In this document: piece by piece, positions 1 through 36,757 of the stretch
Layout: each line of letters starts with the position of its first letter
How positions within the stretch are numbered: position 1 is the first letter of the stretch
From: Thermoplasmatales archaeon
GTDB lineage: Archaea; Thermoplasmatota; JASEFT01; JAUWIS01
Length of the DNA: 36,757 bases
Assembly (NCBI GenBank): GCA_030019485.1
Contig: JASEEW010000001.1
Location: 1 to 36,757 of the forward strand
Direction: 5' to 3'
Program-made: the position numbers and the translations under genes
The notes under the pieces: generated by a model
What the model saw: only the letters and a program-made list of their open reading frames with translations
Database searches by the model: none
Told to the model about the DNA's origin: nothing

Positions 1-1
1 G

Positions 2-787
2 GTAAACAGAATAAATGATGCTATTGCCATAAAATGTGATGAATATGAGAAATGGATTATTCCAGGAGGAGGCATTGATTTTATTCTTTCCATAGAAAAT
101 AATGGAAACAACAATGAAAACGATGAGGTTTCACTCACAGTAGATCCTCTGCCGAAAGGCTGGAATGCAAGTCTGGATAATTACAAACCAAGTATCCTGG
201 GCAAATCCAAAGCAACCGTGACCCTTACTGTGACTGCCCCTTCGAGCGCTAAATTAGATGATTACACAAACATATATGTTTATGCCGTACTTGAAAGAAA
301 CAATACCACCGTCGCATCAAAGGTTTTAAAAGCTGTGGTTTCACTTCCAGACCTCACAGTAAAAAATCTTACATTATCAAAATCTCATCCAAGGATTGGT
401 GAGGACATAACAATAAACGCAACTATCTGGAACATTGGGAGGGTTGATGCGTTTTCATCAACCGGTTTTGAGGCAAGATTCTATGTTGATGACAAACAGG
501 TAAACACAACATACATAAACCAGACAACAATAAAACCTGGTGAAAATATAACTGTATCCGCCGGCTGGAACACAACAGGTTTTGAGTCAGGATGGAGAAC
601 TGTTAAGGTTTCAGTTGGGCCCTATAATGATACACTGAATGAACTTAACAGGGGCAACAACTATGCATCAAAATCCATACTTGTAGGAAAGGAAAAGGCA
701 TGGTGGAAACTGGCTGCAGTTATAGTGGGAATAATAGCATTCATGGCTGCAGTTGCCCTGATACGTAAAATCAGAAGAAGAAGATAA
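2..787 (+). CDS. Cell-surface protein, C-terminal part (5' end outside window): CARDB-like domain, C-terminal TM anchor and RRRR tail
   Basis: Frame 2 is open from base 2, with no stop before the listed M at 218, so the gene enters from upstream. PDLTVKNLTL..GEDITINATIWNIG..ELNRGNN fits the CARDB pattern. WKLAAVIVGIIAFMAAVALIRKIRRRR is a hydrophobic anchor plus basic tail. About ten N-x-S/T sequons. Confidence 0.75.
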   Translation, partial: VNRINDAIAIKCDEYEKWIIPGGGIDFILSIENNGNNNENDEVSLTVDPLPKGWNASLDNYKPSILGKSKATVTLTVTAPSSAKLDDYTNIYVYAVLERNNTTVASKVLKAVVSLPDLTVKNLTLSKSHPRIGEDITINATIWNIGRVDAFSSTGFEARFYVDDKQVNTTYINQTTIKPGENITVSAGWNTTGFESGWRTVKVSVGPYNDTLNELNRGNNYASKSILVGKEKAWWKLAAVIVGIIAFMAAVALIRKIRRRR

Positions 788-863
788 ACTCCGCAACCAA
801 AAGCAAGTCGGTATAGATTTCACGTCGAAATCTATGTTGCGGAGTTTAGTAAACATTTTTTTT
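786..863. terminator. Nested hairpin plus T8 run between convergent genes (possible bidirectional terminator)
   Basis: AAACTCCGCAAC (786-797) pairs with GTTGCGGAGTTT (836-847). This encloses ATAGATTT (813-820) / AAATCTAT (828-835). A T8 run follows at 856-863. Confidence 0.45.
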
Positions 864-1942
864 CAACATTCTATTAATGAGCTCATTTTTTCCATGAATT
901 TTTTTTCATCAAACTTTTTTGCTCTGTTTATGCACTCATCCTTCATTTTCTCCAGCTCATTGATACCGATTTTTTTAATTTTGTTTACAAATGCATCAAC
1001 ATTTGCAGGTAGAAGCCATCCTGTTTTTCCATCCATTATTGTTTCCCTGTACCCCCCTTCATTGGCAGCAAGTGTGATTTTCCCAGAAGCCATTGCCTCA
1101 AGCGGTGTCATTCCAAAATCCTCATCCTGGGCTGTTGTTATATGTCCTTTGCATTCAGCATAAAGTTTTGTTAATTCCTTTTCATCGATTTCGCCAAGAA
1201 GTTCCACATTTTTTGGTATCCTCAGTTTATTAACATATTTCTCTGCCTCATCCCCTTTACCATACCAGCCAACGATTTTGAGTTTTTCATCTGGCAGTTT
1301 TCTGAATATCTCAAGCTGCAGCTCTATCCTTTTATGAGGATACAACCTGTTCACGGAAAGCCAGAAATCACCTATTCTACCAAAATAGTAGTTTGATGTG
1401 GGTATCGATGGATGCACAATTTCAGAATTCTTACAATAAAATTTTCTAACCCTTTCCTGCACATTTTTACTGTTGACAACAATTTTATCCATATACTTCA
1501 TTGAGAGTTTATCGAGTTTGGCATGCCCCCATGTCCAAATCCTAAAAAATATTTTTTTCAATCCTTTTTGATCCTTAATTATATTTTCCCTTAAATCATA
1601 GAATGCTCTTACAGGTGTATGGCAGTAATAAAGATTAGGATGATGATGAAAAGATGCATAATGTGCCCAGTTACCTGAAAAAATAAAAAAATCATATTTG
1701 TCCGAAAAATCACAGGTCAGAAATTTGGATGTTGTGTATACCTGTTTTAAACCAGGGATGGGGGGGTTCTTTCCAATCTCAATAACATTTACATCATCAA
1801 ACCCTGCCTTTCTAATCCTCTCTTTATCTATATCAGTTGATATTACATCTGCTTTAATTCCTTTTGCTAAGGTAAGCATGAGTTTTTCTCCACCCCCAAT
1901 CGCAGTAAAATAATCATGGAATATTGCGATTTTTTTATTCAT
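863..1942 (-). CDS. Glycosyltransferase, GT4 (group 1) family
   Basis: 359-aa ORF. N-terminal IAIFHDYFTAIGGGEK and C-terminal EDFGMTPLEAMASGK (E-x7-E motif) are typical of GT-B group 1 enzymes. Confidence 0.85.
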   Translation of the reverse strand: MNKKIAIFHDYFTAIGGGEKLMLTLAKGIKADVISTDIDKERIRKAGFDDVNVIEIGKNPPIPGLKQVYTTSKFLTCDFSDKYDFFIFSGNWAHYASFHHHPNLYYCHTPVRAFYDLRENIIKDQKGLKKIFFRIWTWGHAKLDKLSMKYMDKIVVNSKNVQERVRKFYCKNSEIVHPSIPTSNYYFGRIGDFWLSVNRLYPHKRIELQLEIFRKLPDEKLKIVGWYGKGDEAEKYVNKLRIPKNVELLGEIDEKELTKLYAECKGHITTAQDEDFGMTPLEAMASGKITLAANEGGYRETIMDGKTGWLLPANVDAFVNKIKKIGINELEKMKDECINRAKKFDEKKFMEKMSSLIEC

Positions 1943-2018
1943 GCATGAATAGATATTCTTTTAAGTATAAAAATTAAACTGGAAAAACTAATTATTCACA
2001 ACTTCTTAACATTTAAGG

Positions 2019-3152
2019 ATGAAAATACTTTATTTAGCACCGTGTCAACCATTTCCAGCACCTCATGCGGGTTTCACTCATACATACAATATGACAAAAA
2101 ACCTACAAGCATTGGGTCATGACATCCATGTTGTTGCCAGATATACAAAAAAAACCGATATAGGATGCTGCATAGAATATGATAACCTACCGGTATATTA
2201 TGTAGATTGGTCCATACATAGTTTACCTAAATTCATAAACTCATTTGTTCATACTTTGAAAGTTATTGATGATGTGGACATAATCCATGAGCGGTTTGAG
2301 GTGCCAGGCGGTGCTGGAATTATATATAGCAAAATGTTTAATATACCAAGTATCTTAGAGGTAAACGATCCTTTTCTTGATAAACAACCTACCAAAAATT
2401 TACCTCAGAAAATTAGGGGTTTCATGATGGGGGGGAACAGGTCATGGCAACTGAGATCCTTCTCAGGGATTGTTACCCAAACGAGGATATTAAAAAACAT
2501 AATTTCAAAAGAAACAAACGTGCCTATAGAGATTGTTCCTAATGGTGTAAACCCTTCATTTTTTAATCCTGATGTAAAATCAGTATATACCTCTGATAAA
2601 AAGGTTATAGGATTTGTTGGGGCGTTCGAAAAATGGCATGGGGTAAATGATTTAATAGATGCTTTTAAAATAGTCAGGAAAAAAGAAAATGTAAAACTGT
2701 TGCTTATAGGTGGTGAAAGAAAAAAAATAATTGGGGATATCGTTTTCACAGGCCCTATTCCATACAAAGAGATGCCAGGATATCTAGCTTCTTGTAATAT
2801 CTTAGTTGCGCCATTTAATCCTATGTCAGATGAGAAAAAAAAGGAGATATTCCAAAAATACGGTATGTGGTGGAGCCCACTGAAAATATTTGAGTACATG
2901 GCTGTGGGTAAACCTGTTGTTACATCAAATGTGGGTGTTATACCAGAGTATGTTGAAGATGCAGGTTTGATATACAAAGCAGGGGATATAAAGGATTTAG
3001 CGAGCAAAATTCTTCTATTGCTTGATGATGATAAGTTAGCGGAAAGGTTAGGCAGATGTAGTAGGGAAAAGGTGGTAGAGAGTTATACTTGGGAAAGCCA
3101 GGCAAAGAAAATGATTGAATTTTACAAGAAAACATTAAACATGTTTAAATAA
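2019..3152 (+). CDS. Glycosyltransferase, GT4 (group 1) family
   Basis: 377-aa ORF. It has GT-B architecture with a C-terminal PLKIFEYMAVGKPVVTSNVGVIPE nucleotide-sugar binding region. Divergent from the 863-1942 GT. Confidence 0.8.
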   Translation: MKILYLAPCQPFPAPHAGFTHTYNMTKNLQALGHDIHVVARYTKKTDIGCCIEYDNLPVYYVDWSIHSLPKFINSFVHTLKVIDDVDIIHERFEVPGGAGIIYSKMFNIPSILEVNDPFLDKQPTKNLPQKIRGFMMGGNRSWQLRSFSGIVTQTRILKNIISKETNVPIEIVPNGVNPSFFNPDVKSVYTSDKKVIGFVGAFEKWHGVNDLIDAFKIVRKKENVKLLLIGGERKKIIGDIVFTGPIPYKEMPGYLASCNILVAPFNPMSDEKKKEIFQKYGMWWSPLKIFEYMAVGKPVVTSNVGVIPEYVEDAGLIYKAGDIKDLASKILLLLDDDKLAERLGRCSREKVVESYTWESQAKKMIEFYKKTLNMFK

Positions 3153-3801
3153 GCCTTCTTGCTTTGATAACTATCCCCATTGATCTATAAATTTTCAAAA
3201 ATTTTATGTCAAAAACACCTGCTTTTTTAATAACCCTAAGTTTGTTTTTCTCGAGAAGTTTTTCTAAATCCTTAAATGTAAAGTAATGTAGGTGCCCGCC
3301 GTCATATGCTTCTTCGTCATCTGAGGTTTTAGGAAATCTCCCTGCAATTATAGAGATGACGTGTTTCCAATACTGGATATTTGGTGATGAGATAATAAGT
3401 ATCCCACCTTTTTTTATAACCCTACTGAGTTCAGCGGTAAACTTTCTTGGGTCAAAAATGTGCTCTATCACATCGAGACAAATAACAGCATCAAAACAAT
3501 TGTCTTTAAAAGGCAACCCCAGATTGAGATTAGCTTTGACCGCTCTTATCGAAAGTTCTTGTGCTCGTCGAAGTGCTTCCCTCGACAAATCAACACCATA
3601 AATTTCTTTGTATCTATCTTTAACCAATGTAGCAAAACTACCGTTTCCGCATCCGATATCTAATAACCTATCACCTGAACCAACCAACTTCGATGCAATA
3701 TCCATCCTAGAGCCTGTCTCTACTTTTCTACTCTCTTTTAATTTTCTAGCCCATATCTCGTCGTATATCTTTGTTATTTTTACAGTTAGCACAACACTCA
3801 C
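3145..3801 (-). CDS. Class I SAM-dependent methyltransferase
   Basis: 218 aa. Motif I is LLDIGCGNGSF, with an acidic residue at the end of beta-2 (YGVDLS) and the post-I/II motifs DAVICLDVIEHI. The 3' end overlaps the convergent GT by 8 bp. Confidence 0.8.
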   Translation of the reverse strand: MSVVLTVKITKIYDEIWARKLKESRKVETGSRMDIASKLVGSGDRLLDIGCGNGSFATLVKDRYKEIYGVDLSREALRRAQELSIRAVKANLNLGLPFKDNCFDAVICLDVIEHIFDPRKFTAELSRVIKKGGILIISSPNIQYWKHVISIIAGRFPKTSDDEEAYDGGHLHYFTFKDLEKLLEKNKLRVIKKAGVFDIKFLKIYRSMGIVIKARRLI

Positions 3802-3829
3802 CTTTCTATAAGAGTTTTATTTCATCCAA

Positions 3830-4549
3830 TCATACACCCAGCATTTTTCCGATTTTATTATAAATTTGCCACAGCTTTCTATGCTTATCCACGTTCAACA
3901 CATCTTTTATGTTAATCCCTTTACTCCCCACCCATAAACCACCAACGTCTTTACAATAGTCCTTAAACAAAACGTGATATTTATATAATCCAAACGGTTC
4001 ATGGTAATAATTTCTATTTGCATCGTGAAGGATTACCACGCCTTCATTTTTAACAAGCTTATAAGCCTTAATTAGACAGTCCTTCCTCGCTCTACCATCA
4101 ACTAAGATAAAATCAAAATTTCCAAACTTACTTGGGAATTCTACATAATCTGTTAAATCAGGATATGCACCATCTCCATACTTATCTGTCCATGGAAAAT
4201 GATTTGGGGGTATATGAAATATTTCAACATTCGAATTTTGATTTATATTTTCAATTTTTTTAGACCAGTCTTTTTCATGTTCTATAGAAATCCACTTCGA
4301 ATTTTCGCTCACAAAAATTGGAAAATATATTGTACCATAACCTGTCCCCCACTCCAAACACTTCTGAGGTTGTAAATGTTTTAATATCTCTTTAATAATT
4401 TCAATTTCTCTATATTTCATCCAAGGCTTGATTATTATCTTATTGAAAACTTTGCCTAATATTTTATCTCTATATTCTCTATAAATTTGTGAAAAGAATA
4501 TTGTAATAGCAGGTATGTTGTCTTTCATGCTTCTTTCATGTTGAACCAT
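3830..4549 (-). CDS. Putative Rossmann/methyltransferase-fold protein in the glycan cluster
   Basis: 239 aa. CLEWGTGYGTIYF (a G-x-G-x-G-like motif) and FDFILVDGRARKDC resemble class I methyltransferase-fold sugar-modifying proteins. The family assignment is not secure. Confidence 0.45.
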   Translation of the reverse strand: MVQHERSMKDNIPAITIFFSQIYREYRDKILGKVFNKIIIKPWMKYREIEIIKEILKHLQPQKCLEWGTGYGTIYFPIFVSENSKWISIEHEKDWSKKIENINQNSNVEIFHIPPNHFPWTDKYGDGAYPDLTDYVEFPSKFGNFDFILVDGRARKDCLIKAYKLVKNEGVVILHDANRNYYHEPFGLYKYHVLFKDYCKDVGGLWVGSKGINIKDVLNVDKHRKLWQIYNKIGKMLGV

Positions 4550-4570
4550 ATTGACCCCTATCTCAATTTA

Positions 4571-4756
4571 TCATGCACGCCGAGCCGATTGTGCATAACG
4601 CCCCCCCCAGCTATCTAATAACCTATCACCTAGATCAACTAACTTTGATGCAATATCCATCCTAGACCCTTTTTCTACTTTTCTAATTTCTTTAGATTTT
4701 CTAGCCCATATCTCATCATATATTTCTGTTATTTTTCCAGTTAACATATCTGTCAC
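4571..4756 (-). pseudogene. Truncated duplicate of the 5' end of the 3145-3801 methyltransferase gene
   Basis: The first ~48 codons (MTDMLTGKITEIYDEIWARK..GSRMDIASKLV..GDRLLD) parallel MSVVLTVKITKIYDEIWARK..GSRMDIASKLV..GDRLLD. Nt 4612-4756 align without gaps to 3657-3801, with roughly 22 mismatches in ~145 nt by hand count. Homology stops before the SAM motif and the ORF runs into unrelated GC-rich sequence. Confidence 0.7.
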
Positions 4757-5976
4757 TTTATATCTATAAGGGATTTATACACATTTATAGTTTCATCAAC
4801 CATTTTTTCTACGCTGAACTTTTCTAAAATTTTTCTTCTCGCATTTTTCTTAATTTTGTTTGAAATTTCTTTTTCCATTAAAACTTTCATAACAGATTCA
4901 GTTAAAGCCTTTGTATCACCCGCAGGCACAAGAATCCCATCTTTCCAGTTTTCAATCACATCTGGAATCCCACCAATGTTTGAGGCAATAACTGTTTTTC
5001 CAGATGCCATAGCTTCTAAAACAACCAATGGTAATCCTTCAACCCTGATGCTGGGTGCAACAAATACGTCAGATGCAGAATAATATTTTGGTAAATCGTT
5101 ATCTAAAACCTCACCAGTGAATATTACGTTTCCATCTATACCCAAATTTTTTACTTGCACCTTTAAGCTGTCCATGTATGGCCCAACACCAACGATTAAC
5201 AACACCGCGTTTGCCCCTCTCAGAATTTTTGGAAGGGAATAAATAACATTTTGAAATCCTTTTTCTCTTTCAACCCTACCTACACATAAAATCATTTTTT
5301 TTGTATTTACACCATACTTCATTCTAACATCATCCCCATCCATACTTGGACTGAATTTATTTGTGTCAATCCCATTCAGAATGGGAAAAACCTTTCTACT
5401 ATCTATAGGATAGTAGTTTTTTAAATGAGGAATTAGTTTTTGACTTACTGTGATTATTGCATCAGAACTAGGAAGGTAAGCTCTTTCCCATATTATATAT
5501 TTGTATAAATCCTTAAAAATATCTAGCAATGATAACCCAGAATTTATGGGATGACGAAATGAGAACTGGAGAGTTTTGGTTTTTGCCTCATTAAGAAATG
5601 TGCCATGCAATGTTGCAACAAATGGAAGATTATATTTTTTATTCAATCCTTTTTTTATAAGATAATATCCACCCGCACTTTGACTATGGACTATATCAAA
5701 CCTTTCTTGTTTATGCAGTGTTTCAAATTTTTTAACACTTTCAAACCACCATTTCTTTGAATATATTCTTGGTTTTGTGTGCTTTAGATAATAAATATCT
5801 ACACCCTCTATGTTCTCCCGCTCATCCCCTTTAGGATGCCCTGTAGTGATAACACTTACATTATGTCCCTTTTTTACAATGCCTTTACAGAGAAGTAAGG
5901 TATGTCCTTCCATGCCACCAGTACCATGTGCAGGTATTGCGCGTGTAAGTATGCAAATATTGTATTTTCGTGCCAT
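4753..5976 (-). CDS. Glycosyltransferase, GT4 (group 1) family
   Basis: RVEGLPLVVLEAMASGKTVIASNIGGIPDVI and N-terminal ICILTRAIPAHGTGGMEGH. I prefer the start at M32 (ATG at 5976, MARKYNICILT). The upstream 31 codons of the listed ORF look like a non-coding extension. Confidence 0.85.
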   Translation of the reverse strand: MARKYNICILTRAIPAHGTGGMEGHTLLLCKGIVKKGHNVSVITTGHPKGDERENIEGVDIYYLKHTKPRIYSKKWWFESVKKFETLHKQERFDIVHSQSAGGYYLIKKGLNKKYNLPFVATLHGTFLNEAKTKTLQFSFRHPINSGLSLLDIFKDLYKYIIWERAYLPSSDAIITVSQKLIPHLKNYYPIDSRKVFPILNGIDTNKFSPSMDGDDVRMKYGVNTKKMILCVGRVEREKGFQNVIYSLPKILRGANAVLLIVGVGPYMDSLKVQVKNLGIDGNVIFTGEVLDNDLPKYYSASDVFVAPSIRVEGLPLVVLEAMASGKTVIASNIGGIPDVIENWKDGILVPAGDTKALTESVMKVLMEKEISNKIKKNARRKILEKFSVEKMVDETINVYKSLIDIK

Positions 5977-6088
5977 TCTAAGAAAAGATAATATATTAAG
6001 CGTTATTAATGTTTTACTTATTGTTGTTGTATTACACAGCACTATGAAACGAAAGGCTTTATAGGCCAAAATTAGATATAGAATACTG

Positions 6089-6448
6089 ATGAAGAGTAGA
6101 ATGGAAAAAAAAGAGCCTTGGGGTAAATGGGAAAATTTGTTGGTGTATCATCAAGGAATGGGGTACAAGGTTAAGAGAATAACTGTCAGTCTTAAAGAAT
6201 GTTTAAGTCTTCAATATCATCAGCATAGGGATGAATTCTGGGTTGTTGTTTCAGGAACGGGAAAGATTACTTTGGGCAAGGATGTTTTTTTCTTGCAAAG
6301 AGGTAAAAGTGTATTTATACCAAAAACCGTTCCGCATAGGGTTGAAAATCCTGGTGGGATCCCATTGACTATAATAGAAGTGCAAATAGGTGAGCTGTTA
6401 GAAGAGGATGACATTGTGCGGATAGAGGATAAATATGGCAGGGCATGA
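6089..6448 (+). CDS. Cupin-type mannose-6-phosphate isomerase-like protein (type II PMI cupin domain only)
   Basis: 119 aa. PWGKWENL..GYKVKRITV..LSLQYHQHRDEFWVVVSGTG..IPKTVPHRVENPG..IEVQIGELLEEDDIVRIEDKYGR matches the conserved C-terminal cupin of ManC/type II PMI. Confidence 0.7.
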   Translation: MKSRMEKKEPWGKWENLLVYHQGMGYKVKRITVSLKECLSLQYHQHRDEFWVVVSGTGKITLGKDVFFLQRGKSVFIPKTVPHRVENPGGIPLTIIEVQIGELLEEDDIVRIEDKYGRA

Positions 6449-6469
6449 TGTTTTACATGGAAAAATAAA

Positions 6470-7525
6470 CTATTTGAATACCCAAAACTTACTACCAACA
6501 AAGTTGTTTAGTGTAGCAACACCAATAGCAACCAGTTGTGCAAGGACATACCACATATTTCCATACTGAACTAGGATATACAAAACCCCTAAATTGATTA
6601 GCAAGCCGATAATACATACAATAAAAAATTTAGAATACTGTCCTGCAACCTTTATGCCTTTACTTTTTTCCTTAAAAGTCCAAATCTTGTTTAAAACAAA
6701 ATTGCTTGATACAGCAACAACAAATGCAACAACAGCGGCAAACATGTACCAGAGATATAAAAATTCAACTAAACTGTACAGTACACAGATATTGACAAGT
6801 ACACCTATACCCCCTACAATGCAGAATTTAAAGAATTGATGAAAAATAGATTTTTTATAAGAATATAACATGAGCAGATGCAAAAGATAATTTTTATATT
6901 CTTTAAAGTTCAACTTGCTTTTTCCATGCTTTCTATCTCTAAAAGTATAGGGAAGTTCTATTACGTTCCGGTAACGGCCTTTTACAAGAATTTCTAGACC
7001 GATTTTGTACCCTTTTGGGTTCAGGTTCACATGGTTTATTATCTCTTTTTTTAAAAAGAAAAAACCAGACATTGGATCATCTATTCTTGTCAGTGGTTTT
7101 GCTAAGAAGGTTGCACCCTTTGACACAATCTTTCTTTTCACTGACCAATTTTCAATATTCCCCCCTTTAGCATATCTGCTTCCAATAACAAAATCTGCCT
7201 TTCCATCAATTATTGGTTTTAACATTACCTGTATCGCATCTGGCGGATGACTTAAATCTGCATCCATAACACCAAAAATGTCACCTTTCGCTATTTTGAA
7301 GCCATCAAGCACAGCGGAAGAAAGACCTGTTTTATTTTTTCTAATTAACACATGAAGATTATATTTTTCCTTTAATTTTTCTGCAACCTGCCCTGTACCA
7401 TCTGGGGAATTGTCATCTACAACAACAACCTCGGTTTCTATATTACGACAGGCATCAAATATTTTTTCTATCAACTTTTCTATATTTTCCTTTTCATTAT
7501 ATGTTGGAATCACTATTGATATCAT
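6470..7525 (-). CDS. Dolichyl/polyprenyl-phosphate mannose (hexose) synthase, GT2, fused to a C-terminal GtrA-like membrane domain
   Basis: The N-terminus ISIVIPTYNEKENI..VVVVDDNSPDGT..MDADLSHPP is the Dpm1-type GT2 signature. The C-terminal ~120 aa has four hydrophobic spans (FFKFCIVGGIGVLVN..) typical of GtrA. Confidence 0.85.
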   Translation of the reverse strand: MISIVIPTYNEKENIEKLIEKIFDACRNIETEVVVVDDNSPDGTGQVAEKLKEKYNLHVLIRKNKTGLSSAVLDGFKIAKGDIFGVMDADLSHPPDAIQVMLKPIIDGKADFVIGSRYAKGGNIENWSVKRKIVSKGATFLAKPLTRIDDPMSGFFFLKKEIINHVNLNPKGYKIGLEILVKGRYRNVIELPYTFRDRKHGKSKLNFKEYKNYLLHLLMLYSYKKSIFHQFFKFCIVGGIGVLVNICVLYSLVEFLYLWYMFAAVVAFVVAVSSNFVLNKIWTFKEKSKGIKVAGQYSKFFIVCIIGLLINLGVLYILVQYGNMWYVLAQLVAIGVATLNNFVGSKFWVFK

Positions 7526-7534
7526 TTAAACCAT

Positions 7535-8575
7535 CTATCCTTTAATAGATTTTCTTCTATTAATGTTTCTCTTAATTTTAGATATTAAGAGTCCGACACC
7601 AATGGGAAAAGGAAACAGAACAGATAAAAACCTATGAAAATCATAAACACATTTCAAACAGGAGTAAAAAGAAATAAAAACAACCATGTATATTGCAAGG
7701 TCCGTGTATCTTTTTTTAAATAGATACCACGATATGTATAAATAAACACCTATCATAGCAATCCAAACAAACTCAAAGTAGAGATGCTGATAAAAGATTT
7801 CATTAAAAAAACCAAAAAAAGGGAAAGTAAGCCCTTGTTTCCATCCTTTCTGCGCCTGTAGGTAAATGAAGAAATCGCCAGATATTAGATAGTAGTAACT
7901 AAAAACTATGACAAGCCCCATAGGGATCAAGAATAAACACACAATTTTCTTAACCCTGAATTTTATGTTTTTTAACAATCGAACAAAAACAGGGGATACA
8001 TTATAAATTGGAAATGAGGGAAGTACAAGTAACAGAAAATATATGGGACAAAGTAAAACGCCAACCGTTTTTGTCATGGTTGCCATAACTCCAAAAATTG
8101 AGGAAAATAATATTTTGTCTTTTTTGAAATAATAGAACGATACCAGTAATAACAAAATAAACAAAGGCTCAGCCATGCATGCAAAAGCGTATGCTATGAG
8201 GATTGGTTGAGCTGGTAGAAAGATGGATGCAATAAGTTTTTTATTGGTTATATTATATAAATATAGCAACCTGTAGAAAACATAATTAGAAAGTATTAAT
8301 AAGAGAACATTCATTGTTAGAGTGGTTAACTCATACTCCCCTGTGACTGAGGCTAAAGCCTTTATGACAAGGGGATACAGTGGTAGAAAACCAAATGTTG
8401 TATTACTGTATCCATTTTTTGCAATGTCAATGTAGTGTTTTCCATCATATCTTGAGATGAGGTGATGGATAATATTCGTGAAATATGCCCCACCCACCAT
8501 ACATAATACACTACACGTAACCACACAAATAACCAATATCGAAAGAATGCGGATATTAACTTGTATGTTTTTCAT
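7535..8575 (-). CDS. Polytopic membrane protein, putative GT-C-type (PIG-V-like) glycosyl/mannosyltransferase
   Basis: 346 aa, with roughly ten hydrophobic spans by eye. The first extracytoplasmic loop, DGKHYIDIAKNGYS, resembles the D..Y..IA..GY loop I recall in PIG-V/GT-C mannosyltransferases. It lies 9 bp upstream of the Dol-P-Man synthase. Confidence 0.5.
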   Translation of the reverse strand: MKNIQVNIRILSILVICVVTCSVLCMVGGAYFTNIIHHLISRYDGKHYIDIAKNGYSNTTFGFLPLYPLVIKALASVTGEYELTTLTMNVLLLILSNYVFYRLLYLYNITNKKLIASIFLPAQPILIAYAFACMAEPLFILLLLVSFYYFKKDKILFSSIFGVMATMTKTVGVLLCPIYFLLLVLPSFPIYNVSPVFVRLLKNIKFRVKKIVCLFLIPMGLVIVFSYYYLISGDFFIYLQAQKGWKQGLTFPFFGFFNEIFYQHLYFEFVWIAMIGVYLYISWYLFKKRYTDLAIYMVVFISFYSCLKCVYDFHRFLSVLFPFPIGVGLLISKIKRNINRRKSIKG

Positions 8576-8770
8576 TGGAGCTACATGAAGGTGAAACCTA
8601 TAAAAACGTTCCTTTTCACATACTATTCATTGAAATAATCTATAAACCATTATATTTATCTTATTTAGGGATGCTGATGAGAAATAACATAAAAAAGAAA
8701 CTCTGTGGGGATGTGAGAGAATTTGTTAGAGCAGATCCATTGACTATTCTGGAGCAGTTAAAAAAAATTC

Positions 8771-9637
8771 TTAATCCTGATGTATTCCTATTTGTTTTTT
8801 CAAATAAGTTATCAGTTCATTTCTCAAATCATTTCTTTCCAATGATAATGCAATGTTTGCCTTTACCCAATCAATCTTTGTTCCAATATCATATCTTTTC
8901 CCTTTGAACTCATACGCATAAACATCATGATTTTTTCTTAGAAGATTTAAGGCATCTGTCAATTGTATTTCGTTGTTTATTCCGGGTTTTGTTTTTTTGA
9001 TGCAATCAAAAATATTTGGTGTTAGAACATATCTTCCAAGCATTGCAAGATTTGATGGGGCCTTCCCAGGCAATGGCTTTTCTACCAGACTCTCTATGAA
9101 ATAAACATTGTCATCAATTTTTTTTCCCTTAATCACACCATATTTACACAGTTTTTCTTTAGATATTTTCTCGATGCATACAACAGATTTTTTGTATTTA
9201 TTGAAAACATCAATAAGCTGCTTTGTGCACGCTGTTTTATCTGTAGTTATGTCATCACCAAGCAGGACTGCAAAAGGTTCATTTCCAACAAATTCTTTAG
9301 CACAAAGAATCGCATCACCTAATCCTTTCTGCTCCTTCTGCCTGATGAAATGGACATGTGCCATGTTTGATATTTCCTGAACCTTTTTTAATTCATCAGT
9401 TTTCCCGGCTCTTTTAAGAAGGTGTTCTAGTTCAAATGATTTGTCAAAATGGTCCTCAATAGCCCTCTTACCTCTACCGGTGATTATAATTATATCTTTT
9501 ATACCCGAGAACACTGCCTCCTCAACAACATACTGTATCGCAGGTTTGTCTACCAATGGGAGCATTTCCTTTGGTTGAGCCTTTGTTGCTGGTAGAAATC
9601 TTGTTCCCAAACCAGCTGCTGGTATTACTGCCTTCAT
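8771..9637 (-). CDS. galU: UTP--glucose-1-phosphate uridylyltransferase
   Basis: MKAVIPAAGLGTRFLPATKAQPKEMLPLVDKP..GLGDAIL..VLLGDD is the canonical GalU signature. ATG at 9637; the listed first M at 9640 is a TTG. Confidence 0.9.
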   Translation of the reverse strand: MKAVIPAAGLGTRFLPATKAQPKEMLPLVDKPAIQYVVEEAVFSGIKDIIIITGRGKRAIEDHFDKSFELEHLLKRAGKTDELKKVQEISNMAHVHFIRQKEQKGLGDAILCAKEFVGNEPFAVLLGDDITTDKTACTKQLIDVFNKYKKSVVCIEKISKEKLCKYGVIKGKKIDDNVYFIESLVEKPLPGKAPSNLAMLGRYVLTPNIFDCIKKTKPGINNEIQLTDALNLLRKNHDVYAYEFKGKRYDIGTKIDWVKANIALSLERNDLRNELITYLKKQIGIHQD

Positions 9638-9712
9638 CAATGTATTATATAGGTTTTTGGGGTTTTAATTGTTATGTAAAGATTTTTAATCATTGAAAAA
9701 GATAACGTTACC

Positions 9713-11041
9713 ATGAAAATATCAATCATAGGGACAGGATATGTTGGTCTTACTACAGGGATAGCATTTGCCAAGTACGGTTTTAATGTTGTTTGTGTTG
9801 ATAAAGTAAAAGGAAAGATTAAAAGTTTGAGTAATGGTGTTGCGCCTTTTTATGAGCCAGGATTGGGTAAGATACTTAAGAAACTGGTGGATGAACGTTT
9901 GATTGAAGGTTCAACAAATCTTGAAAAAGCTGTAAAAAACAGTGATGTTTCATTTATATGTGTTGGTACACCTTCCTTGCCCAATGGGTTAATAAGTTTA
10001 GAACATGTTAAGGATGCAGCAAAAGATGTTGGAAAAGCATTAGAAAAGAAAAAAGGCTATCATCTTGTTGTCGTAAAAAGTACAGTAACACCTTTAACAA
10101 CAGAAAAAATTGTTTTAGCTTTAATTGAAAAATATTCTAAGAAAAAGGTTGGTAAGGATTTTGGAATTTGCATGAACCCTGAGTTTCTGAGAGAGGGAAA
10201 CGCATTAAATGATGCATTACATCCTGACAGGGTTGTTATGGGTGAATATGACAAAAAAAGTGGTGACATTTTAATGAAACTTTACAGGAACTTTAAATGC
10301 AAAAAAATGAGGACAAAACTTAGAACTGCTGAGATGATTAAATATGCAAGCAATTCTTTTCTCGCAACAAAAATCACGTTTGCAAATGAGATGGCAAACA
10401 TATGTGAAAAATTTGGGATAGATGTTTATGAGGTTATGAAAGGTGTTGGTCTTGATAAAAGAATCTCGCCGTATTTTCTTAACGCAGGGTGTGGGTTTGG
10501 TGGAAGCTGCTTCAAAAAAGATATAAGTGCCATTATTTCTGCATCTAGATCAAAAAACTATACACCGAAACTGCTGGAAACCGTTCTTGATATGAATGAA
10601 ACACAGCCACTACAAATCATAAGAATGGCTGAATCAGTTTTAGGTAATCTAAAAAATAAAAAAATCACATTACTTGGATTATCATTTAAACCAGGAACAG
10701 ATGATGTCAGAGAAACAAGGGCTTTGTCTATTGCAAAAACACTTTTAAAGAAGGGTACAAAAATTATTGCCTATGACCCAAAAGCAATGAAAAATTTTAA
10801 AAAACTAGCTGGGCATAGAAACATTGTGTATGCAAAGAATGCAAAGGCAGCACTGCGAAAAGTTGATGCTTGCATAATTCAAACATCATGGGAAGAGTTT
10901 AAGAATTTAAGACCTAAGGATTTCAAGGTGATGAAAACACCGGTAGTTATCGATGGTAGGAGGACTTTTGATAATACAGAAATTTTTGCTAAAAATGGAA
11001 TAGTTTATCTTGGCATTGGGTGGAAAAATTTCGCGATATAA
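9713..11041 (+). CDS. ugd: UDP-glucose 6-dehydrogenase family (UDP-glucose/GDP-mannose dehydrogenase)
   Basis: N-terminal Rossmann motif ISIIGTGYVGL, catalytic Cys motif GFGGSCFKKD, and a C-terminal UDP-binding domain (GLSFKPGTDDVRET). Confidence 0.9.
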   Translation: MKISIIGTGYVGLTTGIAFAKYGFNVVCVDKVKGKIKSLSNGVAPFYEPGLGKILKKLVDERLIEGSTNLEKAVKNSDVSFICVGTPSLPNGLISLEHVKDAAKDVGKALEKKKGYHLVVVKSTVTPLTTEKIVLALIEKYSKKKVGKDFGICMNPEFLREGNALNDALHPDRVVMGEYDKKSGDILMKLYRNFKCKKMRTKLRTAEMIKYASNSFLATKITFANEMANICEKFGIDVYEVMKGVGLDKRISPYFLNAGCGFGGSCFKKDISAIISASRSKNYTPKLLETVLDMNETQPLQIIRMAESVLGNLKNKKITLLGLSFKPGTDDVRETRALSIAKTLLKKGTKIIAYDPKAMKNFKKLAGHRNIVYAKNAKAALRKVDACIIQTSWEEFKNLRPKDFKVMKTPVVIDGRRTFDNTEIFAKNGIVYLGIGWKNFAI

Positions 11042-11076
11042 CAAAAATTTAAGTACAAGCACGCATATTATCTTTT

Positions 11077-11253
11077 ATGGCGCAGCAAAAGAAAACAAAA
11101 AAAGGCGAGGGTTTTCATTCAGCCGCAGGGCTGATACGCTACTTTGATTCAGAAGAGGAGACAGCATTAAAAATTGACCCGAAACTCGTTATTGCTTTTT
11201 GCATCGGCATTGCCATAATGCTTGAGGTTGTAAGATATTTGTACCCAACATAA
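11077..11253 (+). CDS. secG: Preprotein translocase subunit Sec61-beta / archaeal SecG (58 aa, below the ORF-track cutoff)
   Basis: My own translation is MAQQKKTKKGEGFHSAAGLIRYFDSEEETALKIDPKLVIAFCIGIAIMLEVVRYLYPT. The AGL(I/M)RYFD motif plus a single C-terminal TM helix is the Sec61-beta signature. Confidence 0.75.
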   Translation: MAQQKKTKKGEGFHSAAGLIRYFDSEEETALKIDPKLVIAFCIGIAIMLEVVRYLYPT

Positions 11254-11422
11254 AATTTTGCTCCCAAAAAAATCTGAATAATTTTTAAAAAAAATTCATA
11301 ACTTTTCTTTTTATTTCCAAATTTTTTCAAAACATAGAGAAACATTTATCTGTTAACAATGCATTACCGTTCATGATAAAATTCTATTTTGGAATTTTAT
11401 CAGGTTGTGTAGGAGGTAAGAA

Positions 11423-11491
11423 ATGGCAAAGAAAAAAGCGAAGAAGAAAGCGGTAAAGAAGAAGGGAGCTAAGAAAAAGAGAAGAAGATAG
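11423..11491 (+). CDS. Hypothetical 22-aa poly-Lys/Arg micro-protein
   Basis: ATG at 11423 lies 5 nt after a strong AGGAGGT motif. Translation is MAKKKAKKKAVKKKGAKKKRRR, with a TAG stop. A hairpin and a T-rich tract follow. Confidence 0.35.
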   Translation: MAKKKAKKKAVKKKGAKKKRRR

Positions 11492-11520
11492 ATGCTCTCA
11501 TCTTCTATTTTTTTCTTTTT
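11483..11520. terminator. Hairpin plus T-rich tract between convergent micro-ORF and MtaB-like gene
   Basis: AGAAGATAGA (11483-11492) pairs with TCT-C-ATCTTCT (11496-11506, one bulged C). ATTTTTTTCTTTTTTT follows. Confidence 0.4.
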
Positions 11521-12774
11521 TTAATTTTGTATTACAACACCTTTCAGATACGTATCATATGCATCTATGATTTTTACATCAACAAATCTTCCCAAATCTA
11601 TTTTGTCTTTTATCACAACAGGCCTGTACGCATCTGTCCTGCCAATCACCGTGTTGTTTTTTCCAAACTCTGCTGTGAGTATTTTTTCTTTTCTTCCAAC
11701 AAAAGATTCAAAATTCTTTTTACTGATTTCTAATCTTAGTTTTGAAAGTTTCTTTGTTCTTCCCTTGACAATTTTACTGTCCAATCTTTTCATGGTGTAT
11801 GCCTTTGTTTTCGGTCTCGGTGAAAACGCCTTAACATTAACAATATCCGGTCTTGTTTCTTTAATCAGCTCGCAGCTTTTTTGAAACTGCTGAGATGTTT
11901 CTGTTGGGAAGCCGGCGATAATATCTGTGGAAAGCGTGATGTCGTTAAATGCGCCTCTGAACCTGCGCACAATGTATCTAAAATCATCCACCCTGTAATT
12001 TCTTCCCATCTTTTGAAGTATTTCATCGTCACCGCTCTGAACCGGCAGATGCAGAAACCTGAAAACCTTTTCATCACTGTATGAATCGAGGAGTTCATCA
12101 AGTGCTGGTAAAACGGTGTCAGGGTTCATCATCCCGATTCTGAGTTTGAAATCGCCAGAAATTTTTGTTAGATTGTTAATTAATTCTGGCAAATTTTTGT
12201 CAATGTCCTTTCCATAGGCGCCTGTGTCCTGCGCGGTAATCCTGATTTCCTTGTATCCAAGATTTACTGCCCTTTCAACACATTTCCCTATGCTATCAGG
12301 GGGATAACTTTTTAGATTTTTTCTCGCAATCTTTGTTATGCAGAAAGAACATTTTCCCAGGCATCCTGACGAGATTGGTATGATTGCTTCAACCCGTTTT
12401 TCCTTTCTTTTTGGCGGGTAAGGATATAATTTTGTTTTGTAATTTTTTGTTCCATCAATCATCCCCAGTATTTTGCAGAGCTCATCTGGCGGTAAAATCT
12501 TTGCGGTTGGCGCAATGTTTTTTATTTTTTCTTTTTCAGCAGATGCCATGCATCCTGCAACAACAAGGTTTTTTCCTGTTGAACTAAATTCTTTTATCCT
12601 GTTAATCATTCTTCTCTCTGTGCTTTCAATAACTATGCATGTGGCAAGAACTAGAACATCCGCATCATCAACGTTATTTACTATCTCATGTCTTTCACTT
12701 ACAATGTCTTCCATTATTTTTGCCTCACCATAGTTCATTGAGCATCCATGCGGTTCAAAGTAAACTTTCATCAT
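11521..12774 (-). CDS. MiaB-family radical-SAM methylthiotransferase, archaeal/eukaryal (CDKAL1 / e-MtaB-like) type
   Basis: 417 aa. UPF0004 N-domain (VYFEPHGCSMNYGE), radical-SAM CxxxCxxC (SSGCLGKCSFC) and a C-terminal TRAM-like domain. Confidence 0.85.
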   Translation of the reverse strand: MMKVYFEPHGCSMNYGEAKIMEDIVSERHEIVNNVDDADVLVLATCIVIESTERRMINRIKEFSSTGKNLVVAGCMASAEKEKIKNIAPTAKILPPDELCKILGMIDGTKNYKTKLYPYPPKRKEKRVEAIIPISSGCLGKCSFCITKIARKNLKSYPPDSIGKCVERAVNLGYKEIRITAQDTGAYGKDIDKNLPELINNLTKISGDFKLRIGMMNPDTVLPALDELLDSYSDEKVFRFLHLPVQSGDDEILQKMGRNYRVDDFRYIVRRFRGAFNDITLSTDIIAGFPTETSQQFQKSCELIKETRPDIVNVKAFSPRPKTKAYTMKRLDSKIVKGRTKKLSKLRLEISKKNFESFVGRKEKILTAEFGKNNTVIGRTDAYRPVVIKDKIDLGRFVDVKIIDAYDTYLKGVVIQN

Positions 12775-12864
12775 GATGCATTTGTTTTTGGATATAAAAT
12801 TGTTTTCCTACTGCAAAGTCAAGGAAGATATGCAGCATTGATAAACAAATGAAAGGCGCAATAT

Positions 12865-12925
12865 TACGGAATTTGCTCTGCAAATTCCTAATATTTCAGG
12901 AAAAATGCAGAGCGTTTTTCCGTGA
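12865..12925 (+). repeat. Paired-palindrome element, copy 1 (upstream of bioY)
   Basis: GGAATTTGC-TCT-GCAAATTCC (12868-12888), linker TAATATTTCA, then GGAAAAATGC-AGA-GCGTTTTTCC (12899-12921). Palindrome centres are 32 bp apart. Confidence 0.75.
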
Positions 12926-12932
12926 AAAGTGT

Positions 12933-12956
12933 AAAATGCAAAATATTTTGCATTTT
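12933..12956. repeat. Perfect 24-bp palindrome AAAATGCAAAAT|ATTTTGCATTTT
   Basis: Read directly. It lies between element copies 1 and 2 in the MtaB/bioY divergent intergenic region. Confidence 0.85.
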
Positions 12957-12991
12957 TCAATTTGCATTCTTCATTTTTCACTAGTTATTAT

Positions 12992-13047
12992 GGAAAACGT
13001 TGAAAACGTTTTCCTAATATTTTAGGAAAATGCTTTCGGCATTTTCC
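12992..13047 (+). repeat. Paired-palindrome element, copy 2 (upstream of bioY)
   Basis: GGAAAACGTT-GAA-AACGTTTTCC (12992-13014), linker TAATATTTTA, then GGAAAATGC-TTTCG-GCATTTTCC (13025-13047). Centres are 33 bp apart. Confidence 0.75.
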
Positions 13048-13087
13048 GTAAAATGCAGATGTCTGCTGACTTTACAATAAGCATAGA

Positions 13088-13097
13088 TTTATATATT
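13088..13097 (+). promoter_or_regulatory. Candidate TATA box of bioY
   Basis: TTTATATATT lies ~40 nt upstream of the ATG at 13134 and ~30 nt upstream of the AGGTGA ribosome-binding motif (13124-13129). Confidence 0.4.
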
Positions 13098-13133
13098 CAC
13101 TTATCAATTACCACTTCTCTAAAAGGTGAAAAA

Positions 13134-13751
13134 ATGAACGTGTTCATAGAAGGATACAAAAACAGCATGCACAATTTTTTTAAATGGAGAACTGAAACAA
13201 AATTTGTTTACAAACTTGTGATGTGTTGCTCTTTTGCCTGTTTCACAGGCTTGATGGCACAGCTCAGGTTTTATCTTCCATTCACACCTGTTCCATTAAC
13301 AGGGCAGACATTCGCAGTCCTACTTTCAGGTGTAATACTTGGAAAATACTATGGCGGTCTCAGTCAGGGTATTTATGCAGGACTTGGGTTTGCTGGTGTT
13401 CCATGGTTCGCAAATTGGAGTGGGGGGCCTGCTGTCCTGTTAGGACCAACAGGCGGGTACATAATTGGTTTTATTCTTGCTGCATTATTCATAGGCTGGG
13501 CTGTTGACTCAAATGTTAAGATAAGAAGTTTACCAAGCATGCTTGGTTTAATGCTGTTTGCCGATATAGGGTTAATCCTTATCCCTGGAACATTATGGCT
13601 GTACATATGGCTGAATACTTTTTATCCTGCTGGTATATGGGAAGCAATGCTGATGGGCTTCATTCCTTTTGTAGCAGGTGACGCAGTAAAGGCTTTTGCT
13701 GCTGGAACAGCCGGACGACTGACAATACCAAAAACTGCCTACAGTAGATAA
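13134..13751 (+). CDS. bioY: Biotin transporter BioY (ECF S-component type)
   Basis: PFTPVPLTGQTFAVLLSGVILG..GLGFAGVPWFA..GPTGGYIIGF is the BioY signature. I prefer the start at ATG 13134 (MNVFIEG), which follows AGGTGA. The listed ORF start at 13053 is an upstream extension. Confidence 0.9.
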   Translation: MNVFIEGYKNSMHNFFKWRTETKFVYKLVMCCSFACFTGLMAQLRFYLPFTPVPLTGQTFAVLLSGVILGKYYGGLSQGIYAGLGFAGVPWFANWSGGPAVLLGPTGGYIIGFILAALFIGWAVDSNVKIRSLPSMLGLMLFADIGLILIPGTLWLYIWLNTFYPAGIWEAMLMGFIPFVAGDAVKAFAAGTAGRLTIPKTAYSR

Positions 13752-13755
13752 ATTC

Positions 13756-14136
13756 ATGAAACTAAGAGGGCATCATCTAATATGCTTTCAGTTTTTTAGA
13801 GGAGAAGGATATAGCAAAATTTTTGTGGAAAACGCAAAAAAGATAGCTGAATACTGGGAAAAAAACCCTGCTGAAACAGTAAATCATGCAGATGATATAT
13901 GCGGGTTTTGTCCTTTTCTAAGAAATGGAAAATGCAGTAAATATGAGGATATTGAGAAGAATGATGAACTTGCATTAAAACTCTTAGGATTGAATGTAGG
14001 GGATAAGGTAAGAAAGGGTTTTGTAAAAAAACAGCTGCCAAAAATACTTAATGAATGGAAAGAAAAGGCATGTAAAAATTGTGAGTGGAAAAAACTGTGT
14101 GTATTGGAATATAAAAATATTACATCAAATGGATAA
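13756..14136 (+). CDS. DUF1284-like cysteine-rich protein
   Basis: 126 aa. N-terminal LRGHHLICFQFFRGEGYS and the paired Cys motifs (CGFCPF..C, CKNCEW..C) resemble what I recall of DUF1284. The start is 4 bp after the bioY stop. The 3' end overlaps birA by 17 bp. Confidence 0.55.
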   Translation: MKLRGHHLICFQFFRGEGYSKIFVENAKKIAEYWEKNPAETVNHADDICGFCPFLRNGKCSKYEDIEKNDELALKLLGLNVGDKVRKGFVKKQLPKILNEWKEKACKNCEWKKLCVLEYKNITSNG

Positions 14137-14824
14137 CATCACCTGAAACGATTTTTTCACCAGATTCAAGAACTAATCTGCCATGTTCATCAACATCTAC
14201 TGCTTTTCCATCAATAACCTTGTTTGTTGCTTTTATTTTTACTCTCCTGCCTATTGTGGAGCAGAGTTTTTTGTACTCATCCAAAACATTTTTCTTGGAA
14301 AATTTTTCAAAATTCTTCAGAATACTGTTTAAAACTGCATCCCTGGAAACATTTTTTCCTGTTTCATCATTTATTGATGTTGCTGTTTCCAGGGGTGTTT
14401 TATTTATGTTTACGCCAACACCAACAACAGCAAAATCATCAAGGCACTCGATGAGTATGCCTGAAATTTTTTTGTCCCCCACCATAACATCATTAGGCCA
14501 TTTTAACACTGGGAATAAACCAAAATTTTTTAATGAGACTGCAACAGTGACGCCTGCGATTAATGGAAGCATTGGGTTTTTTTTGGTAGCAATAGAAAAA
14601 TAAAGCCCGCCAAAAGGTGAAAGCCATCCCCTGTTCATTCTTCCCTTTCCTTTTGTCTGCTCATCAGCAACAACAGCAAAATTTTTTTCACCTTTCATTT
14701 CATGGAAAAATGCAGGGCATTTTTCCTGAAATATTAGGAATTTGCTCTGCAAATTCCGTAATAGAACAATTTTTTTTGCCACATCATTTGTTGAAGTTAC
14801 CTTTTTGAAATGATAAATTTTCAC
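14120..14824 (-). CDS. birA: Biotin--protein ligase (BirA catalytic type, no N-terminal HTH), carrying an in-frame insertion
   Basis: IYHFKKVTSTNDVAK .. VVADEQTKGKGRMNRGWLSPFGGLYFS .. LKWPNDV is the BPL signature (GRGR-type loop reads GKGRMNR). GTG start at 14824. There are ~20 extra residues between the STN helix and the VVADEQT strand. Confidence 0.85.
   Translation of the reverse strand: MKIYHFKKVTSTNDVAKKIVLLRNLQSKFLIFQEKCPAFFHEMKGEKNFAVVADEQTKGKGRMNRGWLSPFGGLYFSIATKKNPMLPLIAGVTVAVSLKNFGLFPVLKWPNDVMVGDKKISGILIECLDDFAVVGVGVNINKTPLETATSINDETGKNVSRDAVLNSILKNFEKFSKKNVLDEYKKLCSTIGRRVKIKATNKVIDGKAVDVDEHGRLVLESGEKIVSGDVIHLM
14701..14762 (-). repeat. Paired-palindrome element, copy 3 (inverted), inside the birA reading frame
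   Basis: GGAAAAATGC-AGG-GCATTTTTCC (14704-14726), linker TGAAATATTA, then GGAATTTGC-TCT-GCAAATTCC (14737-14757). The 21-mer is identical to 12868-12888, and the linker is the exact reverse complement of the copy 1 linker. Confidence 0.8.
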
Positions 14825-14864
14825 AAAACAAAATCGTTATTTGTGAAGATTAAGGTTTGCATCA

Positions 14865-15020
14865 GCCCTTTCTTTCTCTTTACAAGAGAAAGAAAGCGAC
14901 TGGCGGAAAGAAAGAGAAAACAGCCAACTCTCAGTTGGCTTAGGCGGTTGCTTCGCAACCGCCAATCTCTTCTTTTTTCGCCAGCGTTTTTCTTTTCTCT
15001 AAGAGAGAAAAGAAAAAGGC
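14865..15020. repeat. Composite ~155-bp palindrome containing four perfect stem-loops
   Basis: H1: CTTTCTTTCTCTT-tac-AAGAGAAAGAAAG (14868-14896). H2: AGCCAACT-ctc-AGTTGGCT (14922-14940). H3: GGCGGTTGC-ttc-GCAACCGCC (14943-14963). H4: TTTTTCTTTTCTCT-aag-AGAGAAAAGAAAAA (14987-15017). The outer parts are also mutually complementary (CGACTGGCG 14897-14905 with CGCCAGCG 14979-14986). Confidence 0.75.
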
Positions 15021-15024
15021 TGTG

Positions 15025-15354
15025 TCACATGAACGTCGGCGGACTCCCAACTGTCAGATAAACTGCTTTTTCATCACCAATATTTTTTGCCCCATGAAGA
15101 AGATTAGACTTGTGCCAGAGCGCATCGCCTTCCCCCATGACATAGAAGTTCTCTCCAACCCTGTATTCTATTTTTCCTTTAAGTAAAATGTGTATTTCCT
15201 CCCCCTCGTGTTTGTACAGTTTGGATTCCACGCCTATCCCCATCTCTGATATTACTGCTTCCATTCTTTCTGATTTCATCAGCATTCTAAACAGTTTACC
15301 TGGTTCTCCTGTTTTGTATTTTCCCTCTCCTTTTTTCATAAATATTTCATCCAT
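15025..15354 (-). CDS. Small cupin-domain protein
   Basis: ~109 aa. HEGEEIHILLKGKIEYRVGENFYVMGEGDALWHKSNLLHGAKNIG fits the two-motif cupin pattern. I prefer ATG at 15354, which follows GGGGGTGA. The listed start at 15369 is a GTG. Confidence 0.6.
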   Translation of the reverse strand: MDEIFMKKGEGKYKTGEPGKLFRMLMKSERMEAVISEMGIGVESKLYKHEGEEIHILLKGKIEYRVGENFYVMGEGDALWHKSNLLHGAKNIGDEKAVYLTVGSPPTFM

Positions 15355-15369
15355 TTTTTTCACCCCCAC

Positions 15370-15476
15370 ACTCAGTAGTTAGGGGAGAGCAGTTAGAAGT
15401 TAGGGAACATCTGACTCCTAACTCCTGATCCCTAACTCCTTGCCTTAACCCTTGATCCCTAACTACTCCCATTTTT
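15370..15476 (-). repeat. Intercistronic TTAGGG-unit hairpin element, copy 1 (pycA stop to cupin start)
   Basis: Plus strand: GTAGTTAGGGG..AGTTAGAAGTTAGGGA..TCCTAACTCCTGATCCCTAACTCC..GATCCCTAACTAC. The outer 10-bp arms GTAGTTAGGG/CCCTAACTAC and inner AGTTAGG/CCTAACT arms are complementary. Confidence 0.7.
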
Positions 15477-16922
15477 TCACCCCTGACTTGCAGAAATATA
15501 TGCCTGAACGCCAGCCATAGCAGCTGCTATTTTCGGCGCTGAACTCTGAGCTTTTTGCGCCTTCACATATTCAACAACCTGGTCAAGAATCTTATATTTT
15601 GGTATGAAGCTTGTGTTGTATTCACCTTTTACCCACTGGGAATGATTCATTACAACGGTATGGAATGGTATGTTGTTGCGTACACCCCCAATCTGAAACT
15701 CCCATAATGCCCTTTTTGTCCTTGCTATAGCCCTAGATCTGTCCTCTGCCCAGATAATCAACTTAGCAATCATTGAATCATAGAATGGTGGGATGATGAA
15801 GCCCTGGTAAACACCTGAGTCTATTCTAACACCAGGACCAGATGGCTCTGCATACCTTATGATTTTGCCTGGCGCAGGCATAAAATTGTTTAATGGGTCC
15901 TCAGCATTGATCCTGCATTCTACGGCATGCCCTCTGGGTTTTATGTCCTCTTGCTCATACTCAAGCTCCAGTCCTGATGCAACCCTGAGCTGCTCCCTTG
16001 CCAGGTCAATGCCTGTGATTGCTTCTGTTATAGGATGCTCAACCTGAAGACGCGTGTTCATCTCCAGAAAATAATATTTTCCATCCTTGAACATGAACTC
16101 ACATGTGCCGGCATTGTAATATTTTGCTGTTTTTGCTACCAGAACAGCCTGCTTTCCCATTTCTTCCCTGAGTTCTGGTGTGAGGGCACAGGAGGGTGTT
16201 TCCTCAATCAGTTTCTGATGCCTACGTTGAACACTGCATTCCCTCTCACATACATGAATAAGATGCCCGTGCTTGTCACCTATAACCTGGAACTCTATAT
16301 GACGTGGGTCTTTAATGAATTTCTCTATAAAAACAGCATCATCCCCAAATGAGTTCTTTGCCAGACGTCTTATACTCTCTAAAGTTGTATTCATCTTCTC
16401 ATCAGAGTCAACCATCTGAATACCTATTCCCCCGCCTCCGGCGGAAGCTTTAAGCATGATGGGGTAACCAATCTCATTTGCTATCTCCTTTGCCCTCTCA
16501 TGGTCAGATATAGCCTCTGTCACACCCGGCACGACATGAACGCCTGCTTCTATCATGGATTTTTTTGAGTCAATTTTTGAGCCCATGAGCTCCATTGCCC
16601 CCACAGGAGGACCAATGAATTCTATCCCGTTTTCTTTACACAACTTAGCAAAGTCGGCGTTCTCAGCCATGAAACCATAACCAGGATGTATGCCTTCCGC
16701 ATTGCATTTTAATGCCACGTCTATGATTTTTTCTTTGTTGAGATAACTCTGGGATGCCGGTCCAGGACCTATGTTGTATTTCTCATCAGCATATTTCACA
16801 AACAATGCGTTTTTGTCAGCATCAGAATAAACAGCCACAGTTGCTATACCAAGCTCCTTGCATGCCCTTATTATTCTTACAGCAATTTCTCCCCTGTTTG
16901 CAATTAGCACCTTGTTAAGCAA
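15477..16922 (-). CDS. pycA: Biotin carboxylase subunit (pyruvate carboxylase subunit A type; could equally be a 2-oxoglutarate carboxylase small subunit)
   Basis: 481 aa. KVLIANRGEIAVRIIRA, the ATP-grasp glycine loop KASAGGGGIGIQ, and EMNTRLQVEHPITE. TTG start at 16922 directly abuts the pycB TAG stop, with GGTGAT 6 nt upstream. Confidence 0.85.
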   Translation of the reverse strand: MLNKVLIANRGEIAVRIIRACKELGIATVAVYSDADKNALFVKYADEKYNIGPGPASQSYLNKEKIIDVALKCNAEGIHPGYGFMAENADFAKLCKENGIEFIGPPVGAMELMGSKIDSKKSMIEAGVHVVPGVTEAISDHERAKEIANEIGYPIMLKASAGGGGIGIQMVDSDEKMNTTLESIRRLAKNSFGDDAVFIEKFIKDPRHIEFQVIGDKHGHLIHVCERECSVQRRHQKLIEETPSCALTPELREEMGKQAVLVAKTAKYYNAGTCEFMFKDGKYYFLEMNTRLQVEHPITEAITGIDLAREQLRVASGLELEYEQEDIKPRGHAVECRINAEDPLNNFMPAPGKIIRYAEPSGPGVRIDSGVYQGFIIPPFYDSMIAKLIIWAEDRSRAIARTKRALWEFQIGGVRNNIPFHTVVMNHSQWVKGEYNTSFIPKYKILDQVVEYVKAQKAQSSAPKIAAAMAGVQAYISASQG

Positions 16923-18722
16923 CTACATCACCTGCATAAGCACATCACCTGGCTGGACAGAATCCCCTTCTTTAACAAATATCTCCTTTACTTCACCTTC
17001 CAGATCAGATGTTAACTCCTGCTCCATTTTCATGGCCTCAATAGTCAGGATAACATCCCCTTTCTTGACTTTGTCGCCTTTTTTCACCTTGAGTTTCATT
17101 ATTATTCCCTGCATAGATGATTTAACACCACCTTCAATTTCCTTTGGTTTCACTGCAGGTGCTGCACTGGGAACAGCAAAACCAGTTGGTGTAACCTTGA
17201 CCTCGTACGCCTCACCATCAACCTCGACACTGAATTCTATGGGTATGGATGCAGGCTTCCTTGCCTCAGGAGGCTCAGTTTCAATCCATATCTGTTTATG
17301 CTCAGGGAAGTATTTATTCACCATGGCCCTTGTTAAAGGATGATTGAACGGCAATGGTAATTGCTCAGAGGTAAACTCCGGGTTTGCCTCGCCTTTCAGA
17401 AACTTTAACCCTACCTGGGGGTAAATAGCATAGGTTATAACATCCTCTGGTTTTTTCACCAGTCCCATTTTCTCAAGCTCGTCCTTTCTTTTTTTATACA
17501 TTGGCTCAAGTAAATCAGATGGCCTGCATTCTATTATTTCATCCTTCCATTTTGGTCCTAGTATTGTTTTGTATATTTCCTTTGATATCTCACCAGGTGG
17601 CTTGCCGTACATTCCTTTCACATAGTCCTTTGTTTCCTTTGGGATTTTTTTGTATCTGCCGAAAAGAACATTCATCACTGCCTGAACACCAACAACCTGG
17701 GATGTGGGGGTAACAAGTGGAGGATAACCTAAATCCTTTCTGACCCTTGGCGTCTCTGCAAGAACCTCATTGTATTTATCTGCTGCACCCTGCTGCTCCA
17801 ACTGAAAAACCAGATTTGATAGCATCCCGCCTGGTATTTGATGAACAGTAACAGATGGGTCAACCTTCAACGCCGTTTGCCTGTGCAGATGCCTGTACTT
17901 GTCCCATATCTTCAAAAAATATTCCCTGCATTCCATAAGCAAATTCATGTCATAACTAGTGTCATACTCTGTTCCTTTTAATGCTGCTACAACAGATTCT
18001 GTTGCGGGCTGACCGGTGCCGCCGGAGATGGGTGAGATAGCAGTATCAAGTATGTCAACACCTGCCTCGCATGCCCTCATGTAAGCCATACCTGTCATTC
18101 CTGATGTGCAATGACTGTGTAAATCAATCGGTATTTTTATCCCTGCGTCCTTACATTCCTTTATTATGTCATAAGCCATTTTTGGTGAAATCATCCCTGC
18201 CATATCCTTAATACACAGTGAATCACAGCCCATTTTTTCCAGTTTTCTGAAATCATCAACATATCTTTCAACAGTGTGAACAGGAGAGATGGTGTAGCAC
18301 AATGAGCCCTGGGCATGACCGCCGACCTCTTTAACTGCCTCAATAGGAACCTTCATGTTCCTTAAATCATTCAATGCATCAAAAACCCTGAAATAATCAC
18401 ATCCGTCTTTTTTTGCGTAATAAATAAATTTTTTTACTATATCATCAGGGAAATTCCAGTATGCAACAATGTTCATTGCGCGCTCAAGCATCTGCAGAGG
18501 CGTGTTTGGAAGGGCAGATTTCATTTTTTTCAATCTTTCCCAGGGGTCCTCATTCAGGTATCTTATTGGAACATCAAATGTTGCACCACCCCAAACCTCA
18601 AAAGAAAAAAAACCTATTTTGTCTATGACAGGGCATATTGGAAGCATGTCCTCTGTCCTCATCCGCGTTGCAAGTATTGACTGATGCGCATCCCTAAATA
18701 TCTGCTCATGTAGTTGTACCAT
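16923..18722 (-). CDS. pycB: Carboxyltransferase + biotin-carrier subunit (pyruvate carboxylase subunit B / oxaloacetate decarboxylase alpha family)
   Basis: 599 aa. FRDAHQSILATRMRT (TIM-barrel carboxyltransferase), HCTSGM, and a C-terminal biotinyl domain with the IEAMKME biotinylation motif. Confidence 0.85.
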   Translation of the reverse strand: MVQLHEQIFRDAHQSILATRMRTEDMLPICPVIDKIGFFSFEVWGGATFDVPIRYLNEDPWERLKKMKSALPNTPLQMLERAMNIVAYWNFPDDIVKKFIYYAKKDGCDYFRVFDALNDLRNMKVPIEAVKEVGGHAQGSLCYTISPVHTVERYVDDFRKLEKMGCDSLCIKDMAGMISPKMAYDIIKECKDAGIKIPIDLHSHCTSGMTGMAYMRACEAGVDILDTAISPISGGTGQPATESVVAALKGTEYDTSYDMNLLMECREYFLKIWDKYRHLHRQTALKVDPSVTVHQIPGGMLSNLVFQLEQQGAADKYNEVLAETPRVRKDLGYPPLVTPTSQVVGVQAVMNVLFGRYKKIPKETKDYVKGMYGKPPGEISKEIYKTILGPKWKDEIIECRPSDLLEPMYKKRKDELEKMGLVKKPEDVITYAIYPQVGLKFLKGEANPEFTSEQLPLPFNHPLTRAMVNKYFPEHKQIWIETEPPEARKPASIPIEFSVEVDGEAYEVKVTPTGFAVPSAAPAVKPKEIEGGVKSSMQGIIMKLKVKKGDKVKKGDVILTIEAMKMEQELTSDLEGEVKEIFVKEGDSVQPGDVLMQVM

Positions 18723-18771
18723 TTTTTTTCACCTTTAAGGATGGGTATTACGTTGGATGTTTAAAAATGTT

Positions 18772-19257
18772 TCATTCTTTCTTTTTTAGTTTTAATCTTG
18801 TATATGGAAGCAGACCGCCTGCATCCCTGATAGCAAGAACTTCTTTTGGAAGTGCTGGAAAAGAAAAATTTTGTTCTCCGACCATGATACTTCCTTTTTC
18901 AATGTTTAGTTGAACTTCATCACCTTCTGAATAAGTTTTCACTGCCTCCGGGCATTCTATAAGAACAAGACCCTGATTAATTGCGGCTCTGTAAAATATC
19001 CGCGCAAAACTTTCAGCTACTATCGCTTGAACACCAACGGATTTAAAACCCAGAACTGGCTGCTCTCGCGAGCTGCCGCATCCAAAATTTTTCCCAGCAA
19101 AAATAACATCACCAGTTTTTACATTATCCGCAAATGATGGATCCAAATCCTCAAGGAGATGTGGTTTAATTTCCTCAGGCGTGGCGCATGTATATGTGTA
19201 TTTTCCTGGGAAAAGCTGGTCAGTGTTTATGTTGTCGCCATACTTCCATATTCTCAT
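18772..19257 (-). CDS. Aconitase-superfamily dehydratase small subunit (LeuD/HacB-like swivel domain)
   Basis: 161 aa. WKYGDNINTDQLFPGKY and GKNFGCGSSREQ. The ATGA overlap with the large subunit stop suggests translational coupling. Confidence 0.85.
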   Translation of the reverse strand: MRIWKYGDNINTDQLFPGKYTYTCATPEEIKPHLLEDLDPSFADNVKTGDVIFAGKNFGCGSSREQPVLGFKSVGVQAIVAESFARIFYRAAINQGLVLIECPEAVKTYSEGDEVQLNIEKGSIMVGEQNFSFPALPKEVLAIRDAGGLLPYTRLKLKKKE

Positions 19258-20513
19258 TTTCTCACCGTCCTTGGGTCAGTAATTTCACCATGAATGGCTG
19301 ATGCTGCAACAGTTGCGGGTGATGCAAGATAGATTTCTGCTTCTTTGCATCCCATTCTCCCCTTAAAATTTCTGTTTGCTGTGCTGAGGCATCTTTCCCC
19401 TGGTGCTAATACCCCTTGATGCGCACCCAAACATGGCCCGCAACCAGAGGGGAGTATTATTGCTCCGGCATTGCTCAAAATCTCAATATTCCCATTTCTC
19501 AAACAGTTTTCAAAAACGGTTTTTGATGCAGGAAGTATGAGCAGTCTAACATGGGGTGAAACTTTTTTTCCCTTTAAAATCCCAGCCGCAATTTCAAGGT
19601 CTTTTTCTCTTCCATTTGTGCAGGTTCCAATGAGACATTGGTTTATTTCAATCCCAGCAACTTCGGAGACAGATTTTACATTGTCCACATTGTGCGGGCA
19701 GGCAATCACTGGTTGAATTTTTGAAACATCGTATGTGAGTTCACTATGATACACAGCATCAGGGTCAGCCCATACAGGCTCATAATCCTTTACACCTGTT
19801 TTTTTCAGGTACTCAACAGTTATATCATCAACCGGGAAAACAGCGTTTTTTGCACCTGCTTCCACGCCCATGTTGGCAATGGTGAACCTGTCGCCAACAG
19901 AAAACTGTTCCATGTCGCCATGGAATTCAACAGAGCAGTAGTTCGCGCCTGAAGAACCAATATCACCTATAATATGAAGTATAACGTCTTTTGCTGAAAC
20001 CCGGTTGTTTAGTTTTCCTTTCAAATTTATCTTGATGCTTAAAGGCACCTTGAGCCATGTCTCACCTGTTAGCAGAAGGGAAGCAGCCTCAGTCCTGTCT
20101 ATCCCTGTTGAAAAAGAGTTAACAGCGCCATATGAGCAGGTGTGCGAATCACTCCCAAGTATTAAACTTCCAGGAACAGCGAAACCTTTTTCCAGAACAA
20201 TCTGATGACATACGCCTGTGCCTGCATCAAAAAAATTTTTGAGTTTGTGTTTTTTCACGAACTCCCTGATTTTTTTATGGTTAGATGCTGTTTTCTCGTC
20301 TGCCGCAGGTATTACATGGTCCAACACGATAACAGGTAGATTTTTGTCAACAATTCCATATTTTTCTATTTCATCTGAGATTTTTCCTATAATGGCTGCT
20401 GCATTATCATGCATTAAAAGATGCTCTGGTTTAACAGTGACAATCTGCCCTGGGACAGCATCCTTCAAGCCTGCCTTTTTAGCAAGAATTTTTTCAGCAA
20501 ACGTTTTCCCCAT
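19254..20513 (-). CDS. Aconitase-superfamily dehydratase large subunit (LeuC/HacA-like), canonical active site
   Basis: MHDNAA, VLDHVIPA, GVCHQIVLE, GSDSHT, ANMGVEAGA, GTCTNGR, GCGPCLG, NRNFKGRMG. I prefer the start at ATG 20513 (MGKTFAEKIL), which follows AGGTGA. The listed start at 20588 overlaps the upstream gene. Confidence 0.85.
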   Translation of the reverse strand: MGKTFAEKILAKKAGLKDAVPGQIVTVKPEHLLMHDNAAAIIGKISDEIEKYGIVDKNLPVIVLDHVIPAADEKTASNHKKIREFVKKHKLKNFFDAGTGVCHQIVLEKGFAVPGSLILGSDSHTCSYGAVNSFSTGIDRTEAASLLLTGETWLKVPLSIKINLKGKLNNRVSAKDVILHIIGDIGSSGANYCSVEFHGDMEQFSVGDRFTIANMGVEAGAKNAVFPVDDITVEYLKKTGVKDYEPVWADPDAVYHSELTYDVSKIQPVIACPHNVDNVKSVSEVAGIEINQCLIGTCTNGREKDLEIAAGILKGKKVSPHVRLLILPASKTVFENCLRNGNIEILSNAGAIILPSGCGPCLGAHQGVLAPGERCLSTANRNFKGRMGCKEAEIYLASPATVAASAIHGEITDPRTVRK

Positions 20514-20518
20514 AATAC

Positions 20519-22267
20519 TCACCTTTTTAGAAGACCCCCTCTTTGATAAATTTTCATCTGAATCTCTGAAAAAGGACTGCCTTTGCATCTTTCATTTTTT
20601 GAGCAGTTTTCCACATTTCCTGTGGAGAAATCCACTTTGACCTCATCCCCATTTTTTATAAGAGACACTGCATTATCCAGTGTTATTATTGGCATGCCAG
20701 AGTTGATGGCATTTCTTTCATAGATTGAGCCGAATGATTCAGCAATTATAACAGAAACACCAAGGCTTTTGAAGCAGTCCACTGCCTGCTGCCTGGAGCT
20801 GCCGCATCCAAAGTTTTTTCCAGCAACAACAATGTCGCCTTTTTTCACTTTTTCTGCAAACATCTCCCACCCCTCTAGGTTCTCAAATGCATGCTTCCCC
20901 ATCTGCTCTATATCAGTTATTGAAAGGTATTTGTTATGGAATATCATGTCTGTATCAATGTTGTCCTTCTTGATTACCCACGCCCTTCCTTGAGCAGCAG
21001 TTGGTTTTTTCTGTATTTCTTTCTCTTTCTGGATAGATAGAGTCTCTGGTAAAACGGTTTTAAAAAGAACAGGCGTTGATGGAATATCATCCCTGGTTGT
21101 GATAACACCTGCAACAGCTGACGATGCTACTGTCTCAGGTGAAGCAAGATACATGCTGCCTTTACCCTGCTTCCCAGCAAAATTTCTGTTCCCGGTACTC
21201 ACTGTGATTTCACCTGGACCGTTTTGTCCAATCTGCCCTGCGGCGCATCCTGCACATCCCGGGTTGCCAATCAGCGCCCCTGCCTTTGTGAATATATCAA
21301 TGATTCCTTCATCAAGGCATTTTTTCCATACATCATGGGTGGATGGAACAATTTTCAGCACAACACCAGGAGCAACCTTTTTATTTTTCAGAATTTTTGC
21401 TGCAGCAGCCATATCCTCAAATCTACCGTTTGTGCAGCTGCCTATAAAGCAGGAGTCAATCTTTGTTCCTTTTACCTCTGATACAGGGACAACATCCTCA
21501 GGATGACCGGGGCGTGATATCATAGGCTCAAGTTCATTTATGTCAATTTTCACAATTTTTTTGTATTCTGCATCAGGGTCAGCAAGGACAGGTTCGGTTG
21601 GGAAAAAAATTATAATTGCTCCCATTTCTGTTGCCATGGAAGAAATCGTTATCCTGCCTGAAAGCCCCAAACTGTCTAAACCATAAATTTCTGCTGCGCA
21701 TCCTAAAAGACCGCTTGCGCCAAACTCTTTGAGGATTGCAAGGACGAGGTCTTTGGGTGTTGCGTTTTTACCAGGTAATCCTTTTAAAACTATTTTAACC
21801 GTGGGTGGAACCTTAAACCAGATTTTTCCAAATGCAAACGCGTGCGCAACATCAACATCACCCATCCCCTGACCAAAAGCCCCTATTGCTCCGACTATGT
21901 TTGCGTGCGAGTCCGTGGAGATTAGTGTTCCCCCAGGAGATATTAGTCCTTTGTCTATGGATAGGTGTGTGCCAATGCCTTGAGTGATATCATACACCAT
22001 GATACCATTCTCTCTTGCAAACATTCGGCATAACTGTTGGTTTGCAGCATACTTCTGATCAGAGCCTGTTGGATTGCAGTCAAAAGTAAAAAAAGTCTTA
22101 CCTGGGTCATCAATGCCAAGAGCGTTTTCCCTGAGGTTTTTCACAACATTTGCTCCTCCGAAATCCCTAGCAAGGCGCGCATCAATACCCAAATCAACAA
22201 TATCCCCTAGGCTTACTGGGTGTCCGCAGTGCTTCTCAATAATTTTTTCAATAATTGTTTTTCCCAT
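20519..22267 (-). CDS. Fused large+small-subunit aconitase-superfamily protein with non-canonical active-site residues; substrate unknown
   Basis: 582 aa. The N-terminal ~400 aa is LeuC-like (STDSHAN, GSCTNGR, GCAGCAAG, NRNFAGKQG). A ~30-aa linker follows. The C-terminal ~150 aa is LeuD-like (DNIDTDMIFHNKY, GKNFGCGSSRQQ). GGAGGAG lies before the ATG. Confidence 0.75.
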   Translation of the reverse strand: MGKTIIEKIIEKHCGHPVSLGDIVDLGIDARLARDFGGANVVKNLRENALGIDDPGKTFFTFDCNPTGSDQKYAANQQLCRMFARENGIMVYDITQGIGTHLSIDKGLISPGGTLISTDSHANIVGAIGAFGQGMGDVDVAHAFAFGKIWFKVPPTVKIVLKGLPGKNATPKDLVLAILKEFGASGLLGCAAEIYGLDSLGLSGRITISSMATEMGAIIIFFPTEPVLADPDAEYKKIVKIDINELEPMISRPGHPEDVVPVSEVKGTKIDSCFIGSCTNGRFEDMAAAAKILKNKKVAPGVVLKIVPSTHDVWKKCLDEGIIDIFTKAGALIGNPGCAGCAAGQIGQNGPGEITVSTGNRNFAGKQGKGSMYLASPETVASSAVAGVITTRDDIPSTPVLFKTVLPETLSIQKEKEIQKKPTAAQGRAWVIKKDNIDTDMIFHNKYLSITDIEQMGKHAFENLEGWEMFAEKVKKGDIVVAGKNFGCGSSRQQAVDCFKSLGVSVIIAESFGSIYERNAINSGMPIITLDNAVSLIKNGDEVKVDFSTGNVENCSKNERCKGSPFSEIQMKIYQRGGLLKR

Positions 22268-22357
22268 TTACTCCTCCACCCTAGTAGCTAGGGGTTAGGG
22301 GGATTGTTTTCCTTTTTTCCCCTAATCCCTAATCCCTGATCCCTAACTACTTTCATC
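22268..22357 (-). repeat. Intercistronic TTAGGG-unit hairpin element, copy 2 (HD-gene stop to fused-dehydratase start)
   Basis: GTAGCTAGGGGTTAGGGGG (22284-22302) faces CCCCTAATCCCTAATCCCTGATCCCTAACTAC (22319-22350). The arms GTAGCTAGGG/CCCTAACTAC pair 9 of 10. Confidence 0.7.
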
Positions 22358-22948
22358 CTACTCCTCCAGAATTAGTTCTCCTTTCTGAAGCATTACAAGT
22401 GGGTTAAATGTGCTGAAATCAGCCTGGTGTATGAGTACGGTTTCTACAGTTTGGGGTCTGCCTTCACCTTCCTTGGCATGGCATGCAACAATATTCACAA
22501 TCTCATCTGGAAGACCAGACTCTGCTACCAGGATTGCGCCTGAGATAGGATGGCGCGCGCACCTCCCGCTCCTGCTTTTCCTGTACCCTCCTTTATTATC
22601 AGGCGTTATCTCAAGGAGTTTGCCGACATCATGAAGGAGACCGCCAGCAATCAGTCTGTCAAAATTTATTTTATACGGCGGTTCAGCGTAGTTTTTCGTT
22701 TGGGCTTTGCCTAGACCAAGCGCACCCTCGGTAACCGCGATGGTATGCTCTATGAGGTTGATGTCTCTGGAATCTGTGAGGAGTGTAAAAGGAATATTTT
22801 TTAGCTCCTCCACTGTTTTCCATCCTCCGCGTTCGCATGCCTTAACCCATACATTCACAACCTTTTTTCTTAGTTCGCTATCTGAAATCTTGGAAAGCAA
22901 TTCTTCAAACAGTTCTTCAATATCCTTTTCCTTTATCATATTCACCAC
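22358..22948 (-). CDS. HD-domain metal-dependent phosphohydrolase family protein
   Basis: 196 aa. IEHTIAV (His) and GGLLHDVGK (HD motif), with later HAKEG and HQAD. The GTG start at 22948 is 1 nt after the upstream stop. An alternative ATG lies at 22939. Confidence 0.75.
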   Translation of the reverse strand: MVNMIKEKDIEELFEELLSKISDSELRKKVVNVWVKACERGGWKTVEELKNIPFTLLTDSRDINLIEHTIAVTEGALGLGKAQTKNYAEPPYKINFDRLIAGGLLHDVGKLLEITPDNKGGYRKSRSGRCARHPISGAILVAESGLPDEIVNIVACHAKEGEGRPQTVETVLIHQADFSTFNPLVMLQKGELILEE

Positions 22949-22949
22949 T

Positions 22950-24143
22950 TCATTCCATTTTTGAGATTACCGCATCTGTCATTTCCTTAGTGCTTGCTGC
23001 ACCCTGGTCAAAAACCTTTTCACTTCCAGGGAGCCTCAGCATATCATATGTCCTAACTTTCCCTTCCTCTATAACATCTGCAACTGCTTTTTTTATCCTC
23101 TCTGCTTTTTCTATCTCCCCAAGATGCTCAAGCATCATACAGGCAGATAAAATCATGGCCATTGGGTTAACAATTGATGGTTTTAAATTCGCATATTTTG
23201 GTGCTGAGCCATGTGTTGGCTCAAAGATTGCACAATCTTTTCCAATATTGGCGCTACAAGCAAAGCCGAGACCTCCAACAAGACCTGCGAAACCATCAGA
23301 GACAATATCACCAAACATGTTTCCTGCGACAATAACGCCGTAGTCCTCAGGGTTCTTTGTAAGCCACATCATCTGCGCATCTATGTTTGTGAACCAGAGT
23401 TTAATATCAGGAAAATCAGTGGATATTTTTTTTGCTTCCTCCATCATCATGCCTGAGGTTTCCCTTATCACATTTGGCTTCTCACATATTGTCACGCTTT
23501 TGTATTTGAATTTTTTTGCATAGAGAAACGCCTCCCTGATTATTCTACTGCATGCAGGTCTTGTGAAGATTCTTGTAGAAATCGCCAAGTCCTTTCCAGG
23601 CACATCTTTGAATTTTTTCATTTTTGGATGCGTTTCCAAAGCTGAACGCACATTTTCAGGAGGGTTCGTCCACTCAACACCAGAGTAAAGTCCTTCAGTG
23701 TTCTGCCTGAACACAACAACATCAACAGATGGTTCTTCAAAACTGTTTCCTTTTCTTCTGATAAAGTTCAAAGGGTTTCCTTTGAATGACCTGCATGGTC
23801 TGATGCATATATCAAGGTCAAAATGCTGCCTGAGACCAACTATTGGACTGTAATACACATAACCTTTTCCCTGAAGACCCGGCGATAACTCCTTGGCAGC
23901 CTGGTCCTTTGGCTTTGATGTAATTGCACCAAAAAGACCAATTCTGTGCTTTTCAAGAAGCTCAATTGTGCGCTGGGGTAACGCATTCCCTTCTTTAACC
24001 CAGCATCCCCATCCAATATCTGCGTTTATGTAATTTGCCTCAAAACCAGCAGCATCAAGAACCCTGAGTGCTTCTGAAAAAACGATTTTTCCAATCCCGT
24101 CACCAGGCATGGTTACAATGTTTTTTTTTCCCATGTTAATCAT
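22950..24143 (-). CDS. Isocitrate/isopropylmalate dehydrogenase-family beta-decarboxylating dehydrogenase, non-ICDH-like substrate loop
   Basis: 397 aa. TMPGDGIGK, LFGAITSKP, YSPIVGLRQHFDLDICIRPCR, FRQNTEGLY, GDIVSD. The position matching E. coli ICDH Asn115 is Ile. Confidence 0.8.
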   Translation of the reverse strand: MINMGKKNIVTMPGDGIGKIVFSEALRVLDAAGFEANYINADIGWGCWVKEGNALPQRTIELLEKHRIGLFGAITSKPKDQAAKELSPGLQGKGYVYYSPIVGLRQHFDLDICIRPCRSFKGNPLNFIRRKGNSFEEPSVDVVVFRQNTEGLYSGVEWTNPPENVRSALETHPKMKKFKDVPGKDLAISTRIFTRPACSRIIREAFLYAKKFKYKSVTICEKPNVIRETSGMMMEEAKKISTDFPDIKLWFTNIDAQMMWLTKNPEDYGVIVAGNMFGDIVSDGFAGLVGGLGFACSANIGKDCAIFEPTHGSAPKYANLKPSIVNPMAMILSACMMLEHLGEIEKAERIKKAVADVIEEGKVRTYDMLRLPGSEKVFDQGAASTKEMTDAVISKME

Positions 24144-24147
24144 TCTT

Positions 24148-25341
24148 TCATTTTTTGTAACTTGACCATTTTTCTTCCAGCTTTGGGTCCTTTAGTGTCT
24201 CAATTATGTATTTCGCCATCTCAGCCCCTGTGGCACCGTCTGCCCTGCCTGTGCAGCCTATTTTTTTCTCATATACTGTGCATATATCAAGCGCCTTTCC
24301 CAGTTTTTCTGCTTTCTCAGTAAACCCTATGTGTTTGAGTAACATAACTGTTGCTCTTATAACACTTGATGGGTCTGCATACTGTGCTCTTCCTTCCTGA
24401 ACCATTCTTGGCGCAGTACCATGGATTGCCTCAAACATAGCATATCTTTTGCCAATGTTAGCACTTCCAGCAGTACCTACACCACCCTGAAACTCTGCAG
24501 CTTCATCTGTGATTATATCCCCATAAAGGTTTGGGAGAACAACCACCTTGAATTCAGTTCTTCTTTTAGGATCAACAAGTTTTGCTGCCATTATATCAAT
24601 AAACCAGTCATCCCATTTTACGTTTGGATAATTTTTTGCTATTCTTCCAGCTGTGGATAAAAACTTTCCATCTGTGGTTTTCACAACATTAGCCTTTGTA
24701 ACAACTGTGACCCTGTTAATGCTGTTTTTACTGGCGTAATCAAATGCAAGCCTGATAATTCTTTCTGAGCCCTGAGTCGTTATGGATTTAAAATCAATTG
24801 CGAGATCATCAGTAACATTTATACCATGCTTACCAAGTATGTATTCCCCCTCTGTGTTTTCCCTGAAAAACACCCAGTCTATGCCTTCTTCCGGTACCCT
24901 GACAGGTCTGACATTTGCGAAAAGGTCAAGATCCCTCCTCATGGCAACATTTGCGCTTTCAATATTGGGCCAGGGGTCACCTTTTTTAGGTGTTGTGCAG
25001 GGACCTTTGAGCAGCACATGACATTTTTTTATTTCTTCCAATACATCATCAGGTATTGCCTTCATAACCTTTACCCTGTTCTCAATTGTAAGACCCTCAA
25101 TGGTTTTAAACCTGACCCTGCCCTTCCTGGCTTCTTCCTCCAGTAGATACTCAAGGATTTTCTGCGCCTCCTTAGTAATGTAGGGACCTATGCCGTCACC
25201 GCCAACTATGCCTATAACAATGGGTTTAAGTGTTTTGTAATCAACCCATTCCTCAGCCTTTTTCATTTTTTCTACTCTTTCTAATTCCCTTTTAACTATC
25301 CTGCCAAAATGCTCCTTTGCTTTTTCTACTGCCTCGTTCAT
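24148..25341 (-). CDS. icd: Isocitrate dehydrogenase-like (prokaryotic homodimeric type)
   Basis: ~397 aa. GGDGIGPYI, LLKGPCTTP, ESANVAMRRDLDLFANVRPVR (S-x-N as in E. coli S113/N115), FRENTEGEY, LYGDIITDEAA. I prefer ATG 25341, which follows GGGGTGA. The listed start at 25350 is a GTG. Confidence 0.8.
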   Translation of the reverse strand: MNEAVEKAKEHFGRIVKRELERVEKMKKAEEWVDYKTLKPIVIGIVGGDGIGPYITKEAQKILEYLLEEEARKGRVRFKTIEGLTIENRVKVMKAIPDDVLEEIKKCHVLLKGPCTTPKKGDPWPNIESANVAMRRDLDLFANVRPVRVPEEGIDWVFFRENTEGEYILGKHGINVTDDLAIDFKSITTQGSERIIRLAFDYASKNSINRVTVVTKANVVKTTDGKFLSTAGRIAKNYPNVKWDDWFIDIMAAKLVDPKRRTEFKVVVLPNLYGDIITDEAAEFQGGVGTAGSANIGKRYAMFEAIHGTAPRMVQEGRAQYADPSSVIRATVMLLKHIGFTEKAEKLGKALDICTVYEKKIGCTGRADGATGAEMAKYIIETLKDPKLEEKWSSYKK

Positions 25342-25350
25342 ATTCTTCAC

Positions 25351-25442
25351 CCCACACTTAGAAGTTAGCAGTTAGAAGTTAGAAGTTAGAATTCAGGGAA
25401 CTCTGACCCCTAACCCCATGACCCCTAACTCCTGATCCCTAA
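25351..25442 (-). repeat. Intercistronic TTAGGG-unit hairpin element, copy 3 (aclA stop to icd start)
   Basis: The plus-strand left arm holds tandem AGTTAGAA/AGTTAGCA units (25362-25390). The right arm is CCCCTAACCCCATGACCCCTAACTCCTGATCCCTAACTAC. The last CTA is the aclA stop codon. Confidence 0.7.
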
Positions 25443-27287
25443 CTACTGACTACTCGTTAAGTAGCATATGTCATCCCATGGGTGCCTGTAAAGCCCCTGT
25501 TTCAACCTCTTTTGGTCAAGATAATGACCCATGAGTCCAATGCTTCTGCCTAAGACAAACAACCCATTAAGCGCACCCATTGAAACATACTCGTCAGCCT
25601 CCTCCCTTGTGAATTTTCCACAGCTCCTGAGAAGGTCCACAAAACAGATGCCTATGCAGCCATCCACATTCAGAATGAGATTGTTTTTCTTCTTTGTTGT
25701 GAGCTTTTCAACCTCAAGCGCATAGTCCAGCAGAGGTGTTGCCTTGAAATGCTTTTTAACATAATCCTTTATTAAGGTCACCCTCATATCAGGGTTCTGC
25801 ACGCTCTTCACCCTGTGACCTATCCCCTGGATGTTCACACCTTTTTTCTTTTGCTCATCCACAAACTGTGAGGGTGTAAGCCCTCTGTCGTATGCTGAGG
25901 AGAACATCTGAGCTGCCCCATCTATTGCCCCCCCGAACCTTGGTCCAATGGTAAGAAGCCCTGAGACAAGTGAGGATATTAAATCCTTTCCTGCCCTTGC
26001 TGCAACAATGGTGTTATGCGCACCTGATACTGCCGGGCCATGATCAGCTGTGATCTGCAAAACCATTTCAATAAATTTGTGACCATAATCTGGGAGCTGG
26101 CGTTTGAACCAGAGCTGAGATATCACACCACCAGTACCTATATTCCTTTTGAACACATCGGTAATAGAGATGTCGCCGTAATGCAACTCTTCTCCTCTAT
26201 CATCTGAGATTGTGGAAATAAAATTTGTTGGTTTTCTAATCATTCCCATCTTCACTGCCCAAGCGTAATCCATGGGCATCCCTGGTTTTTCAGGCTCTGT
26301 TTTCTCTTTAATAACCCCTTTCTTTACAAGAGCATTATAGGTTTCATTGATTTTTTTATCAAACTCATCAAAAGAGTCTGGTACTATAGCACCTGCTTCT
26401 TTCAATGCCTTATTCTTTGCATCTGCTGTCTCAAGCTCCCCTCCTGCAAGAGCGCCTGCGTGCCCGAACTGAACCTCTGATTTGAACATCTTCGCACATG
26501 TACCTATGCACCAGGCAACCACTGGTTTTTTGATTTTACCACTTTTTATAGCTTCAACAACCTGGTATTCATCTATTCCACCAACCTCACCCAGCAGGAC
26601 AATCATCTTGATTTCAGGGTTTGCCTCATATCTTAGTATATGGTCAATGAATACAGAACCAGGGTATCTGTCACCACCAATTGCAATGCCTTCATAAACA
26701 CCGTCTGTGTTCCTAGCAATGATGTTGTTAAGCTCGTTTGACATGCCGCCTGATTTTGACACGTATGCCACACTGCCGGGTCTGTGCAGTTTGGATTCCA
26801 TGATGTTATCTATCATCCCTCCTGTGTTACCGATTTTGAATGCGCCTGCCTTTAAACCACCAACAGTAGCAGGTCCTATAATCGTTTTTTTTCTTTTTTT
26901 CGCTTCAGCAATAATCTCCTTTGTTCTCCTTTCAGGGATTCCTTCAGCAATGACTGCTACTGTTTTTATGGAATCATAACCCAGTGCCTCCATTGTAGTT
27001 GGGTAGGCTGACCTGAAGGATGCAAAATTAACAACCACATCTGCTTCAGGATGTTTTTTCACTGCATCCTTCAATTCTTTATAAACAGGTACCAGTATTT
27101 CCTTACCGCCGAAAAAGGCTTTATGAAACCCGTCCCTGCCGGAAGGATTAATTATTGCTGCAACAGAAGGTATTTTCCTTCCGCAGACATAATCAAAGTC
27201 AAGCATTCTCTGAACCGCATTCGCCTGCATGCCGTACACGAATGACTGGGTATCAACATCAAACAGGTCATACCATTTTTTTGCCAT
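25443..27287 (-). CDS. aclA: ATP-citrate lyase alpha subunit (CoA-ligase alpha-like domain + citrate-synthase-like lyase domain)
   Basis: 614 aa. [71 protein letters not shown], the phospho-His loop VQFGHAGA, and the C-terminal GIGHRVKS citrate-synthase fold. Confidence 0.92.
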
Positions 27288-27288
27288 C

Positions 27289-28563
27289 TTACTTCCCTCC
27301 TTTTAGGCCCATGGAGGCAATCCTTGTCATATGCGTCTCAGGACCGTAAACCTCAATTGGAACGCCCAGGGTATTCCCTAAGTCCTTCATCATTTTTAAC
27401 CCTGCCTGATAATTTGGTCCTCCCCTTCTGACATATATCTTCACCTTGTTTTCCTGAAGTTTTTCCTTGCTCTCCCTTAAAGCCCTTACTATGCCTTTGA
27501 ATGTATTCGCAACATCAGTGAAGTTTGCTATTCCACCACCAATAAGAAGTATTTTTCCTTTCGGGTTCTTTTCCCTTGTCATCAAATCAAGAACTGTTTT
27601 CGCATACTGATATGTGAACTCCTCACTTGGGTCGCCTGAGTACTCCCCATAGTTGGCAAGCTCTTTGCCAAGCCCTAAATCCGAGATTGTGTCAGCATAT
27701 ATCACAGATGCCCCCCCTCCTGCAACAAGCGTCCACACCCTTCCTTTCGGGTTAAGTACTGTGAGCTTCAGGGATGCCCCTGTTTTAGAATCCAGCTCCT
27801 TGATGTATTCCTCCTCCCTGCTGAAAGTTCTGCCAAACGGCGCAGGGAATTCTATTTCACCCCATTTGCTGCTGCTTTCGAACTCACCTGTGTCATCAAG
27901 TTTCGCAGCCAAATCCAAAGGCACAACCCTGTTTTTTACAACAACAAAAGGGTTTACTTCGAGATACGCGTAGTTCAAATCAGAATAAAAATTGAAAAGC
28001 GCATGAATGAACCCTGCAATTAATTCTTTTCTTTCATCTGGAACATTTCTCAAGATTTTCTTAATCTCTTCCTGGTTTGTTTTTGAGCCCACAGGAACAA
28101 GAAGTTTTTCTGATTTTGTGTCAACATCCCCAACACCCATGCCGCCGTGATGGTAGAAAAGTATTTCGTCCCCATCCCTCAACGACCTTATGCAGGCATA
28201 GTATTCATCCTCTTCTTTATGTGGTATGAACGGCTCAATGATGAAATGCGTCAGCCTGCCAGTAGTATTCTGGACTGTGAGCTCCTTGTTCATTCTTTCT
28301 TTAACCCATTTTTCAGCATCACTGAAAGACGCATTTAAAAGAAGGAGTTTGCTTTTACCCCTTCTTTTAATGAGCTGATCCGGTTTAACCACCAGCTTTT
28401 CTTTTAGAAGCCAGGGGTGTGCCTCACCCAGTTTCTTAAAATCTGTTCCCGGTGTCACCTGAGCAAAACTGTTTTCAATCACATATTTCCCATTAGAATA
28501 CTCTTTTAACAGTCGTGCCATCATCTGCTTTCCATCATACTCCCTAATTGCTCTCTGCGCCAT
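27289..28563 (-). CDS. aclB: ATP-citrate lyase beta subunit (ATP-grasp, SucC-like)
   Basis: 424 aa. [63 protein letters not shown] closely parallels the N-terminus of eukaryotic ACLY as I recall it. GGAGGAG lies before the ATG. The gap to aclA is 1 bp. Confidence 0.92.
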
Positions 28564-28582
28564 ACCTATCTCCTCCCTATTA

Positions 28583-30487
28583 TTAATTCTGATGCGTTTT
28601 TGTAAATGATAGTAATCCCCCCTCCTTTAGAATGTCTATATCCCTTGGTGTTAACGGATGCGTCGCAGGGACATCAATTTTTTTTGTCAAACTTTTCAAA
28701 GCTATATCCTTCTTGCCGAGGTCTGAAACATCCAGCTCTAAACTGTCCCCGGGATCTATTTTATCATAATCATCCGGGTTTTTCAGCTCCAGCGGCAGAA
28801 TCCCGAAATTAATCAGGTTGGCAAGATGGATTCTGGCAAATGATTTAGCTATCACTGCCTTCACACCGAGATACATTGGGCAAAGCGCTGCATGCTCCCT
28901 TGATGAGCCCTGACCATAGTTGCTTCCGCCGAGAATGAAGCCGCCTTTTTTCTCAAGAGCCCTTGCTGCAAAATTAGGGTCTATGGGCTCAAAAACATGC
29001 TTTGCATACTCAGGAACGTTTGACCTTAGGGGCAGAAGTTTGCCTGCAGGCATGATATGGTCTGTGGTTATGTCATCCCCCACCTTAATGAGCACCTCGC
29101 CTGCGAGTCTGCCAGGCAGTTTTTCCTTCTTTGGCAGAGGCGCTATGTTTGGACCCCTGATAATTTTCACATTCTCAGGTGTTTTTGAAGGATAAATAAT
29201 AAGGGTGTCATCAGGATGGAACACTGTGGGTATTGAGAATTCTGGCGGGGCATGTTTTCTTGGGTCTGTCAGTTTTCCTTCTATTGCGGTTACGGTAGCG
29301 GTTTCCACACTTGTTAAATATACCTGAGCAGATTTTGTTCCTGACCTGCCTTCAAAATTCCTGTTAAATGTTCTGATTGAAACGCCGTTTGTTGGTGGTG
29401 CCTGCCCCTGCCCTATGCAAGGACCGCATGTGCATTCAAGTATCCTGGCACCTGAGGCAATCAGATCTGCCAAAGCACCATTTTTTGCAATCTCATTAAA
29501 CACTGTCCTGGAGCCTGGTGAAATCACAAGTGAAACATTGGGATGCACCTTTTTACCTTTCAAAATCCTGGCTGCAGTCATTAAATCCTTGTAGGATGAG
29601 TTTGTGCAGGAGCCGATAGCAACCTGCTGAATCCCCATGCCTTCCAGTTCTTTTACTGTTACAACATTTCCTGGGCTATGAGGTTTTGCAATCAGCGGCT
29701 CCAACTTTGACAAATCTATTTCTATGGACTCATCATATTCAGCATCAGAATCAGGGACTAGTTCTATCCATTGGGCCTCCCTTCCCTGGGATTTTAAGAA
29801 TGCCTTTGTAATCTTGTCCGAGGGAAATACTGAGCTTGTCGCACCTGTTTCCGCGCCCATGTTTGTAATCGTTGCTCTTTCAGGCACGGAAAGGCTTTTT
29901 ACACCCTCACCACAGTATTCCAGAACCTTGTTCACACCTCCTTTCACCCCTATTCTCCTTAAAACCTCAAGAATCACATCCTTTGCCGCAACCATCTGGG
30001 GAAGTTTTCCTGTTAGCTTCACACCCACAACCTTTGGTTTTTTAAGATAAAATGCTCCTCCTGCCATTGCAATAGCAACATCAAGACCGCCTGCTCCAAT
30101 CGCGAGCGAGCCTGCACCGCCTGCTGTTGATGTATGACTGTCAGAGCCGAGTAACGTTTTACCAGGTCTTGCAAATCTTTCCAGATGAACCTGATGGCAG
30201 ATGCCGTTGCCTGCTTTGGACAATATTATCCCATATTTTGAGGCAACGCTCTGCAGATATAGGTGGTCATCAGGGTTTTTAAAATCTGTTTGAAGGGTGT
30301 TGTGGTCAACATAAGACACTGAAAGTTCTGTTTTCACCTTTGGGATGTCCAGCGCTTCAAACTGTAGATATGCCATTGTGCCTGTTGCATCCTGCGTGAG
30401 TGTTTGATCAATCTTTATGCCAATCTCGTTTTCCCTCCTCTCAACAACATGCTTCTCAAGTATTTTCTCAGCAACATTTTTTCCCAT
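28583..30487 (-). CDS. acn: Aconitate hydratase, ~630-aa single-chain (Aquifex/mitochondrial-like) type
   Basis: All canonical motifs are present: DQTLTQDATG, YVDHNTL, GICHQVHLE, GSDSHT, TNMGAETGA, GSCTNSS, CGPCIGQG, NRNFEGRSG, GQGSSREHAA. Confidence 0.9.
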   Translation of the reverse strand: MGKNVAEKILEKHVVERRENEIGIKIDQTLTQDATGTMAYLQFEALDIPKVKTELSVSYVDHNTLQTDFKNPDDHLYLQSVASKYGIILSKAGNGICHQVHLERFARPGKTLLGSDSHTSTAGGAGSLAIGAGGLDVAIAMAGGAFYLKKPKVVGVKLTGKLPQMVAAKDVILEVLRRIGVKGGVNKVLEYCGEGVKSLSVPERATITNMGAETGATSSVFPSDKITKAFLKSQGREAQWIELVPDSDAEYDESIEIDLSKLEPLIAKPHSPGNVVTVKELEGMGIQQVAIGSCTNSSYKDLMTAARILKGKKVHPNVSLVISPGSRTVFNEIAKNGALADLIASGARILECTCGPCIGQGQAPPTNGVSIRTFNRNFEGRSGTKSAQVYLTSVETATVTAIEGKLTDPRKHAPPEFSIPTVFHPDDTLIIYPSKTPENVKIIRGPNIAPLPKKEKLPGRLAGEVLIKVGDDITTDHIMPAGKLLPLRSNVPEYAKHVFEPIDPNFAARALEKKGGFILGGSNYGQGSSREHAALCPMYLGVKAVIAKSFARIHLANLINFGILPLELKNPDDYDKIDPGDSLELDVSDLGKKDIALKSLTKKIDVPATHPLTPRDIDILKEGGLLSFTKTHQN

Positions 30488-30506
30488 AAAACAGAATTAA
30501 ATTCAG

Positions 30507-30550
30507 AACATATAAACCTTACTATTAAAAACATATGAACCTTACTATTA
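30507..30550. promoter_or_regulatory. Two 21-bp direct repeats in the acn / regulator divergent promoter region; the proximal one carries a TATA-like box
   Basis: AACATATAAACCTTACTATTA (30507-30527) and AACATATGAACCTTACTATTA (30530-30550) have 1 mismatch and 23-bp periodicity. On the minus strand the first reads ..AAGGTTTATATG, with the box centred ~26 nt upstream of the acn ATG (30487). No SD motif lies between. Confidence 0.45.
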
Positions 30551-30652
30551 TATACAAACCATACAAATAAACTGTAAATATGTAGAAAAATATGAGTATT
30601 TTTATACTTTTTTATAGAAAAATATTTATCTTATAAAATCTTTACCTGTAGC

Positions 30653-31687
30653 GTGTTATCAAAAAACGAGGAAAATGTCCTTTACGCATTAATCAGATAT
30701 CCGGATGAAAGCAGCACCGAGCTTTCCAGAAAAACAAAAATGAAATATCCAACGTTTGTTTCAACAAAAAAAAGGTTAATGAAAGAAAAATATTTCAGAA
30801 CAATTAATGTTCCACTGCTTCAGAATTTAGGATGCGAGCTGCTTGTTGTTAACTACTCCGATTTCAGCCCTGGTGTGACCGCGGAAACAAGGATAAGGAA
30901 AACAAAAAAAACAATAGAAATTTTTGATGAGATTTTCCTTTCTGTCGGCGAAACACAGAGCGGTTTTTCTTTTTTATTTTCAAAAAACTATTCTGACACA
31001 GCAAGAATAAAAGACATGAGGATAAAGGTTTTCACAGAGATGGGTGTTCTTGGAAATGAAAAACCAAAAGAGGTAATATTCCCGTTTTCCATGAGCAGGA
31101 TTTACAGGTTTTTTGACTTCGCGCCCCTGCTTAAAAAGGATTTCAAAACAGGTTCAAATGATAAAAAACAGGATTACGATTTCTTCCCGACAGACAAAAA
31201 AATATCACTGACAAAAAATGAGAAAACTGTTTACTCCGCATTAATAAAAAATCCTGAAGCAAATGATAAAACACTGGAAAAAAAACTCAGCATTTCCCGT
31301 CATACAATATCAACCTCAAGAAAAAATCTTGAAAAAAACAATCTGATAAAAACAATAAATCTTCCGAATCTCAGGAAACTTGGTTACTCCATTCTTGTCT
31401 TTTCACATTTGATGCTTCATCAGAGAAAAGGCGTGAACGAAAAACTTGCATCCAATCCCTCAAAGGTTTTTTTCGCGTCAAGGGGTCCTGAGAAAATAGT
31501 ACTCTCGGTGTATAAAAACTATGAGGCCTTCAGGCGCGACTCAGCAAACACAATGAAGTATTTGAAGGAAAACAACCTTCTTATAAGCGAGCCTGTCATA
31601 AGACCCCATTCCATAGGCGCAATGATTGTCATAAAAGACATGATTTTTGGTCCTATAACTGAGAAGATACTCGGGCTGAAGGAATAA
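30653..31687 (+). CDS. Putative transcription regulator made of two tandem wHTH + effector-like modules (Lrp/AsnC- or MarR-like)
   Basis: Internal duplication: LSKNEENVLYALIRYPDESSTELSRKTKMKYPTFVSTKKRLMKEKYFRTINVPLLQNLGCELLVV versus LTKNEKTVYSALIKNPEANDKTLEKKLSISRHTISTSRKNLEKNNLIKTINLPNLRKLGYSILVF. GTG start. Divergent from acn. Confidence 0.55.
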   Translation: MLSKNEENVLYALIRYPDESSTELSRKTKMKYPTFVSTKKRLMKEKYFRTINVPLLQNLGCELLVVNYSDFSPGVTAETRIRKTKKTIEIFDEIFLSVGETQSGFSFLFSKNYSDTARIKDMRIKVFTEMGVLGNEKPKEVIFPFSMSRIYRFFDFAPLLKKDFKTGSNDKKQDYDFFPTDKKISLTKNEKTVYSALIKNPEANDKTLEKKLSISRHTISTSRKNLEKNNLIKTINLPNLRKLGYSILVFSHLMLHQRKGVNEKLASNPSKVFFASRGPEKIVLSVYKNYEAFRRDSANTMKYLKENNLLISEPVIRPHSIGAMIVIKDMIFGPITEKILGLKE

Positions 31688-31769
31688 TAGAATATCAAAA
31701 AATAAGAGTGGTTGAGAAAGCACTTGGATGTACGCCTCAGATAACATATATGCAGCTGGAAATATATAT

Positions 31770-33122
31770 ACTGAACTTTTGCGTTTTACTATATAGTACC
31801 TCCATTTTGGTAGAGAGATTTGTAATCTTTTAATGTGGGTTTATACGGGCATAATATAATCTCTATCACCTGTTTCATGTACGCATCACCTATTTTTGAG
31901 GTTGAAGAAATCAGTTGCGAATACCAGTTCTATAAGTATCCAGCGATGTTTTATTTCAGGTGTCCAACCCTGTTTTACCAGTGTAGCATACACCGGTGAA
32001 AGCATAGAGGCAATCTCAAGGAGATTGGCGGCTAAAGAGTTCAGTGTCAGGTACCTACTGACTGCTACATCGCTCCTTAGCTGGCAATCCTCTATCCCGT
32101 AATTTCCCTTGCCTTCCCTGTGCCACACCTCTGTATCCCATCGCCTAGCATACCTGCTGGCTATTGCAACTTCTTTCCAATCCAACCTATTGGTTGCATA
32201 AAAATTAAAATTACCATGCTTATTCAATGATATAAGTAGCCTCACCCTTCCTATTCCTTTCATATGTACTGTTAACGCTTTCATCTGGTATACATCATTA
32301 TCAATTTTCACAATCCTGAATTGCACTTTATTTATAATATCCTTTGTAAACTCATTCAATGATACCCATTTACCACAAGAAATTACGAGTTTGTTTGACT
32401 TACATTCTGCCACCCAATCCTTCTCCAACCGTTTTATATGGTGGATAAGTTTCTTGCAAAAATACCAACTGTCCATAACCACACATGAAAAATTAAGCCT
32501 CATCTCAACAAGTTGTGTAAGATGTTCCATCTGGATTTTTATTTTTGTTTTGAAACTATTTTTACCCCATTTACTACCTTTCTTCACATAAACGCTAGAT
32601 AGTAAAGGGTAAATTCCGTTTCCTGATAAAACACAGTCCGCAATCTGCGAACCCCATACTTTCCTTTTATTACAATGGTCGTAATGCCAGCCAACACCAT
32701 AGATTTCTTTTCCGTACTTCTCTACGATGTAATCATCTATAACTACAACGCCTTCTTTTTCAACACTATTGATCATCTCTATTTTGATCCTGTTCATCTC
32801 TATAGGATCCCAATTAGACTTGATAACAAACCGATTAAGATTGGATTGGTTGGTATGGTATAAAAACAACCCGTTCATATGAGCAATAGTACACTTATTT
32901 GAGATCACAAAACCACTCATCATACGTTTGAACTGTTCCATTTGTCTTTCCTGTGTGAATATAGGCTCAAACGTTTCGCATAGTTAATTCACATATTCTG
33001 GAAATTCTGCAATTGGTATATCCATCCCTATCCCATCCCTCTCAGGTTAATTCATCCCATAAACATTAATAGTAATACACCACAGGATTTTATACTTTAC
33101 TCACAAAACGCAAAACATCAGT
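31770..33122 (-). mobile_element. Insertion sequence (~1.35 kb) with IS4-signature DDE transposase and 18-bp imperfect terminal inverted repeats
   Basis: Left end ACTGAACTTTTGCGTTTT (31770-31787). Right end AAAACGCAAAACATCAGT (33105-33122), whose reverse complement is ACTGATGTTTTGCGTTTT. They match at 16 of 18 positions. I could not identify a clear target-site duplication. Confidence 0.75.
31886..32941 (-). CDS. DDE transposase, IS4 superfamily (IS4/IS701-like)
   Basis: 351 aa. D1 is VVVIDDYIV and D2 is CVVMDSWYF. YARRWDTEVWHREGK fits the IS4 Y-(2)-R-(3)-E-(6)-K signature exactly. Confidence 0.85.
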   Translation of the reverse strand: MEQFKRMMSGFVISNKCTIAHMNGLFLYHTNQSNLNRFVIKSNWDPIEMNRIKIEMINSVEKEGVVVIDDYIVEKYGKEIYGVGWHYDHCNKRKVWGSQIADCVLSGNGIYPLLSSVYVKKGSKWGKNSFKTKIKIQMEHLTQLVEMRLNFSCVVMDSWYFCKKLIHHIKRLEKDWVAECKSNKLVISCGKWVSLNEFTKDIINKVQFRIVKIDNDVYQMKALTVHMKGIGRVRLLISLNKHGNFNFYATNRLDWKEVAIASRYARRWDTEVWHREGKGNYGIEDCQLRSDVAVSRYLTLNSLAANLLEIASMLSPVYATLVKQGWTPEIKHRWILIELVFATDFFNLKNR

Positions 33123-33597
33123 AAAATAGACAATGTAACGTCTTGTAACAATAAAGATGGCATCAAGCTGTATAATTCCTCAGACAACAATACAATAAGA
33201 AACTGTATCATTTATTACAATTCTGATAATGGCATCTATCTGGATTCTTCCTCAAACAACCAAATATCAAATTGTGGTGTTTACAACAATTCTGATGATA
33301 GTATCTGTCTGGATTCTTCCTCAAACAACCAAATATCAAATTGTGGTGTTTACAACAATTCTGATGATGGTATCGGCCTCTGGGATTCCTCAAACAACAC
33401 CATCACCCGCAACCAGATTTACAACAATTCTCGGTACGGCATCTATCCCTCCTGTTGAGGGTGTAGGTTGGACACCAGTGGAAGGTGAGGAAGAGGTTGA
33501 GGAAGCGGAGAAGGTGGTGGAAGTGTGTGGAGGAGTAATCTATCTGCCTCTAATCGTAGTGGGCATCTGCATGATACTGTTAAAAAGAAAAAAATAG
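33123..33597 (+). pseudogene. Remnant of a parallel-beta-helix (PbH1-repeat) surface protein: 5' end removed at the IS boundary, frameshifted before its C-terminal TM anchor
   Basis: Frame 3 reads ..DNVTSCNNKDGIKLYNSSDNNTIRNCIIYYNSDNGIYLDSSSNNQISNCGVYNNSDDSICLDSSSNNQISNCGVYNNSDDGIGLWDSSNNTITRNQIYNNSRYGIYPSC, with a stop at 33456-33458. Frame 1 then continues ..PPVEGVGWTPVEGEEEVEE..GGVIYLPLIVVGICMILLKRKK, a TM anchor plus basic tail like the other surface proteins here. Confidence 0.5.
33240..33377 (+). repeat. Two tandem 69-bp units (one PbH1 repeat each); 60 nt are identical
   Basis: CTGGATTCTTCCTCAAACAACCAAATATCAAATTGTGGTGTTTACAACAATTCTGATGAT occurs at 33240-33299 and again at 33309-33368. 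Confidence 0.85.
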
Positions 33598-33767
33598 ATT
33601 AATAAATAAAAGTAATGTCTTTCATCTTAACATCTTTCCACGAGTTCGCAATTATCAAGCAGGATTAAAAAGGAATAGAGGTACAGTTTAACAATGTAGA
33701 AAGTATGAAATAAAATTTACTGGTCACTCATGCTATTATCATAAGCCAATCCTTTAAACCCAAATTT

Positions 33768-33875
33768 TCAGGGCAACTTACTATCAAGGTAAACTCTTTC
33801 TCTTTCATCAATATTTTCTACTGCTGAAACAATTATTGTTCTTATTGCACCGCAACCTATGATTCCAATGTTCAT
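33768..33875 (-). pseudogene. Possible 35-codon remnant of an NAD(P)-binding Rossmann oxidoreductase
   Basis: My own translation is MNIGIIGCGAIRTIIVSAVENIDERERVYLDSKLP followed by a stop. The GxGxxA/G dinucleotide-binding start is present but no more of the protein. No SD motif. Confidence 0.25.
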
Positions 33876-33908
33876 AACAACAAATAGGGATAGGAGGAGA
33901 TAAAGTTT

Positions 33909-36757
33909 TTATTTCATTGCACCTTTTTTCTTTTTCACGATTACCAAGCTAACAGCAATTATTATAATAACTGCTGTAATCCCAACACCGGTATAGAGCA
34001 ACCAGTTAATTCCTTCTTCACCTGCTACTTTTTTCTCAGCCATTGGCGTGAATATTGTGAGATGATCAACCTTTGTCCATACTGTGTTGTTGTTTTCCCA
34101 TACACCACTTTCAGGTATGAGTATCCAGTTGCCCTGAGTCTCATTCCAATAGTACATATGCAGATCTGATGCTTTAACGCCTGCGTTTTTAAGTTGTTCA
34201 GGTGTGTACTGAATGGTTATCAATATATTCTTGGATGCACCTGTAACCTCCACAAACACGCCAATTCCTATCAGGTTGTCTGGTACTGTGCCTGTAGATG
34301 GTTTGATATTTAACGTTGCAGGACCAGTATATCTCACAAAAACAGGGTTTCCATTTATAATTCTGCTCTTTGTTCGAATGATATCCCCACCATTGGAGTC
34401 AGATGTTAATTGTATTGTGAAATCTGGTATGCCATCCTTATCATCATCAACACTCAAACTAACTGCATTCTCTGTAGTAGAACCTATTTTACTCCAATCT
34501 GTAACAGTATATGACTGTAATGAACCACTGCTTATGCTCATATCACTTGCAACAAAGGTCTGTGTAGCATTAACAATATACAGTGAATAGAACTTGTCCT
34601 CATTTGATGTTATATTTAATATTCCAGCATCCATACTTATACTGAAGCTGTCCACGGTTACTGTGGATGTGTTTGATTCAAAGCAGTAGGTTTTCCCAGT
34701 GAACTCACCAGGGCTGAACTCTCCAGGACTGTATTCCCCAGGACCAAACTCACCAGGACCGAACTCACCAGGACCAAACTCACCAGGACTGAAAACAGTG
34801 AACTTGTACTCACCAGAACCAGCACCAGTAACCATGTAATCATACTCCGCACTTCTTGGCAGTATGTATATTTCAACATCACCGCATACAATAACTGTTG
34901 CGTTTGGAACAAAATTCACAACTTCTCCATTCTTAAAACCAATCTTACTCCCATATTTGTCTGTGATTAGGAGGTCTGCTGGGCAGTCAAGTGTTACTAC
35001 AACCATTCCCCTGAAACTGGAGTAATATTCAACAGCACTCAAAACCGTGATGTTTTTATAAACAGTATCAGATGCATCCTCATTATCGGTGACTGTTAAA
35101 CTAACAGTATGAGCACCGGTTGTGTAGTAATGATAAACAAACATATCTGTGCTTGCAGTTCCATCATCAAACTCCCATTCATAGCCTGCTATGTTCCCAT
35201 CAGGATCATAAGAAACAGACTCAAACCTCATGAGGCAGACGCCCCTTATCATCATATCCAGCAGCTCTGTGAGATTGAACATTCTGGTTTGTGTTTCATT
35301 CTTGTTTGCGTTGAACACAAGATGCGTTTGGTTTTTGTTTGAAATGTTTCTGTATTCCACTGTCAGCCAGACAGGGTTTGCTCCTTTTTCCTCAGCAGTG
35401 TAATCCAGGACTATAATATATGTCTGGGATGAATCCATAATTATTGATATTGTTTTGGTGTCCGGGCACCCTGGCTCCCTTGTTATGCTGACATTGCCCA
35501 GAACACCATTATCATTGGATATTGTCATATTCACTGTTTTGTATTTCGTCCCAGAAACCCTGAGCGTAACATTAACGGTATCATTGTCTGCAACCTGTAT
35601 GCCTTCATAGTAAACAAAATCTGCTACGGGTGGAACATTAACGTTGCTGACCCAGAGTGTCCATGAATGATTCACTGATAGTTTTGGTGTGCCGTTATCT
35701 ATGATAATAACTGTGACATTATAAACACCCTCCTCTGTTGATATGAATGTGTAGCTGCTGTTTGTTTCACCAGCAACCACTACATTATTCAAATACCATT
35801 TATAACCAATGCTGTTATCATCTGGGTCATACGCAACCACTGTAAATGTTTGATTCTCTGTCTCGTTAATAAATGAATAAACATTAGGAGAATAAGAACC
35901 TATGACTGGTGCCCTGTTTGTATTGATAATTGTAAGTTTGAATATCTGCTGGACAACATCGGTTCCATCAGTTGCTGTGATGTTAACCCAGTAAGTACCA
36001 GCAGAATCATAGTTTGGTGTGAATGAAATTAATCCTGTTGTTTGGTTAATGTCAAAAAGGGTTGTATTGTCTGAAAACATAATAGTATCATTATCAGGAT
36101 CAGATGCGTTAACCTGGAGTGTAAATAGCTGTCCTTCATAGGCTGTCTGATCACCAATAGGTTTTATGATTGGCGGTCTGTTCACATTAATTACAGTGAG
36201 TGTCCATTTATGATAATCATAATATACGCCGTCAGAAACAGTAACATTAACAACATACGTTCCAGCTGAATCATAGTTGGAGACAAAGGTGTATGCAGTA
36301 CCTGTTTCACCTGTTAACTCTCCATTCACATACCATGCATAGGTTAAATCATCCTCGTTAATATCAGATGCCACAACATTGAATGTTATGGATTCTGTTT
36401 CATTAATAGTAGGATCAAACGCAGGGTAGTAGGTTTCTATCACTGGTGGCTGATTCTCAGTTATGATTGTGAAATTCCAAACAACTGACCAATCACCAAG
36501 ATTCCCTGCATTATCCACTGCTCTGACCCTCCAGTAATATGTTCCATTCAGCAATGCTGAAGATGTTGTGCTGTTCGCTACTGGATTGCTGCTCCACTCC
36601 AAAGATGAGAAATCAGGTTTATCATCAACCTGAATCTCATAAAGGAATATACCAGATAGTTCATCAACAACAGCTGACCAAACAAACGTTGGCGTGGCTG
36701 TAAGCATGGTACTGTTGTTTTCTGGTGAAATCAGGGATGGAGCTGATGATGCTAGTG
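33909..36757 (-). CDS. Large PKD/Ig-like-repeat cell-surface protein with C-terminal TM anchor (5' end outside window)
   Basis: The frame stays open upstream of the listed M (36707) to the window edge (..LASSAPSLISPENNST-MLTATPTFVW..). There are several PKD-like modules (for example YEWEFDDGTASTDMFVYHYYTTGAHTVSLTVTDNEDASD). The C-terminus is WLLYTGVGITAVIIIIAVSLVIVKKKKGAMK. About thirty N-x-S/T sequons by hand count. Confidence 0.85.
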   Translation of the reverse strand, partial: LASSAPSLISPENNSTMLTATPTFVWSAVVDELSGIFLYEIQVDDKPDFSSLEWSSNPVANSTTSSALLNGTYYWRVRAVDNAGNLGDWSVVWNFTIITENQPPVIETYYPAFDPTINETESITFNVVASDINEDDLTYAWYVNGELTGETGTAYTFVSNYDSAGTYVVNVTVSDGVYYDYHKWTLTVINVNRPPIIKPIGDQTAYEGQLFTLQVNASDPDNDTIMFSDNTTLFDINQTTGLISFTPNYDSAGTYWVNITATDGTDVVQQIFKLTIINTNRAPVIGSYSPNVYSFINETENQTFTVVAYDPDDNSIGYKWYLNNVVVAGETNSSYTFISTEEGVYNVTVIIIDNGTPKLSVNHSWTLWVSNVNVPPVADFVYYEGIQVADNDTVNVTLRVSGTKYKTVNMTISNDNGVLGNVSITREPGCPDTKTISIIMDSSQTYIIVLDYTAEEKGANPVWLTVEYRNISNKNQTHLVFNANKNETQTRMFNLTELLDMMIRGVCLMRFESVSYDPDGNIAGYEWEFDDGTASTDMFVYHYYTTGAHTVSLTVTDNEDASDTVYKNITVLSAVEYYSSFRGMVVVTLDCPADLLITDKYGSKIGFKNGEVVNFVPNATVIVCGDVEIYILPRSAEYDYMVTGAGSGEYKFTVFSPGEFGPGEFGPGEFGPGEYSPGEFSPGEFTGKTYCFESNTSTVTVDSFSISMDAGILNITSNEDKFYSLYIVNATQTFVASDMSISSGSLQSYTVTDWSKIGSTTENAVSLSVDDDKDGIPDFTIQLTSDSNGGDIIRTKSRIINGNPVFVRYTGPATLNIKPSTGTVPDNLIGIGVFVEVTGASKNILITIQYTPEQLKNAGVKASDLHMYYWNETQGNWILIPESGVWENNNTVWTKVDHLTIFTPMAEKKVAGEEGINWLLYTGVGITAVIIIIAVSLVIVKKKKGAMK
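34701..34790 (-). repeat. Six tandem 15-nt units encoding (P-G-E-F/Y-G/S) pentapeptide repeats
   Basis: Units start at 34701, 34716, 34731, 34746, 34761 and 34776 (GAACTCACCAGGxCx variants). The protein reads SPGEFGPGEFGPGEFGPGEYSPGEFSPGEFTG. Confidence 0.85.

Follow-up and report, generated by a model that had tools for sequence, protein, structure and literature searches.

We propose, with a probability that we put at about 0.88, that the two palindromic units upstream of bioY, each a double hairpin of 66–68 nt, belong to a lineage-specific family of dispersed palindromic repeats, and that they represent non-autonomous mobile DNA within a composite repeat abutting the bioY promoter. The repeats are dispersed through the genome, are confined to a single taxonomic family among the genomes searched, are polymorphic for precise presence or absence at individual sites, and are not conserved at bioY. 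By analogy, their closest counterparts would be the bacterial REP/BIME/REPIN sequences and the Rickettsia palindromic elements (RPEs), and any influence that they exert on bioY expression would be incidental. The original prediction had read the units as a binding array for a regulator of biotin uptake, an interpretation that fails because the motif is dispersed regardless of gene function and is missing at bioY in relatives; the alternative offered alongside it, copies of a small palindromic mobile element, is favoured by the genome-wide dispersal together with the filled and empty sites described below.

Within the window, by which we mean the whole 36.8-kb stretch of DNA that was analysed, each of the two units consists of two palindromes of the form GGAA-stem-loop-stem-TTCC linked via TAATATTT(C/T)A. 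Unit 1 reads TATTAC-GGAATTTGC-TCT-GCAAATTCC-TAATATTTCA-GGAAAAATGC-AGA-GCGTTTTTCC-GTGAAA, with hairpins at 12868-12888 and 12899-12921, and unit 2 reads TATTAT-GGAAAACGTT-GAA-AACGTTTTCC-TAATATTTTA-GGAAAATGC-TTTCG-GCATTTTCC-GTAAAA, with hairpins at 12992-13014 and 13025-13047 (Table 1). The dyad centres are 32 bp and 32.5 bp apart in the two units. When the sequence is read again and compared with shuffles, the paired palindromes with centres 32–33 bp apart prove to be real and far above chance, as originally described, and the window has four occurrences of the 20-nt junction TTCCTAATATTTYAGGAAAA, compared with 0.02 expected from shuffles. Folded as single-stranded DNA, each unit, and likewise a third copy situated inside birA, gives two abutting hairpins with one bulged base per outer side, the units folding at -19 to -21 kcal/mol with z-scores of -7.1 to -8.9. 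The distance between dyad centres had also been thought meaningful in that it corresponds to about three helical turns. The spacing itself stands, but it has no special meaning, as it is the sum of the module length (21–23 nt) and a fixed linker of 10–11 nt, and for this reason it is the same in all arrays genome-wide.

Table 1. Positions of the repeat elements and of the genes and promoter element near them, in window coordinates.
Feature	Position	Strand	Basis or remark
Composite repeat block holding both units	12812..13076	.	BLAST of the block; imperfect inverted repeat TGCAAAGTCAAGG...CTGACTTTACA at its ends
Unit 1, 66-nt double-hairpin element (a.b doublet) inside the composite block	12862..12927	+	Read and fold
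AT-rich middle segment of the block	12928..12985	.	Perfect 24-bp palindrome 12933-12956; outer inverted repeat 12922-12942 / 12961-12981
Unit 2, 68-nt double-hairpin element (a.b doublet)	12986..13053	+	In every block copy covering that part
bioY TATA box, TATA-like TTTATATATT	13088..13097	+	Conserved in relatives; starts 12 bp past the right end of the block
bioY (BioY family biotin transporter)	13134..13751	+	ATG at 13134; Pfam BioY recorded on orthologues
birA (group I biotin-protein ligase, without HTH)	14120..14824	-	Homologue comparison, Pfam
Third double-hairpin copy, in frame within birA, adding 22 residues (LRNLQSKFLIFQEKCPAFFHEM)	14697..14762	-	Empty in 12 close BirA homologues

The basic module has the structure AT-NN-TA-(C)-GGAA-variable stem-loop-stem-TTCC-(G)-TA-NN-AT, and neighbouring hairpins share the central AT of a linker of fixed length (10–11 nt, TAANATNTTA), which has one of these two lengths at 123 of 125 junctions. 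An outer 6-bp stem (ATNNTA/TANNAT) is set off from the GGAA/TTCC foot by a single bulged base, situated as a C on the 5' arm in what we will refer to as the 'a' form and as a G on the 3' arm in the 'b' form. Across the 125 junctions there is no bulge in 61, a G only in 30, a C only in 26 and both in none, and the central AT of the 10-nt linker is conserved in 60 of 61. The arrays follow the order a^m b^n, mostly with m = n, such that bulged-C hairpins lie to the left and bulged-G hairpins to the right, the reverse order never being seen. There are 79 arrays of two to six modules, in which the tagged ends point outward; the outer bases are C...G in 49 of 77 arrays, and the module ends read (T)TACGG and CCGTAA, CCGTGA or CCGTCG. 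It is the shape of the module and not its sequence that is conserved, because pairing is maintained while the arms vary: in a set of 115 modules anchored only on the flanks TACGGAA...TTCCTA, 96 show five or more perfect interior pairs, where shuffling gives a mean of 0.39, and the same set holds 27 different 5-nt arms with all four Watson-Crick pair types at stem positions 3–4.

The genome is a fragmented draft (1.69 Mb in 221 contigs, 87.9% complete) and the counts given for it are lower bounds. With up to two mismatches the junction is matched 46 times in the genome and 0 times in the control. Perfect-stem modules number 246, compared with 6 in the reversed genome, and are arranged in 144 arrays of one to six modules, figures that rise to 301 modules (17 in the reversed genome) and 176 arrays when one stem mismatch is allowed; the modules are 18–27 nt long and are found on most contigs. 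An operator, it had been argued, would be restricted to biotin or carboxylase genes, and this restriction is contradicted by a slightly generalised genome scan for the dyad pair, which returns 91 matches on 54 contigs and none in the control. The density of the window is itself unremarkable, with 3 arrays in 36.8 kb compared with about 3.8 expected from 176 arrays in 1.69 Mb.

Host and neighbouring genes identified by Pfam have unrelated functions and include a GCD14 tRNA methyltransferase, DUF63, a Na/Ca exchanger, an OB-fold protein, a His_biosynth protein and an intein-bearing protein. Crude ORFs, which cover 87% of the genome, contain 26% of the arrays, several of the ORFs concerned being 5' leaders or spurious. 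For the intergenic arrays, the numbers in tandem, convergent and divergent spacers simply follow the length of these spacers, so there is no preference for promoter regions or gene ends. Arrays of two to four modules that are in frame and free of stops are found at C38:3845-3945, C174:3886-4019, C132:3160-3227, C82:5644-5711, C181:~11030-11097, C35:1802-1957 and C19:1251-1318, although all of these intragenic copies were found by seeking spanning ORFs and are subject to that ascertainment. Their hosts include each of the functions listed above (the methyltransferase being GCD14/TrmI, and the intein-bearing protein carrying its array in the N-extein), and the Pfam GCD14 domain spans its module insert.

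Outside this genome the repeats have a narrow distribution. Among 401 genomes of the phylum the junction is present in numbers only here (70) and in the sole other member of the family, G001 (57), which NCBI names 'Methanobacteriota archaeon CSMAG_2300', other relatives being named 'Thermoplasmata archaeon'. A degenerate-junction scan of genome contigs gives mostly single chance matches in unrelated bacteria, only the G001 contigs being real, and the viral contigs searched give 0 matches; among 80 metagenome contigs with the junction, 54 carry at least two modules. Fourteen G001 arrays have both flanks mapping here, and at 12 of these the site is empty in this genome. Filled and empty alleles have exact boundaries at birA (66 nt), at the Na/Ca-exchanger gene (66 nt) and at the DUF63 gene (132 nt), the latter two sites being filled here (as are those on C132 and C174) and precisely empty in G001. 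The insertion boundaries are AT...AT, and about ten filled/empty pairs reveal no target duplication and no target consensus, apart from ambiguities of 1–2 nt.

Both upstream units turn out to be parts of a single 265-nt composite repeat, which the original prediction overlooked. In the window a divergent methylthiotransferase-like gene starts at 12774, and the block occupies the space from the core promoter of this gene to the bioY TATA box, its right end lying 11 nt before the latter. The block ends, TG(Y)AAAGTCA...TGACTTTACA, are the same in C57, in C188/C170 and in L282-type loci, and similarity breaks off at these ends in all contexts compared. A second copy in this genome is split across two contig ends, C188:14675-14825 and the reverse complement of C170:2475-2415: the former has the left arm and the middle segment and breaks off after the beginning of unit 2, and the latter supplies the remainder of unit 2 and the right arm at 100% identity, the join being inferred from a 9-nt overlap. 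Unit 1 is absent from C188, which reads GTTCAA^AGTGCAAAG at this position, and is present in the L282-type block copies. The second copy lies after a radical-SAM-like gene and, judged by eye, continues into the 3' end of a gene on the other strand, so that it appears to sit between convergent genes. Metagenome loci L282, L251, L211, L205 and L266 carry the block at 93% identity over 260 nt; in L282 it occupies 9482-9741, after a hexapeptide-repeat gene and approximately 685 nt upstream of a 16S rRNA gene (10426-11936), and no bioY or birA homologue is found in the 80 metagenome loci scanned. The middle segment recurs at C188:14730-14791 (94%) and C44:60-115 (86%), with a partial copy at the end of C119. 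We read the block as an insertion and not as a conserved control region, and the operator-like spacing and pairing are properties of block and module geometry.

The gene order around one copy of the middle segment is also of note. In L028 a small Cys-rich gene, itself located after a transketolase gene, directly precedes bioY (L028 1891-2371), whereas in this genome (C119:3888-4187 / C44:1-120) the Cys-rich gene is followed by the middle-segment copy and a convergent beta-CASP RNase gene, with bioY situated elsewhere. As the bioY neighbourhood differs between the two, a rearrangement breakpoint coincides with the repeat.

In relatives the promoter of bioY is retained and the units are not. An alignment of four lineages contains only TTATATAT, TCAATTA and AAAGGTGA as conserved non-coding blocks; the TATA box, TCAATTA and the ribosome-binding site are kept, and there is zero conservation upstream of the TATA box. 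G001 has the same bioY TATA box, 5' UTR and start codon, directly past the stop codon of the upstream gene, and 0 modules. The L029-L032 lineage retains bioY-DUF1284-birA and has no module upstream of bioY. Conservation of an operator at this position, which the original reading implied, is therefore contradicted in G001 and in L029-L032, both of which keep bioY-DUF1284-birA. L028 has a different, non-orthologous array of 5–6 modules abutting the bioY TATA box, with one doublet in the opposite orientation. Separately, the TCAATTA box, which lies between the TATA box and the ribosome-binding site (within 13098-13133 of the window) and is invariant in the four lineages, is the only conserved non-coding sequence that could be a genuine control or initiator element of bioY.

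The copy inside birA, which is 66 nt long and inverted and contains the fourth of the junction occurrences in the window, had likewise been overlooked. In nucleotides the insert reads ATTACGG...CCATGAAAT and lies between GCTCT and GAAAGG. When BirA alleles are compared, three have the 22-residue insert and 12 close relatives are exactly without it. Its closest paralogue in this genome is unit 1 (88% over 66 nt), and a G001 paralogue differs from it at 4 of 65 positions. The insert is 66/66 identical in this genome, in G001 (L010 1407-1472) and in L028 (257-322), while the rest of birA is 81–84% identical and differences resume 4–12 nt outside the insert; neutral decay would predict about 12 differences per pair. 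The birA allele of L027 is 96.4% identical to that of L028 and precisely lacks the insert, and the birA-type hairpin 28-mer has zero matches in the metagenome scan. This perfect identity is at odds with simple neutral junk DNA, and candidate explanations are selection on the insert, site-specific re-insertion, or precise loss together with recent spread. It is the sole observation that lends weight to an operator, discussed below, and it concerns the birA copy and not the units upstream of bioY.

Freely co-varying stems, one constant bulged base and the lack of target duplication suggest that the elements may move as structured single strands that are recognised by shape. They would probably be mobilised in trans by an enzyme of the HUH/Y1 type (IS200/IS605 TnpA- or RAYT-like), and they are like the substrates of IS200/IS605 and REP-RAYT systems in their hairpin ends, constant extrahelical base, scarless presence or absence and lack of target duplication. 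In this model arrays would grow as doublets insert, in nested fashion, at the AT in the middle of a junction that is already there; arrays of the form a^m b^n, mostly with m = n, are what is expected if an a.b doublet inserts into the junction AT. Matches to the PF01797 Y1 transposase in this 87.9%-complete genome are only degenerate IS200-like copies with different end hairpins, and one of their end hairpins, GGAAAAC...GTTTTCC, resembles the modules in form only; an intact gene may be missing from the assembly. No transposase gene flanked by modules was found in the genome and no tnpA in the metagenome loci that bear modules, the only TnpB gene (C183) is on a contig without modules, and clustering of ORFs from 54 metagenome loci for a recurrent gene beside the repeats yields no transposase candidate.

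The genome's own Y1 (IS200-type) transposase was considered as the mobiliser and rejected, as its copies are frameshifted or truncated and have other end hairpins. The decayed IS200-like copies, with Y1 frameshifted or truncated, are situated at C176:1045-1471(-), C63:58-201 and 2980-3197, C209:168-388, C97:4660-4872 and C34:940-1053. In two of them, C63a and C209, the loop of the right-end hairpin CCCAGCC...GGCTGGG holds a double-hairpin insertion of about 60 nt that is absent from C63b, and this looks like a second small hairpin family that targets a hairpin loop.

A stronger version of this mechanism, which we consider unlikely, is that the elements constitute an undescribed archaeal hairpin-transposon system with shape-only recognition, targeting of its own junctions and scarless entry and exit, the birA member having become fixed for function or being subject to site-specific 'homing'. 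If true, such a system with a fixed or homing birA member would explain why the birA copy is identical in lineages that are 16–19% diverged in the flanks, and the fixed or homing member would also explain the 96.4%-identical allele without the insert.

An RNA-level role, in which the hairpins serve as terminators, insulators of divergent promoters or stabilisers of mRNA and are retained for that role, strikes us as improbable. It would fit the T-rich tract that comes after the first hairpin in each unit, a terminator-like arrangement (2 sites compared with 0.3 expected), the preservation of stems by covariation, and the fact that bacterial REPs have such functions (PMC3733652, PMC12306157). 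However, array numbers track spacer length whether the spacer is tandem, convergent or divergent, the arrays are found in both orientations and also within coding sequences, and they turn over fast between genera, 12 of 14 sites not being shared. An Rfam search of the units returns no family at the gathering threshold, which also counts against this role and leads us to reject a known RNA family. An RNA-level role is, moreover, compatible with a mobile origin.

That the copies at bioY and birA have been recruited as an operator, with a dimeric regulator (biotin-related or global) binding the GGAA...TTCC feet, is very improbable. The identity of the birA copy at all 66 positions in three diverged lineages would be in keeping with it, as would the presence of three arrays inside 2 kb at the biotin locus and the rare GGAAAAATGC stem shared by the doublet upstream of bioY in L028. 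The nearest paralogue of the birA copy in the genome is also unit 1, upstream of bioY, although this likeness is explained by local hopping from the birA copy. Against recruitment, G001 and L029-L032 have no units upstream of bioY despite a conserved promoter and 5' UTR, and the L028 array is composed and oriented differently and lies at a different distance. The block as a whole is found again next to a 16S rRNA gene and, it appears, in a spacer where genes converge; the sequence of the inner stems is free to vary, and the window, as noted, is not enriched in arrays. BirA is without a DNA-binding domain; the absence of an HTH had been pointed out at the outset and is borne out by Pfam, which finds only BPL_LplA_LipB and BPL_C. 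Chance palindromes, finally, are ruled out by the shuffles and by the reversed-genome controls.

Returning to the reading of the units as dispersed repeats, their resemblance to REP, BIME and REPIN sequences (PMC3733652, PMC2817692, PMC3116915) lies in short imperfect palindromes (21–23 nt plus feet) that are dispersed in hundreds of copies, mostly extragenic, and arranged in regularly spaced inverted pairs whose tagged ends face out ('HH dimers') and in larger clusters; in both, the stems vary with pairing kept, the sequences are lineage-specific and intragenic copies occur. They differ in their archaeal host, in their end tag, which is (T)ACGG / CCGT(A/G/C) and not GTAG or CGTC, only the CGT core resembling the CGTC tag, in a linker that is fixed at 10–11 nt and whose central AT is shared, and in a strict a^m b^n grammar, and no repeat-flanked RAYT gene was found in this 87.9%-complete draft. 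The GTAG and CGTC tags define two REP superfamilies (PMC3733652, PMC2817692, PMC3116915), and because neither tag and no RAYT was found we file the repeats as a REP-like family and not as a member of those superfamilies. With the Rickettsia palindromic elements (PMC10969869, PMC3733652) they share residence in frame in functional coding genes, to which a peptide segment is added, and the inserts in birA, the Na/Ca exchanger and DUF63 are in frame, free of stops, within conserved protein domains and empty in orthologues. There is, however, no sequence relation, and the elements described here are 66 nt long compared with about 100–150 nt, are modular and archaeal, and are for the most part intergenic.

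The composite block, for its part, is comparable to MITEs, including those of the archaea Sulfolobus, Halobacterium and Haloquadratum (PMC10969869), in its non-coding build, its imperfect terminal inverted repeats and its presence at sites that are non-homologous, both in this genome and in a relative. Unlike MITEs it is seen without a target-site duplication, the flanks of the three block contexts sharing none, and without a parent IS with matching ends, no other element bearing the ends of the block being found in the genome; it also carries nested double-hairpin elements of another, far commoner family. With two copies only in this genome, the block could be a segment that was duplicated and not a unit that transposes. 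Pneumococcal BOX elements have the modular structure boxA-boxB(n)-boxC, and the arrays are like them in having defined ends that enclose hairpin-forming modules in variable number, although sequences and hosts are unrelated and all modules here are of one hairpin type, with orientation flipping at the array centre. Known biotin operators (the bioO of BirA-HTH, and the BioQ and BioR sites) have in common with the units a dyad symmetry upstream of a biotin gene, whereas the motif here is neither biotin-restricted nor conserved in relatives, and it has no cognate regulator, BirA being without an HTH.

To our knowledge, what is understood of REP-type elements and of how they are mobilised comes almost entirely from bacteria. 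For archaea there are generic reports of palindromic repeats (PMC12306157), and no description of this archaeal repeat family was found in the literature. The family is a new archaeal example of REP/RPE-like DNA, and a REP/BIME-like and RPE-like family is thereby documented in an uncultured, Thermoplasmata-like archaeal lineage. It offers clean filled/empty pairs, arrays with a strict grammar, and copies that reside in frame in essential genes. For annotation, a false lead is removed, as nothing here speaks for a new biotin regulator, and dyads close to promoters in this lineage need first to be compared with the repeat family. The repeats also explain much of the fragmentation of these MAGs, as many contigs terminate in them.

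Two further observations concern other palindromic sequences. A G-rich palindromic repeat, AGTAGTTAGGGG / CCCTAACTACT, is situated at 15374-15467 of the window and at C135:~8958-9035, where it splits a T-arm-like sequence (GGGAGTTCAAA|TCTCCC) that is unbroken in G001; ARAGORN finds no tRNA at the T-arm-like sequence in this genome or in G001. Also on C135, a hairpin at 9082-9116 is common to the orthologous site in G001 (L182:401-438), one of few such hairpins shared between the two genera, and it shows compensatory changes (GGAATTTCC...GGAAATTCC compared with GGAATTGCC...GGCAATTCC). As this hairpin is without the TAC/GTA ends, it may be a conserved structural hairpin and not a mobile copy.

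Follow-up and report, generated by a model that had tools for sequence, protein, structure and literature searches.

What does a second set of aconitase- and isocitrate dehydrogenase (ICDH)-family enzymes do in an operon that already encodes a canonical aconitase, an ICDH-type enzyme and ATP-citrate lyase (ACL)? The question is raised by a 36,757-nt stretch of Thermoplasmatales archaeon DNA (GCA_030019485.1, JASEEW010000001.1:1-36757), here called the window. ORF calling together with Pfam and NCBIfam domain searches identified 13 co-directional minus-strand ORFs at 14120-30487, in the 5' to 3' order acn-aclB-aclA-idh1-idh2-HD-acnF-leuC-leuD-pycB-pycA-cupin-birA (Table 1). A previous sequence-only reading had described the same head-to-tail genes and junctions (aclB/aclA, 1 nt; pycB/pycA, 0 nt; leuC/leuD, a 4-nt overlap; leuD/pycB, 49 nt), with which our ORFs, coordinates and domains all agree; the enzymes in its title for the cluster were correct as well, but the HD-domain and cupin genes were left out.

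Table 1 Features of the locus, with positions counted from the first letter of the window.
Feature	Position	Strand	Basis
bioY, encoding the biotin transporter S component, followed by a DUF1284 gene; both converge on birA	13053..14136	+	PF02632, PF06935
birA, biotin-protein ligase	14120..14824	-	TIGR00121 166 bits vs cutoff 83; PF03099, PF02237
Cupin/birA spacer, 200 nt, four near-perfect hairpins, beginning, past the cupin stop codon, in a T-rich run	14825..15024	-	Inverted repeats I1, I5, I18; z = -6.6
Small cupin, 114 aa	15025..15369	-	PF07883
TTAGGG-rich palindromic insert, copy 3 (pycA/cupin spacer)	15370..15476	-	Fold z = -3.66
pycA, biotin carboxylase subunit	15477..16922	-	NF006406 741.9 bits vs 739
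pycB, carboxyltransferase and biotin-carrier subunit (OadA/PycB type)	16923..18722	-	NF006761 782 bits vs 402
leuD-like small subunit, 161 aa, specificity loop G-K-Y-T-Y-T	18772..19257	-	Alignment to 3VBA, 2PKP, 1V7L
leuC-like large subunit, 419 aa, canonical catalytic residues	19254..20513	-	NF001614 subfamily 546 bits
acnF, fused large + small subunit (LeuC + LeuD type) aconitase-superfamily protein, 582 aa	20519..22267	-	PF00330, PF00694
TTAGGG-rich palindromic insert, copy 2 (HD/acnF spacer), four G-tracts	22268..22357	-	Fold z only -1.0
HD-domain protein, 193 aa, multi-His/Asp HD motif set	22358..22939	-	PF01966
idh2, non-canonical ICDH/IPMDH/HICDH-family dehydrogenase	22950..24143	-	PF00180; motif S-P-I-V-G-L-R, cofactor motif HGSAPKYA
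idh1, ICDH-type beta-decarboxylating dehydrogenase	24148..25341	-	PF00180; Ser-x-Asn isocitrate motif ESANVAMRR
TTAGGG-rich palindromic insert, copy 1 (aclA/idh1 spacer)	25351..25442	-	Fold z = -4.05
aclA, ACL alpha subunit (CoA-binding, CoA-ligase, citrate-synthase-like domain)	25443..27287	-	PF02629, PF00549, PF00285
aclB, ACL beta subunit (ATP-grasp and citrate-binding domain)	27289..28563	-	PF24948 302 bits, PF16114 298 bits
acn, opens the operon; 634-aa single-chain aconitase of canonical type	28583..30487	-	NF005558 aconitate hydratase 943 bits vs cutoff 612
Promoter region	30488..30652	-	Duplicated BRE/TATA-like element AATAGTAAGGTT[C/T]ATATGTT, ~30 nt upstream of acn ATG
TrmB-like winged-helix protein, 344 aa, divergent from operon, candidate regulator	30653..31687	+	PF01978
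IS701/ISC1217-type transposase	31886-32941		Profile matches

The arrangement recurs in independent samples (L087 and L091, JGI 3300013129; L088, ENA ERZ27247969; L089, NCBI GCA_034660695.1) and on the partial contigs L082, L092, L093 and L153, and so is no chance juxtaposition. Because L087 and L089 keep the identical order with junctions ≤45 nt, the cluster is, as judged by synteny, a single operon conserved within an uncultured lineage of Thermoplasmatales, and its genes are very probably co-transcribed. The BRE/TATA-like element before acn is conserved as a single copy in L087 and L082. The TrmB-like protein has a 93% identical counterpart at this place in both L087 and L088, and L082 has a gene of the same size there. 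At the other end, the biotin transporter that had been placed next door is indeed BioY (bioY alone, 13053-13751, + strand), one DUF1284 gene away from birA, and the pair also adjoins birA in L087. The short junctions of the relatives and the single conserved promoter element thus support the earlier proposal of a co-regulated module for the citrate arm that includes its own cofactor supply. The operon consists of three blocks: A, acn-aclB-aclA-idh1; B, idh2-HD-acnF-leuC-leuD; and C, pycB-pycA-cupin-birA, with bioY nearby.

Four longer spacers (~90, 92-101, 107 and 200 nt) interrupt the operon in the window. They had been described as structured, which holds for three of the four: these fold significantly more stably than shuffled sequences (z = -3.7, -4.1 and -6.6), whereas the fourth does not (z = -1.0). 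A search for the TTAGGG-rich pattern returned six matches against 0.04 expected. The matching junctions in the relatives lack the spacers: copy 1 is missing between aclA and idh1 in L087 and L089, HD and acnF are separated by 0-1 nt and cupin and birA by 1-3 nt in both, and in L087 pycA and cupin overlap without copy 3. This absence rules out conserved regulatory RNAs, and by comparison of the junctions the spacers are lineage-specific insertions.

By gene identity, block A is an ordinary set that would interconvert 2-oxoglutarate, isocitrate, citrate, and acetyl-CoA plus oxaloacetate. Acn keeps every mapped active-site residue of pig aconitase, including Gln72, His101 and Arg580, and the AclA translation carries the phosphohistidine motif GHAGA. 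The closest PDB relatives of Idh1 are NAD-IDHs; among the fetched loci, idh1 is restricted to the window lineage. In other Thermoplasmata the operon is simply acn-icd-aclB-aclA. Two-subunit ACL had been called uncommon in Archaea, a view that is now outdated: AclB has at least 7,916 homologues at E≤1e-30, the best 120 of which are ~70-90% identical and include many named Thermoplasmata or Euryarchaeota MAGs; homologues in Thermoplasmata MAGs are 70-91% identical. A predicted ACL-type reductive TCA (rTCA) cycle in Thermoplasmatota has already been published (PMC9802188, PMC11287216, PMC11976288). Since it is both published and abundant in these MAGs, ACL is not uncommon in this phylum, and the new part of the operon is block B.

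Block C also keeps its cupin between the biotin enzyme and birA in L087 and L089. At the same place in L089, a sister lineage, an OadA 68% identical to PycB is followed by an OadG-like ORF with one TM segment and by OAD_beta (503 bits), whereas the window lineage has PycA. Because of this replacement, block C is best assigned to the oxaloacetate/pyruvate node. Of the two products previously suggested for the carboxylase, oxaloacetate therefore stands and oxalosuccinate does not.

The order idh2-(HD)-acnF-leuC-leuD is found again in Krumholzibacteriota, Bacteroidota, Aminicenantes, Eisenbacteria, WOR-3, Clostridia-labelled MAGs and Thermoplasmata, and AcnF is usually paired with a LeuCD bearing a "YTY" loop, an NADP-type dehydrogenase without Asn115 and the HD protein. 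Judged by this synteny, block B is a portable, widespread five-gene unit of many anaerobic Bacteria and Archaea, joined in the window lineage to the canonical acn/ACL set. It lies directly beside ACL in the window lineage, a 428+712-aa CCS-CCL fusion in L099 and L130, CitF and citryl-CoA lyase (CCL) in L002 and L096-98, CitDE and CitF in L048, L076, L109 and L173, KorABC, malic enzyme and PFOR in Krumholzibacteriota, and true SucCD in L171. The citF equivalog cutoff is exceeded by the CitF of L090, the citryl-CoA-lyase subfamily cutoffs by the CCLs. Across ~170 loci and 26 query proteins there were no matches beyond these TCA-type enzymes.

AcnF falls under every NCBIfam cutoff, subfamily models included. 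Compared with pig aconitase, the window protein has Gln72Arg, His101Cys, His147Thr/Gln148His, Asn258Ser and Arg452Lys and lacks Arg580. The signature is conserved in ~100 members, and across domains the clade shows Gln72Arg, His101Cys/Thr/Leu, His147Ser/Thr, Asn258Ser, Arg452Lys and no Arg580. AcnF retains the three cluster cysteines, Asp165, Ser166, His167, Glu262, Arg447, Ser642 and Arg644. Gln72 of pig aconitase touches the gamma-carboxylate of the substrate, so the Arg at this position of AcnF could stand in for the missing Arg580. In aconitase, the leaving hydroxyl receives its proton from His101 acting as acid (PMC8184944); AcnF lacks this normally essential residue. The small-domain loops of AcnF (KYLSIT) and LeuD (KYTYT; G[KR]YTY[TE] in AcnF partners, in contrast to YLVY in 3VBA, YLRT in 2PKP and YNLT in 1V7L) both lack the Arg that aconitase and homoaconitase use for the gamma-carboxylate. 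As called mechanically, leuC is a 444-aa ORF overlapping acnF; the relatives call the ATG equivalent to 20513, which is almost certainly the true start (419 aa, 5-nt gap to acnF). The LeuC-like subunit does not reach the NCBIfam equivalogs LEU2 and HacA.

Idh2 reaches no NCBIfam equivalog either, its best match being AksF2 (282 against a cutoff of 540). Family-wide it has the motif S-x-x-V-[AG]-L-R, with Ile in place of the Asn115 found in aligned EcICDH and Idh1 and generally conserved in ICDHs, and Val where Thermus HICDH has Arg85. Its cofactor motif matches that of NADP-specific E. coli ICDH; such an NADP-type motif is typical of ICDH, not of IPMDH or HICDH. Bacterial orthologues 52-72% identical adjoin acnF. 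The HD protein is 68-73% identical across bacterial phyla, with H65, H103-D104, H130, H154, H171 and D174 invariant, and its AF2 model (pLDDT 88) resembles only generic HD phosphohydrolases. The sequence-only reading held that at least one undescribed isomerase or dehydrogenase was probably encoded here. Since no named equivalog fits and active-site or specificity residues are non-canonical, such a function is plausible; the genes, however, form a discrete five-gene unit and are not loose paralogues.

We tentatively favour, at a probability of roughly 0.45, the reading that block B supplies citrate cleavage through a non-canonical line of the aconitase/ICDH type. Its Fe-S (de)hydratases, the "YTY" LeuCD and AcnF, would perform or share a hydroxy-acid isomerisation, and Idh2 would catalyse an NADP-linked step, either oxidative decarboxylation or reductive carboxylation. 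The repeated synteny suggests that this flux is coupled to the host's own citrate-cleaving enzyme, whichever kind that is. The operon, assembled from three blocks, would gather enzymes around the citrate node and therefore channel carbon among 2-oxoglutarate, citrate, acetyl-CoA, oxaloacetate and pyruvate. It could serve as the citrate arm in an rTCA cycle of the ACL type or, instead, as a reductive-carboxylation route for glutamate/2-oxoglutarate breakdown; as had been cautioned, the window alone cannot tell whether flux runs reductively.

Several residues sit uneasily with this role in citrate cleavage: Ile and Val at the two Idh2 positions, the loops without Arg, and the lost His101. The two Idh2 positions and the loops also speak for the main alternative, in which block B handles a citrate analogue along the line 2-oxoacid to 3-substituted malate to 2-substituted malate (2-oxobutyrate/3-methylmalate/citramalate or 2-oxoadipate/homoisocitrate/homocitrate). 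A neighbouring lyase-type enzyme would make or split the tertiary hydroxy-acid, and each dehydratase would take one half-reaction or a different stereoisomer. The best family-level matches of Idh2 are the homoisocitrate dehydrogenases AksF2 and AksF, and the nearest solved relatives of AcnF and LeuCD are M. jannaschii isopropylmalate/citramalate isomerase subunits. Another substrate would also explain why canonical acn and idh1 are retained, two isofunctional sets under one promoter being oddly redundant, and in L130 the unit adjoins aminotransferase and 2-hydroxyacyl-CoA-dehydratase-type genes. In fungi and Thermus, homocitrate isomerisation needs two aconitase-family enzymes, and an active-site Arg-to-Lys change, comparable to Arg452Lys in AcnF, tunes specificity (PMC3556520). 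We nevertheless consider a citrate analogue less likely. The Pfam-run neighbour families (part of the neighbour ORFs of ~170 loci) include no homocitrate, citramalate or isopropylmalate synthase, family scores mark the adjoining cleavage enzymes as citrate-type, the window ACL is ~72% identical to those of plain acn-icd-acl operons, the neighbours SucCD, KorABC, malic enzyme and PFOR belong to the TCA/rTCA cycle, and the Idh2 cofactor motif is of the ICDH type.

It is improbable that block B serves ordinary leucine, isoleucine or lysine biosynthesis (LeuCD/LeuB- or HacAB/HICDH-type) within a "2-oxoacid precursor" super-operon. Several LeuCD/HacAB paralogues are common in Archaea, the catalytic residues of LeuC and LeuD are canonical with scores above the archaeal IPMI/HACN subfamily models, and split AcnF genes of Asgard, Bathyarchaeia and Methanomassiliicoccales are surrounded by housekeeping genes without any hint of the TCA cycle, an observation that also counts against a link to citrate cleavage. 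But the LeuC, LeuD, LeuB, HacA, HacB and AksF equivalog cutoffs are all unmet, leuA, cimA and ilv were not found in the annotated neighbour families, the true leuC-leuD-leuB cluster of L074 is just 48%, 40% and 30% identical to the block B counterparts, and bacterial units adjoin citrate lyase, Kor, malic enzyme or an AraC-type regulator. It is most improbable that the cluster is a chimera produced by assembly or binning, or that it was recently imported by horizontal transfer without functional integration: it has higher GC than its flanks (~0.43 vs ~0.34; GC and GC3 exceed the left flank's), a transposase nearby and Idh2, HD and AcnF proteins 59-72% identical to those on bacterial-labelled contigs, but the same contig sequence was independently assembled (L001, Logan), other samples repeat the gene order and the TrmB-like, DUF1284 and BioY neighbours, with proteins 72-94% identical, GC1 is raised as well, as expected for soluble enzymes against glycosyltransferases and surface proteins, and the GC3 of birA, itself a cluster gene, resembles that of the flanks.

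A line feeding citrate cleavage remains our preferred, if tentative, role for block B. The biotin enzyme of block C, with its own biotin supplied and attached, would join oxaloacetate and pyruvate as an ATP-dependent carboxylase, where by synteny the sister lineage would use the same carboxyltransferase subunit with a Na+-pumping OadG/OadB. A pair of aconitase-family enzymes sharing a single isomerisation, as proposed for AcnF and LeuCD, is known from the conversion of homocitrate to homoisocitrate in fungi and Thermus (PMC3556520).

The window is one complete contig of 36,757 nt from a MAG labelled 'Thermoplasmatales archaeon'. Thirteen open reading frames on its minus strand, identified with Pfam and NCBIfam, make up the gene cluster. 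In order of transcription, they encode an aconitase (acn), AclB, AclA, two Iso_dh-family proteins (idh1 and idh2), an HD protein, a 582-residue fused LeuC+LeuD-type protein of the aconitase superfamily (working name acnF), LeuC-like and LeuD-like proteins, an OadA/PycB-type carboxyltransferase with a biotinyl domain (PycB), a biotin carboxylase (PycA), a small cupin and BirA. The genes listed in the title of the sequence-only reading are all present and its junction lengths are correct, but the title left out the HD and cupin genes. A relative (L087/L091, JGI 3300013129) carries the same 13 genes together with those for DUF1284 and BioY; its enzymes are 85–94% identical to those of the window (birA, 72%) and all its junctions are overlapping or at most 45 nt long. 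A more distant relative (L089, GCA_034660695.1; AcnF 78% identical) is packed equally tightly. The contig sequence was also assembled independently from run SRR23186780 (L001). We conclude that the 13 genes form an operon made up of three blocks: A (acn-aclB-aclA-idh1) and C (pycB-pycA-cupin-birA), both identified at the family level, and B (idh2-HD-acnF-leuC-leuD).

Coordinates of the operon, its flanks and comparable features in other loci (window positions unless a locus is named)
Feature	Position	Strand	Description
Surface-glycosylation cluster	863-11041		Left third of window; four GT1/GT4 and GT2 glycosyltransferases, methyltransferase, sugar nucleotidyltransferase, UDP-glucose dehydrogenase
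MiaB-like methylthiotransferase	11521-12774		Archaeal type; after the glycosylation cluster
DUF1284 gene	13756-14136; L087 17744-18115	plus	Small, Cys-rich protein; kept between bioY and birA in the window lineage
BioY gene	just past birA	plus	
Base-composition step	14000-30500		Relative to the flanks
Operon	14120-30487	minus	13 ORFs
Cupin/birA spacer	14825-15024		200 nt; four near-perfect hairpins (z -6.6); unlike the TTAGGG-rich element
TTAGGG-rich element	15370-15476, 22268-22357, 25351-25442	minus (sense)	AGTAGTTAGGGATCAGG...CCCTAAC...CTAACTACT
leuC start	20513	minus	Best placement
acnF	20519-22267	minus	
HD gene	22358-22939	minus	191-193 aa with homologues
acn	28583-30487	minus	
Operon promoter region	30488-30652; L087 1804-1945; L082 7952-8093		BRE/TATA-like element
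TrmB-like gene	30653-31687		Divergent from the operon
Transposase gene	31886-32941		IS701/ISC1217-type DDE; 1.4 kb upstream of the operon, past the TrmB-like gene
OadA-OadG-OadB	L089 12209-15236		Replaces the window's PycB-PycA position
Two-gene citrate-cleaving enzyme (predicted)	L130 13617-17158; L099 6553-9974		SucC-like 428-aa subunit and 712-aa fusion, adjoining the acnF unit
Fused two-gene unit of Bacteroidales	L008, L010, L014 and others, ~9000-13700		~605-aa AcnF and ~593-aa LeuCD

AclB combines ATP-grasp and ACL citrate-binding domains (PF24948, 302 bits against a cutoff of 83; PF16114, 298 bits), and AclA has CoA-binding, CoA-ligase and C-terminal citrate-synthase-like (citryl-CoA lyase) domains (PF02629, PF00549, PF00285), with the phosphohistidine loop GHAGA visible in its translation. 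With this complete set of domains, the pair is predicted to be a two-subunit ATP-citrate lyase (ACL). Acn passes the NCBIfam aconitate-hydratase cutoff (NF005558). We judged isocitrate dehydrogenases (ICDH) by the γ-carboxylate motif Ser113-x-Asn115 together with Arg119/129/153, Tyr160, Lys230 and Asp283/307/311; idh1 has the Ser-x-Asn motif (E-S-A-N-V-A-M-R-R) and the other motifs as well. ACL, aconitase and ICDH of the ACL-type reductive TCA (rTCA) cycle are all encoded in the window, and no OGOR, PFOR or fumarate reductase genes lie within the 36.8-kb contig.

For the phylum, the ACL part of the operon is not new: earlier work proposed an ACL-type rTCA potential in Thermoplasmatota (PMC9802188, PMC11287216), and Thermoplasmatota ACL features in phylogenies concerned with eukaryote origins (PMC11976288). 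Two-subunit ACL had been called uncommon in Archaea in the sequence-only reading; with at least 7,916 AclB homologues at E ≤ 1e-30, the best 120 of them ~70–90% identical and many from Thermoplasmata MAGs, it is not rare in Thermoplasmatota. Other Thermoplasmata have a plain acn-icd-aclB-aclA operon, in one case (L083) beside POR-type and flavoprotein (FAD_binding_2) genes. These plain operons encode an ICDH of type II; idh1 is of another subfamily, found among the fetched loci in the window lineage only. We rejected a heteromeric ICDH of idh1 and idh2, similar to mitochondrial IDH3, as a general explanation, given that Idh2 is found without idh1 in every other lineage and that the two proteins share only 31% identity.

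In block B, AcnF departs from the textbook enzyme at its active site. HMMER alignments to pig aconitase reproduced the known numbering, and we mapped Gln72, Asp100-His101, His147, Asp165-Ser166-His167, Asn258, Glu262, Cys358/421/424, Asn446-Arg447, Arg452, Arg580, Ser642 and Arg644 across ~100 family members. Acn and all LeuC partners were canonical at every mapped position. Every AcnF, whether fused or split, bacterial or archaeal, instead had Arg72, Cys, Thr or Leu at 101, Ser or Thr at 147 followed by His148, Ser258 and Lys452, and a small-domain loop DTDMIFHNKYL[ASHT]IT without Arg580, so that six of the mapped active-site residues are changed. The window's own acnF has Cys101 and Thr147/His148 among these. 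All AcnF proteins keep the three cysteines, Asp165, Ser166, His167, Glu262, Arg447, Ser642 and Arg644. Members of the superfamily normally agree in more than 15 of the 20 active-site residues, and His101 has been assigned as the residue that protonates the leaving hydroxyl (PMC8184944). Since acnF does not carry the aconitase active-site set, we did not file AcnF as an aconitase; it may nonetheless work like one. Its Arg72 stands where the γ-carboxylate is contacted in pig aconitase structures.

The window's leuC has the canonical catalytic pattern H-D-H-H-Q-D-S-H-N-E-C-C-C-N-R-R, and its LeuD partner has the loop G-K-Y-T-Y-T (G[KR]YTY[TE] across acnF partners, here YTY-LeuCD), unlike YLVY of isopropylmalate isomerase (IPMI; 3VBA), YLRT of homoaconitase (2PKP) or YNLT (1V7L). 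In Idh2, the catalytic Arg, Tyr, Lys and Asp are retained; its segment S-P-I-V-[GA]-L-R departs from the ICDH motif, with Ile at the Asn115 position of ICDH and Val at the Arg85 position of Thermus HICDH. Its cofactor segment in the motif alignment, HGSAPKYA, agrees with the NADP-type Lys344-Tyr345 of E. coli ICDH. None of AcnF, LeuC, LeuD, idh1 (best score, 263 against 509) and idh2 reached any NCBIfam equivalog cutoff. The HD protein (homologues P0241-P0360) is unusually conserved, being 68–73% identical to proteins of Eisenbacteria, Aminicenantes, Planctomycetota and WOR-3, with H65, H103-D104, H130, H154, H171 and D174 invariant. It had no sequence match in the PDB, and its confident AF2 model resembles generic HD phosphohydrolases only (best, YhaM, TM 0.6).

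We surveyed the distribution of block B by an AcnF scan of one genome per species, a metagenome scan, tblastn mapping and two look-ups from the HD protein. The order idh2-(HD)-acnF-leuC-leuD occurs in Krumholzibacteriota, Bacteroidota, Aminicenantes, Eisenbacteria, WOR-3, Clostridia-labelled MAGs and other Thermoplasmata. AcnF is 47–66% and the HD protein ~70% identical between Archaea and Bacteria. In Bacteroidota, LeuCD too is a fused chain (593 aa). Split AcnF genes are found in Heimdall-, Hod- and Borrarchaeia, Bathyarchaeia and Methanomassiliicoccales; we rejected the split AcnF of the last group as methanogen homoaconitase, its scores being below the HacA/HacB cutoffs. The neighbourhoods of split AcnF in Asgard archaea, Bathyarchaeia and Methanomassiliicoccales (DnaJ, SAM synthetase, glycosyltransferases, tRNA synthetase) were uninformative as a clue to function.

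Where acnF had 3 kb or more of sequence on both sides (63 non-redundant loci), its neighbours were most often the LeuCD partner (35/63) and idh2 (25/63), followed by HD, Kor and malic enzyme (14/63 each), matches to citrate-cleaving-enzyme queries (12/63) and PFOR (9/63). In 21 loci, mostly with split archaeal forms, acnF stood alone, and a canonical aconitase accompanied it only in the window lineage. The citrate-cleaving neighbours differ: ACL in the window lineage, a 428-aa protein with a 712-aa CCS-CCL fusion in L099 and L130, CitF with a 255-aa citryl-CoA lyase in L002 and L096-98, and a CitD-E fusion with CitF in L048, L076, L109 and L173. By family scores these neighbours are citrate-type: the L090 CitF exceeds the cutoff of the citF equivalog, which two others miss by 3–6 bits, and the neighbouring citryl-CoA lyases pass subfamily models. 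In Eisenbacteria, block B follows true sucCD, and the L130 order is KorA-KorBC-idh2-HD-acnF-leuC-leuD-CCS/CCL-aminotransferase-HgdAB-like. Block B is a conserved, portable and unnamed unit, repeatedly linked physically to citrate-cleaving and other TCA/rTCA enzymes. A literature search covering the cluster, the AcnF-like clade and Krumholzibacteriota TCA enzymes found no prior description within the library searched.

Two features of these loci merit separate mention. The 712-aa fusion joins a SucD-like part to a full citrate-synthase/citryl-CoA-lyase domain ('type II ACL' or CCS-CCL) and is only ~30% identical to AclA. Bacteroidales have a two-gene unit of fused AcnF and fused YTY-LeuCD behind the gene of an AraC-family regulator, in most cases lacking idh2 and HD, which suggests a substrate-inducible isomerisation step.

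The claim at the core of the sequence-only reading, that the isomerase and dehydrogenase genes exceed the needs of a textbook cycle, stands. We read block B as a non-canonical aconitase/ICDH-type line, with a probability of about 45%. For citrate, isocitrate and 2-oxoglutarate as its substrates speak the neighbours that encode consecutive TCA steps in L130, Krumholzibacteriota and L173, the ICDH-like NADP motif and S-x-x-V-A-L-R segment of Idh2, and Arg72 of AcnF. More tentatively, AcnF, YTY-LeuCD, the Asn115-less NADP-type Idh2 and the HD protein may together be an unrecognised enzyme system from citrate to 2-oxoglutarate, used by many uncultured anaerobes. Such a system would pair a split aconitase, active in the absence of the canonical His101, with a dehydrogenase of its own; it would replace or accompany textbook aconitase and ICDH in Thermoplasmatota, Asgard archaea, Bathyarchaeia, Bacteroidota, Krumholzibacteriota, Aminicenantes, WOR-3 and Eisenbacteria.

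The same proteins have features that point to a citrate analogue such as citramalate or homocitrate, a substrate that we think rather unlikely: Idh2 lacks Asn115, both small-domain loops lack the Arg, and the fully canonical acn and idh1 are kept under the same promoter. In fungi and Thermus, moreover, homocitrate isomerisation requires two enzymes of the aconitase family, whose specificity is switched by an Arg/Lys change (PMC3556520). Plain amino-acid biosynthesis as the role of block B is improbable; its leuC and leuD score below the equivalog cutoffs of LEU2 (472 against 611), HacA (456 against 550) and leud (155 against 246). That the cluster is an artefact or an unintegrated import is very improbable: operon genes do differ from the left flank in GC (0.40–0.45 against 0.31–0.38), GC3 (0.29–0.45 against 0.25–0.35) and GC1, which is also higher, but the TrmB-like, DUF1284 and BioY flanks are conserved in relatives, against a chimera.

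The composition and the nearby transposase are compatible with high expression, an enzyme-type amino-acid composition or an older transfer. The left flank is the glycosylation cluster, birA and DUF1284 have flank-like GC3, and genes for CARDB and PKD surface proteins lie at both ends of the contig. The region past the TrmB-like gene varies in relatives, with DUF3800 in L087 and Fic and methyltransferase genes in L082, a partial contig. The TrmB-like gene itself keeps its position in L087 and L088 (ENA ERZ27247969), and L082 has a gene of equal size there; its product is a candidate regulator. A BRE/TATA-like element (AATAGTAAGGTTTATATGTTC) lies ~30 nt upstream of the acn ATG, implying a very short leader; it is conserved in L087 and L082, and only in the window does it form a tandem duplication.

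Within the operon, copies of a TTAGGG-rich palindromic element occupy three junctions, aclA/idh1, HD/acnF and pycA/cupin (6 pattern matches against 0.04 expected). Compared with shuffles, two copies folded significantly better (z -3.7 and -4.1), but not the one at HD/acnF (z -1.0). The copy at 22268-22357 has four G-tracts (GGG-N4-GGG-N4-GGG-N4-GGGG) and could form a G-quadruplex besides a hairpin. The cupin/birA spacer opens with a T-rich run directly after the cupin stop, at a junction of 1–3 nt in relatives, and its hairpins may serve to terminate the transcript or to stabilise it, and may uncouple birA. Neither Rfam nor tRNA scans, run over the window with its spacers, gave a match, the insertions were not found at the corresponding junctions of L087 and L089, and the TTAGGG-rich element occurred in the window genome only among 170 loci; we therefore rejected conserved RNA as an explanation. 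The spacers are lineage-specific insertions into the operon, and the TTAGGG-rich element looks like a small mobile or REP-like repeat, because it is absent from relatives and all other fetched loci. The four structured spacers of the sequence-only reading are thus present, and three of four fold significantly, but they are not conserved regulatory spacers.

Block C bears on the direction of flux. PycA (NF006406, 741.9 against a cutoff of 739) and PycB (NF006761, 782 against 402; HMGL-like, PYC_OADA and biotinyl domains) are encoded with a 0-nt junction and have the architecture of a putative two-subunit archaeal-type pyruvate carboxylase. BirA has BPL catalytic and C-terminal domains (PF03099, PF02237; TIGR00121, 166 against 83). 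In L089, the carboxyltransferase orthologue (68% identical to PycB) is followed by no biotin carboxylase; a 56-aa single-TM OadG-like ORF and OAD_beta (503 bits) come next, and then the same cupin, birA and bioY. OAD_beta and the gamma anchor are present in this sister locus only, and absent from the window. Orthologous carboxyltransferases would thus serve an ATP-dependent carboxylase in the window and a Na+-pumping decarboxylase in L089, and the direction of flux at the oxaloacetate/pyruvate node would differ, or be flexible, among close relatives. Because the orthologue pairs with OadG/OadB, the likely PycAB substrate is oxaloacetate/pyruvate rather than oxalosuccinate. PycAB as a 2-oxoglutarate carboxylase is not supported, and is the less probable reading, given the OadBG swap in L089. 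The citrate lyases and OAD of relatives argue for cleavage and decarboxylation, from 2-oxoglutarate or citrate to acetyl-CoA and pyruvate, and the window's PycAB fits anaplerosis in an rTCA cycle or biosynthetic branch.

ACL-based carbon metabolism in Thermoplasmatota has so far been inferred from marker genes only. The operon ties the citrate node of one lineage to two parallel isomerase/dehydrogenase sets and an exchangeable carboxylase/Na+-decarboxylase, a wiring that alters how models should treat flux direction and energy yield. Its chief value is the AcnF/YTY-LeuCD/Idh2/HD unit, which no curated model names, with its spread across domains and recurrent pairing with interchangeable citrate-cleaving enzymes, several different systems of which it accompanies. 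If block B is an alternative aconitase/ICDH, calls of TCA/rTCA completeness need revision in many uncultured anaerobes, including Asgard archaea; if it is the unrecognised citrate to 2-oxoglutarate system, reconstructions that score these cycles by canonical markers misjudge such organisms; and if a citrate analogue is its substrate, the 2-oxoacid pathway that it defines is new. With small genes and soluble products, the question is open to direct testing by anaerobic enzymology.

The best solved relatives of AcnF and LeuC/LeuD are the M. jannaschii IPMI/citramalate isomerase (4KP1/3VBA) and homoaconitase (4KP2/2PKP). The Fe-S cysteines and the GSSR motif (Ser642/Arg644) are common to all of them, but AcnF is a single fused chain that differs at 72, 101, 147, 258, 452 and 580, and the window's LeuD loop is KYTYT where theirs is YLVY or YLRT, with no equivalog cutoff reached. 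As in the α-aminoadipate pathway of fungi and Thermus (Aco2 and homoaconitase), two different aconitase-superfamily enzymes are encoded for apparently one isomerisation, with specificity-tuning Arg/Lys changes in the active site (PMC3556520). The window, in contrast, has no homocitrate synthase or lysine genes nearby, its context is citrate cleavage, and it partners an IPMI-like heterodimer with a fused enzyme of non-canonical type.

ACL-type rTCA gene sets (Chlorobium, Campylobacterota, Nitrospira) and the Thermoplasmatota operons also place AclB/AclA beside aconitase and an ICDH-family gene. The window's ICDH is of the NAD-IDH-like 'SAN' type and follows aclA, whereas that of the Thermoplasmatota acn-icd-aclB-aclA operons is type-II and lies between acn and aclB; the window operon has nine further genes, and OGOR, PFOR and fumarate reductase are absent from the window. 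Klebsiella-type citrate fermentation loci (CitDEF and OadGAB) similarly unite citrate cleavage with an OadA-type carboxyltransferase, and sister locus L089 has a full OadA-OadG-OadB with biotin ligase and transporter nearby. The window, however, is predicted to cleave by ACL rather than CitDEF, lacks a citrate carrier, pairs its carboxyltransferase with PycA as a predicted ATP-dependent carboxylase and includes aconitase- and ICDH-type genes. The Hydrogenobacter type (CCS/CCL, CfiAB and oxalosuccinate-reducing ICDH) differs in that the window uses ACL and its carboxyltransferase orthologue in L089 goes with OadBG, pointing to oxaloacetate; the likeness is one of architecture and context, in that a pair of PycA/PycB architecture adjoins ICDH-family genes, and relatives of block B adjoin CCS-CCL-type enzymes.

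Follow-up and report, generated by a model that had tools for sequence, protein, structure and literature searches.

The segment at positions 14697-14763 (minus strand) of the window, as we call the whole 36,757-nt stretch of Thermoplasmatales DNA that was analysed, belongs to a family of small, dispersed, non-coding repeats that occurs in a clade of uncultured Thermoplasmata-like archaea. This doublet of hairpins entered the birA gene seamlessly and in frame, with at most 1 nt of duplication, at the turn that follows helix alpha-1, and the insertion at that point has given a BirA with 22 extra residues. The best explanation, which we consider highly probable, is that of a dispersed, mobile and non-autonomous palindromic element lying in frame in birA and tolerated by the ligase, and not of a site for biotin regulation. 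A mobile palindrome tolerated by BirA was among the readings offered by the original prediction, and it is well supported by a 22-codon presence/absence polymorphism, by the dispersed family, by other in-frame members and by a predicted fold that stays intact.

The host gene, birA (14120-14824, minus strand, GTG start), encodes a group I biotin protein ligase (BPL) of 234 amino acids, as indicated by the Pfam domains BPL_LplA_LipB and BPL_C. Comparison of filled and empty sites delimits the element, which reads in the coding sense TATTAC GGAATTTGC-AGA-GCAAATTCC TAATATTTCA GGAAAAATGC-CCT-GCATTTTTCC ATGAAAT, that is, two hairpins joined by a linker and bordered by short ends. Hairpin 1 (14737-14757, minus strand) has a 9-bp stem closed by the AGA loop, flipped with respect to the copy 1 described below, and hairpin 2 (14704-14726, minus strand) has a 10-bp stem closed by the CCT loop and includes a tract of five T (T5) on the mRNA-sense strand. 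In net terms 66 nt were inserted, either 14697-14762 or 14698-14763, one terminal T being ambiguous, and they add to BirA the peptide LRNLQSKFLIFQEKCPAFFHEM. A repeat search of the window placed this segment in its longest inverted repeat (12862-12927 versus 14698-14763, 66 nt at 88%; the runner-up is 37 nt at 73%), so that the repeat relation first noticed in the sequence stands under a formal alignment. Moreover, the core TTCCTAATATTTYAGGAAAA occurs at exactly three sites of the window (12885, 13011 and 14721), against a chance expectation of 0.02. The nearest relative of the birA copy within the window is copy 1, upstream of bioY (12862-12928, plus strand), with 58 of 66 nt in common. Several details of the original prediction are found as described: the 21-mer GGAATTTGCTCTGCAAATTCC is the same on the plus strand at 12868 and 14737, the 10-nt linker of one copy is the reverse complement of that of the other (TAATATTTCA versus TGAAATATTA), and both have the same orientation to transcription, copy 1 being on the plus strand with bioY and the birA copy on the minus strand with birA. 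In the birA frame the element is translated without a stop as LLRNLQSKFLIFQEKCPAFFHEM and sits, as proposed, between the STN helix and the VVADEQTKGKGR strand; its in-frame placement was correct, and its extent, given as about codons 21-41, has to be moved to codons 22-43.

The insertion itself is documented by the orthologues. A search of 5.8 billion proteins recovered two further BirA proteins (233 and 220 aa) with the identical 22-residue segment, together with nine close orthologues of 211-214 aa that are 76-82% identical outside the insert and from which precisely these 22 residues are missing. The gap is equally exact in five more distant orthologues, the insert being confined in this alignment to P0001-P0003, and the limits of the insertion thus correspond to 22 codons absent from close and distant orthologues alike. 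At the DNA level, the empty site reads GCTC-TG-AAAGG (GCTCTGAAAGG in L056) and the filled site GCTC-TATTAC...GAAAT-GAAAGG, with 66 nt added and no target-site duplication beyond a possible single T. The structure of the M. jannaschii ligase (2EJ9) gives the same picture, with BirA residues 1-19 and 44-233 aligned to its residues 1-19 and 22-236 and BirA residues 20-43 matched by only 2 residues, which indicates that the insert replaces a 2-3-residue turn of the solved archaeal BPL structures and bears out the statement in the original prediction that archaeal BPLs are about 20 residues shorter at this point. An origin of the segment as native BirA sequence that resembles the upstream repeats by chance has in its favour an open reading frame and nothing more; against it, the segment is missing from the 14 aligned orthologues and from the solved BPL structures, and the boundaries of the segment coincide with the ends of the family element within 1 nt. 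Such an origin was rejected on the orthologue gap and the matching ends, and its probability is practically nil.

The family to which the element belongs was delineated by two scans. With the 19-nt core as query against 185,579 species-representative genomes, 50 loci were found, eight of them on eight contigs of one metagenome-assembled genome (MAG), 'Methanobacteriota archaeon CSMAG_2300', and one of these eight is its birA; the remaining loci were single matches in unrelated bacteria. A more specific pattern applied to JGI metagenomes gave 81 loci with 93 copies in 53 distinct flank contexts, and across these 81 loci the ends of the element are sharply defined, with the consensus TATTAC GGAAAACGCTGAAAGCGTTTTCC TAATATTTCA GGAAAAGCCTTTGGCTTTTCC GTGAAAT. 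The family is built from a palindrome of about 33 nt, with a GGAA...TTCC stem of 8-10 bp and an A/T-rich foot, as its basic unit. Units with stems of at least 8 bp number 313 in 532 kb of related contigs versus 2 in 310 kb of unrelated control loci, and their arrangements comprise 62 solos, 89 doublets and 12 triplets, besides longer arrays with up to 8 units; the commonest arrangement is the doublet of two units, of about 66 nt. Most copies are intergenic and some lie inside real genes. The flanks show no target-site consensus past the terminal T, no known RNA family was detected in the window by Rfam at gathering thresholds, and the family pattern had 0 matches in viral contigs, which gives no sign of a viral origin. 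No preference for gene 3' ends or convergent pairs, of the kind that a role as terminators would suggest, was seen among 13 tandem, 7 divergent and 3 convergent contexts.

As RNA, the element folds into two hairpins with -28 kcal/mol (z = -5.7), and as DNA it does so with z = -7.1; the 'linker' is taken up into the feet of the two hairpins, which start 6-7 nt from each end of the element. Among 38 distinct copies, pairing is kept in 98.1% of the cells, and changes on both sides of the stem affect 11 pairs (77 cells); none of 500 shuffles reaches these values, and no slid register comes near them. The same stem can be found with its loop in either orientation (GAA/TTC, TTT/AAA, TCT/AGA), and the occurrence of loops both ways round makes the reverse-complement peculiarity of the birA copy a property of the whole family. 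Each unit is asymmetric, with a bulged C 5' of hairpin 1 and a bulged G 3' of hairpin 2, and owing to this asymmetry the doublet resembles two inverted units. The covariation of the stems may reflect selection for hairpin formation, or it may instead reflect a template-switch correction intrinsic to quasi-palindromes.

In birA the element is not alone in having been read as protein. In a class I methyltransferase (L074, P0123), three family hairpins, including YYGKHFQCFPNISGKAPGFSVK, make up a 43-aa insert that is missing from 11 orthologues of 48-79% identity; an NCX_Mj-like Na+/Ca2+ exchanger (L107) contains a pair of copies in tandem, which lie in frame between the last two of its transmembrane helices; and a NuoD/hydrogenase-like ORF (L091) reads through a copy as a C-terminal extension. 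The typical 66-nt doublet is open in one sense frame, and members of the birA subfamily in another. A doubled profile of the element peptide, YYGKxFQxFPNISGKAxxFSVK, retrieved only two short hypothetical ORFs and so provides no census of in-frame copies.

The consequences for the enzyme can be appreciated from an AlphaFold2 model of BirA, built on an 86-sequence alignment, with a mean pLDDT of 92.8 and a pTM of 0.89. In this model the insert extends helix 1 (residues 12-28) and then forms two short helices, with pLDDT values per 10 residues of 82, 61 and 76, the rest of the chain being mostly at or above 90. In Foldseek the model comes closest to the BPLs of P. horikoshii and M. jannaschii (TM-score ~0.8), the GKGR loop and the lysine of KWPND are intact, and the ligase fold is predicted to be kept despite the insert. 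The 'surface loop' put forward for the insert is suggested by the model and by its position at the 2-3-residue turn. BirA would accommodate the insert as a continuation of helix alpha-1 exposed to solvent and would remain an active ligase.

A different outcome had also been envisaged, in which the insert inactivated birA or moved translation to the internal ATG (MKGEKNF...), giving an N-terminally truncated protein. The 3' end of the element does bring an in-frame ATG at codon 43, the birA of the window starts with GTG, and a 200-nt hairpin-rich spacer absent in relatives lies between the cupin gene and birA. Against this, the 234-codon frame is fully open in three diverged lineages with the invariant catalytic residues (GKGR loop, KWPND) kept, no Shine-Dalgarno-like sequence precedes the internal ATG, and the window encodes biotin-dependent enzymes that require a ligase, one of them, at 16923-18722, with the AMKM biotinyl motif. 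In characterised BPLs the STN motif contacts biotin (Ser89/Thr90 in E. coli BirA). A protein restarted at M43 would lack both strand 1 and this motif, and the loss of the latter makes a restart unlikely. With the complete ORF and its catalytic motifs preserved in three lineages, both inactivation and restart are disfavoured, and we regard them as very improbable; the reading of a tolerated insert in a working ligase is preferred.

The second proposal that the element invites concerns its neighbourhood. Upstream of bioY (13134-13751, plus strand, probable start ATG at 13134) lie copy 1 and, according to the element alignment, copy 2 (12986-13054, plus strand), which stops some 80 nt before the probable start codon. 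The two copies form part of a composite block of 260 nt (12822-13076, plus strand), made of copy 1, copy 2 and, between them, a spacer that contains the perfect palindrome TGCAAAATATTTTGCA. In this context, the paired palindromes could be operators of a biotin-responsive regulator, with the intragenic copy coupling birA to bioY, as the original prediction allowed. The window's only three doublets are all within 1.9 kb around bioY and birA, where they flank the bioY-DUF1284 / birA-cupin cluster; L001 too has a hairpin array upstream of bioY plus the birA insert; and a dimeric protein could bind cooperatively to GGAA/TTCC half-sites spaced as regularly as these, at 32-34 nt. Other data speak against an operator. 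BirA lacks a DNA-binding domain, Pfam detecting in it BPL_LplA_LipB and BPL_C and no helix-turn-helix (HTH), which departs, together with sites that are not limited to biotin promoters, from operators of the BirA/bioO type. The family occurs in 53 contexts unrelated to biotin, and its stems covary instead of keeping a fixed sequence. In an insert-less lineage (P0006, a Thermoplasmata MAG) no family hairpins were found in contigs of ~38 kb, the bioY upstream region included, where an ordinary promoter region for bioY follows immediately on the neighbouring gene. The conserved bioY promoter region, moreover, begins downstream of copy 2, the homology of the window with its relatives starting at ~13083 and the gene further upstream differing in each lineage. 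Finally, the 260-nt block recurs at ~93% identity in the contigs L059, L065, L106, L118, L129 and L135: in all of these except L129 it lies ~700 nt upstream of an archaeal 16S rRNA gene, and in L129 ~170 nt from an IS110-family transposase gene (the block lies at 9482-9741 in L135 and at 1727-1985 in L129). The absence of an HTH in BirA and the hairpin-free region upstream of bioY in insert-less relatives argue against an operator, and with more than 50 contexts foreign to biotin the intragenic operator linking both genes is not sustained and appears extremely improbable. We infer that the element is not a biotin-specific regulatory site. On the reading of a mobile repeat, the clustering of the three doublets near bioY and birA is explained only by assuming local copying.

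Some further observations were made around these genes. Several contigs end within the 260-nt block, which is what a repeat present in many copies would lead one to expect. The break in synteny falls precisely on the hairpin array 5' of bioY (window ~12775-13083; L001 1936-2371; L003 3153-3210), the upstream neighbour of bioY being a MiaB-like radical SAM gene in the window, a transketolase gene in L001 and a PEPCK fragment in L003-L005. Short PEPCK_N / PEPCK_GTP fragments flank the biotin cluster in L002-L005, which suggests a disrupted PEPCK gene.

A less straightforward aspect of the birA insertion is its sequence conservation. The three filled alleles are 81-84% identical outside the insert, and their flanks 79-85% identical among the three lineages, whereas the insert is identical at 66 of 66 nt. 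The nearest relative of each filled allele is, besides, an empty one (L001-L056, 96.3%; L013-L057, 88.2%; window-L058, 86.9%), with neighbour-joining bootstraps for these pairs of 100, 100 and 70.5, respectively. Transfer of the insert by homologous recombination was tried as an explanation and found no support: the flanks of filled alleles show no extra similarity, 44-52 of 58-60 positions matching, which is no better than between filled and empty alleles, and flanks that have not been co-converted leave ordinary recombination unsupported. Judged from these sequences, a single simple insertion would fail to account for an identical insert in diverged alleles, and two readings are possible, namely a repeated seamless insertion at the same site or an old insertion that stayed unchanged and suffered at least three precise losses.

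An old insertion would be expected if the element had been exapted in birA, either its 22 residues or its two mRNA/DNA hairpins with the T5 tract being functional and selected, for example by modulating the expression of birA or the interactions of BirA, with precise loss in several lineages. The identity of the insert at all 66 nt in three lineages with flanks of 79-85%, the filled alleles without excess flank similarity and the great stability of the hairpins (-28 kcal/mol) are compatible with this idea. At four other orthologous sites, elements are 83-99% identical versus 77-90% for their flanks, their excess over the flanks being seen at values of 94-99%, a conservation that makes constraint plausible and is not sufficient on its face. 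On the other hand, the insert is absent in most close orthologues, at least three independent precise losses would be needed, and members at orthologous sites can diverge strongly, as in L032 versus L121, where the elements are 83% identical and both stems have been replaced. Exaptation is, on balance, unlikely. The repeated insertion would correspond to a site-seeking ('homing-like') mobile palindrome, the same 66 nt having entered birA at the same nucleotide position on separate occasions in three or more lineages, diverged by 16-19%, seamlessly and with flanks that were not co-converted; this we put forward tentatively, as a somewhat doubtful reading. If it were true, there would be in archaea an insertion guided by sequence or structure, hairpin/HUH-guided or bridge-RNA-like, and a repeated remodelling of an essential enzyme.

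With regard to known systems, in-frame palindromic repeats in unrelated bacterial genes have been described as Rickettsia palindromic elements (RPEs) and intragenic REP dimers (Ogata et al. 2000; Di Nocera et al. 2013, PMC3733652; PMC10969869). The archaeal family shares with them a multi-copy, dispersed small palindrome found repeatedly in frame in unrelated protein-coding genes, with frame-keeping copies of ~20-30 residues that are absent from orthologues and located at sites where the fold tolerates them, and it also has in common with them the doublet as the commonest intragenic form. It differs in its archaeal host, as attested by the archaeal-type BPL and the archaeal 16S rRNA near a copy, in its length (66 nt versus ~100-150 nt for most RPEs) and in having no GTAG or CGTC tag. 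The likeness claimed is one of behaviour, that of an element which works like an RPE, and not one of membership.

A second group of relatives by behaviour is formed by the REP, BIME and REPIN elements, mobilised by RAYT (TnpA-REP) tyrosine transposases (PMC3116915, PMC2817692, PMC6006769), of which the subclasses of REP-associated TnpA (class 2) were reported from bacterial groups in one survey within the same literature. Here we find again palindromes of 20-40 nt that occur as solos, inverted doublets and arrays, in high copy number, mostly intergenic, with asymmetric units and no target duplication. The feet are different, GT[AG]G in REPs and TTAC-GGAA in the archaeal element, whose consensus reads TATTAC-GGAA... 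and ...TTCC-GTGAAAT and shows neither GT[AG]G nor CGTC. In archaea, the small mobile repeats known as PATEs and SMRs of Haloquadratum walsbyi (Dyall-Smith et al. 2011, PMC3119063) also lack a transposase and make no target duplication, and the PATEs bear near-terminal palindromes derived from fused IS605-type transposon ends. The birA element resembles them in its palindromes near both ends and in the absence of a target-site duplication (within an ambiguity of at most 1 nt), and the strong target preference given there for some SMR families would fit a recurrent insertion at the birA site. They are longer, however (SMRs ~110 bp), the passages of that paper considered do not describe them as in-frame protein additions, and no parental IS605-type element was found in the contigs considered here. 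A classical MITE is a poorer match, the inverted ends TATTACGGAAAA / ATTTCACGGAAAA being imperfect and the duplication not extending past a single T.

The element would accordingly be pictured, by analogy, as non-autonomous and dependent for its movement on an enzyme, supplied in trans, that recognises DNA hairpins, for which REP/REPIN, PATE and IS200/IS605 ends handled by HUH tyrosine transposases offer a model. These transposases insert and excise without target duplication. The birA copy would then derive from the neighbouring subfamily upstream of bioY, which has the same stems, by local transposition or copying. As for the enzyme, a phmmer search of limited sensitivity with E. coli RayT, against all ORFs of ~570 kb of contigs from incomplete genomes, returned nothing below E = 1, and no IS200/IS605 element was seen in the contigs examined. 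Since the GTAG/CGTC tag is missing and no RAYT or IS200/IS605 element was found in these contigs, the family is said to work like REPs, PATEs and RPEs and is not filed as a member of any of them.

Two transposase genes were observed between family hairpins, one at 542-1552 of L129 (DEDD_Tnp_IS110 + Transposase_20) and the other, of the rve type, at 4937-5863 of L079. Insertion sequences (ISs) of the IS110/IS1111 family such as ISPpu9 are known in bacteria to target REP-like palindromes (PMC8450116), and by this precedent both genes may belong to ISs that use the hairpins as targets. The L129 gene fits in being flanked by family hairpins next to the 260-nt block; it differs from the birA element in representing a full IS, of which the hairpins are probably the target, and there is no sign that it mobilises the 66-nt doublets.

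By analogy with these systems, the birA repeat can be regarded as a REP/RPE/PATE-like element in an archaeon and as an archaeal counterpart of the gene-invading palindromes of Rickettsia. In-frame invasion by palindromes is known in bacteria, and no archaeal example turned up in searches of the open-access literature; in this case it affects uncultured Thermoplasmata-like archaea and an enzyme that the cell likely needs. The filled and empty birA alleles make up a natural set, with one pair 96% identical outside the insert, which could be used to test how a fold takes up 22 residues and how hairpins move in archaea without target-site duplication. There is also a caution for annotation: such repeats can be mistaken for regulatory palindromes, and they can extend ORFs, break assemblies and coincide with breakpoints of synteny.

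Other repeats were noticed in the window. The 200-nt spacer between the cupin gene (15025-15369, minus strand) and birA, at 14825-15024, contains four different perfect palindromes, among them CTTTCTTTCTCTT-TACA-AGAGAAAGAAAG and GGCGGTTGC-TTC-GCAACCGCC, and for a 35-nt stretch of it there is a match at 12158-12191 of L135, on the downstream side of a 16S rRNA gene. In the relatives L002-L005 and L001 the cupin stop abuts the birA start or lies 4 nt away, and the birA start is GTG in the window instead of ATG; the spacer probably represents another inserted element, unrelated to the first, by which birA is uncoupled from the cupin gene. Telomere-like CCCTAACT / AGTTAGGG motifs in inverted arrangement occupy three intergenic blocks (15364-15470, 22319-22351 and 25350-25449) and constitute a second intergenic palindromic repeat family. 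Seven copies of a 15-nt period (AACTCACCAGGAC-like) at 34687-34819 lie inside a 932-aa ORF (33909-36707, minus strand), where they encode a pentapeptide repeat, and four copies of a 69-nt period at 33210-33447 are found just downstream of its stop codon. Lastly, a direct repeat of 148 nt with 84% identity, its copies 955 nt apart (3657-3804 and 4612-4759), coincides with the ends of neighbouring minus-strand ORFs and may represent paralogous gene termini or yet another repeat.

Follow-up and report, generated by a model that had tools for sequence, protein, structure and literature searches.

The operon at 15025–30487 of the window, the 36,757-nt stretch of DNA from a Thermoplasmatales archaeon that was analyzed here, raises the question of why three of its intercistronic spacers carry related G-rich hairpins. 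All genes of this operon lie on the minus strand. A preliminary description put forward REP-like RNA structures and named a small mobile palindromic element as a further possibility, and it is the latter that agrees with the empty sites, target duplications, conserved termini and unrelated loci reported below. On balance, we consider it probable, though by no means certain, that each of the three spacers represents a recently inserted copy of a MITE-like element, which is palindromic, non-coding and about 70–100 nt long. The basis of this reading is presence and absence between relatives, target duplications, shared termini, the distribution of open frames among copies and dispersal over unrelated loci.

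Three G-rich hairpin spacers

The exact 14-mer GTAGTTAGGGATCA occurs three times in the sense direction (15453–15466, 22337–22350 and 25433–25446). When up to two mismatches were allowed, the window contained six matches against 0.18 expected, a number reached in 0 of 100 shuffles. The window has nine AGTTAGG sites, all but one of which fall within the three spacers. As had been described, the motif begins close to the upstream stop codon: 10 nt past the TGA of the biotin carboxylase gene in copy 1 and 7 nt past the TAG of the HD gene in copy 2, whereas in copy 3 it overlaps the aclA TAG (25443–25445), which sits within the second unit of the element. The described succession of units was also recovered, with G-rich 7-nt units followed by complementary (C/T)CCTAACT units and each spacer ending at the next SD motif. 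TRF resolved the units as 7-nt and 14-nt tandem repeats. The inverted termini AGTAGTTAGGG and CCCTA(A/G)CTACT are common to the spacer copies, with the 3′ terminus absent from copy 3. The coordinates of the elements, their flanking duplications and the associated short ORFs are listed in Table 1.

Because the probable starts of cistrons 1 and 3 are ATG 15354 and ATG 25341, not the GTGs further upstream, the spacers measure 122, 90, and 101 nt for copies 1, 2, and 3, respectively; these lengths correct the earlier range of about 90–107 nt. The sequence AGTGTGGGG(G)TGAA is indeed shared by copies 1 and 3, and it belongs to the SD region of the downstream genes. All three spacers were predicted to fold into long imperfect hairpins of −25 to −40 kcal/mol (−37 to −40 kcal/mol for copy 1), with sense-strand folding z-scores against shuffles of only −0.5 to −2.5.

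Table 1. Positions of the three elements, the duplicated target stretches and the short ORFs in the window
Feature	Position	Strand	Description
Copy 1 (E1) core, biotin carboxylase/cupin, AGTAGTTAGGG...CCCTAACTACT, 94 nt	15374..15467	-	G-rich 7/14-nt units, loop, C/T-rich complements
E1, left copy of duplicated target, GGGGTGAAAAAATGG	15469..15483	-	
E1, right copy of duplicated target, GGGGGTGAAAAAAATGG	15351..15367	-	
Copy 1 bridging short ORF, 41 codons + stop	15347..15472	-	relic ATG through whole element
Copy 2 (E2) core, HD/aconitase, 69 nt	22283..22351	-	AGTAGTTAGGGATCAGGGATTAGGGATTAGGGG, A-rich loop, CCCCCTAACCCCTAGCTACT
E2, left copy of duplicated target, TGGAGGAGTAGGATG	22354..22368	-	
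E2, right copy of duplicated target, TGGAGGAGTAAATG	22265..22278	-	
Copy 2 short ORF from relic ATG, MKVVRDQGLGIRGKKENNPPNP	22288..22356	-	
Copy 3 (E3), aclA/icd1	25356..25454	-	AGTAGTC AGTAGTT AGGGATC AGGAGTT AGGGGTC..., loop, (TTCTAAC)n

Filled and empty junctions

In relatives that have the same operon (87–94% protein identity), the element is missing at all three junctions, without exception among those examined. The biotin carboxylase and cupin genes are separated by 122 nt here, whereas they overlap by 4 nt in L103 and are 5–6 nt apart in L107 and L108. Similarly, the HD/aconitase junction measures 90 nt here and 0–1 nt in L089/L103, L100, and L101, which have no element. The empty site of copy 1 in the relatives, CAGGGGTGAGAAAAAATGGATGAAATA, contains the duplicated stretch once, and 17 nt of it are found on both flanks of copy 1. 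The left target copy contains the original SD, the biotin carboxylase TGA (15477–15479) and a relic ATG (15470–15472), and the right one contains the working SD and the cupin start ATG (15352–15354). At copy 2, 15 nt from the empty site are duplicated; the left target copy comprises the SD, the HD stop TAG (22358–22360) and a relic ATG (22354–22356), and the working SD and the ATG (22265–22267) of a 582-aa aconitase-family gene are in the right one.

Two further insertions were found in ribosomal-protein operons, both on closely related metagenome contigs. The rpL18/rpS5 site is filled in L063 and empty, with a 2-nt spacer, in L127–L129; in L063, GGAGGCA is exactly duplicated (7 nt), with imperfect similarity further out. 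The rpS17/rpL14 site is filled in L063 and empty, with a 1-nt spacer, in L132, and a 13-nt stretch is duplicated. As a point against the insertion reading, the duplications vary from 7 nt exact up to 17 nt, are imperfect, and have 1–8 filler nt between the duplication and the termini.

Copy 3 differs in that neither an intact 3′ terminus nor a target duplication was found for it, which likewise weighs against this reading. At the aclA–icd1 site, relatives have a plain G-rich array alone, 28–35 nt long, which includes the native SD region TAGGGAAGGTGA. The 3′ half and SD region of copy 3 most closely resemble copy 1 (family D11). Copy 3 probably originated when copy-1 sequence recombined onto the pre-existing G-rich array, which had a near-identical SD–start sequence.

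Family members at other loci and alternative explanations

A 21-mer scan of metagenomes was used to find further family members. It yielded low-GC contigs carrying the same hairpin architecture as the window spacers, and the tetranucleotide correlation of these contigs with the window (0.87–0.94) equals that among the window's own parts; against the insertion reading, the same 21-mer also forms simple tandem arrays in bacterial contigs that are unrelated and of high GC. Contigs of matching tetranucleotide signature carry at least 12 distinct copies with the termini AGTAGYTAGGG and CCCTARCTACT, which delimit copies 1 and 2 as well as the majority of related copies. The cores are 59–109 nt long and have no coding capacity of their own. 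They are built of the units GGGATCA, GGGATTA, and GGAGTTA, not of GGGAATC or GGGGA(C/T)T. The arms are not palindromes but G-rich or C-rich arrays on one strand, GTAG is present, and the two arms within one element are not copies of one another. The order of the outer units (AGTAGTT, AGGGATC, AGG(G/A)(A/G)TT) and both termini are identical across unrelated loci. Conservation of the 5′ arm is partly ascertainment because most members were found with a 5′-arm probe, whereas the 3′ terminus CTA(A/G)CTACT is kept in the family though it lay outside the search pattern. Against the insertion reading, the 3′ arms are highly divergent between copies, and arm lengths vary in steps of one heptamer, a pattern that slippage in place would produce.

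In addition to the ribosomal-protein insertions, a family copy was found upstream of rpL3 in a sister lineage. Other members lie beside tRNA genes, within one tRNA-like gene and, in the case of B046, in a divergent spacer ahead of a TATA-like box. The citrate-lyase loci of 44 other genomes, 626 kb in all, contained no family copy.

A first alternative is that the hairpins are selected, cis-acting REP-like RNA structures that protect upstream mRNA segments from 3′–5′ decay, mark sites of processing or adjust how the next cistron is translated. Their transcription inside a co-directional operon, directly past stop codons, and their folding energies would suit such a role, as would the seven G–U pairs in the stem of copy 3, which work on the sense strand only. 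Moreover, the GGGATCAGG-bearing arm was promoter-proximal on the coding strand in eight of eight co-directional contexts examined; this bias was defined by which arm carries GGGATCAGG, because any G/C palindrome reads G-rich-arm-first on both strands. Nevertheless, the explanation is unlikely, as the same junctions lack the elements in every relative examined, and the comparison does not support the RNA structures of the preliminary description. In 10 copies, 22 G–U pairs were counted on the sense strand and 25 on the antisense strand, the sense strand folded better in just six of them, and no Rfam match was obtained at the gathering score, nor any in the spacers at E ≤ 10. An intrinsic terminator or attenuator was not recognizable either, since the sense strand of the spacers has neither a hairpin-plus-U-tract site nor a T-run. 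Sequestration of the SD is not supported by the minimum-energy folds, which leave the SD unpaired in copies 1 and 2 and place that of copy 3 in a few weak outer pairs. The members in the divergent spacer, near tRNA genes and inside the tRNA-like gene also speak against an RNA role. Under the insertion reading, a REP-like effect of the hairpin on mRNA, such as on its stability, is possible as a by-product and would not be the reason for the presence of the elements.

A second alternative, growth in place, would have a G-rich heptamer microsatellite arise by slippage and then be copied in inverted form by a fold-back template switch, with no mobile element involved. It would account for the strict 7/14-nt periodicity of the arms and their variable unit numbers, the solo array at aclA–icd1 in relatives, which is partly native SD region, is in keeping with it, and bacterial heptamer SSRs with convergent inverted pairs are known (PMC4692102). 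We nonetheless regard it as improbable: no seed array is present at the empty sites of copies 1 and 2 or at those of the two ribosomal-protein insertions, slippage would not duplicate unique flanking sequence, outer-unit order and termini match at unrelated loci, and the two arms of an element differ from each other. A G-quadruplex switch, in which a G4 of the G-rich arm (in RNA or in the non-template DNA strand) competes with the hairpin and regulates transcription or translation, is very improbable, because, although four G3+ tracts joined by short loops are present in B063 and in two of the spacers (copies 2 and 3) and related bacterial heptamers form G4 in vitro with a preference for four units (PMC4692102), four closely spaced G tracts are present in only 3 of 10 folded copies (copy 1 has three), ViennaRNA with G4 energies on predicted the hairpin for every copy, and the complementary arm is just 10–30 nt away.

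Proposed translation across the element and its relation to known systems

Counted from GTAG, copy 1 comprises 93 nt, or 31 codons, and is stop-free in the frame GTA-GTT. In W1, B063, B063b, and B088, the length is divisible by 3 and the GTA-GTT frame is stop-free, whereas the other frames and orientations have 1–6 stops each; of the six tabulated copies that are not at tight junctions, none has a stop-free frame. The statistic is based on 11 tabulated copies, with the open frame in four of five against zero of six (exact test, p ~0.015). An ATG is located exactly two codons ahead of G(T/G)A-GTT in W1, W2, B063b, and B088. Since at tight junctions the length is divisible by 3 and one frame is stop-free, a short ORF or an extended L18 would take ribosomes to the next start. 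The L18 protein of L063 has 201 aa compared with 166 aa in its closest homologues, the element contributing 35 residues, and this long form has 18 member sequences.

At the left flank, the relic SD and ATG would open a short ORF that enters the one stop-free frame of the element (GTA GTT AGG GAT...). In copy 1, the TGA of this ORF overlaps the cupin start region (ATGGATGA). The ORF would thus end on the real start codon, so that ribosomes would be carried over the hairpin; from this arrangement, we infer that the bridging ORF is translated, and termination–reinitiation coupling is probably preserved. A TAG in the 3′ arm closes the short ORF of copy 2, which leaves 20 nt to the real start codon, and copy 3 would be an untranslated hairpin.

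In the proposed insertion mechanism, an element with inverted-repeat ends, whose arms are G-rich heptamer arrays and their complements, would have undergone a recent spread within a single lineage of uncultured archaea with relatives among MAGs labelled Thermoplasmatales. Its targets here would have been junctions of the citrate-lyase/TCA-type operon that formerly measured 0–6 nt or overlapped, and integration would generate a target duplication of about 13–17 bp. In the surviving junction insertions, the duplicated stretch would cover the SD, stop and start, so that the upstream gene keeps its stop, the downstream gene gains a new SD and start beyond the element, and the operon still works. 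Mobilization would occur in trans by a putative integrase. No autonomous partner, transposase or integrase for the element was found within the window, which counts against this mechanism. The only IS there (31769–33123) was considered as a parent element and rejected, its terminal repeats being unrelated. Two scans of viral contigs for the termini and a 16-mer returned merely unrelated coding or other sequences.

The element resembles MITE-type elements in being small, non-coding and dispersed, in having terminal inverted repeats and target-site duplications, in folding into a hairpin and in being co-transcribed with its neighbors; it differs in its long (13–17 bp) and variable duplications, its heptamer-array arms and its sites, which are exactly SD–stop–start junctions. 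In the literature searched, no MITE had been described for Thermoplasmata, a full-text search with the unit sequences gave only noise, and among the top results for casposon-derived MITEs no paper joined both terms. Rickettsia palindromic elements are palindromic repeats readable in frame that become parts of proteins. The C-terminal extension of L18 in L063 is a comparable in-frame readthrough, although sequence and host are unrelated and the translated cases here are at gene junctions, not within domains. REP, BIME, and REPIN sequences are extragenic palindromes, often between co-directional genes, that have GTAG at the 5′ end and can stabilize upstream mRNA. Archaeal REP-like palindromes have been surveyed (PMC12306157). 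The element shares with them the extragenic palindrome, the co-directional genes and the 5′ GTAG, but its arms are not short palindromes and it duplicates 13–17 nt of its target. IS200/IS605-type RAYT chemistry is not known to make target duplications.

Aciduliprofundum, the casposon model host, is among the Thermoplasmata-related archaea. Integration by the Cas1-solo of casposons generates a 15 ± 2 bp duplication, and mini-elements bearing only terminal repeats integrate (PMC5137440). Three of the duplications (17, 15, and 13 nt) agree with this length, whereas that at L18/S5, exact for only 7 nt, gives no clear fit. In the sequences analyzed, neither a cas1 gene nor a casposon nor a terminal repeat of matching sequence was found; by this analogy, casposon-type Cas1 integration is a lead, not a finding. 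The intergenic TAACTGA heptamer repeats of Beggiatoaceae and cyanobacteria are direct repeats, with one inverted case reported (PMC4679880). They too form heptamer arrays near start codons, also in ribosomal-protein operons, with a patchy phylogenetic distribution, but their unit is another one, not G-rich, and directly oriented. An origin of the window from a giant sulfur bacterium or a cyanobacterium, considered on account of the heptamer repeats, was rejected because the closest loci are archaeal.

A further likeness is to the GGGNATC-type G-rich heptamer repeats of Xanthomonas and Nostoc (Rehm et al. 2015, PMC4692102). In Xanthomonas, 70–75 convergent inverted pairs per genome could form stem-loops; no link of these repeats to mobile elements was found, and 83% were shared between two species (PMC4692102). 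That paper also cites tandem heptanucleotides in the cyanobacterium Calothrix. In both cases, tandem 7-nt GGG units are intergenic, mostly between co-directional ORFs, and vary in length among relatives; the G-run on the coding strand lies no more than 50 bp from the stop, which it overlaps in some cases, and a run on the non-coding strand lies just before the next start. Here, however, the units are GGGATYA/GGAGTTA instead of GGGAATC or GGGGAYT, the host is an archaeon, and there are fixed inverted termini (AGTAGYTAGGG), and verified empty sites with 13–17 nt target duplications point to insertion. The best reading is that the element is related to the heptamer inverted repeats of GGGNATC type in bacteria and represents them in archaea.

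G-rich heptamer repeats have long been noted in prokaryotes, with their origin and function unexplained. The four independent comparisons of filled and empty sites indicate that their inverted-pair form behaves as an insertion element with long target duplications. A palindrome of about 100 nt would be tolerable between translationally coupled genes, as the duplication rebuilds the SD, stop and start and the open frame bridges the insertion. For annotation, such spacers call for caution, since they hold relic start codons and short ORFs, and ORF callers extend neighboring genes into them. A broader proposal, which we offer as a speculative one, is that these are operon-compatible mobile elements: ribosome-binding sites would be the target of an integrase with a ruler of about 15 bp, perhaps a Cas1 of the casposase kind, which would duplicate the SD, stop and start, and the stop-free frame would keep the coupling. 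If this is true, the bacterial G-rich heptamer inverted repeats, such as those of Xanthomonas and cyanobacteria, would be the same mobile DNA and not microsatellites.

Probable insertion sites of the three hairpin elements

The single array of genes that holds the three elements (Table) encodes, in order, aconitase, ATP-citrate lyase beta and alpha, two isocitrate/isopropylmalate dehydrogenase-family proteins, an HD-domain protein, three aconitase-family proteins, a carboxyltransferase-biotin carrier protein, biotin carboxylase (BC), and a cupin. Copies 1, 2, and 3 of the element occupy the BC/cupin, HD/aconitase, and aclA/icd spacers, respectively. The G+C content was 41–46% in the array and 32–38% in its flanks. 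The operon (15001–30500) was 6–10 percentage points above the flanking DNA in G+C; the tetranucleotide signatures nonetheless correlated (0.88). The nearest named relatives were uncultured archaea, namely two MAGs labelled Methanobacteriota archaeon CSMAG_2300 and Thermoplasmatales archaeon (GCA_022013975.1), whose AclA and BC were 87–90% and 92% identical to those of the window, respectively. A 13-kb Logan contig (run SRR23186780) matched the window at 99.96% identity without gaps, indicating that the spacers do not stem from misassembly in one data set. The HD-domain gene and the fused 582-aa aconitase-family gene were missing in the CSMAG_2300 relative (compared with contig L042) and found in all closer relatives, indicating that the operon content is variable inside the clade.

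The exact 14-mer GTAGTTAGGGATCA occurred three times on the sense strand, once in each spacer, and allowing up to two mismatches gave 6 matches against 0.18 expected. In copies 1 and 2, it began 10 and 7 nt past the stop of the preceding gene, respectively, and in copy 3 it overlapped the aclA stop. In each of the three copies, Tandem Repeats Finder detected periods of 7 and 14 nt. When set in phase, the 5′ arms were composed of GTAGTTA GGGATCA GGGATTA ..., the 3′ arms were their C/T-rich complements, and the 3′ end of copies 1 and 2, CCCTA(A/G)CTACT, was the inverted complement of their own 5′ end. Each copy was predicted to fold into a long imperfect hairpin (−25 to −40 kcal/mol). The downstream genes likely start at the ATGs at 15354, 22267, and 25341, all with an SD motif. 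The preliminary description of the spacers was therefore correct. The sharing of AGTGTGGGG(G)TGAA by copies 1 and 3, which it had also reported, was real, and this stretch is the SD region of the downstream genes.

Searches with the Icd and BC proteins, followed by retrieval of the contigs encoding the closest homologues, yielded relatives of 93–94% identity (L089–L098 and L103–L106) with the same gene order as the window, from aconitase to biotin ligase and BioY. Their HD/aconitase, BC/cupin, and aclA/icd junctions had a 0-nt spacer, a 4-nt overlap, and a 35-nt spacer, compared with 90, 122, and 101 nt in the window, respectively. Junctions were also short in more distant relatives (0–1 nt in L100 and L101; 5–6 nt in L107 and L108). 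In alignments to these empty sites, the inserted DNA stood out cleanly, with lengths of about 90 and 107 nt. Because the short state was found in several distinct lineages and the long state only in that of the window, insertion is the parsimonious reading of the long junctions. When both flanks of each element were mapped onto the empty site, duplications of 17 nt (GGGGTGA..AAAATGG) and 15 nt (TGGAGGAGTA..ATG) were found on both sides of copies 1 and 2, respectively. In both copies, the SD motif lies within the duplicated stretch, together with the upstream gene's stop and the downstream gene's start. The right-hand duplicates were similar to their own empty sites and not to one another, indicating that they are target sequence and not element cargo.

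For copy 3, neither a target duplication nor the 3′ terminus was found. The aclA/icd spacer of the relatives holds a solo G-rich array (AGTAGCT AGTAGCT AGGGGAT AGGGGTT AGGGAAG GTGA) running into the native SD region, which was also present in a relative whose upstream gene differed. The left part of copy 3 was common to these relatives, and the window adds a loop and C/T-rich arm of about 69 nt. The 3′ half and SD region were closest to copy 1 (83% over 40 nt), and empty sites 1 and 3 had GGTGA.AAAAATGGATGA in common. Speculatively, copy 1 may have recombined onto the resident G-rich array, which would explain the array-like left part and the copy-1-like right part.

Dispersed copies and neighboring repeats

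A metagenome scan with AGTTAGGGATCAGGRRTTAGG matched 43 contigs, among which high-GC bacterial contigs bore plain tandem arrays and low-GC contigs (36–40% G+C) shared the hairpin architecture of the window. The tetranucleotide correlation of the low-GC contigs with the window was 0.87–0.94, compared with 0.88 between parts of the window and at most 0.75 for unrelated loci, and their L18 was 90% identical to that of the Thermoplasmatales-labelled MAG holding the 92% BC homologue. The 3′ terminus CTA(A/G)CTACT, which is absent from the probe, recurred in their copies. With a second copy in contig L063 and a copy upstream of rpL3 in a sister lineage, both found in later scans, the distinct copies numbered at least 12; in the citrate-lyase loci of 44 other genomes (626 kb), no family member was found. 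The copies were located at co-directional gene junctions, upstream of a TATA-like box in a divergent spacer, adjoining tRNA-Gly and tRNA-Thr, and, in one case, inside a tRNA-like gene. Filled and empty alleles occurred together in some sample series, for example Ga0172362-66 and ERZ27247964-73.

Two further insertions, both in L063, were verified against empty sites. One element lies between rpL18 and rpS5, where relatives have a 2-nt spacer and an L18 of 166 aa. The L18 ORF of L063 encodes 201 aa, since its frame crosses the element and ends at the original TAA in its right-hand copy, with the predicted tail ...EVVRDQGLGIREKKEKTTLATNSLPPTTKQKEA. At this site, GGAGGCA was duplicated exactly, and the similarity beyond it was imperfect. 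The other element lies between rpS17 and rpL14; the empty site (L132) has a 1-nt spacer and a single GGAGGATAATATG, and in the filled site the element is flanked by AGGTGATAAAATG (left) and GGGCGATAACATG (right). The 201-aa long form of L18 corresponded to a cluster with 18 member sequences.

The tRNA-like gene, at the end of contig L085, was broken in its T-arm (GGGAGTTCAAAT/GTAGTAGTT... vs GGGAGTTCAAATCTCCCCCTCGGCG in L132), with only one side of the element visible. It also carried a long hairpin-filled insert and was not called by ARAGORN. The scan 21-mer was also present in unrelated bacterial contigs of 42–59% G+C (L055, L078, L050, L064, L070, and L079), in long plain tandem arrays and in inverted pairs without AGTAG termini, which would fit either shared descent or convergence. 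A minimal form, GAGTAGTTAGGGAATACTAC, at a gene end in L074, where the first TAG is the stop of the gene, may represent either the seed or a remnant of an element.

Other repeats were also observed. A second dispersed hairpin, CAGCCTTTTTCTTTTCTCT-CTT-AGAGAAAAGAAAAA, followed the cupin stop directly both in the window and in one relative, and in another relative it occurred in a tRNA-like gene, within the intron-like insert. The T-rich 5′ arm of this hairpin might act as the archaeal terminator of the operon. The cupin/biotin-ligase spacer, with small stacked hairpins, was 200 nt in the window, 3 nt in L103 (93% identity), and 230 nt in L107. Intergenic spacers of this lineage also contained recurrent copies of a third family of small hairpins, GGAATTGC-N4-6-GCAATTCC, one of which was nested in the heptamer element B059. 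The IS element of the window has 19-nt inverted repeats at its ends (TACTGAACTTTTGCGTTTT), which have no relation to the hairpin family. A 69-nt tandem repeat (2.3–2.6 copies) overlapped an ORF of 122 aa, and 15/30-nt tandem repeats were found within a 932-aa PKD/Ig-domain gene.

Table. Positions of genes, repeats, and mobile DNA in the window and in related contigs
Feature	Sequence	Position	Remark
Gene array		window 15025–30487	minus strand
Copy 1 region		window 15347–15483	BC/cupin
Copy 2 region		window 22265–22368	HD/aconitase
Copy 3 region		window 25339–25454	aclA/icd
HD-domain and fused aconitase-family genes		window 20519–22948	
Extended L18 ORF		L063 6632–7237	
Interrupted tRNA-like gene		L085 10060–10116	
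Counterpart of tRNA-like gene		L132 ~17190–17215	
Minimal form		L074 8723–8742	
Second dispersed hairpin		window 14982–15024; L107 2617–2655; L132 17056–17092	
Cupin/biotin-ligase spacer		window 14825–15024	
Small hairpin	GGCGGTTGC-GAA-GCAACCGCC	window 14943–14963	cupin/biotin-ligase spacer
Small hairpin	AGCCAACT-GAG-AGTTGGCT	window 14922–14940	cupin/biotin-ligase spacer
Third hairpin family		L059 ~1380–1400; L042 ~757–775; L107 2661–2685; L085 9848–9868	
IS element		window 31769–33123	
DDE transposase		window 31886–32941	ISC1217/DDE_5-like
Tandem-repeat tracts		window 33217–33398; 34700–34793	
122-aa ORF		window 33229–33597	plus strand

Possible RNA function and open frame of the elements

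The preliminary description had proposed REP-like RNA structures as one possibility, which is not supported by the orthologous junctions of relatives without elements. A selected cis-acting RNA function would fit the orientation bias, in that the GGGATCAGG-bearing arm was upstream on the coding strand in all eight co-directional contexts; this may, however, merely be the only orientation with a stop-free frame. Besides the missing orthologous conservation, such a function is opposed by the numbers of G-U pairs in ten copies (22 sense and 25 antisense), the greater stability of the sense strand in only 6 of 10 copies, the absence of hairpin-plus-U-tract sites from the sense strand in all three spacers, and the lack of a match in Rfam. 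A REP-like effect is possible as a by-product. G-quadruplex formation appears unlikely, as the hairpin was always predicted over it and only 3 of 10 folded copies had four close G tracts.

An ATG was located exactly two codons ahead of G(T/G)A GTT AG in four copies, namely copies 1 and 2 of the window and B063b and B088 outside it (B063 and B063b are the copies in L063). This ATG is a relic start within the left duplicate, the duplication in B088 being suggested only by flanking repeats. In copy 1, B063, B063b, and B088, the element length was divisible by three and the G(T/G)A-GTT frame was free of stops, while every other frame in both orientations had 1–6 stops. The six copies not at tight junctions had stops in all frames (stop-free frame in 4/5 vs 0/6 of the copies tabulated for this comparison; exact test, p ~0.015). 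The short ORFs terminated on the next start: copy 1, whose predicted peptide is 41 aa, has ATGGATGA there, and the overlap is ATGA for both B063b and B088. The short ORF of copy 2 stopped 20 nt too early. Termination-reinitiation coupling in archaeal gene pairs is reported to depend on overlaps or very short distances (PMC10666635). Given this requirement, insertions would survive at coupled junctions if a bridging ORF, from the relic ATG through the element to the next start, restored ribosome delivery. We propose this mechanism tentatively, and it is less certain than the reading as insertion elements.

Relation to known elements

The best-matching description in the literature is that of GGGNATC-type heptamers in Xanthomonas and Nostoc (Rehm et al. 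2015). These are located between co-directional ORFs, with the G-run on the coding strand at most 50 bp from the stop or overlapping it, and form convergent inverted pairs, with 70–75 per Xanthomonas genome; their function was unknown, and a link to mobile elements was not seen. The anatomy is common to both, whereas the present elements differ in their unit, are hosted by an archaeon, and have fixed termini, and their insertion with duplications is demonstrable. They show the structural hallmarks of a MITE apart from a known parent element, and they depart from REP/REPIN in two defining features. Their duplication length is similar to the 15 ± 2 bp of the Aciduliprofundum casposase, which can integrate mini-elements with terminal repeats alone. 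No cas1 gene was seen in the sequence examined, and casposase-like integration is thus only a lead.

The empty sites, duplications, and dispersed copies support the other possibility raised in the preliminary description, a small mobile palindromic element. The finding is real, and the elements represent a new family of miniature palindromic insertion elements in archaea, built of heptamers and duplicating ribosome-binding sites, a reading that we hold to be rather probable. The elements are of greater interest for genome dynamics than for regulation.

Follow-up and report, generated by a model that had tools for sequence, protein, structure and literature searches.

Results

Gene organization of the locus

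The window analyzed here is a stretch of 36,757 nucleotides from a Thermoplasmatales archaeon, in which the gene under study, designated FUS, lies in one tight operon with the genes of ATP-citrate lyase, a genuine aconitase and an isocitrate dehydrogenase of the S-x-N type. The operon comprises the following genes:

28583..30487, minus strand: canonical aconitase, the first operon gene (NF005558, 943 bits against a cutoff of 612)
25443..28563, minus strand: ATP-citrate lyase (ACL) by its Pfam domains, with AclB at 27289-28563, which holds the citrate-binding domain, and AclA at 25443-27287
24148..25350, minus strand: IDH1, isocitrate-dehydrogenase-like, with the canonical S-A-N motif
22950..24143, minus strand: IDH2, isocitrate/homoisocitrate-dehydrogenase-like, in which S-P-I replaces S-x-N (PF00180)
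22358..22948, minus strand: HD-domain protein, about 193 aa long if started at Met 22939 (PF01966)
20519..22267, minus strand: FUS, a 582-aa fused aconitase-family protein by ORF and translation, with its stop codon at 20519-20521
19254..20513, minus strand: LeuC*, a large subunit of canonical signature (NF001614, 546 bits; hacA_fam, 527 bits)
18772..19257, minus strand: LeuD*, a small subunit with the conserved loop NTDQLFPGKYTYTC, overlapping LeuC* by 4 nt
15477..18722, minus strand: biotin carboxylase (15477-16922) and a pyruvate-carboxylase-B-like subunit (16923-18722), the end of the operon

A gap of 5 nt separates the stop codon of FUS from the start of LeuC*. LeuC* family members from different domains of life share 70-75% identity, and the LeuC*/LeuD* pair (LeuCD*) has a "KYTYT" loop of its own. 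The best NCBIfam matches of IDH2 are AksF2 and AksF, all under cutoff. The constant HD partner, the dedicated LeuCD-like partner and the unusual neighboring dehydrogenase had not been noticed in the original prediction, which was made by reading the window.

FUS is a single intact ORF on the minus strand; the plus-strand translation of 20519-22267 is full of stops. Thus, the fusion of large and small parts into 582 aa that had been predicted at this position stands, whereas the strand had been read wrongly. The translation holds the segments TFDC, GIGTHL, STDSHAN, SSMATEMGA, GSCTNGR, GCAGC, NRNFAGK, ARD and GCGSSRQ, and matches PF00330 (253 bits, cutoff 28.7) and PF00694 (62.3 bits, cutoff 22.8). 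A protein of a Thermoplasmatales archaeon MAG is 100% identical to FUS, and the identity of FUS to the aconitase of the window is 31%. The protein is divided as follows:

21083..22267, minus strand: residues 1-395, large-subunit-like domains 1-3 with the Fe-S site, aligning to the large subunits of M. jannaschii (MJ) IPMI and homoaconitase
20993..21082, minus strand: residues 396-425, a flexible linker between the large and small parts
20522..20992, minus strand: residues 426-582, the small-subunit-like (swivel) domain with GCGSSRQQ and the loop DTDMIFHNKYLSIT

By Foldseek the large part resembles 4kp1, 4kp2 and 4nqy (TMt 0.85-0.86), and the swivel domain, the loop of which is conserved among homologues, matches 3vba, 2pkp and 1v7l. 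The linker has no counterpart in the split paralogues and its AF2 pLDDT is below 50 at residues 403-420. The AF2 model of the whole protein (pLDDT 79, pTM 0.70) is a closed four-domain aconitase fold, with a Foldseek TMq of 0.80-0.83 to pig aconitase.

FUS belongs to a clade of its own

FUS remains below every curated large-subunit, aconitase, IPMI and homoaconitase cutoff of NCBIfam. The scores were 285.9 against 612 (NF005558, PRK07229) and 249.9 against 719 (TIGR01342) for aconitase; 368.9 against 385 (NF001614, subfamily) and 282.6 against 610.65 (TIGR02083, equivalog) for the IPMI large subunit; and 348.3 against 385.7 (TIGR01343), 298.5 against 550 (NF040615) and 230.3 against 529.9 (TIGR00139) for homoaconitase. 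Of the small-subunit models, TIGR02087 (LEUD_arch) was passed with 155.9 against 108.95, whereas the equivalog TIGR02084 was not reached (142.9 against 245.85). FUS forms a clade shared with split large/small relatives, and together with these scores and the bona fide aconitase of the same operon this bears out the view that it is not an ordinary aconitase or IPMI; nor is it an ordinary homoaconitase.

Matches to the family number at least 573 stretches of species-representative genomes, from uncultured archaea and bacteria; among named genomes, all matches are MAGs. Identity between archaea and many bacterial phyla is 59-67%, which suggests a transferred accessory module. Distant relatives (P0126, P0129 and P0132) have lost the cluster cysteines. 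The source annotations read 3-isopropylmalate dehydratase or homoaconitate hydratase family protein, and cluster look-up of the split relatives returned generic names only. Full-text literature searches found no paper on the FUS subfamily or its module, the matches to "novel aconitase" being AcnX, and tblastn against plasmids returned nothing beyond ordinary LeuCD at no more than 38% identity. Judged by its sequence, FUS is a member of a large, uncharacterized clade of the aconitase superfamily.

Substituted and retained active-site residues

We compared the residues of FUS with those of the two paralogues of the window and of 120 homologues (63-100% identity). The positions of interest are:

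21245..21436, minus strand: codons of the cluster cysteines C278 (21434-21436), C338 (21254-21256) and C341 (21245-21247), invariant in 120/120
22166..22168, minus strand: R34, at the position of aconitase Gln72 and of a His in LeuC
22076..22081, minus strand: D63-C64, the aconitase Asp100-His101 pair with His replaced by Cys (fdCn aligns with fdHq/fdHn)
21965..21973, minus strand: G99-T100-H101 of the invariant GIGTH, the probable His147 equivalent in a shifted register
21638..21640, minus strand: S210, replacing Asn258 (120/120)
21170..21172, minus strand: K366 of NRNFAGK, replacing Arg452 (120/120)
20792..20800, minus strand: S490-S491-R492, equivalents of the catalytic base Ser642, Ser643 and Arg644, invariant

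FUS and the 120 homologues keep C278, C338, C341, D119-S120-H121, E214, N360-R361 and S490-S491-R492; retention of the three cluster cysteines and of DSH, as predicted, was borne out by this alignment. R34 is found in 22/22 aligned rows and an Arg also occupies this position in the representatives of the FUS clade that were compared. Position 64 is Cys in 118 of the 120 homologues and Thr in the other two (P0040 and P0044); the split relatives have Leu or Tyr there. As R34, C64, S210 and K366 are invariant or nearly so, sequence conservation identifies these substitutions as family signatures and not as chance or decay. A role for Cys64 as a fourth cluster ligand was ruled out, given the Thr, Leu and Tyr at this position. 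The missing general acid, aconitase His101, and the incomplete conservation of Cys64 count against the dehydratase proposed below, in that they leave the protonation of the leaving hydroxyl unexplained.

The change of GVCHQ to GIGTHL had been taken as the loss of a further His. H101 of FUS sits 18 residues ahead of DSH, the same spacing as in the aconitase of the window, and HMMER alignments pair it with His147 of both MJ homoaconitase and pig aconitase, whereas MAFFT and hhalign against LeuC-type sequences, in which the spacing is 19, place T100 and not H101 on the His. From the 18-residue spacing and the HMMER alignments, FUS probably keeps the His147 equivalent as H101 with a register shift of one residue. 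Misalignment by eye, the error against which the original prediction had cautioned, thus probably affected His147; the readings of VLDH to TFDC, of Asn to Ser and of NRNFKGR to NRNFAGK were confirmed by the alignments.

In the swivel domain, the loop of FUS is without an Arg at the position equivalent to Arg580. It reads FHNKYLSIT, with KYLSIT/RYLxIT in the family, which is neither the ARYLVY, of the YLV(Y/M) type, of IPMI nor the YLRT of homoaconitase, and Ser/x-Ile stand at the Arg-Thr positions of homoaconitase.

A conserved module across genomes

Neighborhoods were called with a crude ORF finder and many loci are short, so that the following counts are to be read with this in mind. The order IDH2-HD-FUS-LeuC*-LeuD* is found again in Thermoplasmatota, Planctomycetota, Eisenbacteria, Krumholzibacteriota, WOR-3, Myxococcales and other groups. 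In 34/70 loci LeuC* is the next gene downstream of FUS; Bacteroidales and Cloacimonadota have a fused LeuCD* as the partner. The HD gene is directly upstream of FUS in 27/70 loci and within 8 kb in 41/82; it is kept even beside relatives of about 40% identity. Citrate-cleaving genes, of several kinds that are unrelated to each other, adjoin FUS in 37 of 82 loci, as ACL, CCS/CCL fusions, CitD/E with CitF, or CitF with citryl-CoA lyase, and a relative of 43% identity shows the order HD - FUS-like - CCS/CCL. The CitF neighbors pass the citF equivalog (508 against 501), and RipC_Ccl is the second-best match of the CitE-like lyases (168 bits). In other loci FUS is next to citrate lyase with no LeuCD* nearby (L011, L054, L091 and 11 Thermoplasmatales loci of the order HD-CitF-CCL-FUS). 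No leu or lys genes, including leuA/leuB-type context, were found in about 170 related loci, and no LeuA/NifV-type homocitrate synthase was seen in FUS neighborhoods.

That LeuCD* is a housekeeping IPMI was unsupported, four LeuC*-anchored loci being without leu genes. Two candidates for a natural HD-FUS fusion were discarded: the 858-aa ORF in L049 is an ORF-calling artefact of high GC and P0226 is a frame-shifted gene call, leaving no such fusion among the FUS-family loci. The HD protein had YhaM as its sole match in a profile search against the PDB (E = 0.008) and no match by phmmer, and its single-sequence structure model is uninformative (pLDDT 38).

The HD-anchored loci are of two types, in which HD and an IDH2-like gene accompany either FUS-type and LeuCD-type genes or an MmgE/PrpD-family gene and a Lys4-type "homoaconitase", the latter scoring 743-775 bits against the TIGR00139 cutoff of 529.9. 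Twenty loci carry the FUS-type gene, 22 the PrpD-like gene and none both (Fisher p about 0.001), and a PrpD-like ORF is absent from all of loci L001-L092. In the HD-anchored loci, the PrpD-like gene of this sister module and the FUS-type genes are thus mutually exclusive occupants of one slot. The dehydrogenase motif [YFST]-S-P-I-V and the K-x-Y-T-Y loop of the hydratase partner are common to both types, which argues for one substrate series. Sample names suggest soil and peat for the PrpD-based version.

Discussion

Based on our data we propose, at a probability of about one half, that FUS is an active [4Fe-4S] dehydratase performing the opening step in a split isomerization of citrate or of a homologue, e.g. 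homocitrate. FUS would dehydrate the tertiary hydroxy-tricarboxylate that the neighboring citrate-lyase-type enzyme makes or cleaves, giving a cis-alkene, LeuC*/LeuD* would then rehydrate the alkene to a secondary alcohol, and IDH2 would decarboxylate this alcohol oxidatively, or the whole sequence may run in reverse. As to the substrate, we speculate that it is citrate or, with greater likelihood, homocitrate or another homologue. Activity is suggested by the catalytic core, invariant in 120 homologues, and by the closed four-domain model; the split-isomerase class is suggested by a separate canonical hydratase and a downstream dehydrogenase encoded with FUS and by the alternation with a PrpD-like gene, of which FUS would be the iron-sulfur counterpart. 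The canonical aconitase and the S-x-N isocitrate dehydrogenase kept in the operon, both in the window and in an 88%-identical relative, speak for non-redundancy. That FUS is catalytically competent, that it performs this half-reaction and which way the flux runs are inferred. Of the original suggestions, a hydroxy-acid dehydratase co-expressed with the citrate module is the one that the neighborhood favors. Arg34, the exchanges of Arg452 to Lys and of His101 to Cys, and the His-Asn loop of the swivel domain may remodel the pocket for a binding impossible for ordinary members, possibly, as a speculation, that of the enantiomer from si-type lyases.

LeuCD* often occurs alone elsewhere, which counts against a split isomerase, and FUS found beside citrate lyase without LeuCD* may do the whole isomerization alone. 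Moreover, lyases of citrate-specific families, the citrate-binding domain of the AclB in the window and the lack of a LeuA/NifV-type synthase in the neighborhoods favor plain citrate, a substrate with no obvious need for a split isomerase. The citrate-specific lyases, the loci with FUS beside citrate lyase but without LeuCD*, and operons of the order 2-oxoacid:ferredoxin oxidoreductase-IDH2-HD-FUS-LeuC*-LeuD*-CCS/CCL that have no other aconitase would fit FUS as a complete, unusual aconitase converting citrate to isocitrate. The module would then be an alternative branch between citrate and 2-oxoglutarate in the (reductive) TCA cycle of anaerobes, and the role of LeuCD* a separate one. Arg34 could then be the fourth basic residue expected for a tricarboxylate. 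Yet the clade of the window has a canonical aconitase and a canonical isocitrate dehydrogenase in the same operon, and the sister module fills the slot with two enzymes, PrpD-like and Lys4-type. Asn115 of isocitrate dehydrogenase binds the gamma-carboxylate of isocitrate, and IDH2 is without it. The one analogue that has been tested was left with 0.4% of its aconitase activity after an Arg to Lys exchange, although the arginine concerned is not the one changed in FUS (PMC3556520). We regard a stand-alone aconitase as quite unlikely.

A non-tricarboxylate or modified hydroxy-acid as substrate, such as citramalate/mesaconate, trans-aconitate or a phosphorylated acid handled jointly with the HD protein, would leave LeuCD* linked at the pathway level only. 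The substrate-binding positions of FUS are unlike those of aconitase, IPMI and homoaconitase alike, and its most constant neighbor belongs to the HD superfamily, mostly phosphohydrolases. In addition, the residue that IDH2 carries in place of Asn115 is a hydrophobic Ile, as in IPMDH-type enzymes, and CitE-like lyases include citramalyl-CoA and itaconate-pathway enzymes, in line with the RipC_Ccl match. Such a substrate is nevertheless unlikely, as CitF exceeds the citrate-lyase equivalog cutoff, the ACL of the window has a citrate-binding domain, the partner in the sister module passes the equivalog of homoaconitase, a tricarboxylate enzyme, and Arg34 would suit an extra anionic group and not a methyl. 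A non-catalytic role of FUS as an Fe-S protein, whether as sensor, regulator or pseudo-enzyme subunit of the LeuCD* enzyme, is very improbable. In favor of such a role, FUS is without the general acid His101 and has other residues in place of Asn258 and Arg452, and the loss of cluster cysteines in three distant relatives indicates that the clade can yield pseudo-enzymes; on the other hand, the catalytic Ser, Asp-Ser-His, Glu, Asn-Arg and the three cluster cysteines are invariant in at least 120 sequences across domains of life, and the gene alternates with a genuine enzyme family. The sensor suggested in the original prediction is further opposed by the conserved three-Cys site with its free fourth iron position and by the variability of Cys64, which makes a four-Cys cluster unlikely. 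The database names, and the closest solved structures (MJ IPMI and homoaconitase, 35-36% identity), would make FUS an ordinary IPM isomerase or homoaconitase of leucine or lysine biosynthesis. With scores below the large-subunit IPMI and all homoaconitase cutoffs, a specificity loop that is neither YLVY nor YLRT, about 170 loci without leu or lys genes and an archaeal-bacterial identity suggestive of a transferred accessory module, this is hardly credible.

Extending the proposed split isomerase, we raise as a tentative and on balance doubtful possibility that an undescribed pathway of 2-oxoacid homologation or de-homologation is made up of FUS, LeuCD*, the HD protein and the S-P-I dehydrogenase and built on citrate-lyase-type (si-face) C-C enzymes, which would replace LeuA/NifV-type synthases. 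For example, acetyl-CoA and 2-oxoglutarate would give (S)-homocitrate, then cis-homoaconitate, homoisocitrate and 2-oxoadipate. The pocket of FUS would be mirror-image or otherwise altered, with a new proton-donor arrangement, for an enantiomer beyond ordinary isomerases, and the pathway would have a new and indispensable component in the HD protein. Uncultured anaerobes of sediments would commonly have this pathway, and its PrpD-based version would be widespread in the samples with names suggestive of soil and peat.

The aconitase superfamily is usually seen as a few reactions, those of aconitase, IPMI, homoaconitase, AcnD and AcnX, and here is a large, conserved clade with a different catalytic set that databases label "3-isopropylmalate dehydratase". 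If FUS acts in a split isomerase, the gene is mis-assigned in metabolic reconstructions of many uncultured lineages, among them Thermoplasmatota, Aminicenantes, Cloacimonadota, Planctomycetota and Bacteroidales, and these reconstructions also miss a whole module joining citrate-lyase-type enzymes to 2-oxoacids. The clade is a natural experiment on aconitase-family function without His101, and its module the first functional handle on an orphan HD-domain family.

Comparison with known systems

The best matches of FUS are M. jannaschii IPMI (MJ0499/MJ1277) and homoaconitase (MJ1003/MJ1271), with E about 1e-76 and TMt about 0.86. FUS has the domains, the three-Cys [4Fe-4S] site, DSH, NRNF and GSSR of archaeal-type LeuC/LeuD (TIGR02086, TIGR01343, TIGR02087), yet unlike these it is a single chain with R34, C64, S210, K366 and its own swivel loop. 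With pig aconitase it shares the four-domain single chain, the cluster ligands, the equivalents of Asp100, Asp165-Ser166-His167, Glu262, Asn446-Arg447 and Ser642-Ser643-Arg644, and probably His147 at its 18-residue spacing to DSH, whereas Gln72, His101, Asn258 and Arg452 are changed and the Arg580-type loop arginine is missing. AcnX (hydroxyproline and phosphomevalonate dehydratases) is a dehydration-only branch with a cluster environment unlike that of aconitase; its general acid is not homologous to His101, so that the general acid has been relocated within the superfamily (PMC8184944). AcnX is a remote match to FUS (Foldseek TM about 0.43, 11% identity) and its cluster ligands and substrates differ.

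The isomerization of methylcitrate requires PrpD and aconitase. PrpD, a 2-methylcitrate dehydratase, is a dedicated first step feeding a canonical aconitase-type hydratase, as we propose for FUS, although it lacks an Fe-S cluster and its fold is unrelated. AcnD, an Fe-S aconitase-type enzyme, can substitute for PrpD; unlike FUS, it is AcnA-type, has the canonical residues and depends on the isomerase PrpF. The last enzyme of the methylcitrate cycle is a lyase, while the FUS module has an IDH-like dehydrogenase. Homocitrate isomerization is split between aconitase and homoaconitase, and in the active site of the yeast aconitase Aco2p an Arg is exchanged for Lys (PMC3556520). Aco2p is mitochondrial-type, keeps His101 and all other residues and has its exchange at the position of Aco1p R604; the Aco2p/Lys4 system has no HD partner and relies on a LeuA-type homocitrate synthase as against the citrate-lyase-type enzyme near FUS. 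Nonetheless, Aco2p and Lys4 are two aconitase-family enzymes in series, the one only dehydrating a tertiary alcohol and the other only rehydrating the product, and it is this logic that we propose for FUS, LeuCD* and IDH2.

Results

The ORF for the 582-aa aconitase-family fusion, here FUS, lies on the minus strand; the plus-strand translation of 20519-22267 is riddled with stops. FUS carries Pfam Aconitase and Aconitase_C domains and has a match of 100% identity in a Thermoplasmatales archaeon MAG. Its gene belongs to a tightly packed minus-strand operon (intergenic gaps of -4 to 92 nt) with the order aconitase, AclB, AclA, IDH1, IDH2, HD-domain protein, FUS, LeuC-like, LeuD-like and then the carboxylase genes, a pyruvate-carboxylase-B-like subunit and a biotin carboxylase:

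14120-18722, minus strand: stretch of the operon that also has a small cupin-like ORF (15025-15369) and a biotin-protein ligase
18772-20513, minus strand: LeuC-like/LeuD-like pair of canonical signature
20519-22267, minus strand: FUS, a single intact ORF of 582 aa
22358-22948, minus strand: HD protein, ~190 aa, of an orphan family
22950-24143, minus strand: IDH2, isocitrate-dehydrogenase-like
24148-25350, minus strand: IDH1, isocitrate-dehydrogenase-like, with canonical S-A-N
30653-31687: TrmB-like regulator, divergently transcribed
31886-32941: ISC1217-like DDE transposase

The canonical aconitase of the operon scores 943 bits against PRK07229 (cutoff 612), and AclB has the ATP-citrate-lyase citrate-binding domain. 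The carboxylase may act on pyruvate or, as in Hydrogenobacter, on 2-oxoglutarate; BioY is also present in locus L087. The GC content of the operon region (14000-30500) is 40-44%, that of the flanks 33-38%, and the transposase and the regulator closely precede the operon's first gene, which fits an operon gained as an island with a dedicated regulator. No gene of the flanks (1-12800 and 33909-36707) is related to the operon; their products are glycosyltransferases, a methyltransferase, a nucleotidyl transferase, a UDP-glucose dehydrogenase, a radical-SAM enzyme resembling MiaB and a PKD/Ig-repeat protein of 932 aa.

By its domains, three cysteines, catalytic serine and fold FUS is a member of the aconitase superfamily; its AF2 model (pLDDT 79) matches pig aconitase with a TMq of 0.80-0.83 and the M. 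jannaschii (MJ) large subunits with a TMt of 0.86 in Foldseek. That it is no redundant aconitase or isopropylmalate isomerase (IPMI), as predicted, was borne out by the HMM search, in which FUS fell below every curated large-subunit cutoff for aconitase, IPMI and homoaconitase and passed only the generic LeuD-arch subfamily model. The loop of its swivel domain is neither the YLVY of IPMI nor the YLRT of homoaconitase, and by these sequence measures FUS appears to stand outside every defined enzyme family. Scoring of signatures among the hits from 1.84 billion representatives revealed a wider clade, defined by R..D[C/L/Y]..G-x-H..SHxN..S..K, some members of which are split into large and small subunits; a rough NJ tree separates this clade from all canonical-signature sequences. 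No member of the wider clade reaches an equivalog model or has an informative name, and literature searches found nothing on the clade. Three fused relatives of 37-46% identity (P0126, P0129 and P0132) no longer have the cluster cysteines or most of the catalytic residues and are probably pseudo-enzyme offshoots.

All motifs originally quoted for FUS were found in the translation, and the substitutions were seen again in HMMER alignments to the solved MJ IPMI and homoaconitase large subunits, which place FUS fdCn opposite fdHq/fdHn, tisSma opposite tmtNma and nrnfaGK opposite nrnfrGR. Among 120 homologues of 63-100% identity, D63-C64 is kept in 118, and R34-D35 (Gln in the aconitase of the window, His in its LeuC-like protein), G97-I-G-T-H101, S-T-D119-S-H-A-N, S210, the cluster cysteines C278, C338 and C341, N360-R361-N362, G365-K366-Q367, the loop D-T-D-M-I-x-H444-N445 and G-S490-S-R-Q are invariant or nearly so. 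As they are this conserved, the substitutions are family signatures under selection and not drift. The predicted change of GVCHQ to GIGTHL holds as an altered sequence, but the loss of the equivalent of pig His147 that it implied probably does not, this histidine being probably retained in a shifted register: H101 lies 18 residues before DSH, as in the aconitase of the window, and its spacing in HMMER agrees with MJ homoaconitase and with pig aconitase, the alignment to which begins by pairing 101 with 147. MAFFT and profile-profile alignments to LeuC-type proteins, in which the spacing is 19, place T100 rather than H101 on the histidine.

In species-representative genomes, 573 of the 600 matches listed were confirmed to encode a FUS relative, so that there are at least 573. 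The best 80 of these stretches are all from MAGs, among them those of Thermoplasmatota, Planctomycetota/Phycisphaerae, Gemmatimonadota, Eisenbacteria, Krumholzibacteriota, Zixibacteria, Fermentibacteria, WOR-3, Aminicenantes, Bacteroidales, Cloacimonadota, Neomarinimicrobiota, Delongbacteria, Myxococcales and Fibrobacteraceae, and the proteins that they encode are 59-67% identical to the archaeal query. Such high identity across domains suggests a transferred accessory module.

The survey of gene neighbourhoods supported the proposed tie to a citrate module. The order IDH2, HD, FUS, LeuC-like, LeuD-like recurs among 82 FUS-containing loci, with an HD gene within 8 kb in 41/82 (directly upstream in 27/70), a LeuC-like gene nearby in 40/82 (directly downstream in 34/70), in 10 loci in the form of a 590-aa LeuCD-like fusion of canonical signature, and IDH2 nearby in 19/82. 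Citrate-cleaving genes of several unrelated kinds occur near FUS in 37/82 loci: ATP-citrate lyase or fusions of a succinyl-CoA-synthetase-like part with citryl-CoA lyase; a CitD/CitE fusion with CitF; or CitF (passing the citF equivalog at 508 vs 501) with a 259-aa citryl-CoA lyase. Even FUS-like relatives of ~40% identity adjoin the same HD family, for example in the orders HD, FUS-like, citryl-CoA synthetase/lyase-type genes (CCS/CCL; L091) and HD, peptidase, split FUS-like (L092). In the operons of L011 and L054, genes for a PEPCK-like protein, flotillin, an aminotransferase of 781 aa and an aromatic-amino-acid/histidine ammonia-lyase precede FUS, and those for CitD/E, CitF, a phosphotransacetylase of the long type and a radical-SAM protein follow it, a context like that of amino-acid fermentation ending in acetyl-phosphate.

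The partners are themselves unusual. The LeuC-like/LeuD-like pair, often solitary in genomes with no adjacent leu genes, forms a distinct subfamily: LeuC-like proteins of Thermoplasmatota, KSB1, Asgard archaea and bacteria share 70-75% identity, and the LeuD-like one has a conserved loop, NTD(M/Q)LFPGKYTYTC, matching neither the IPMI nor the homoaconitase motif. IDH2 likewise represents an unusual subfamily, in which [YF]-S-P-I-V-x-[LM]-R-Q is invariant; at that position isocitrate dehydrogenases, including IDH1 and PDB 6lky, have S-x-N. The Asn of S-x-N (S113/N115 in E. coli) binds the gamma-carboxylate of isocitrate. In NCBIfam IDH2 comes closest to the homoisocitrate dehydrogenases of methanogens, with every score below cutoff. 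The best PDB sequence match of the HD family reaches only E = 0.008; the family is associated with dehydratases of the aconitase or PrpD type, with IDH2-like dehydrogenases and with genes of the citrate-lyase type, and some members (L004, L070, L071, L074) have Ala or Val in place of the His of the HD doublet.

Reciprocally, 80 metagenome-contig loci anchored on HD (L093-L172; 35-68% identity to the HD of the window) sort into two architectures. Type I comprises HD, a fused or split FUS-type protein, a LeuCD-type pair, an IDH2-like gene and often a lyase; type II comprises HD, an MmgE/PrpD-family protein, a ~655-aa fused canonical aconitase-family protein (Lys4-type) scoring 743-775 bits against the fungal-type 'homoaconitase' equivalog of NCBIfam, TIGR00139 (cutoff 529.9), an IDH2-like gene and often CCS/CCL. 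Of these loci, 20 have FUS-type genes and 22 have PrpD-like genes, with no overlap (Fisher p about 0.001), and no PrpD-like ORF is present in any of loci L001-L092. The Lys4-type partner accompanies PrpD in 12 loci and FUS in none, the LeuCD-type partner FUS in 9 and PrpD in none. Common to both types are the S-P-I-V dehydrogenase motif and a K-x-Y-T-Y loop in the hydratase partner, the Lys4-type reading NTDAIYGKDYTYRDD. On this sequence evidence the types may be read as two versions of one pathway module, with FUS and PrpD-type proteins as alternatives for one step.

The sister module (L117, L119, L122, L123, L130, L139, L150, L152, L156 and L172) consists of CCS-beta-like, a CCS-alpha/citryl-CoA-lyase fusion, HD, MmgE/PrpD, the ~655-aa TIGR00139 protein and the S-P-I dehydrogenase; we found no description of this cluster. 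Acyl-CoA dehydrogenase genes lie beside it in L139 and L152, and an ETF-QO-like gene in L139. L145, L170 and L171 have the order CitD/E, CitF, a ~490-aa opposite-strand gene, IDH2-like, HD and then a 637-660-aa opposite-strand gene; neither an aconitase-family gene nor PrpD lies within 5 kb.

Discussion

The FUS finding is real and goes beyond a merely divergent paralogue: its clade, large, conserved and unstudied, is a branch of the aconitase superfamily whose active site has been remodelled. The gene shares a module, linked to enzymes of the citrate-lyase type, with an orphan HD protein, an atypical dehydrogenase and a LeuCD-like hydratase dedicated to it. From sequence we infer its function as follows. 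FUS would be a first-step dehydratase, by analogy with PrpD and with the aconitase/homoaconitase split, the LeuCD-like partner would rehydrate, and IDH2 would carry out the oxidative decarboxylation; the adjoining citrate-lyase-type enzyme would make or consume the tertiary alcohol.

The idea of a dehydratase in the original prediction is the reading that the gene neighbourhoods favour, and a different hydroxy-acid is a possible substrate. Its alternative, a non-catalytic sensor, is unlikely, as the catalytic core is invariant and it is position 64 that varies. It is also unlikely that FUS serves amino-acid synthesis as an ordinary IPMI or homoaconitase, since cutoffs, loop and gene context all speak against it. 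It is possible that FUS is a stand-alone unusual aconitase, because in several loci it lies beside citrate lyase with no LeuCD-like partner.

For the first-step dehydratase, citrate, backed by the lyase annotations, and a homologue such as homocitrate are the candidate substrates. The homologue is favoured by the homoaconitase-equivalog partner in type II, by the homoisocitrate-dehydrogenase-like enzyme lacking Asn115, by the need for two enzymes, and by the separate aconitase and S-x-N isocitrate dehydrogenase in both the operon of the window and an 88%-identical relative. Arg34 could be an extra basic pocket residue suited to a tricarboxylate, and the proton may come from K366, which is invariant, from H101 in its shifted register or from Cys/Thr64. 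Citrate-lyase-type lyases would give the 2-substituted malate enantiomer opposite to that of LeuA/NifV-type synthases (si- vs re-type), and we speculate that the opposite enantiomer would need a dedicated dehydratase.

Loss of the equivalent of pig His101 is not fatal to the dehydratase idea, since AcnX protonates the leaving hydroxyl with a lysine that is not homologous to it (PMC8184944). In fungi and Thermus homocitrate is isomerised by aconitase and then by homoaconitase, which does the second half only, and an active-site Arg to Lys exchange distinguishes the yeast first-step Aco2p from Aco1p (PMC3556520). PrpD-type enzymes dehydrate citrate-like tertiary alcohols and pass the cis-alkene to aconitase, and a PrpD-based sister version of the FUS module exists.
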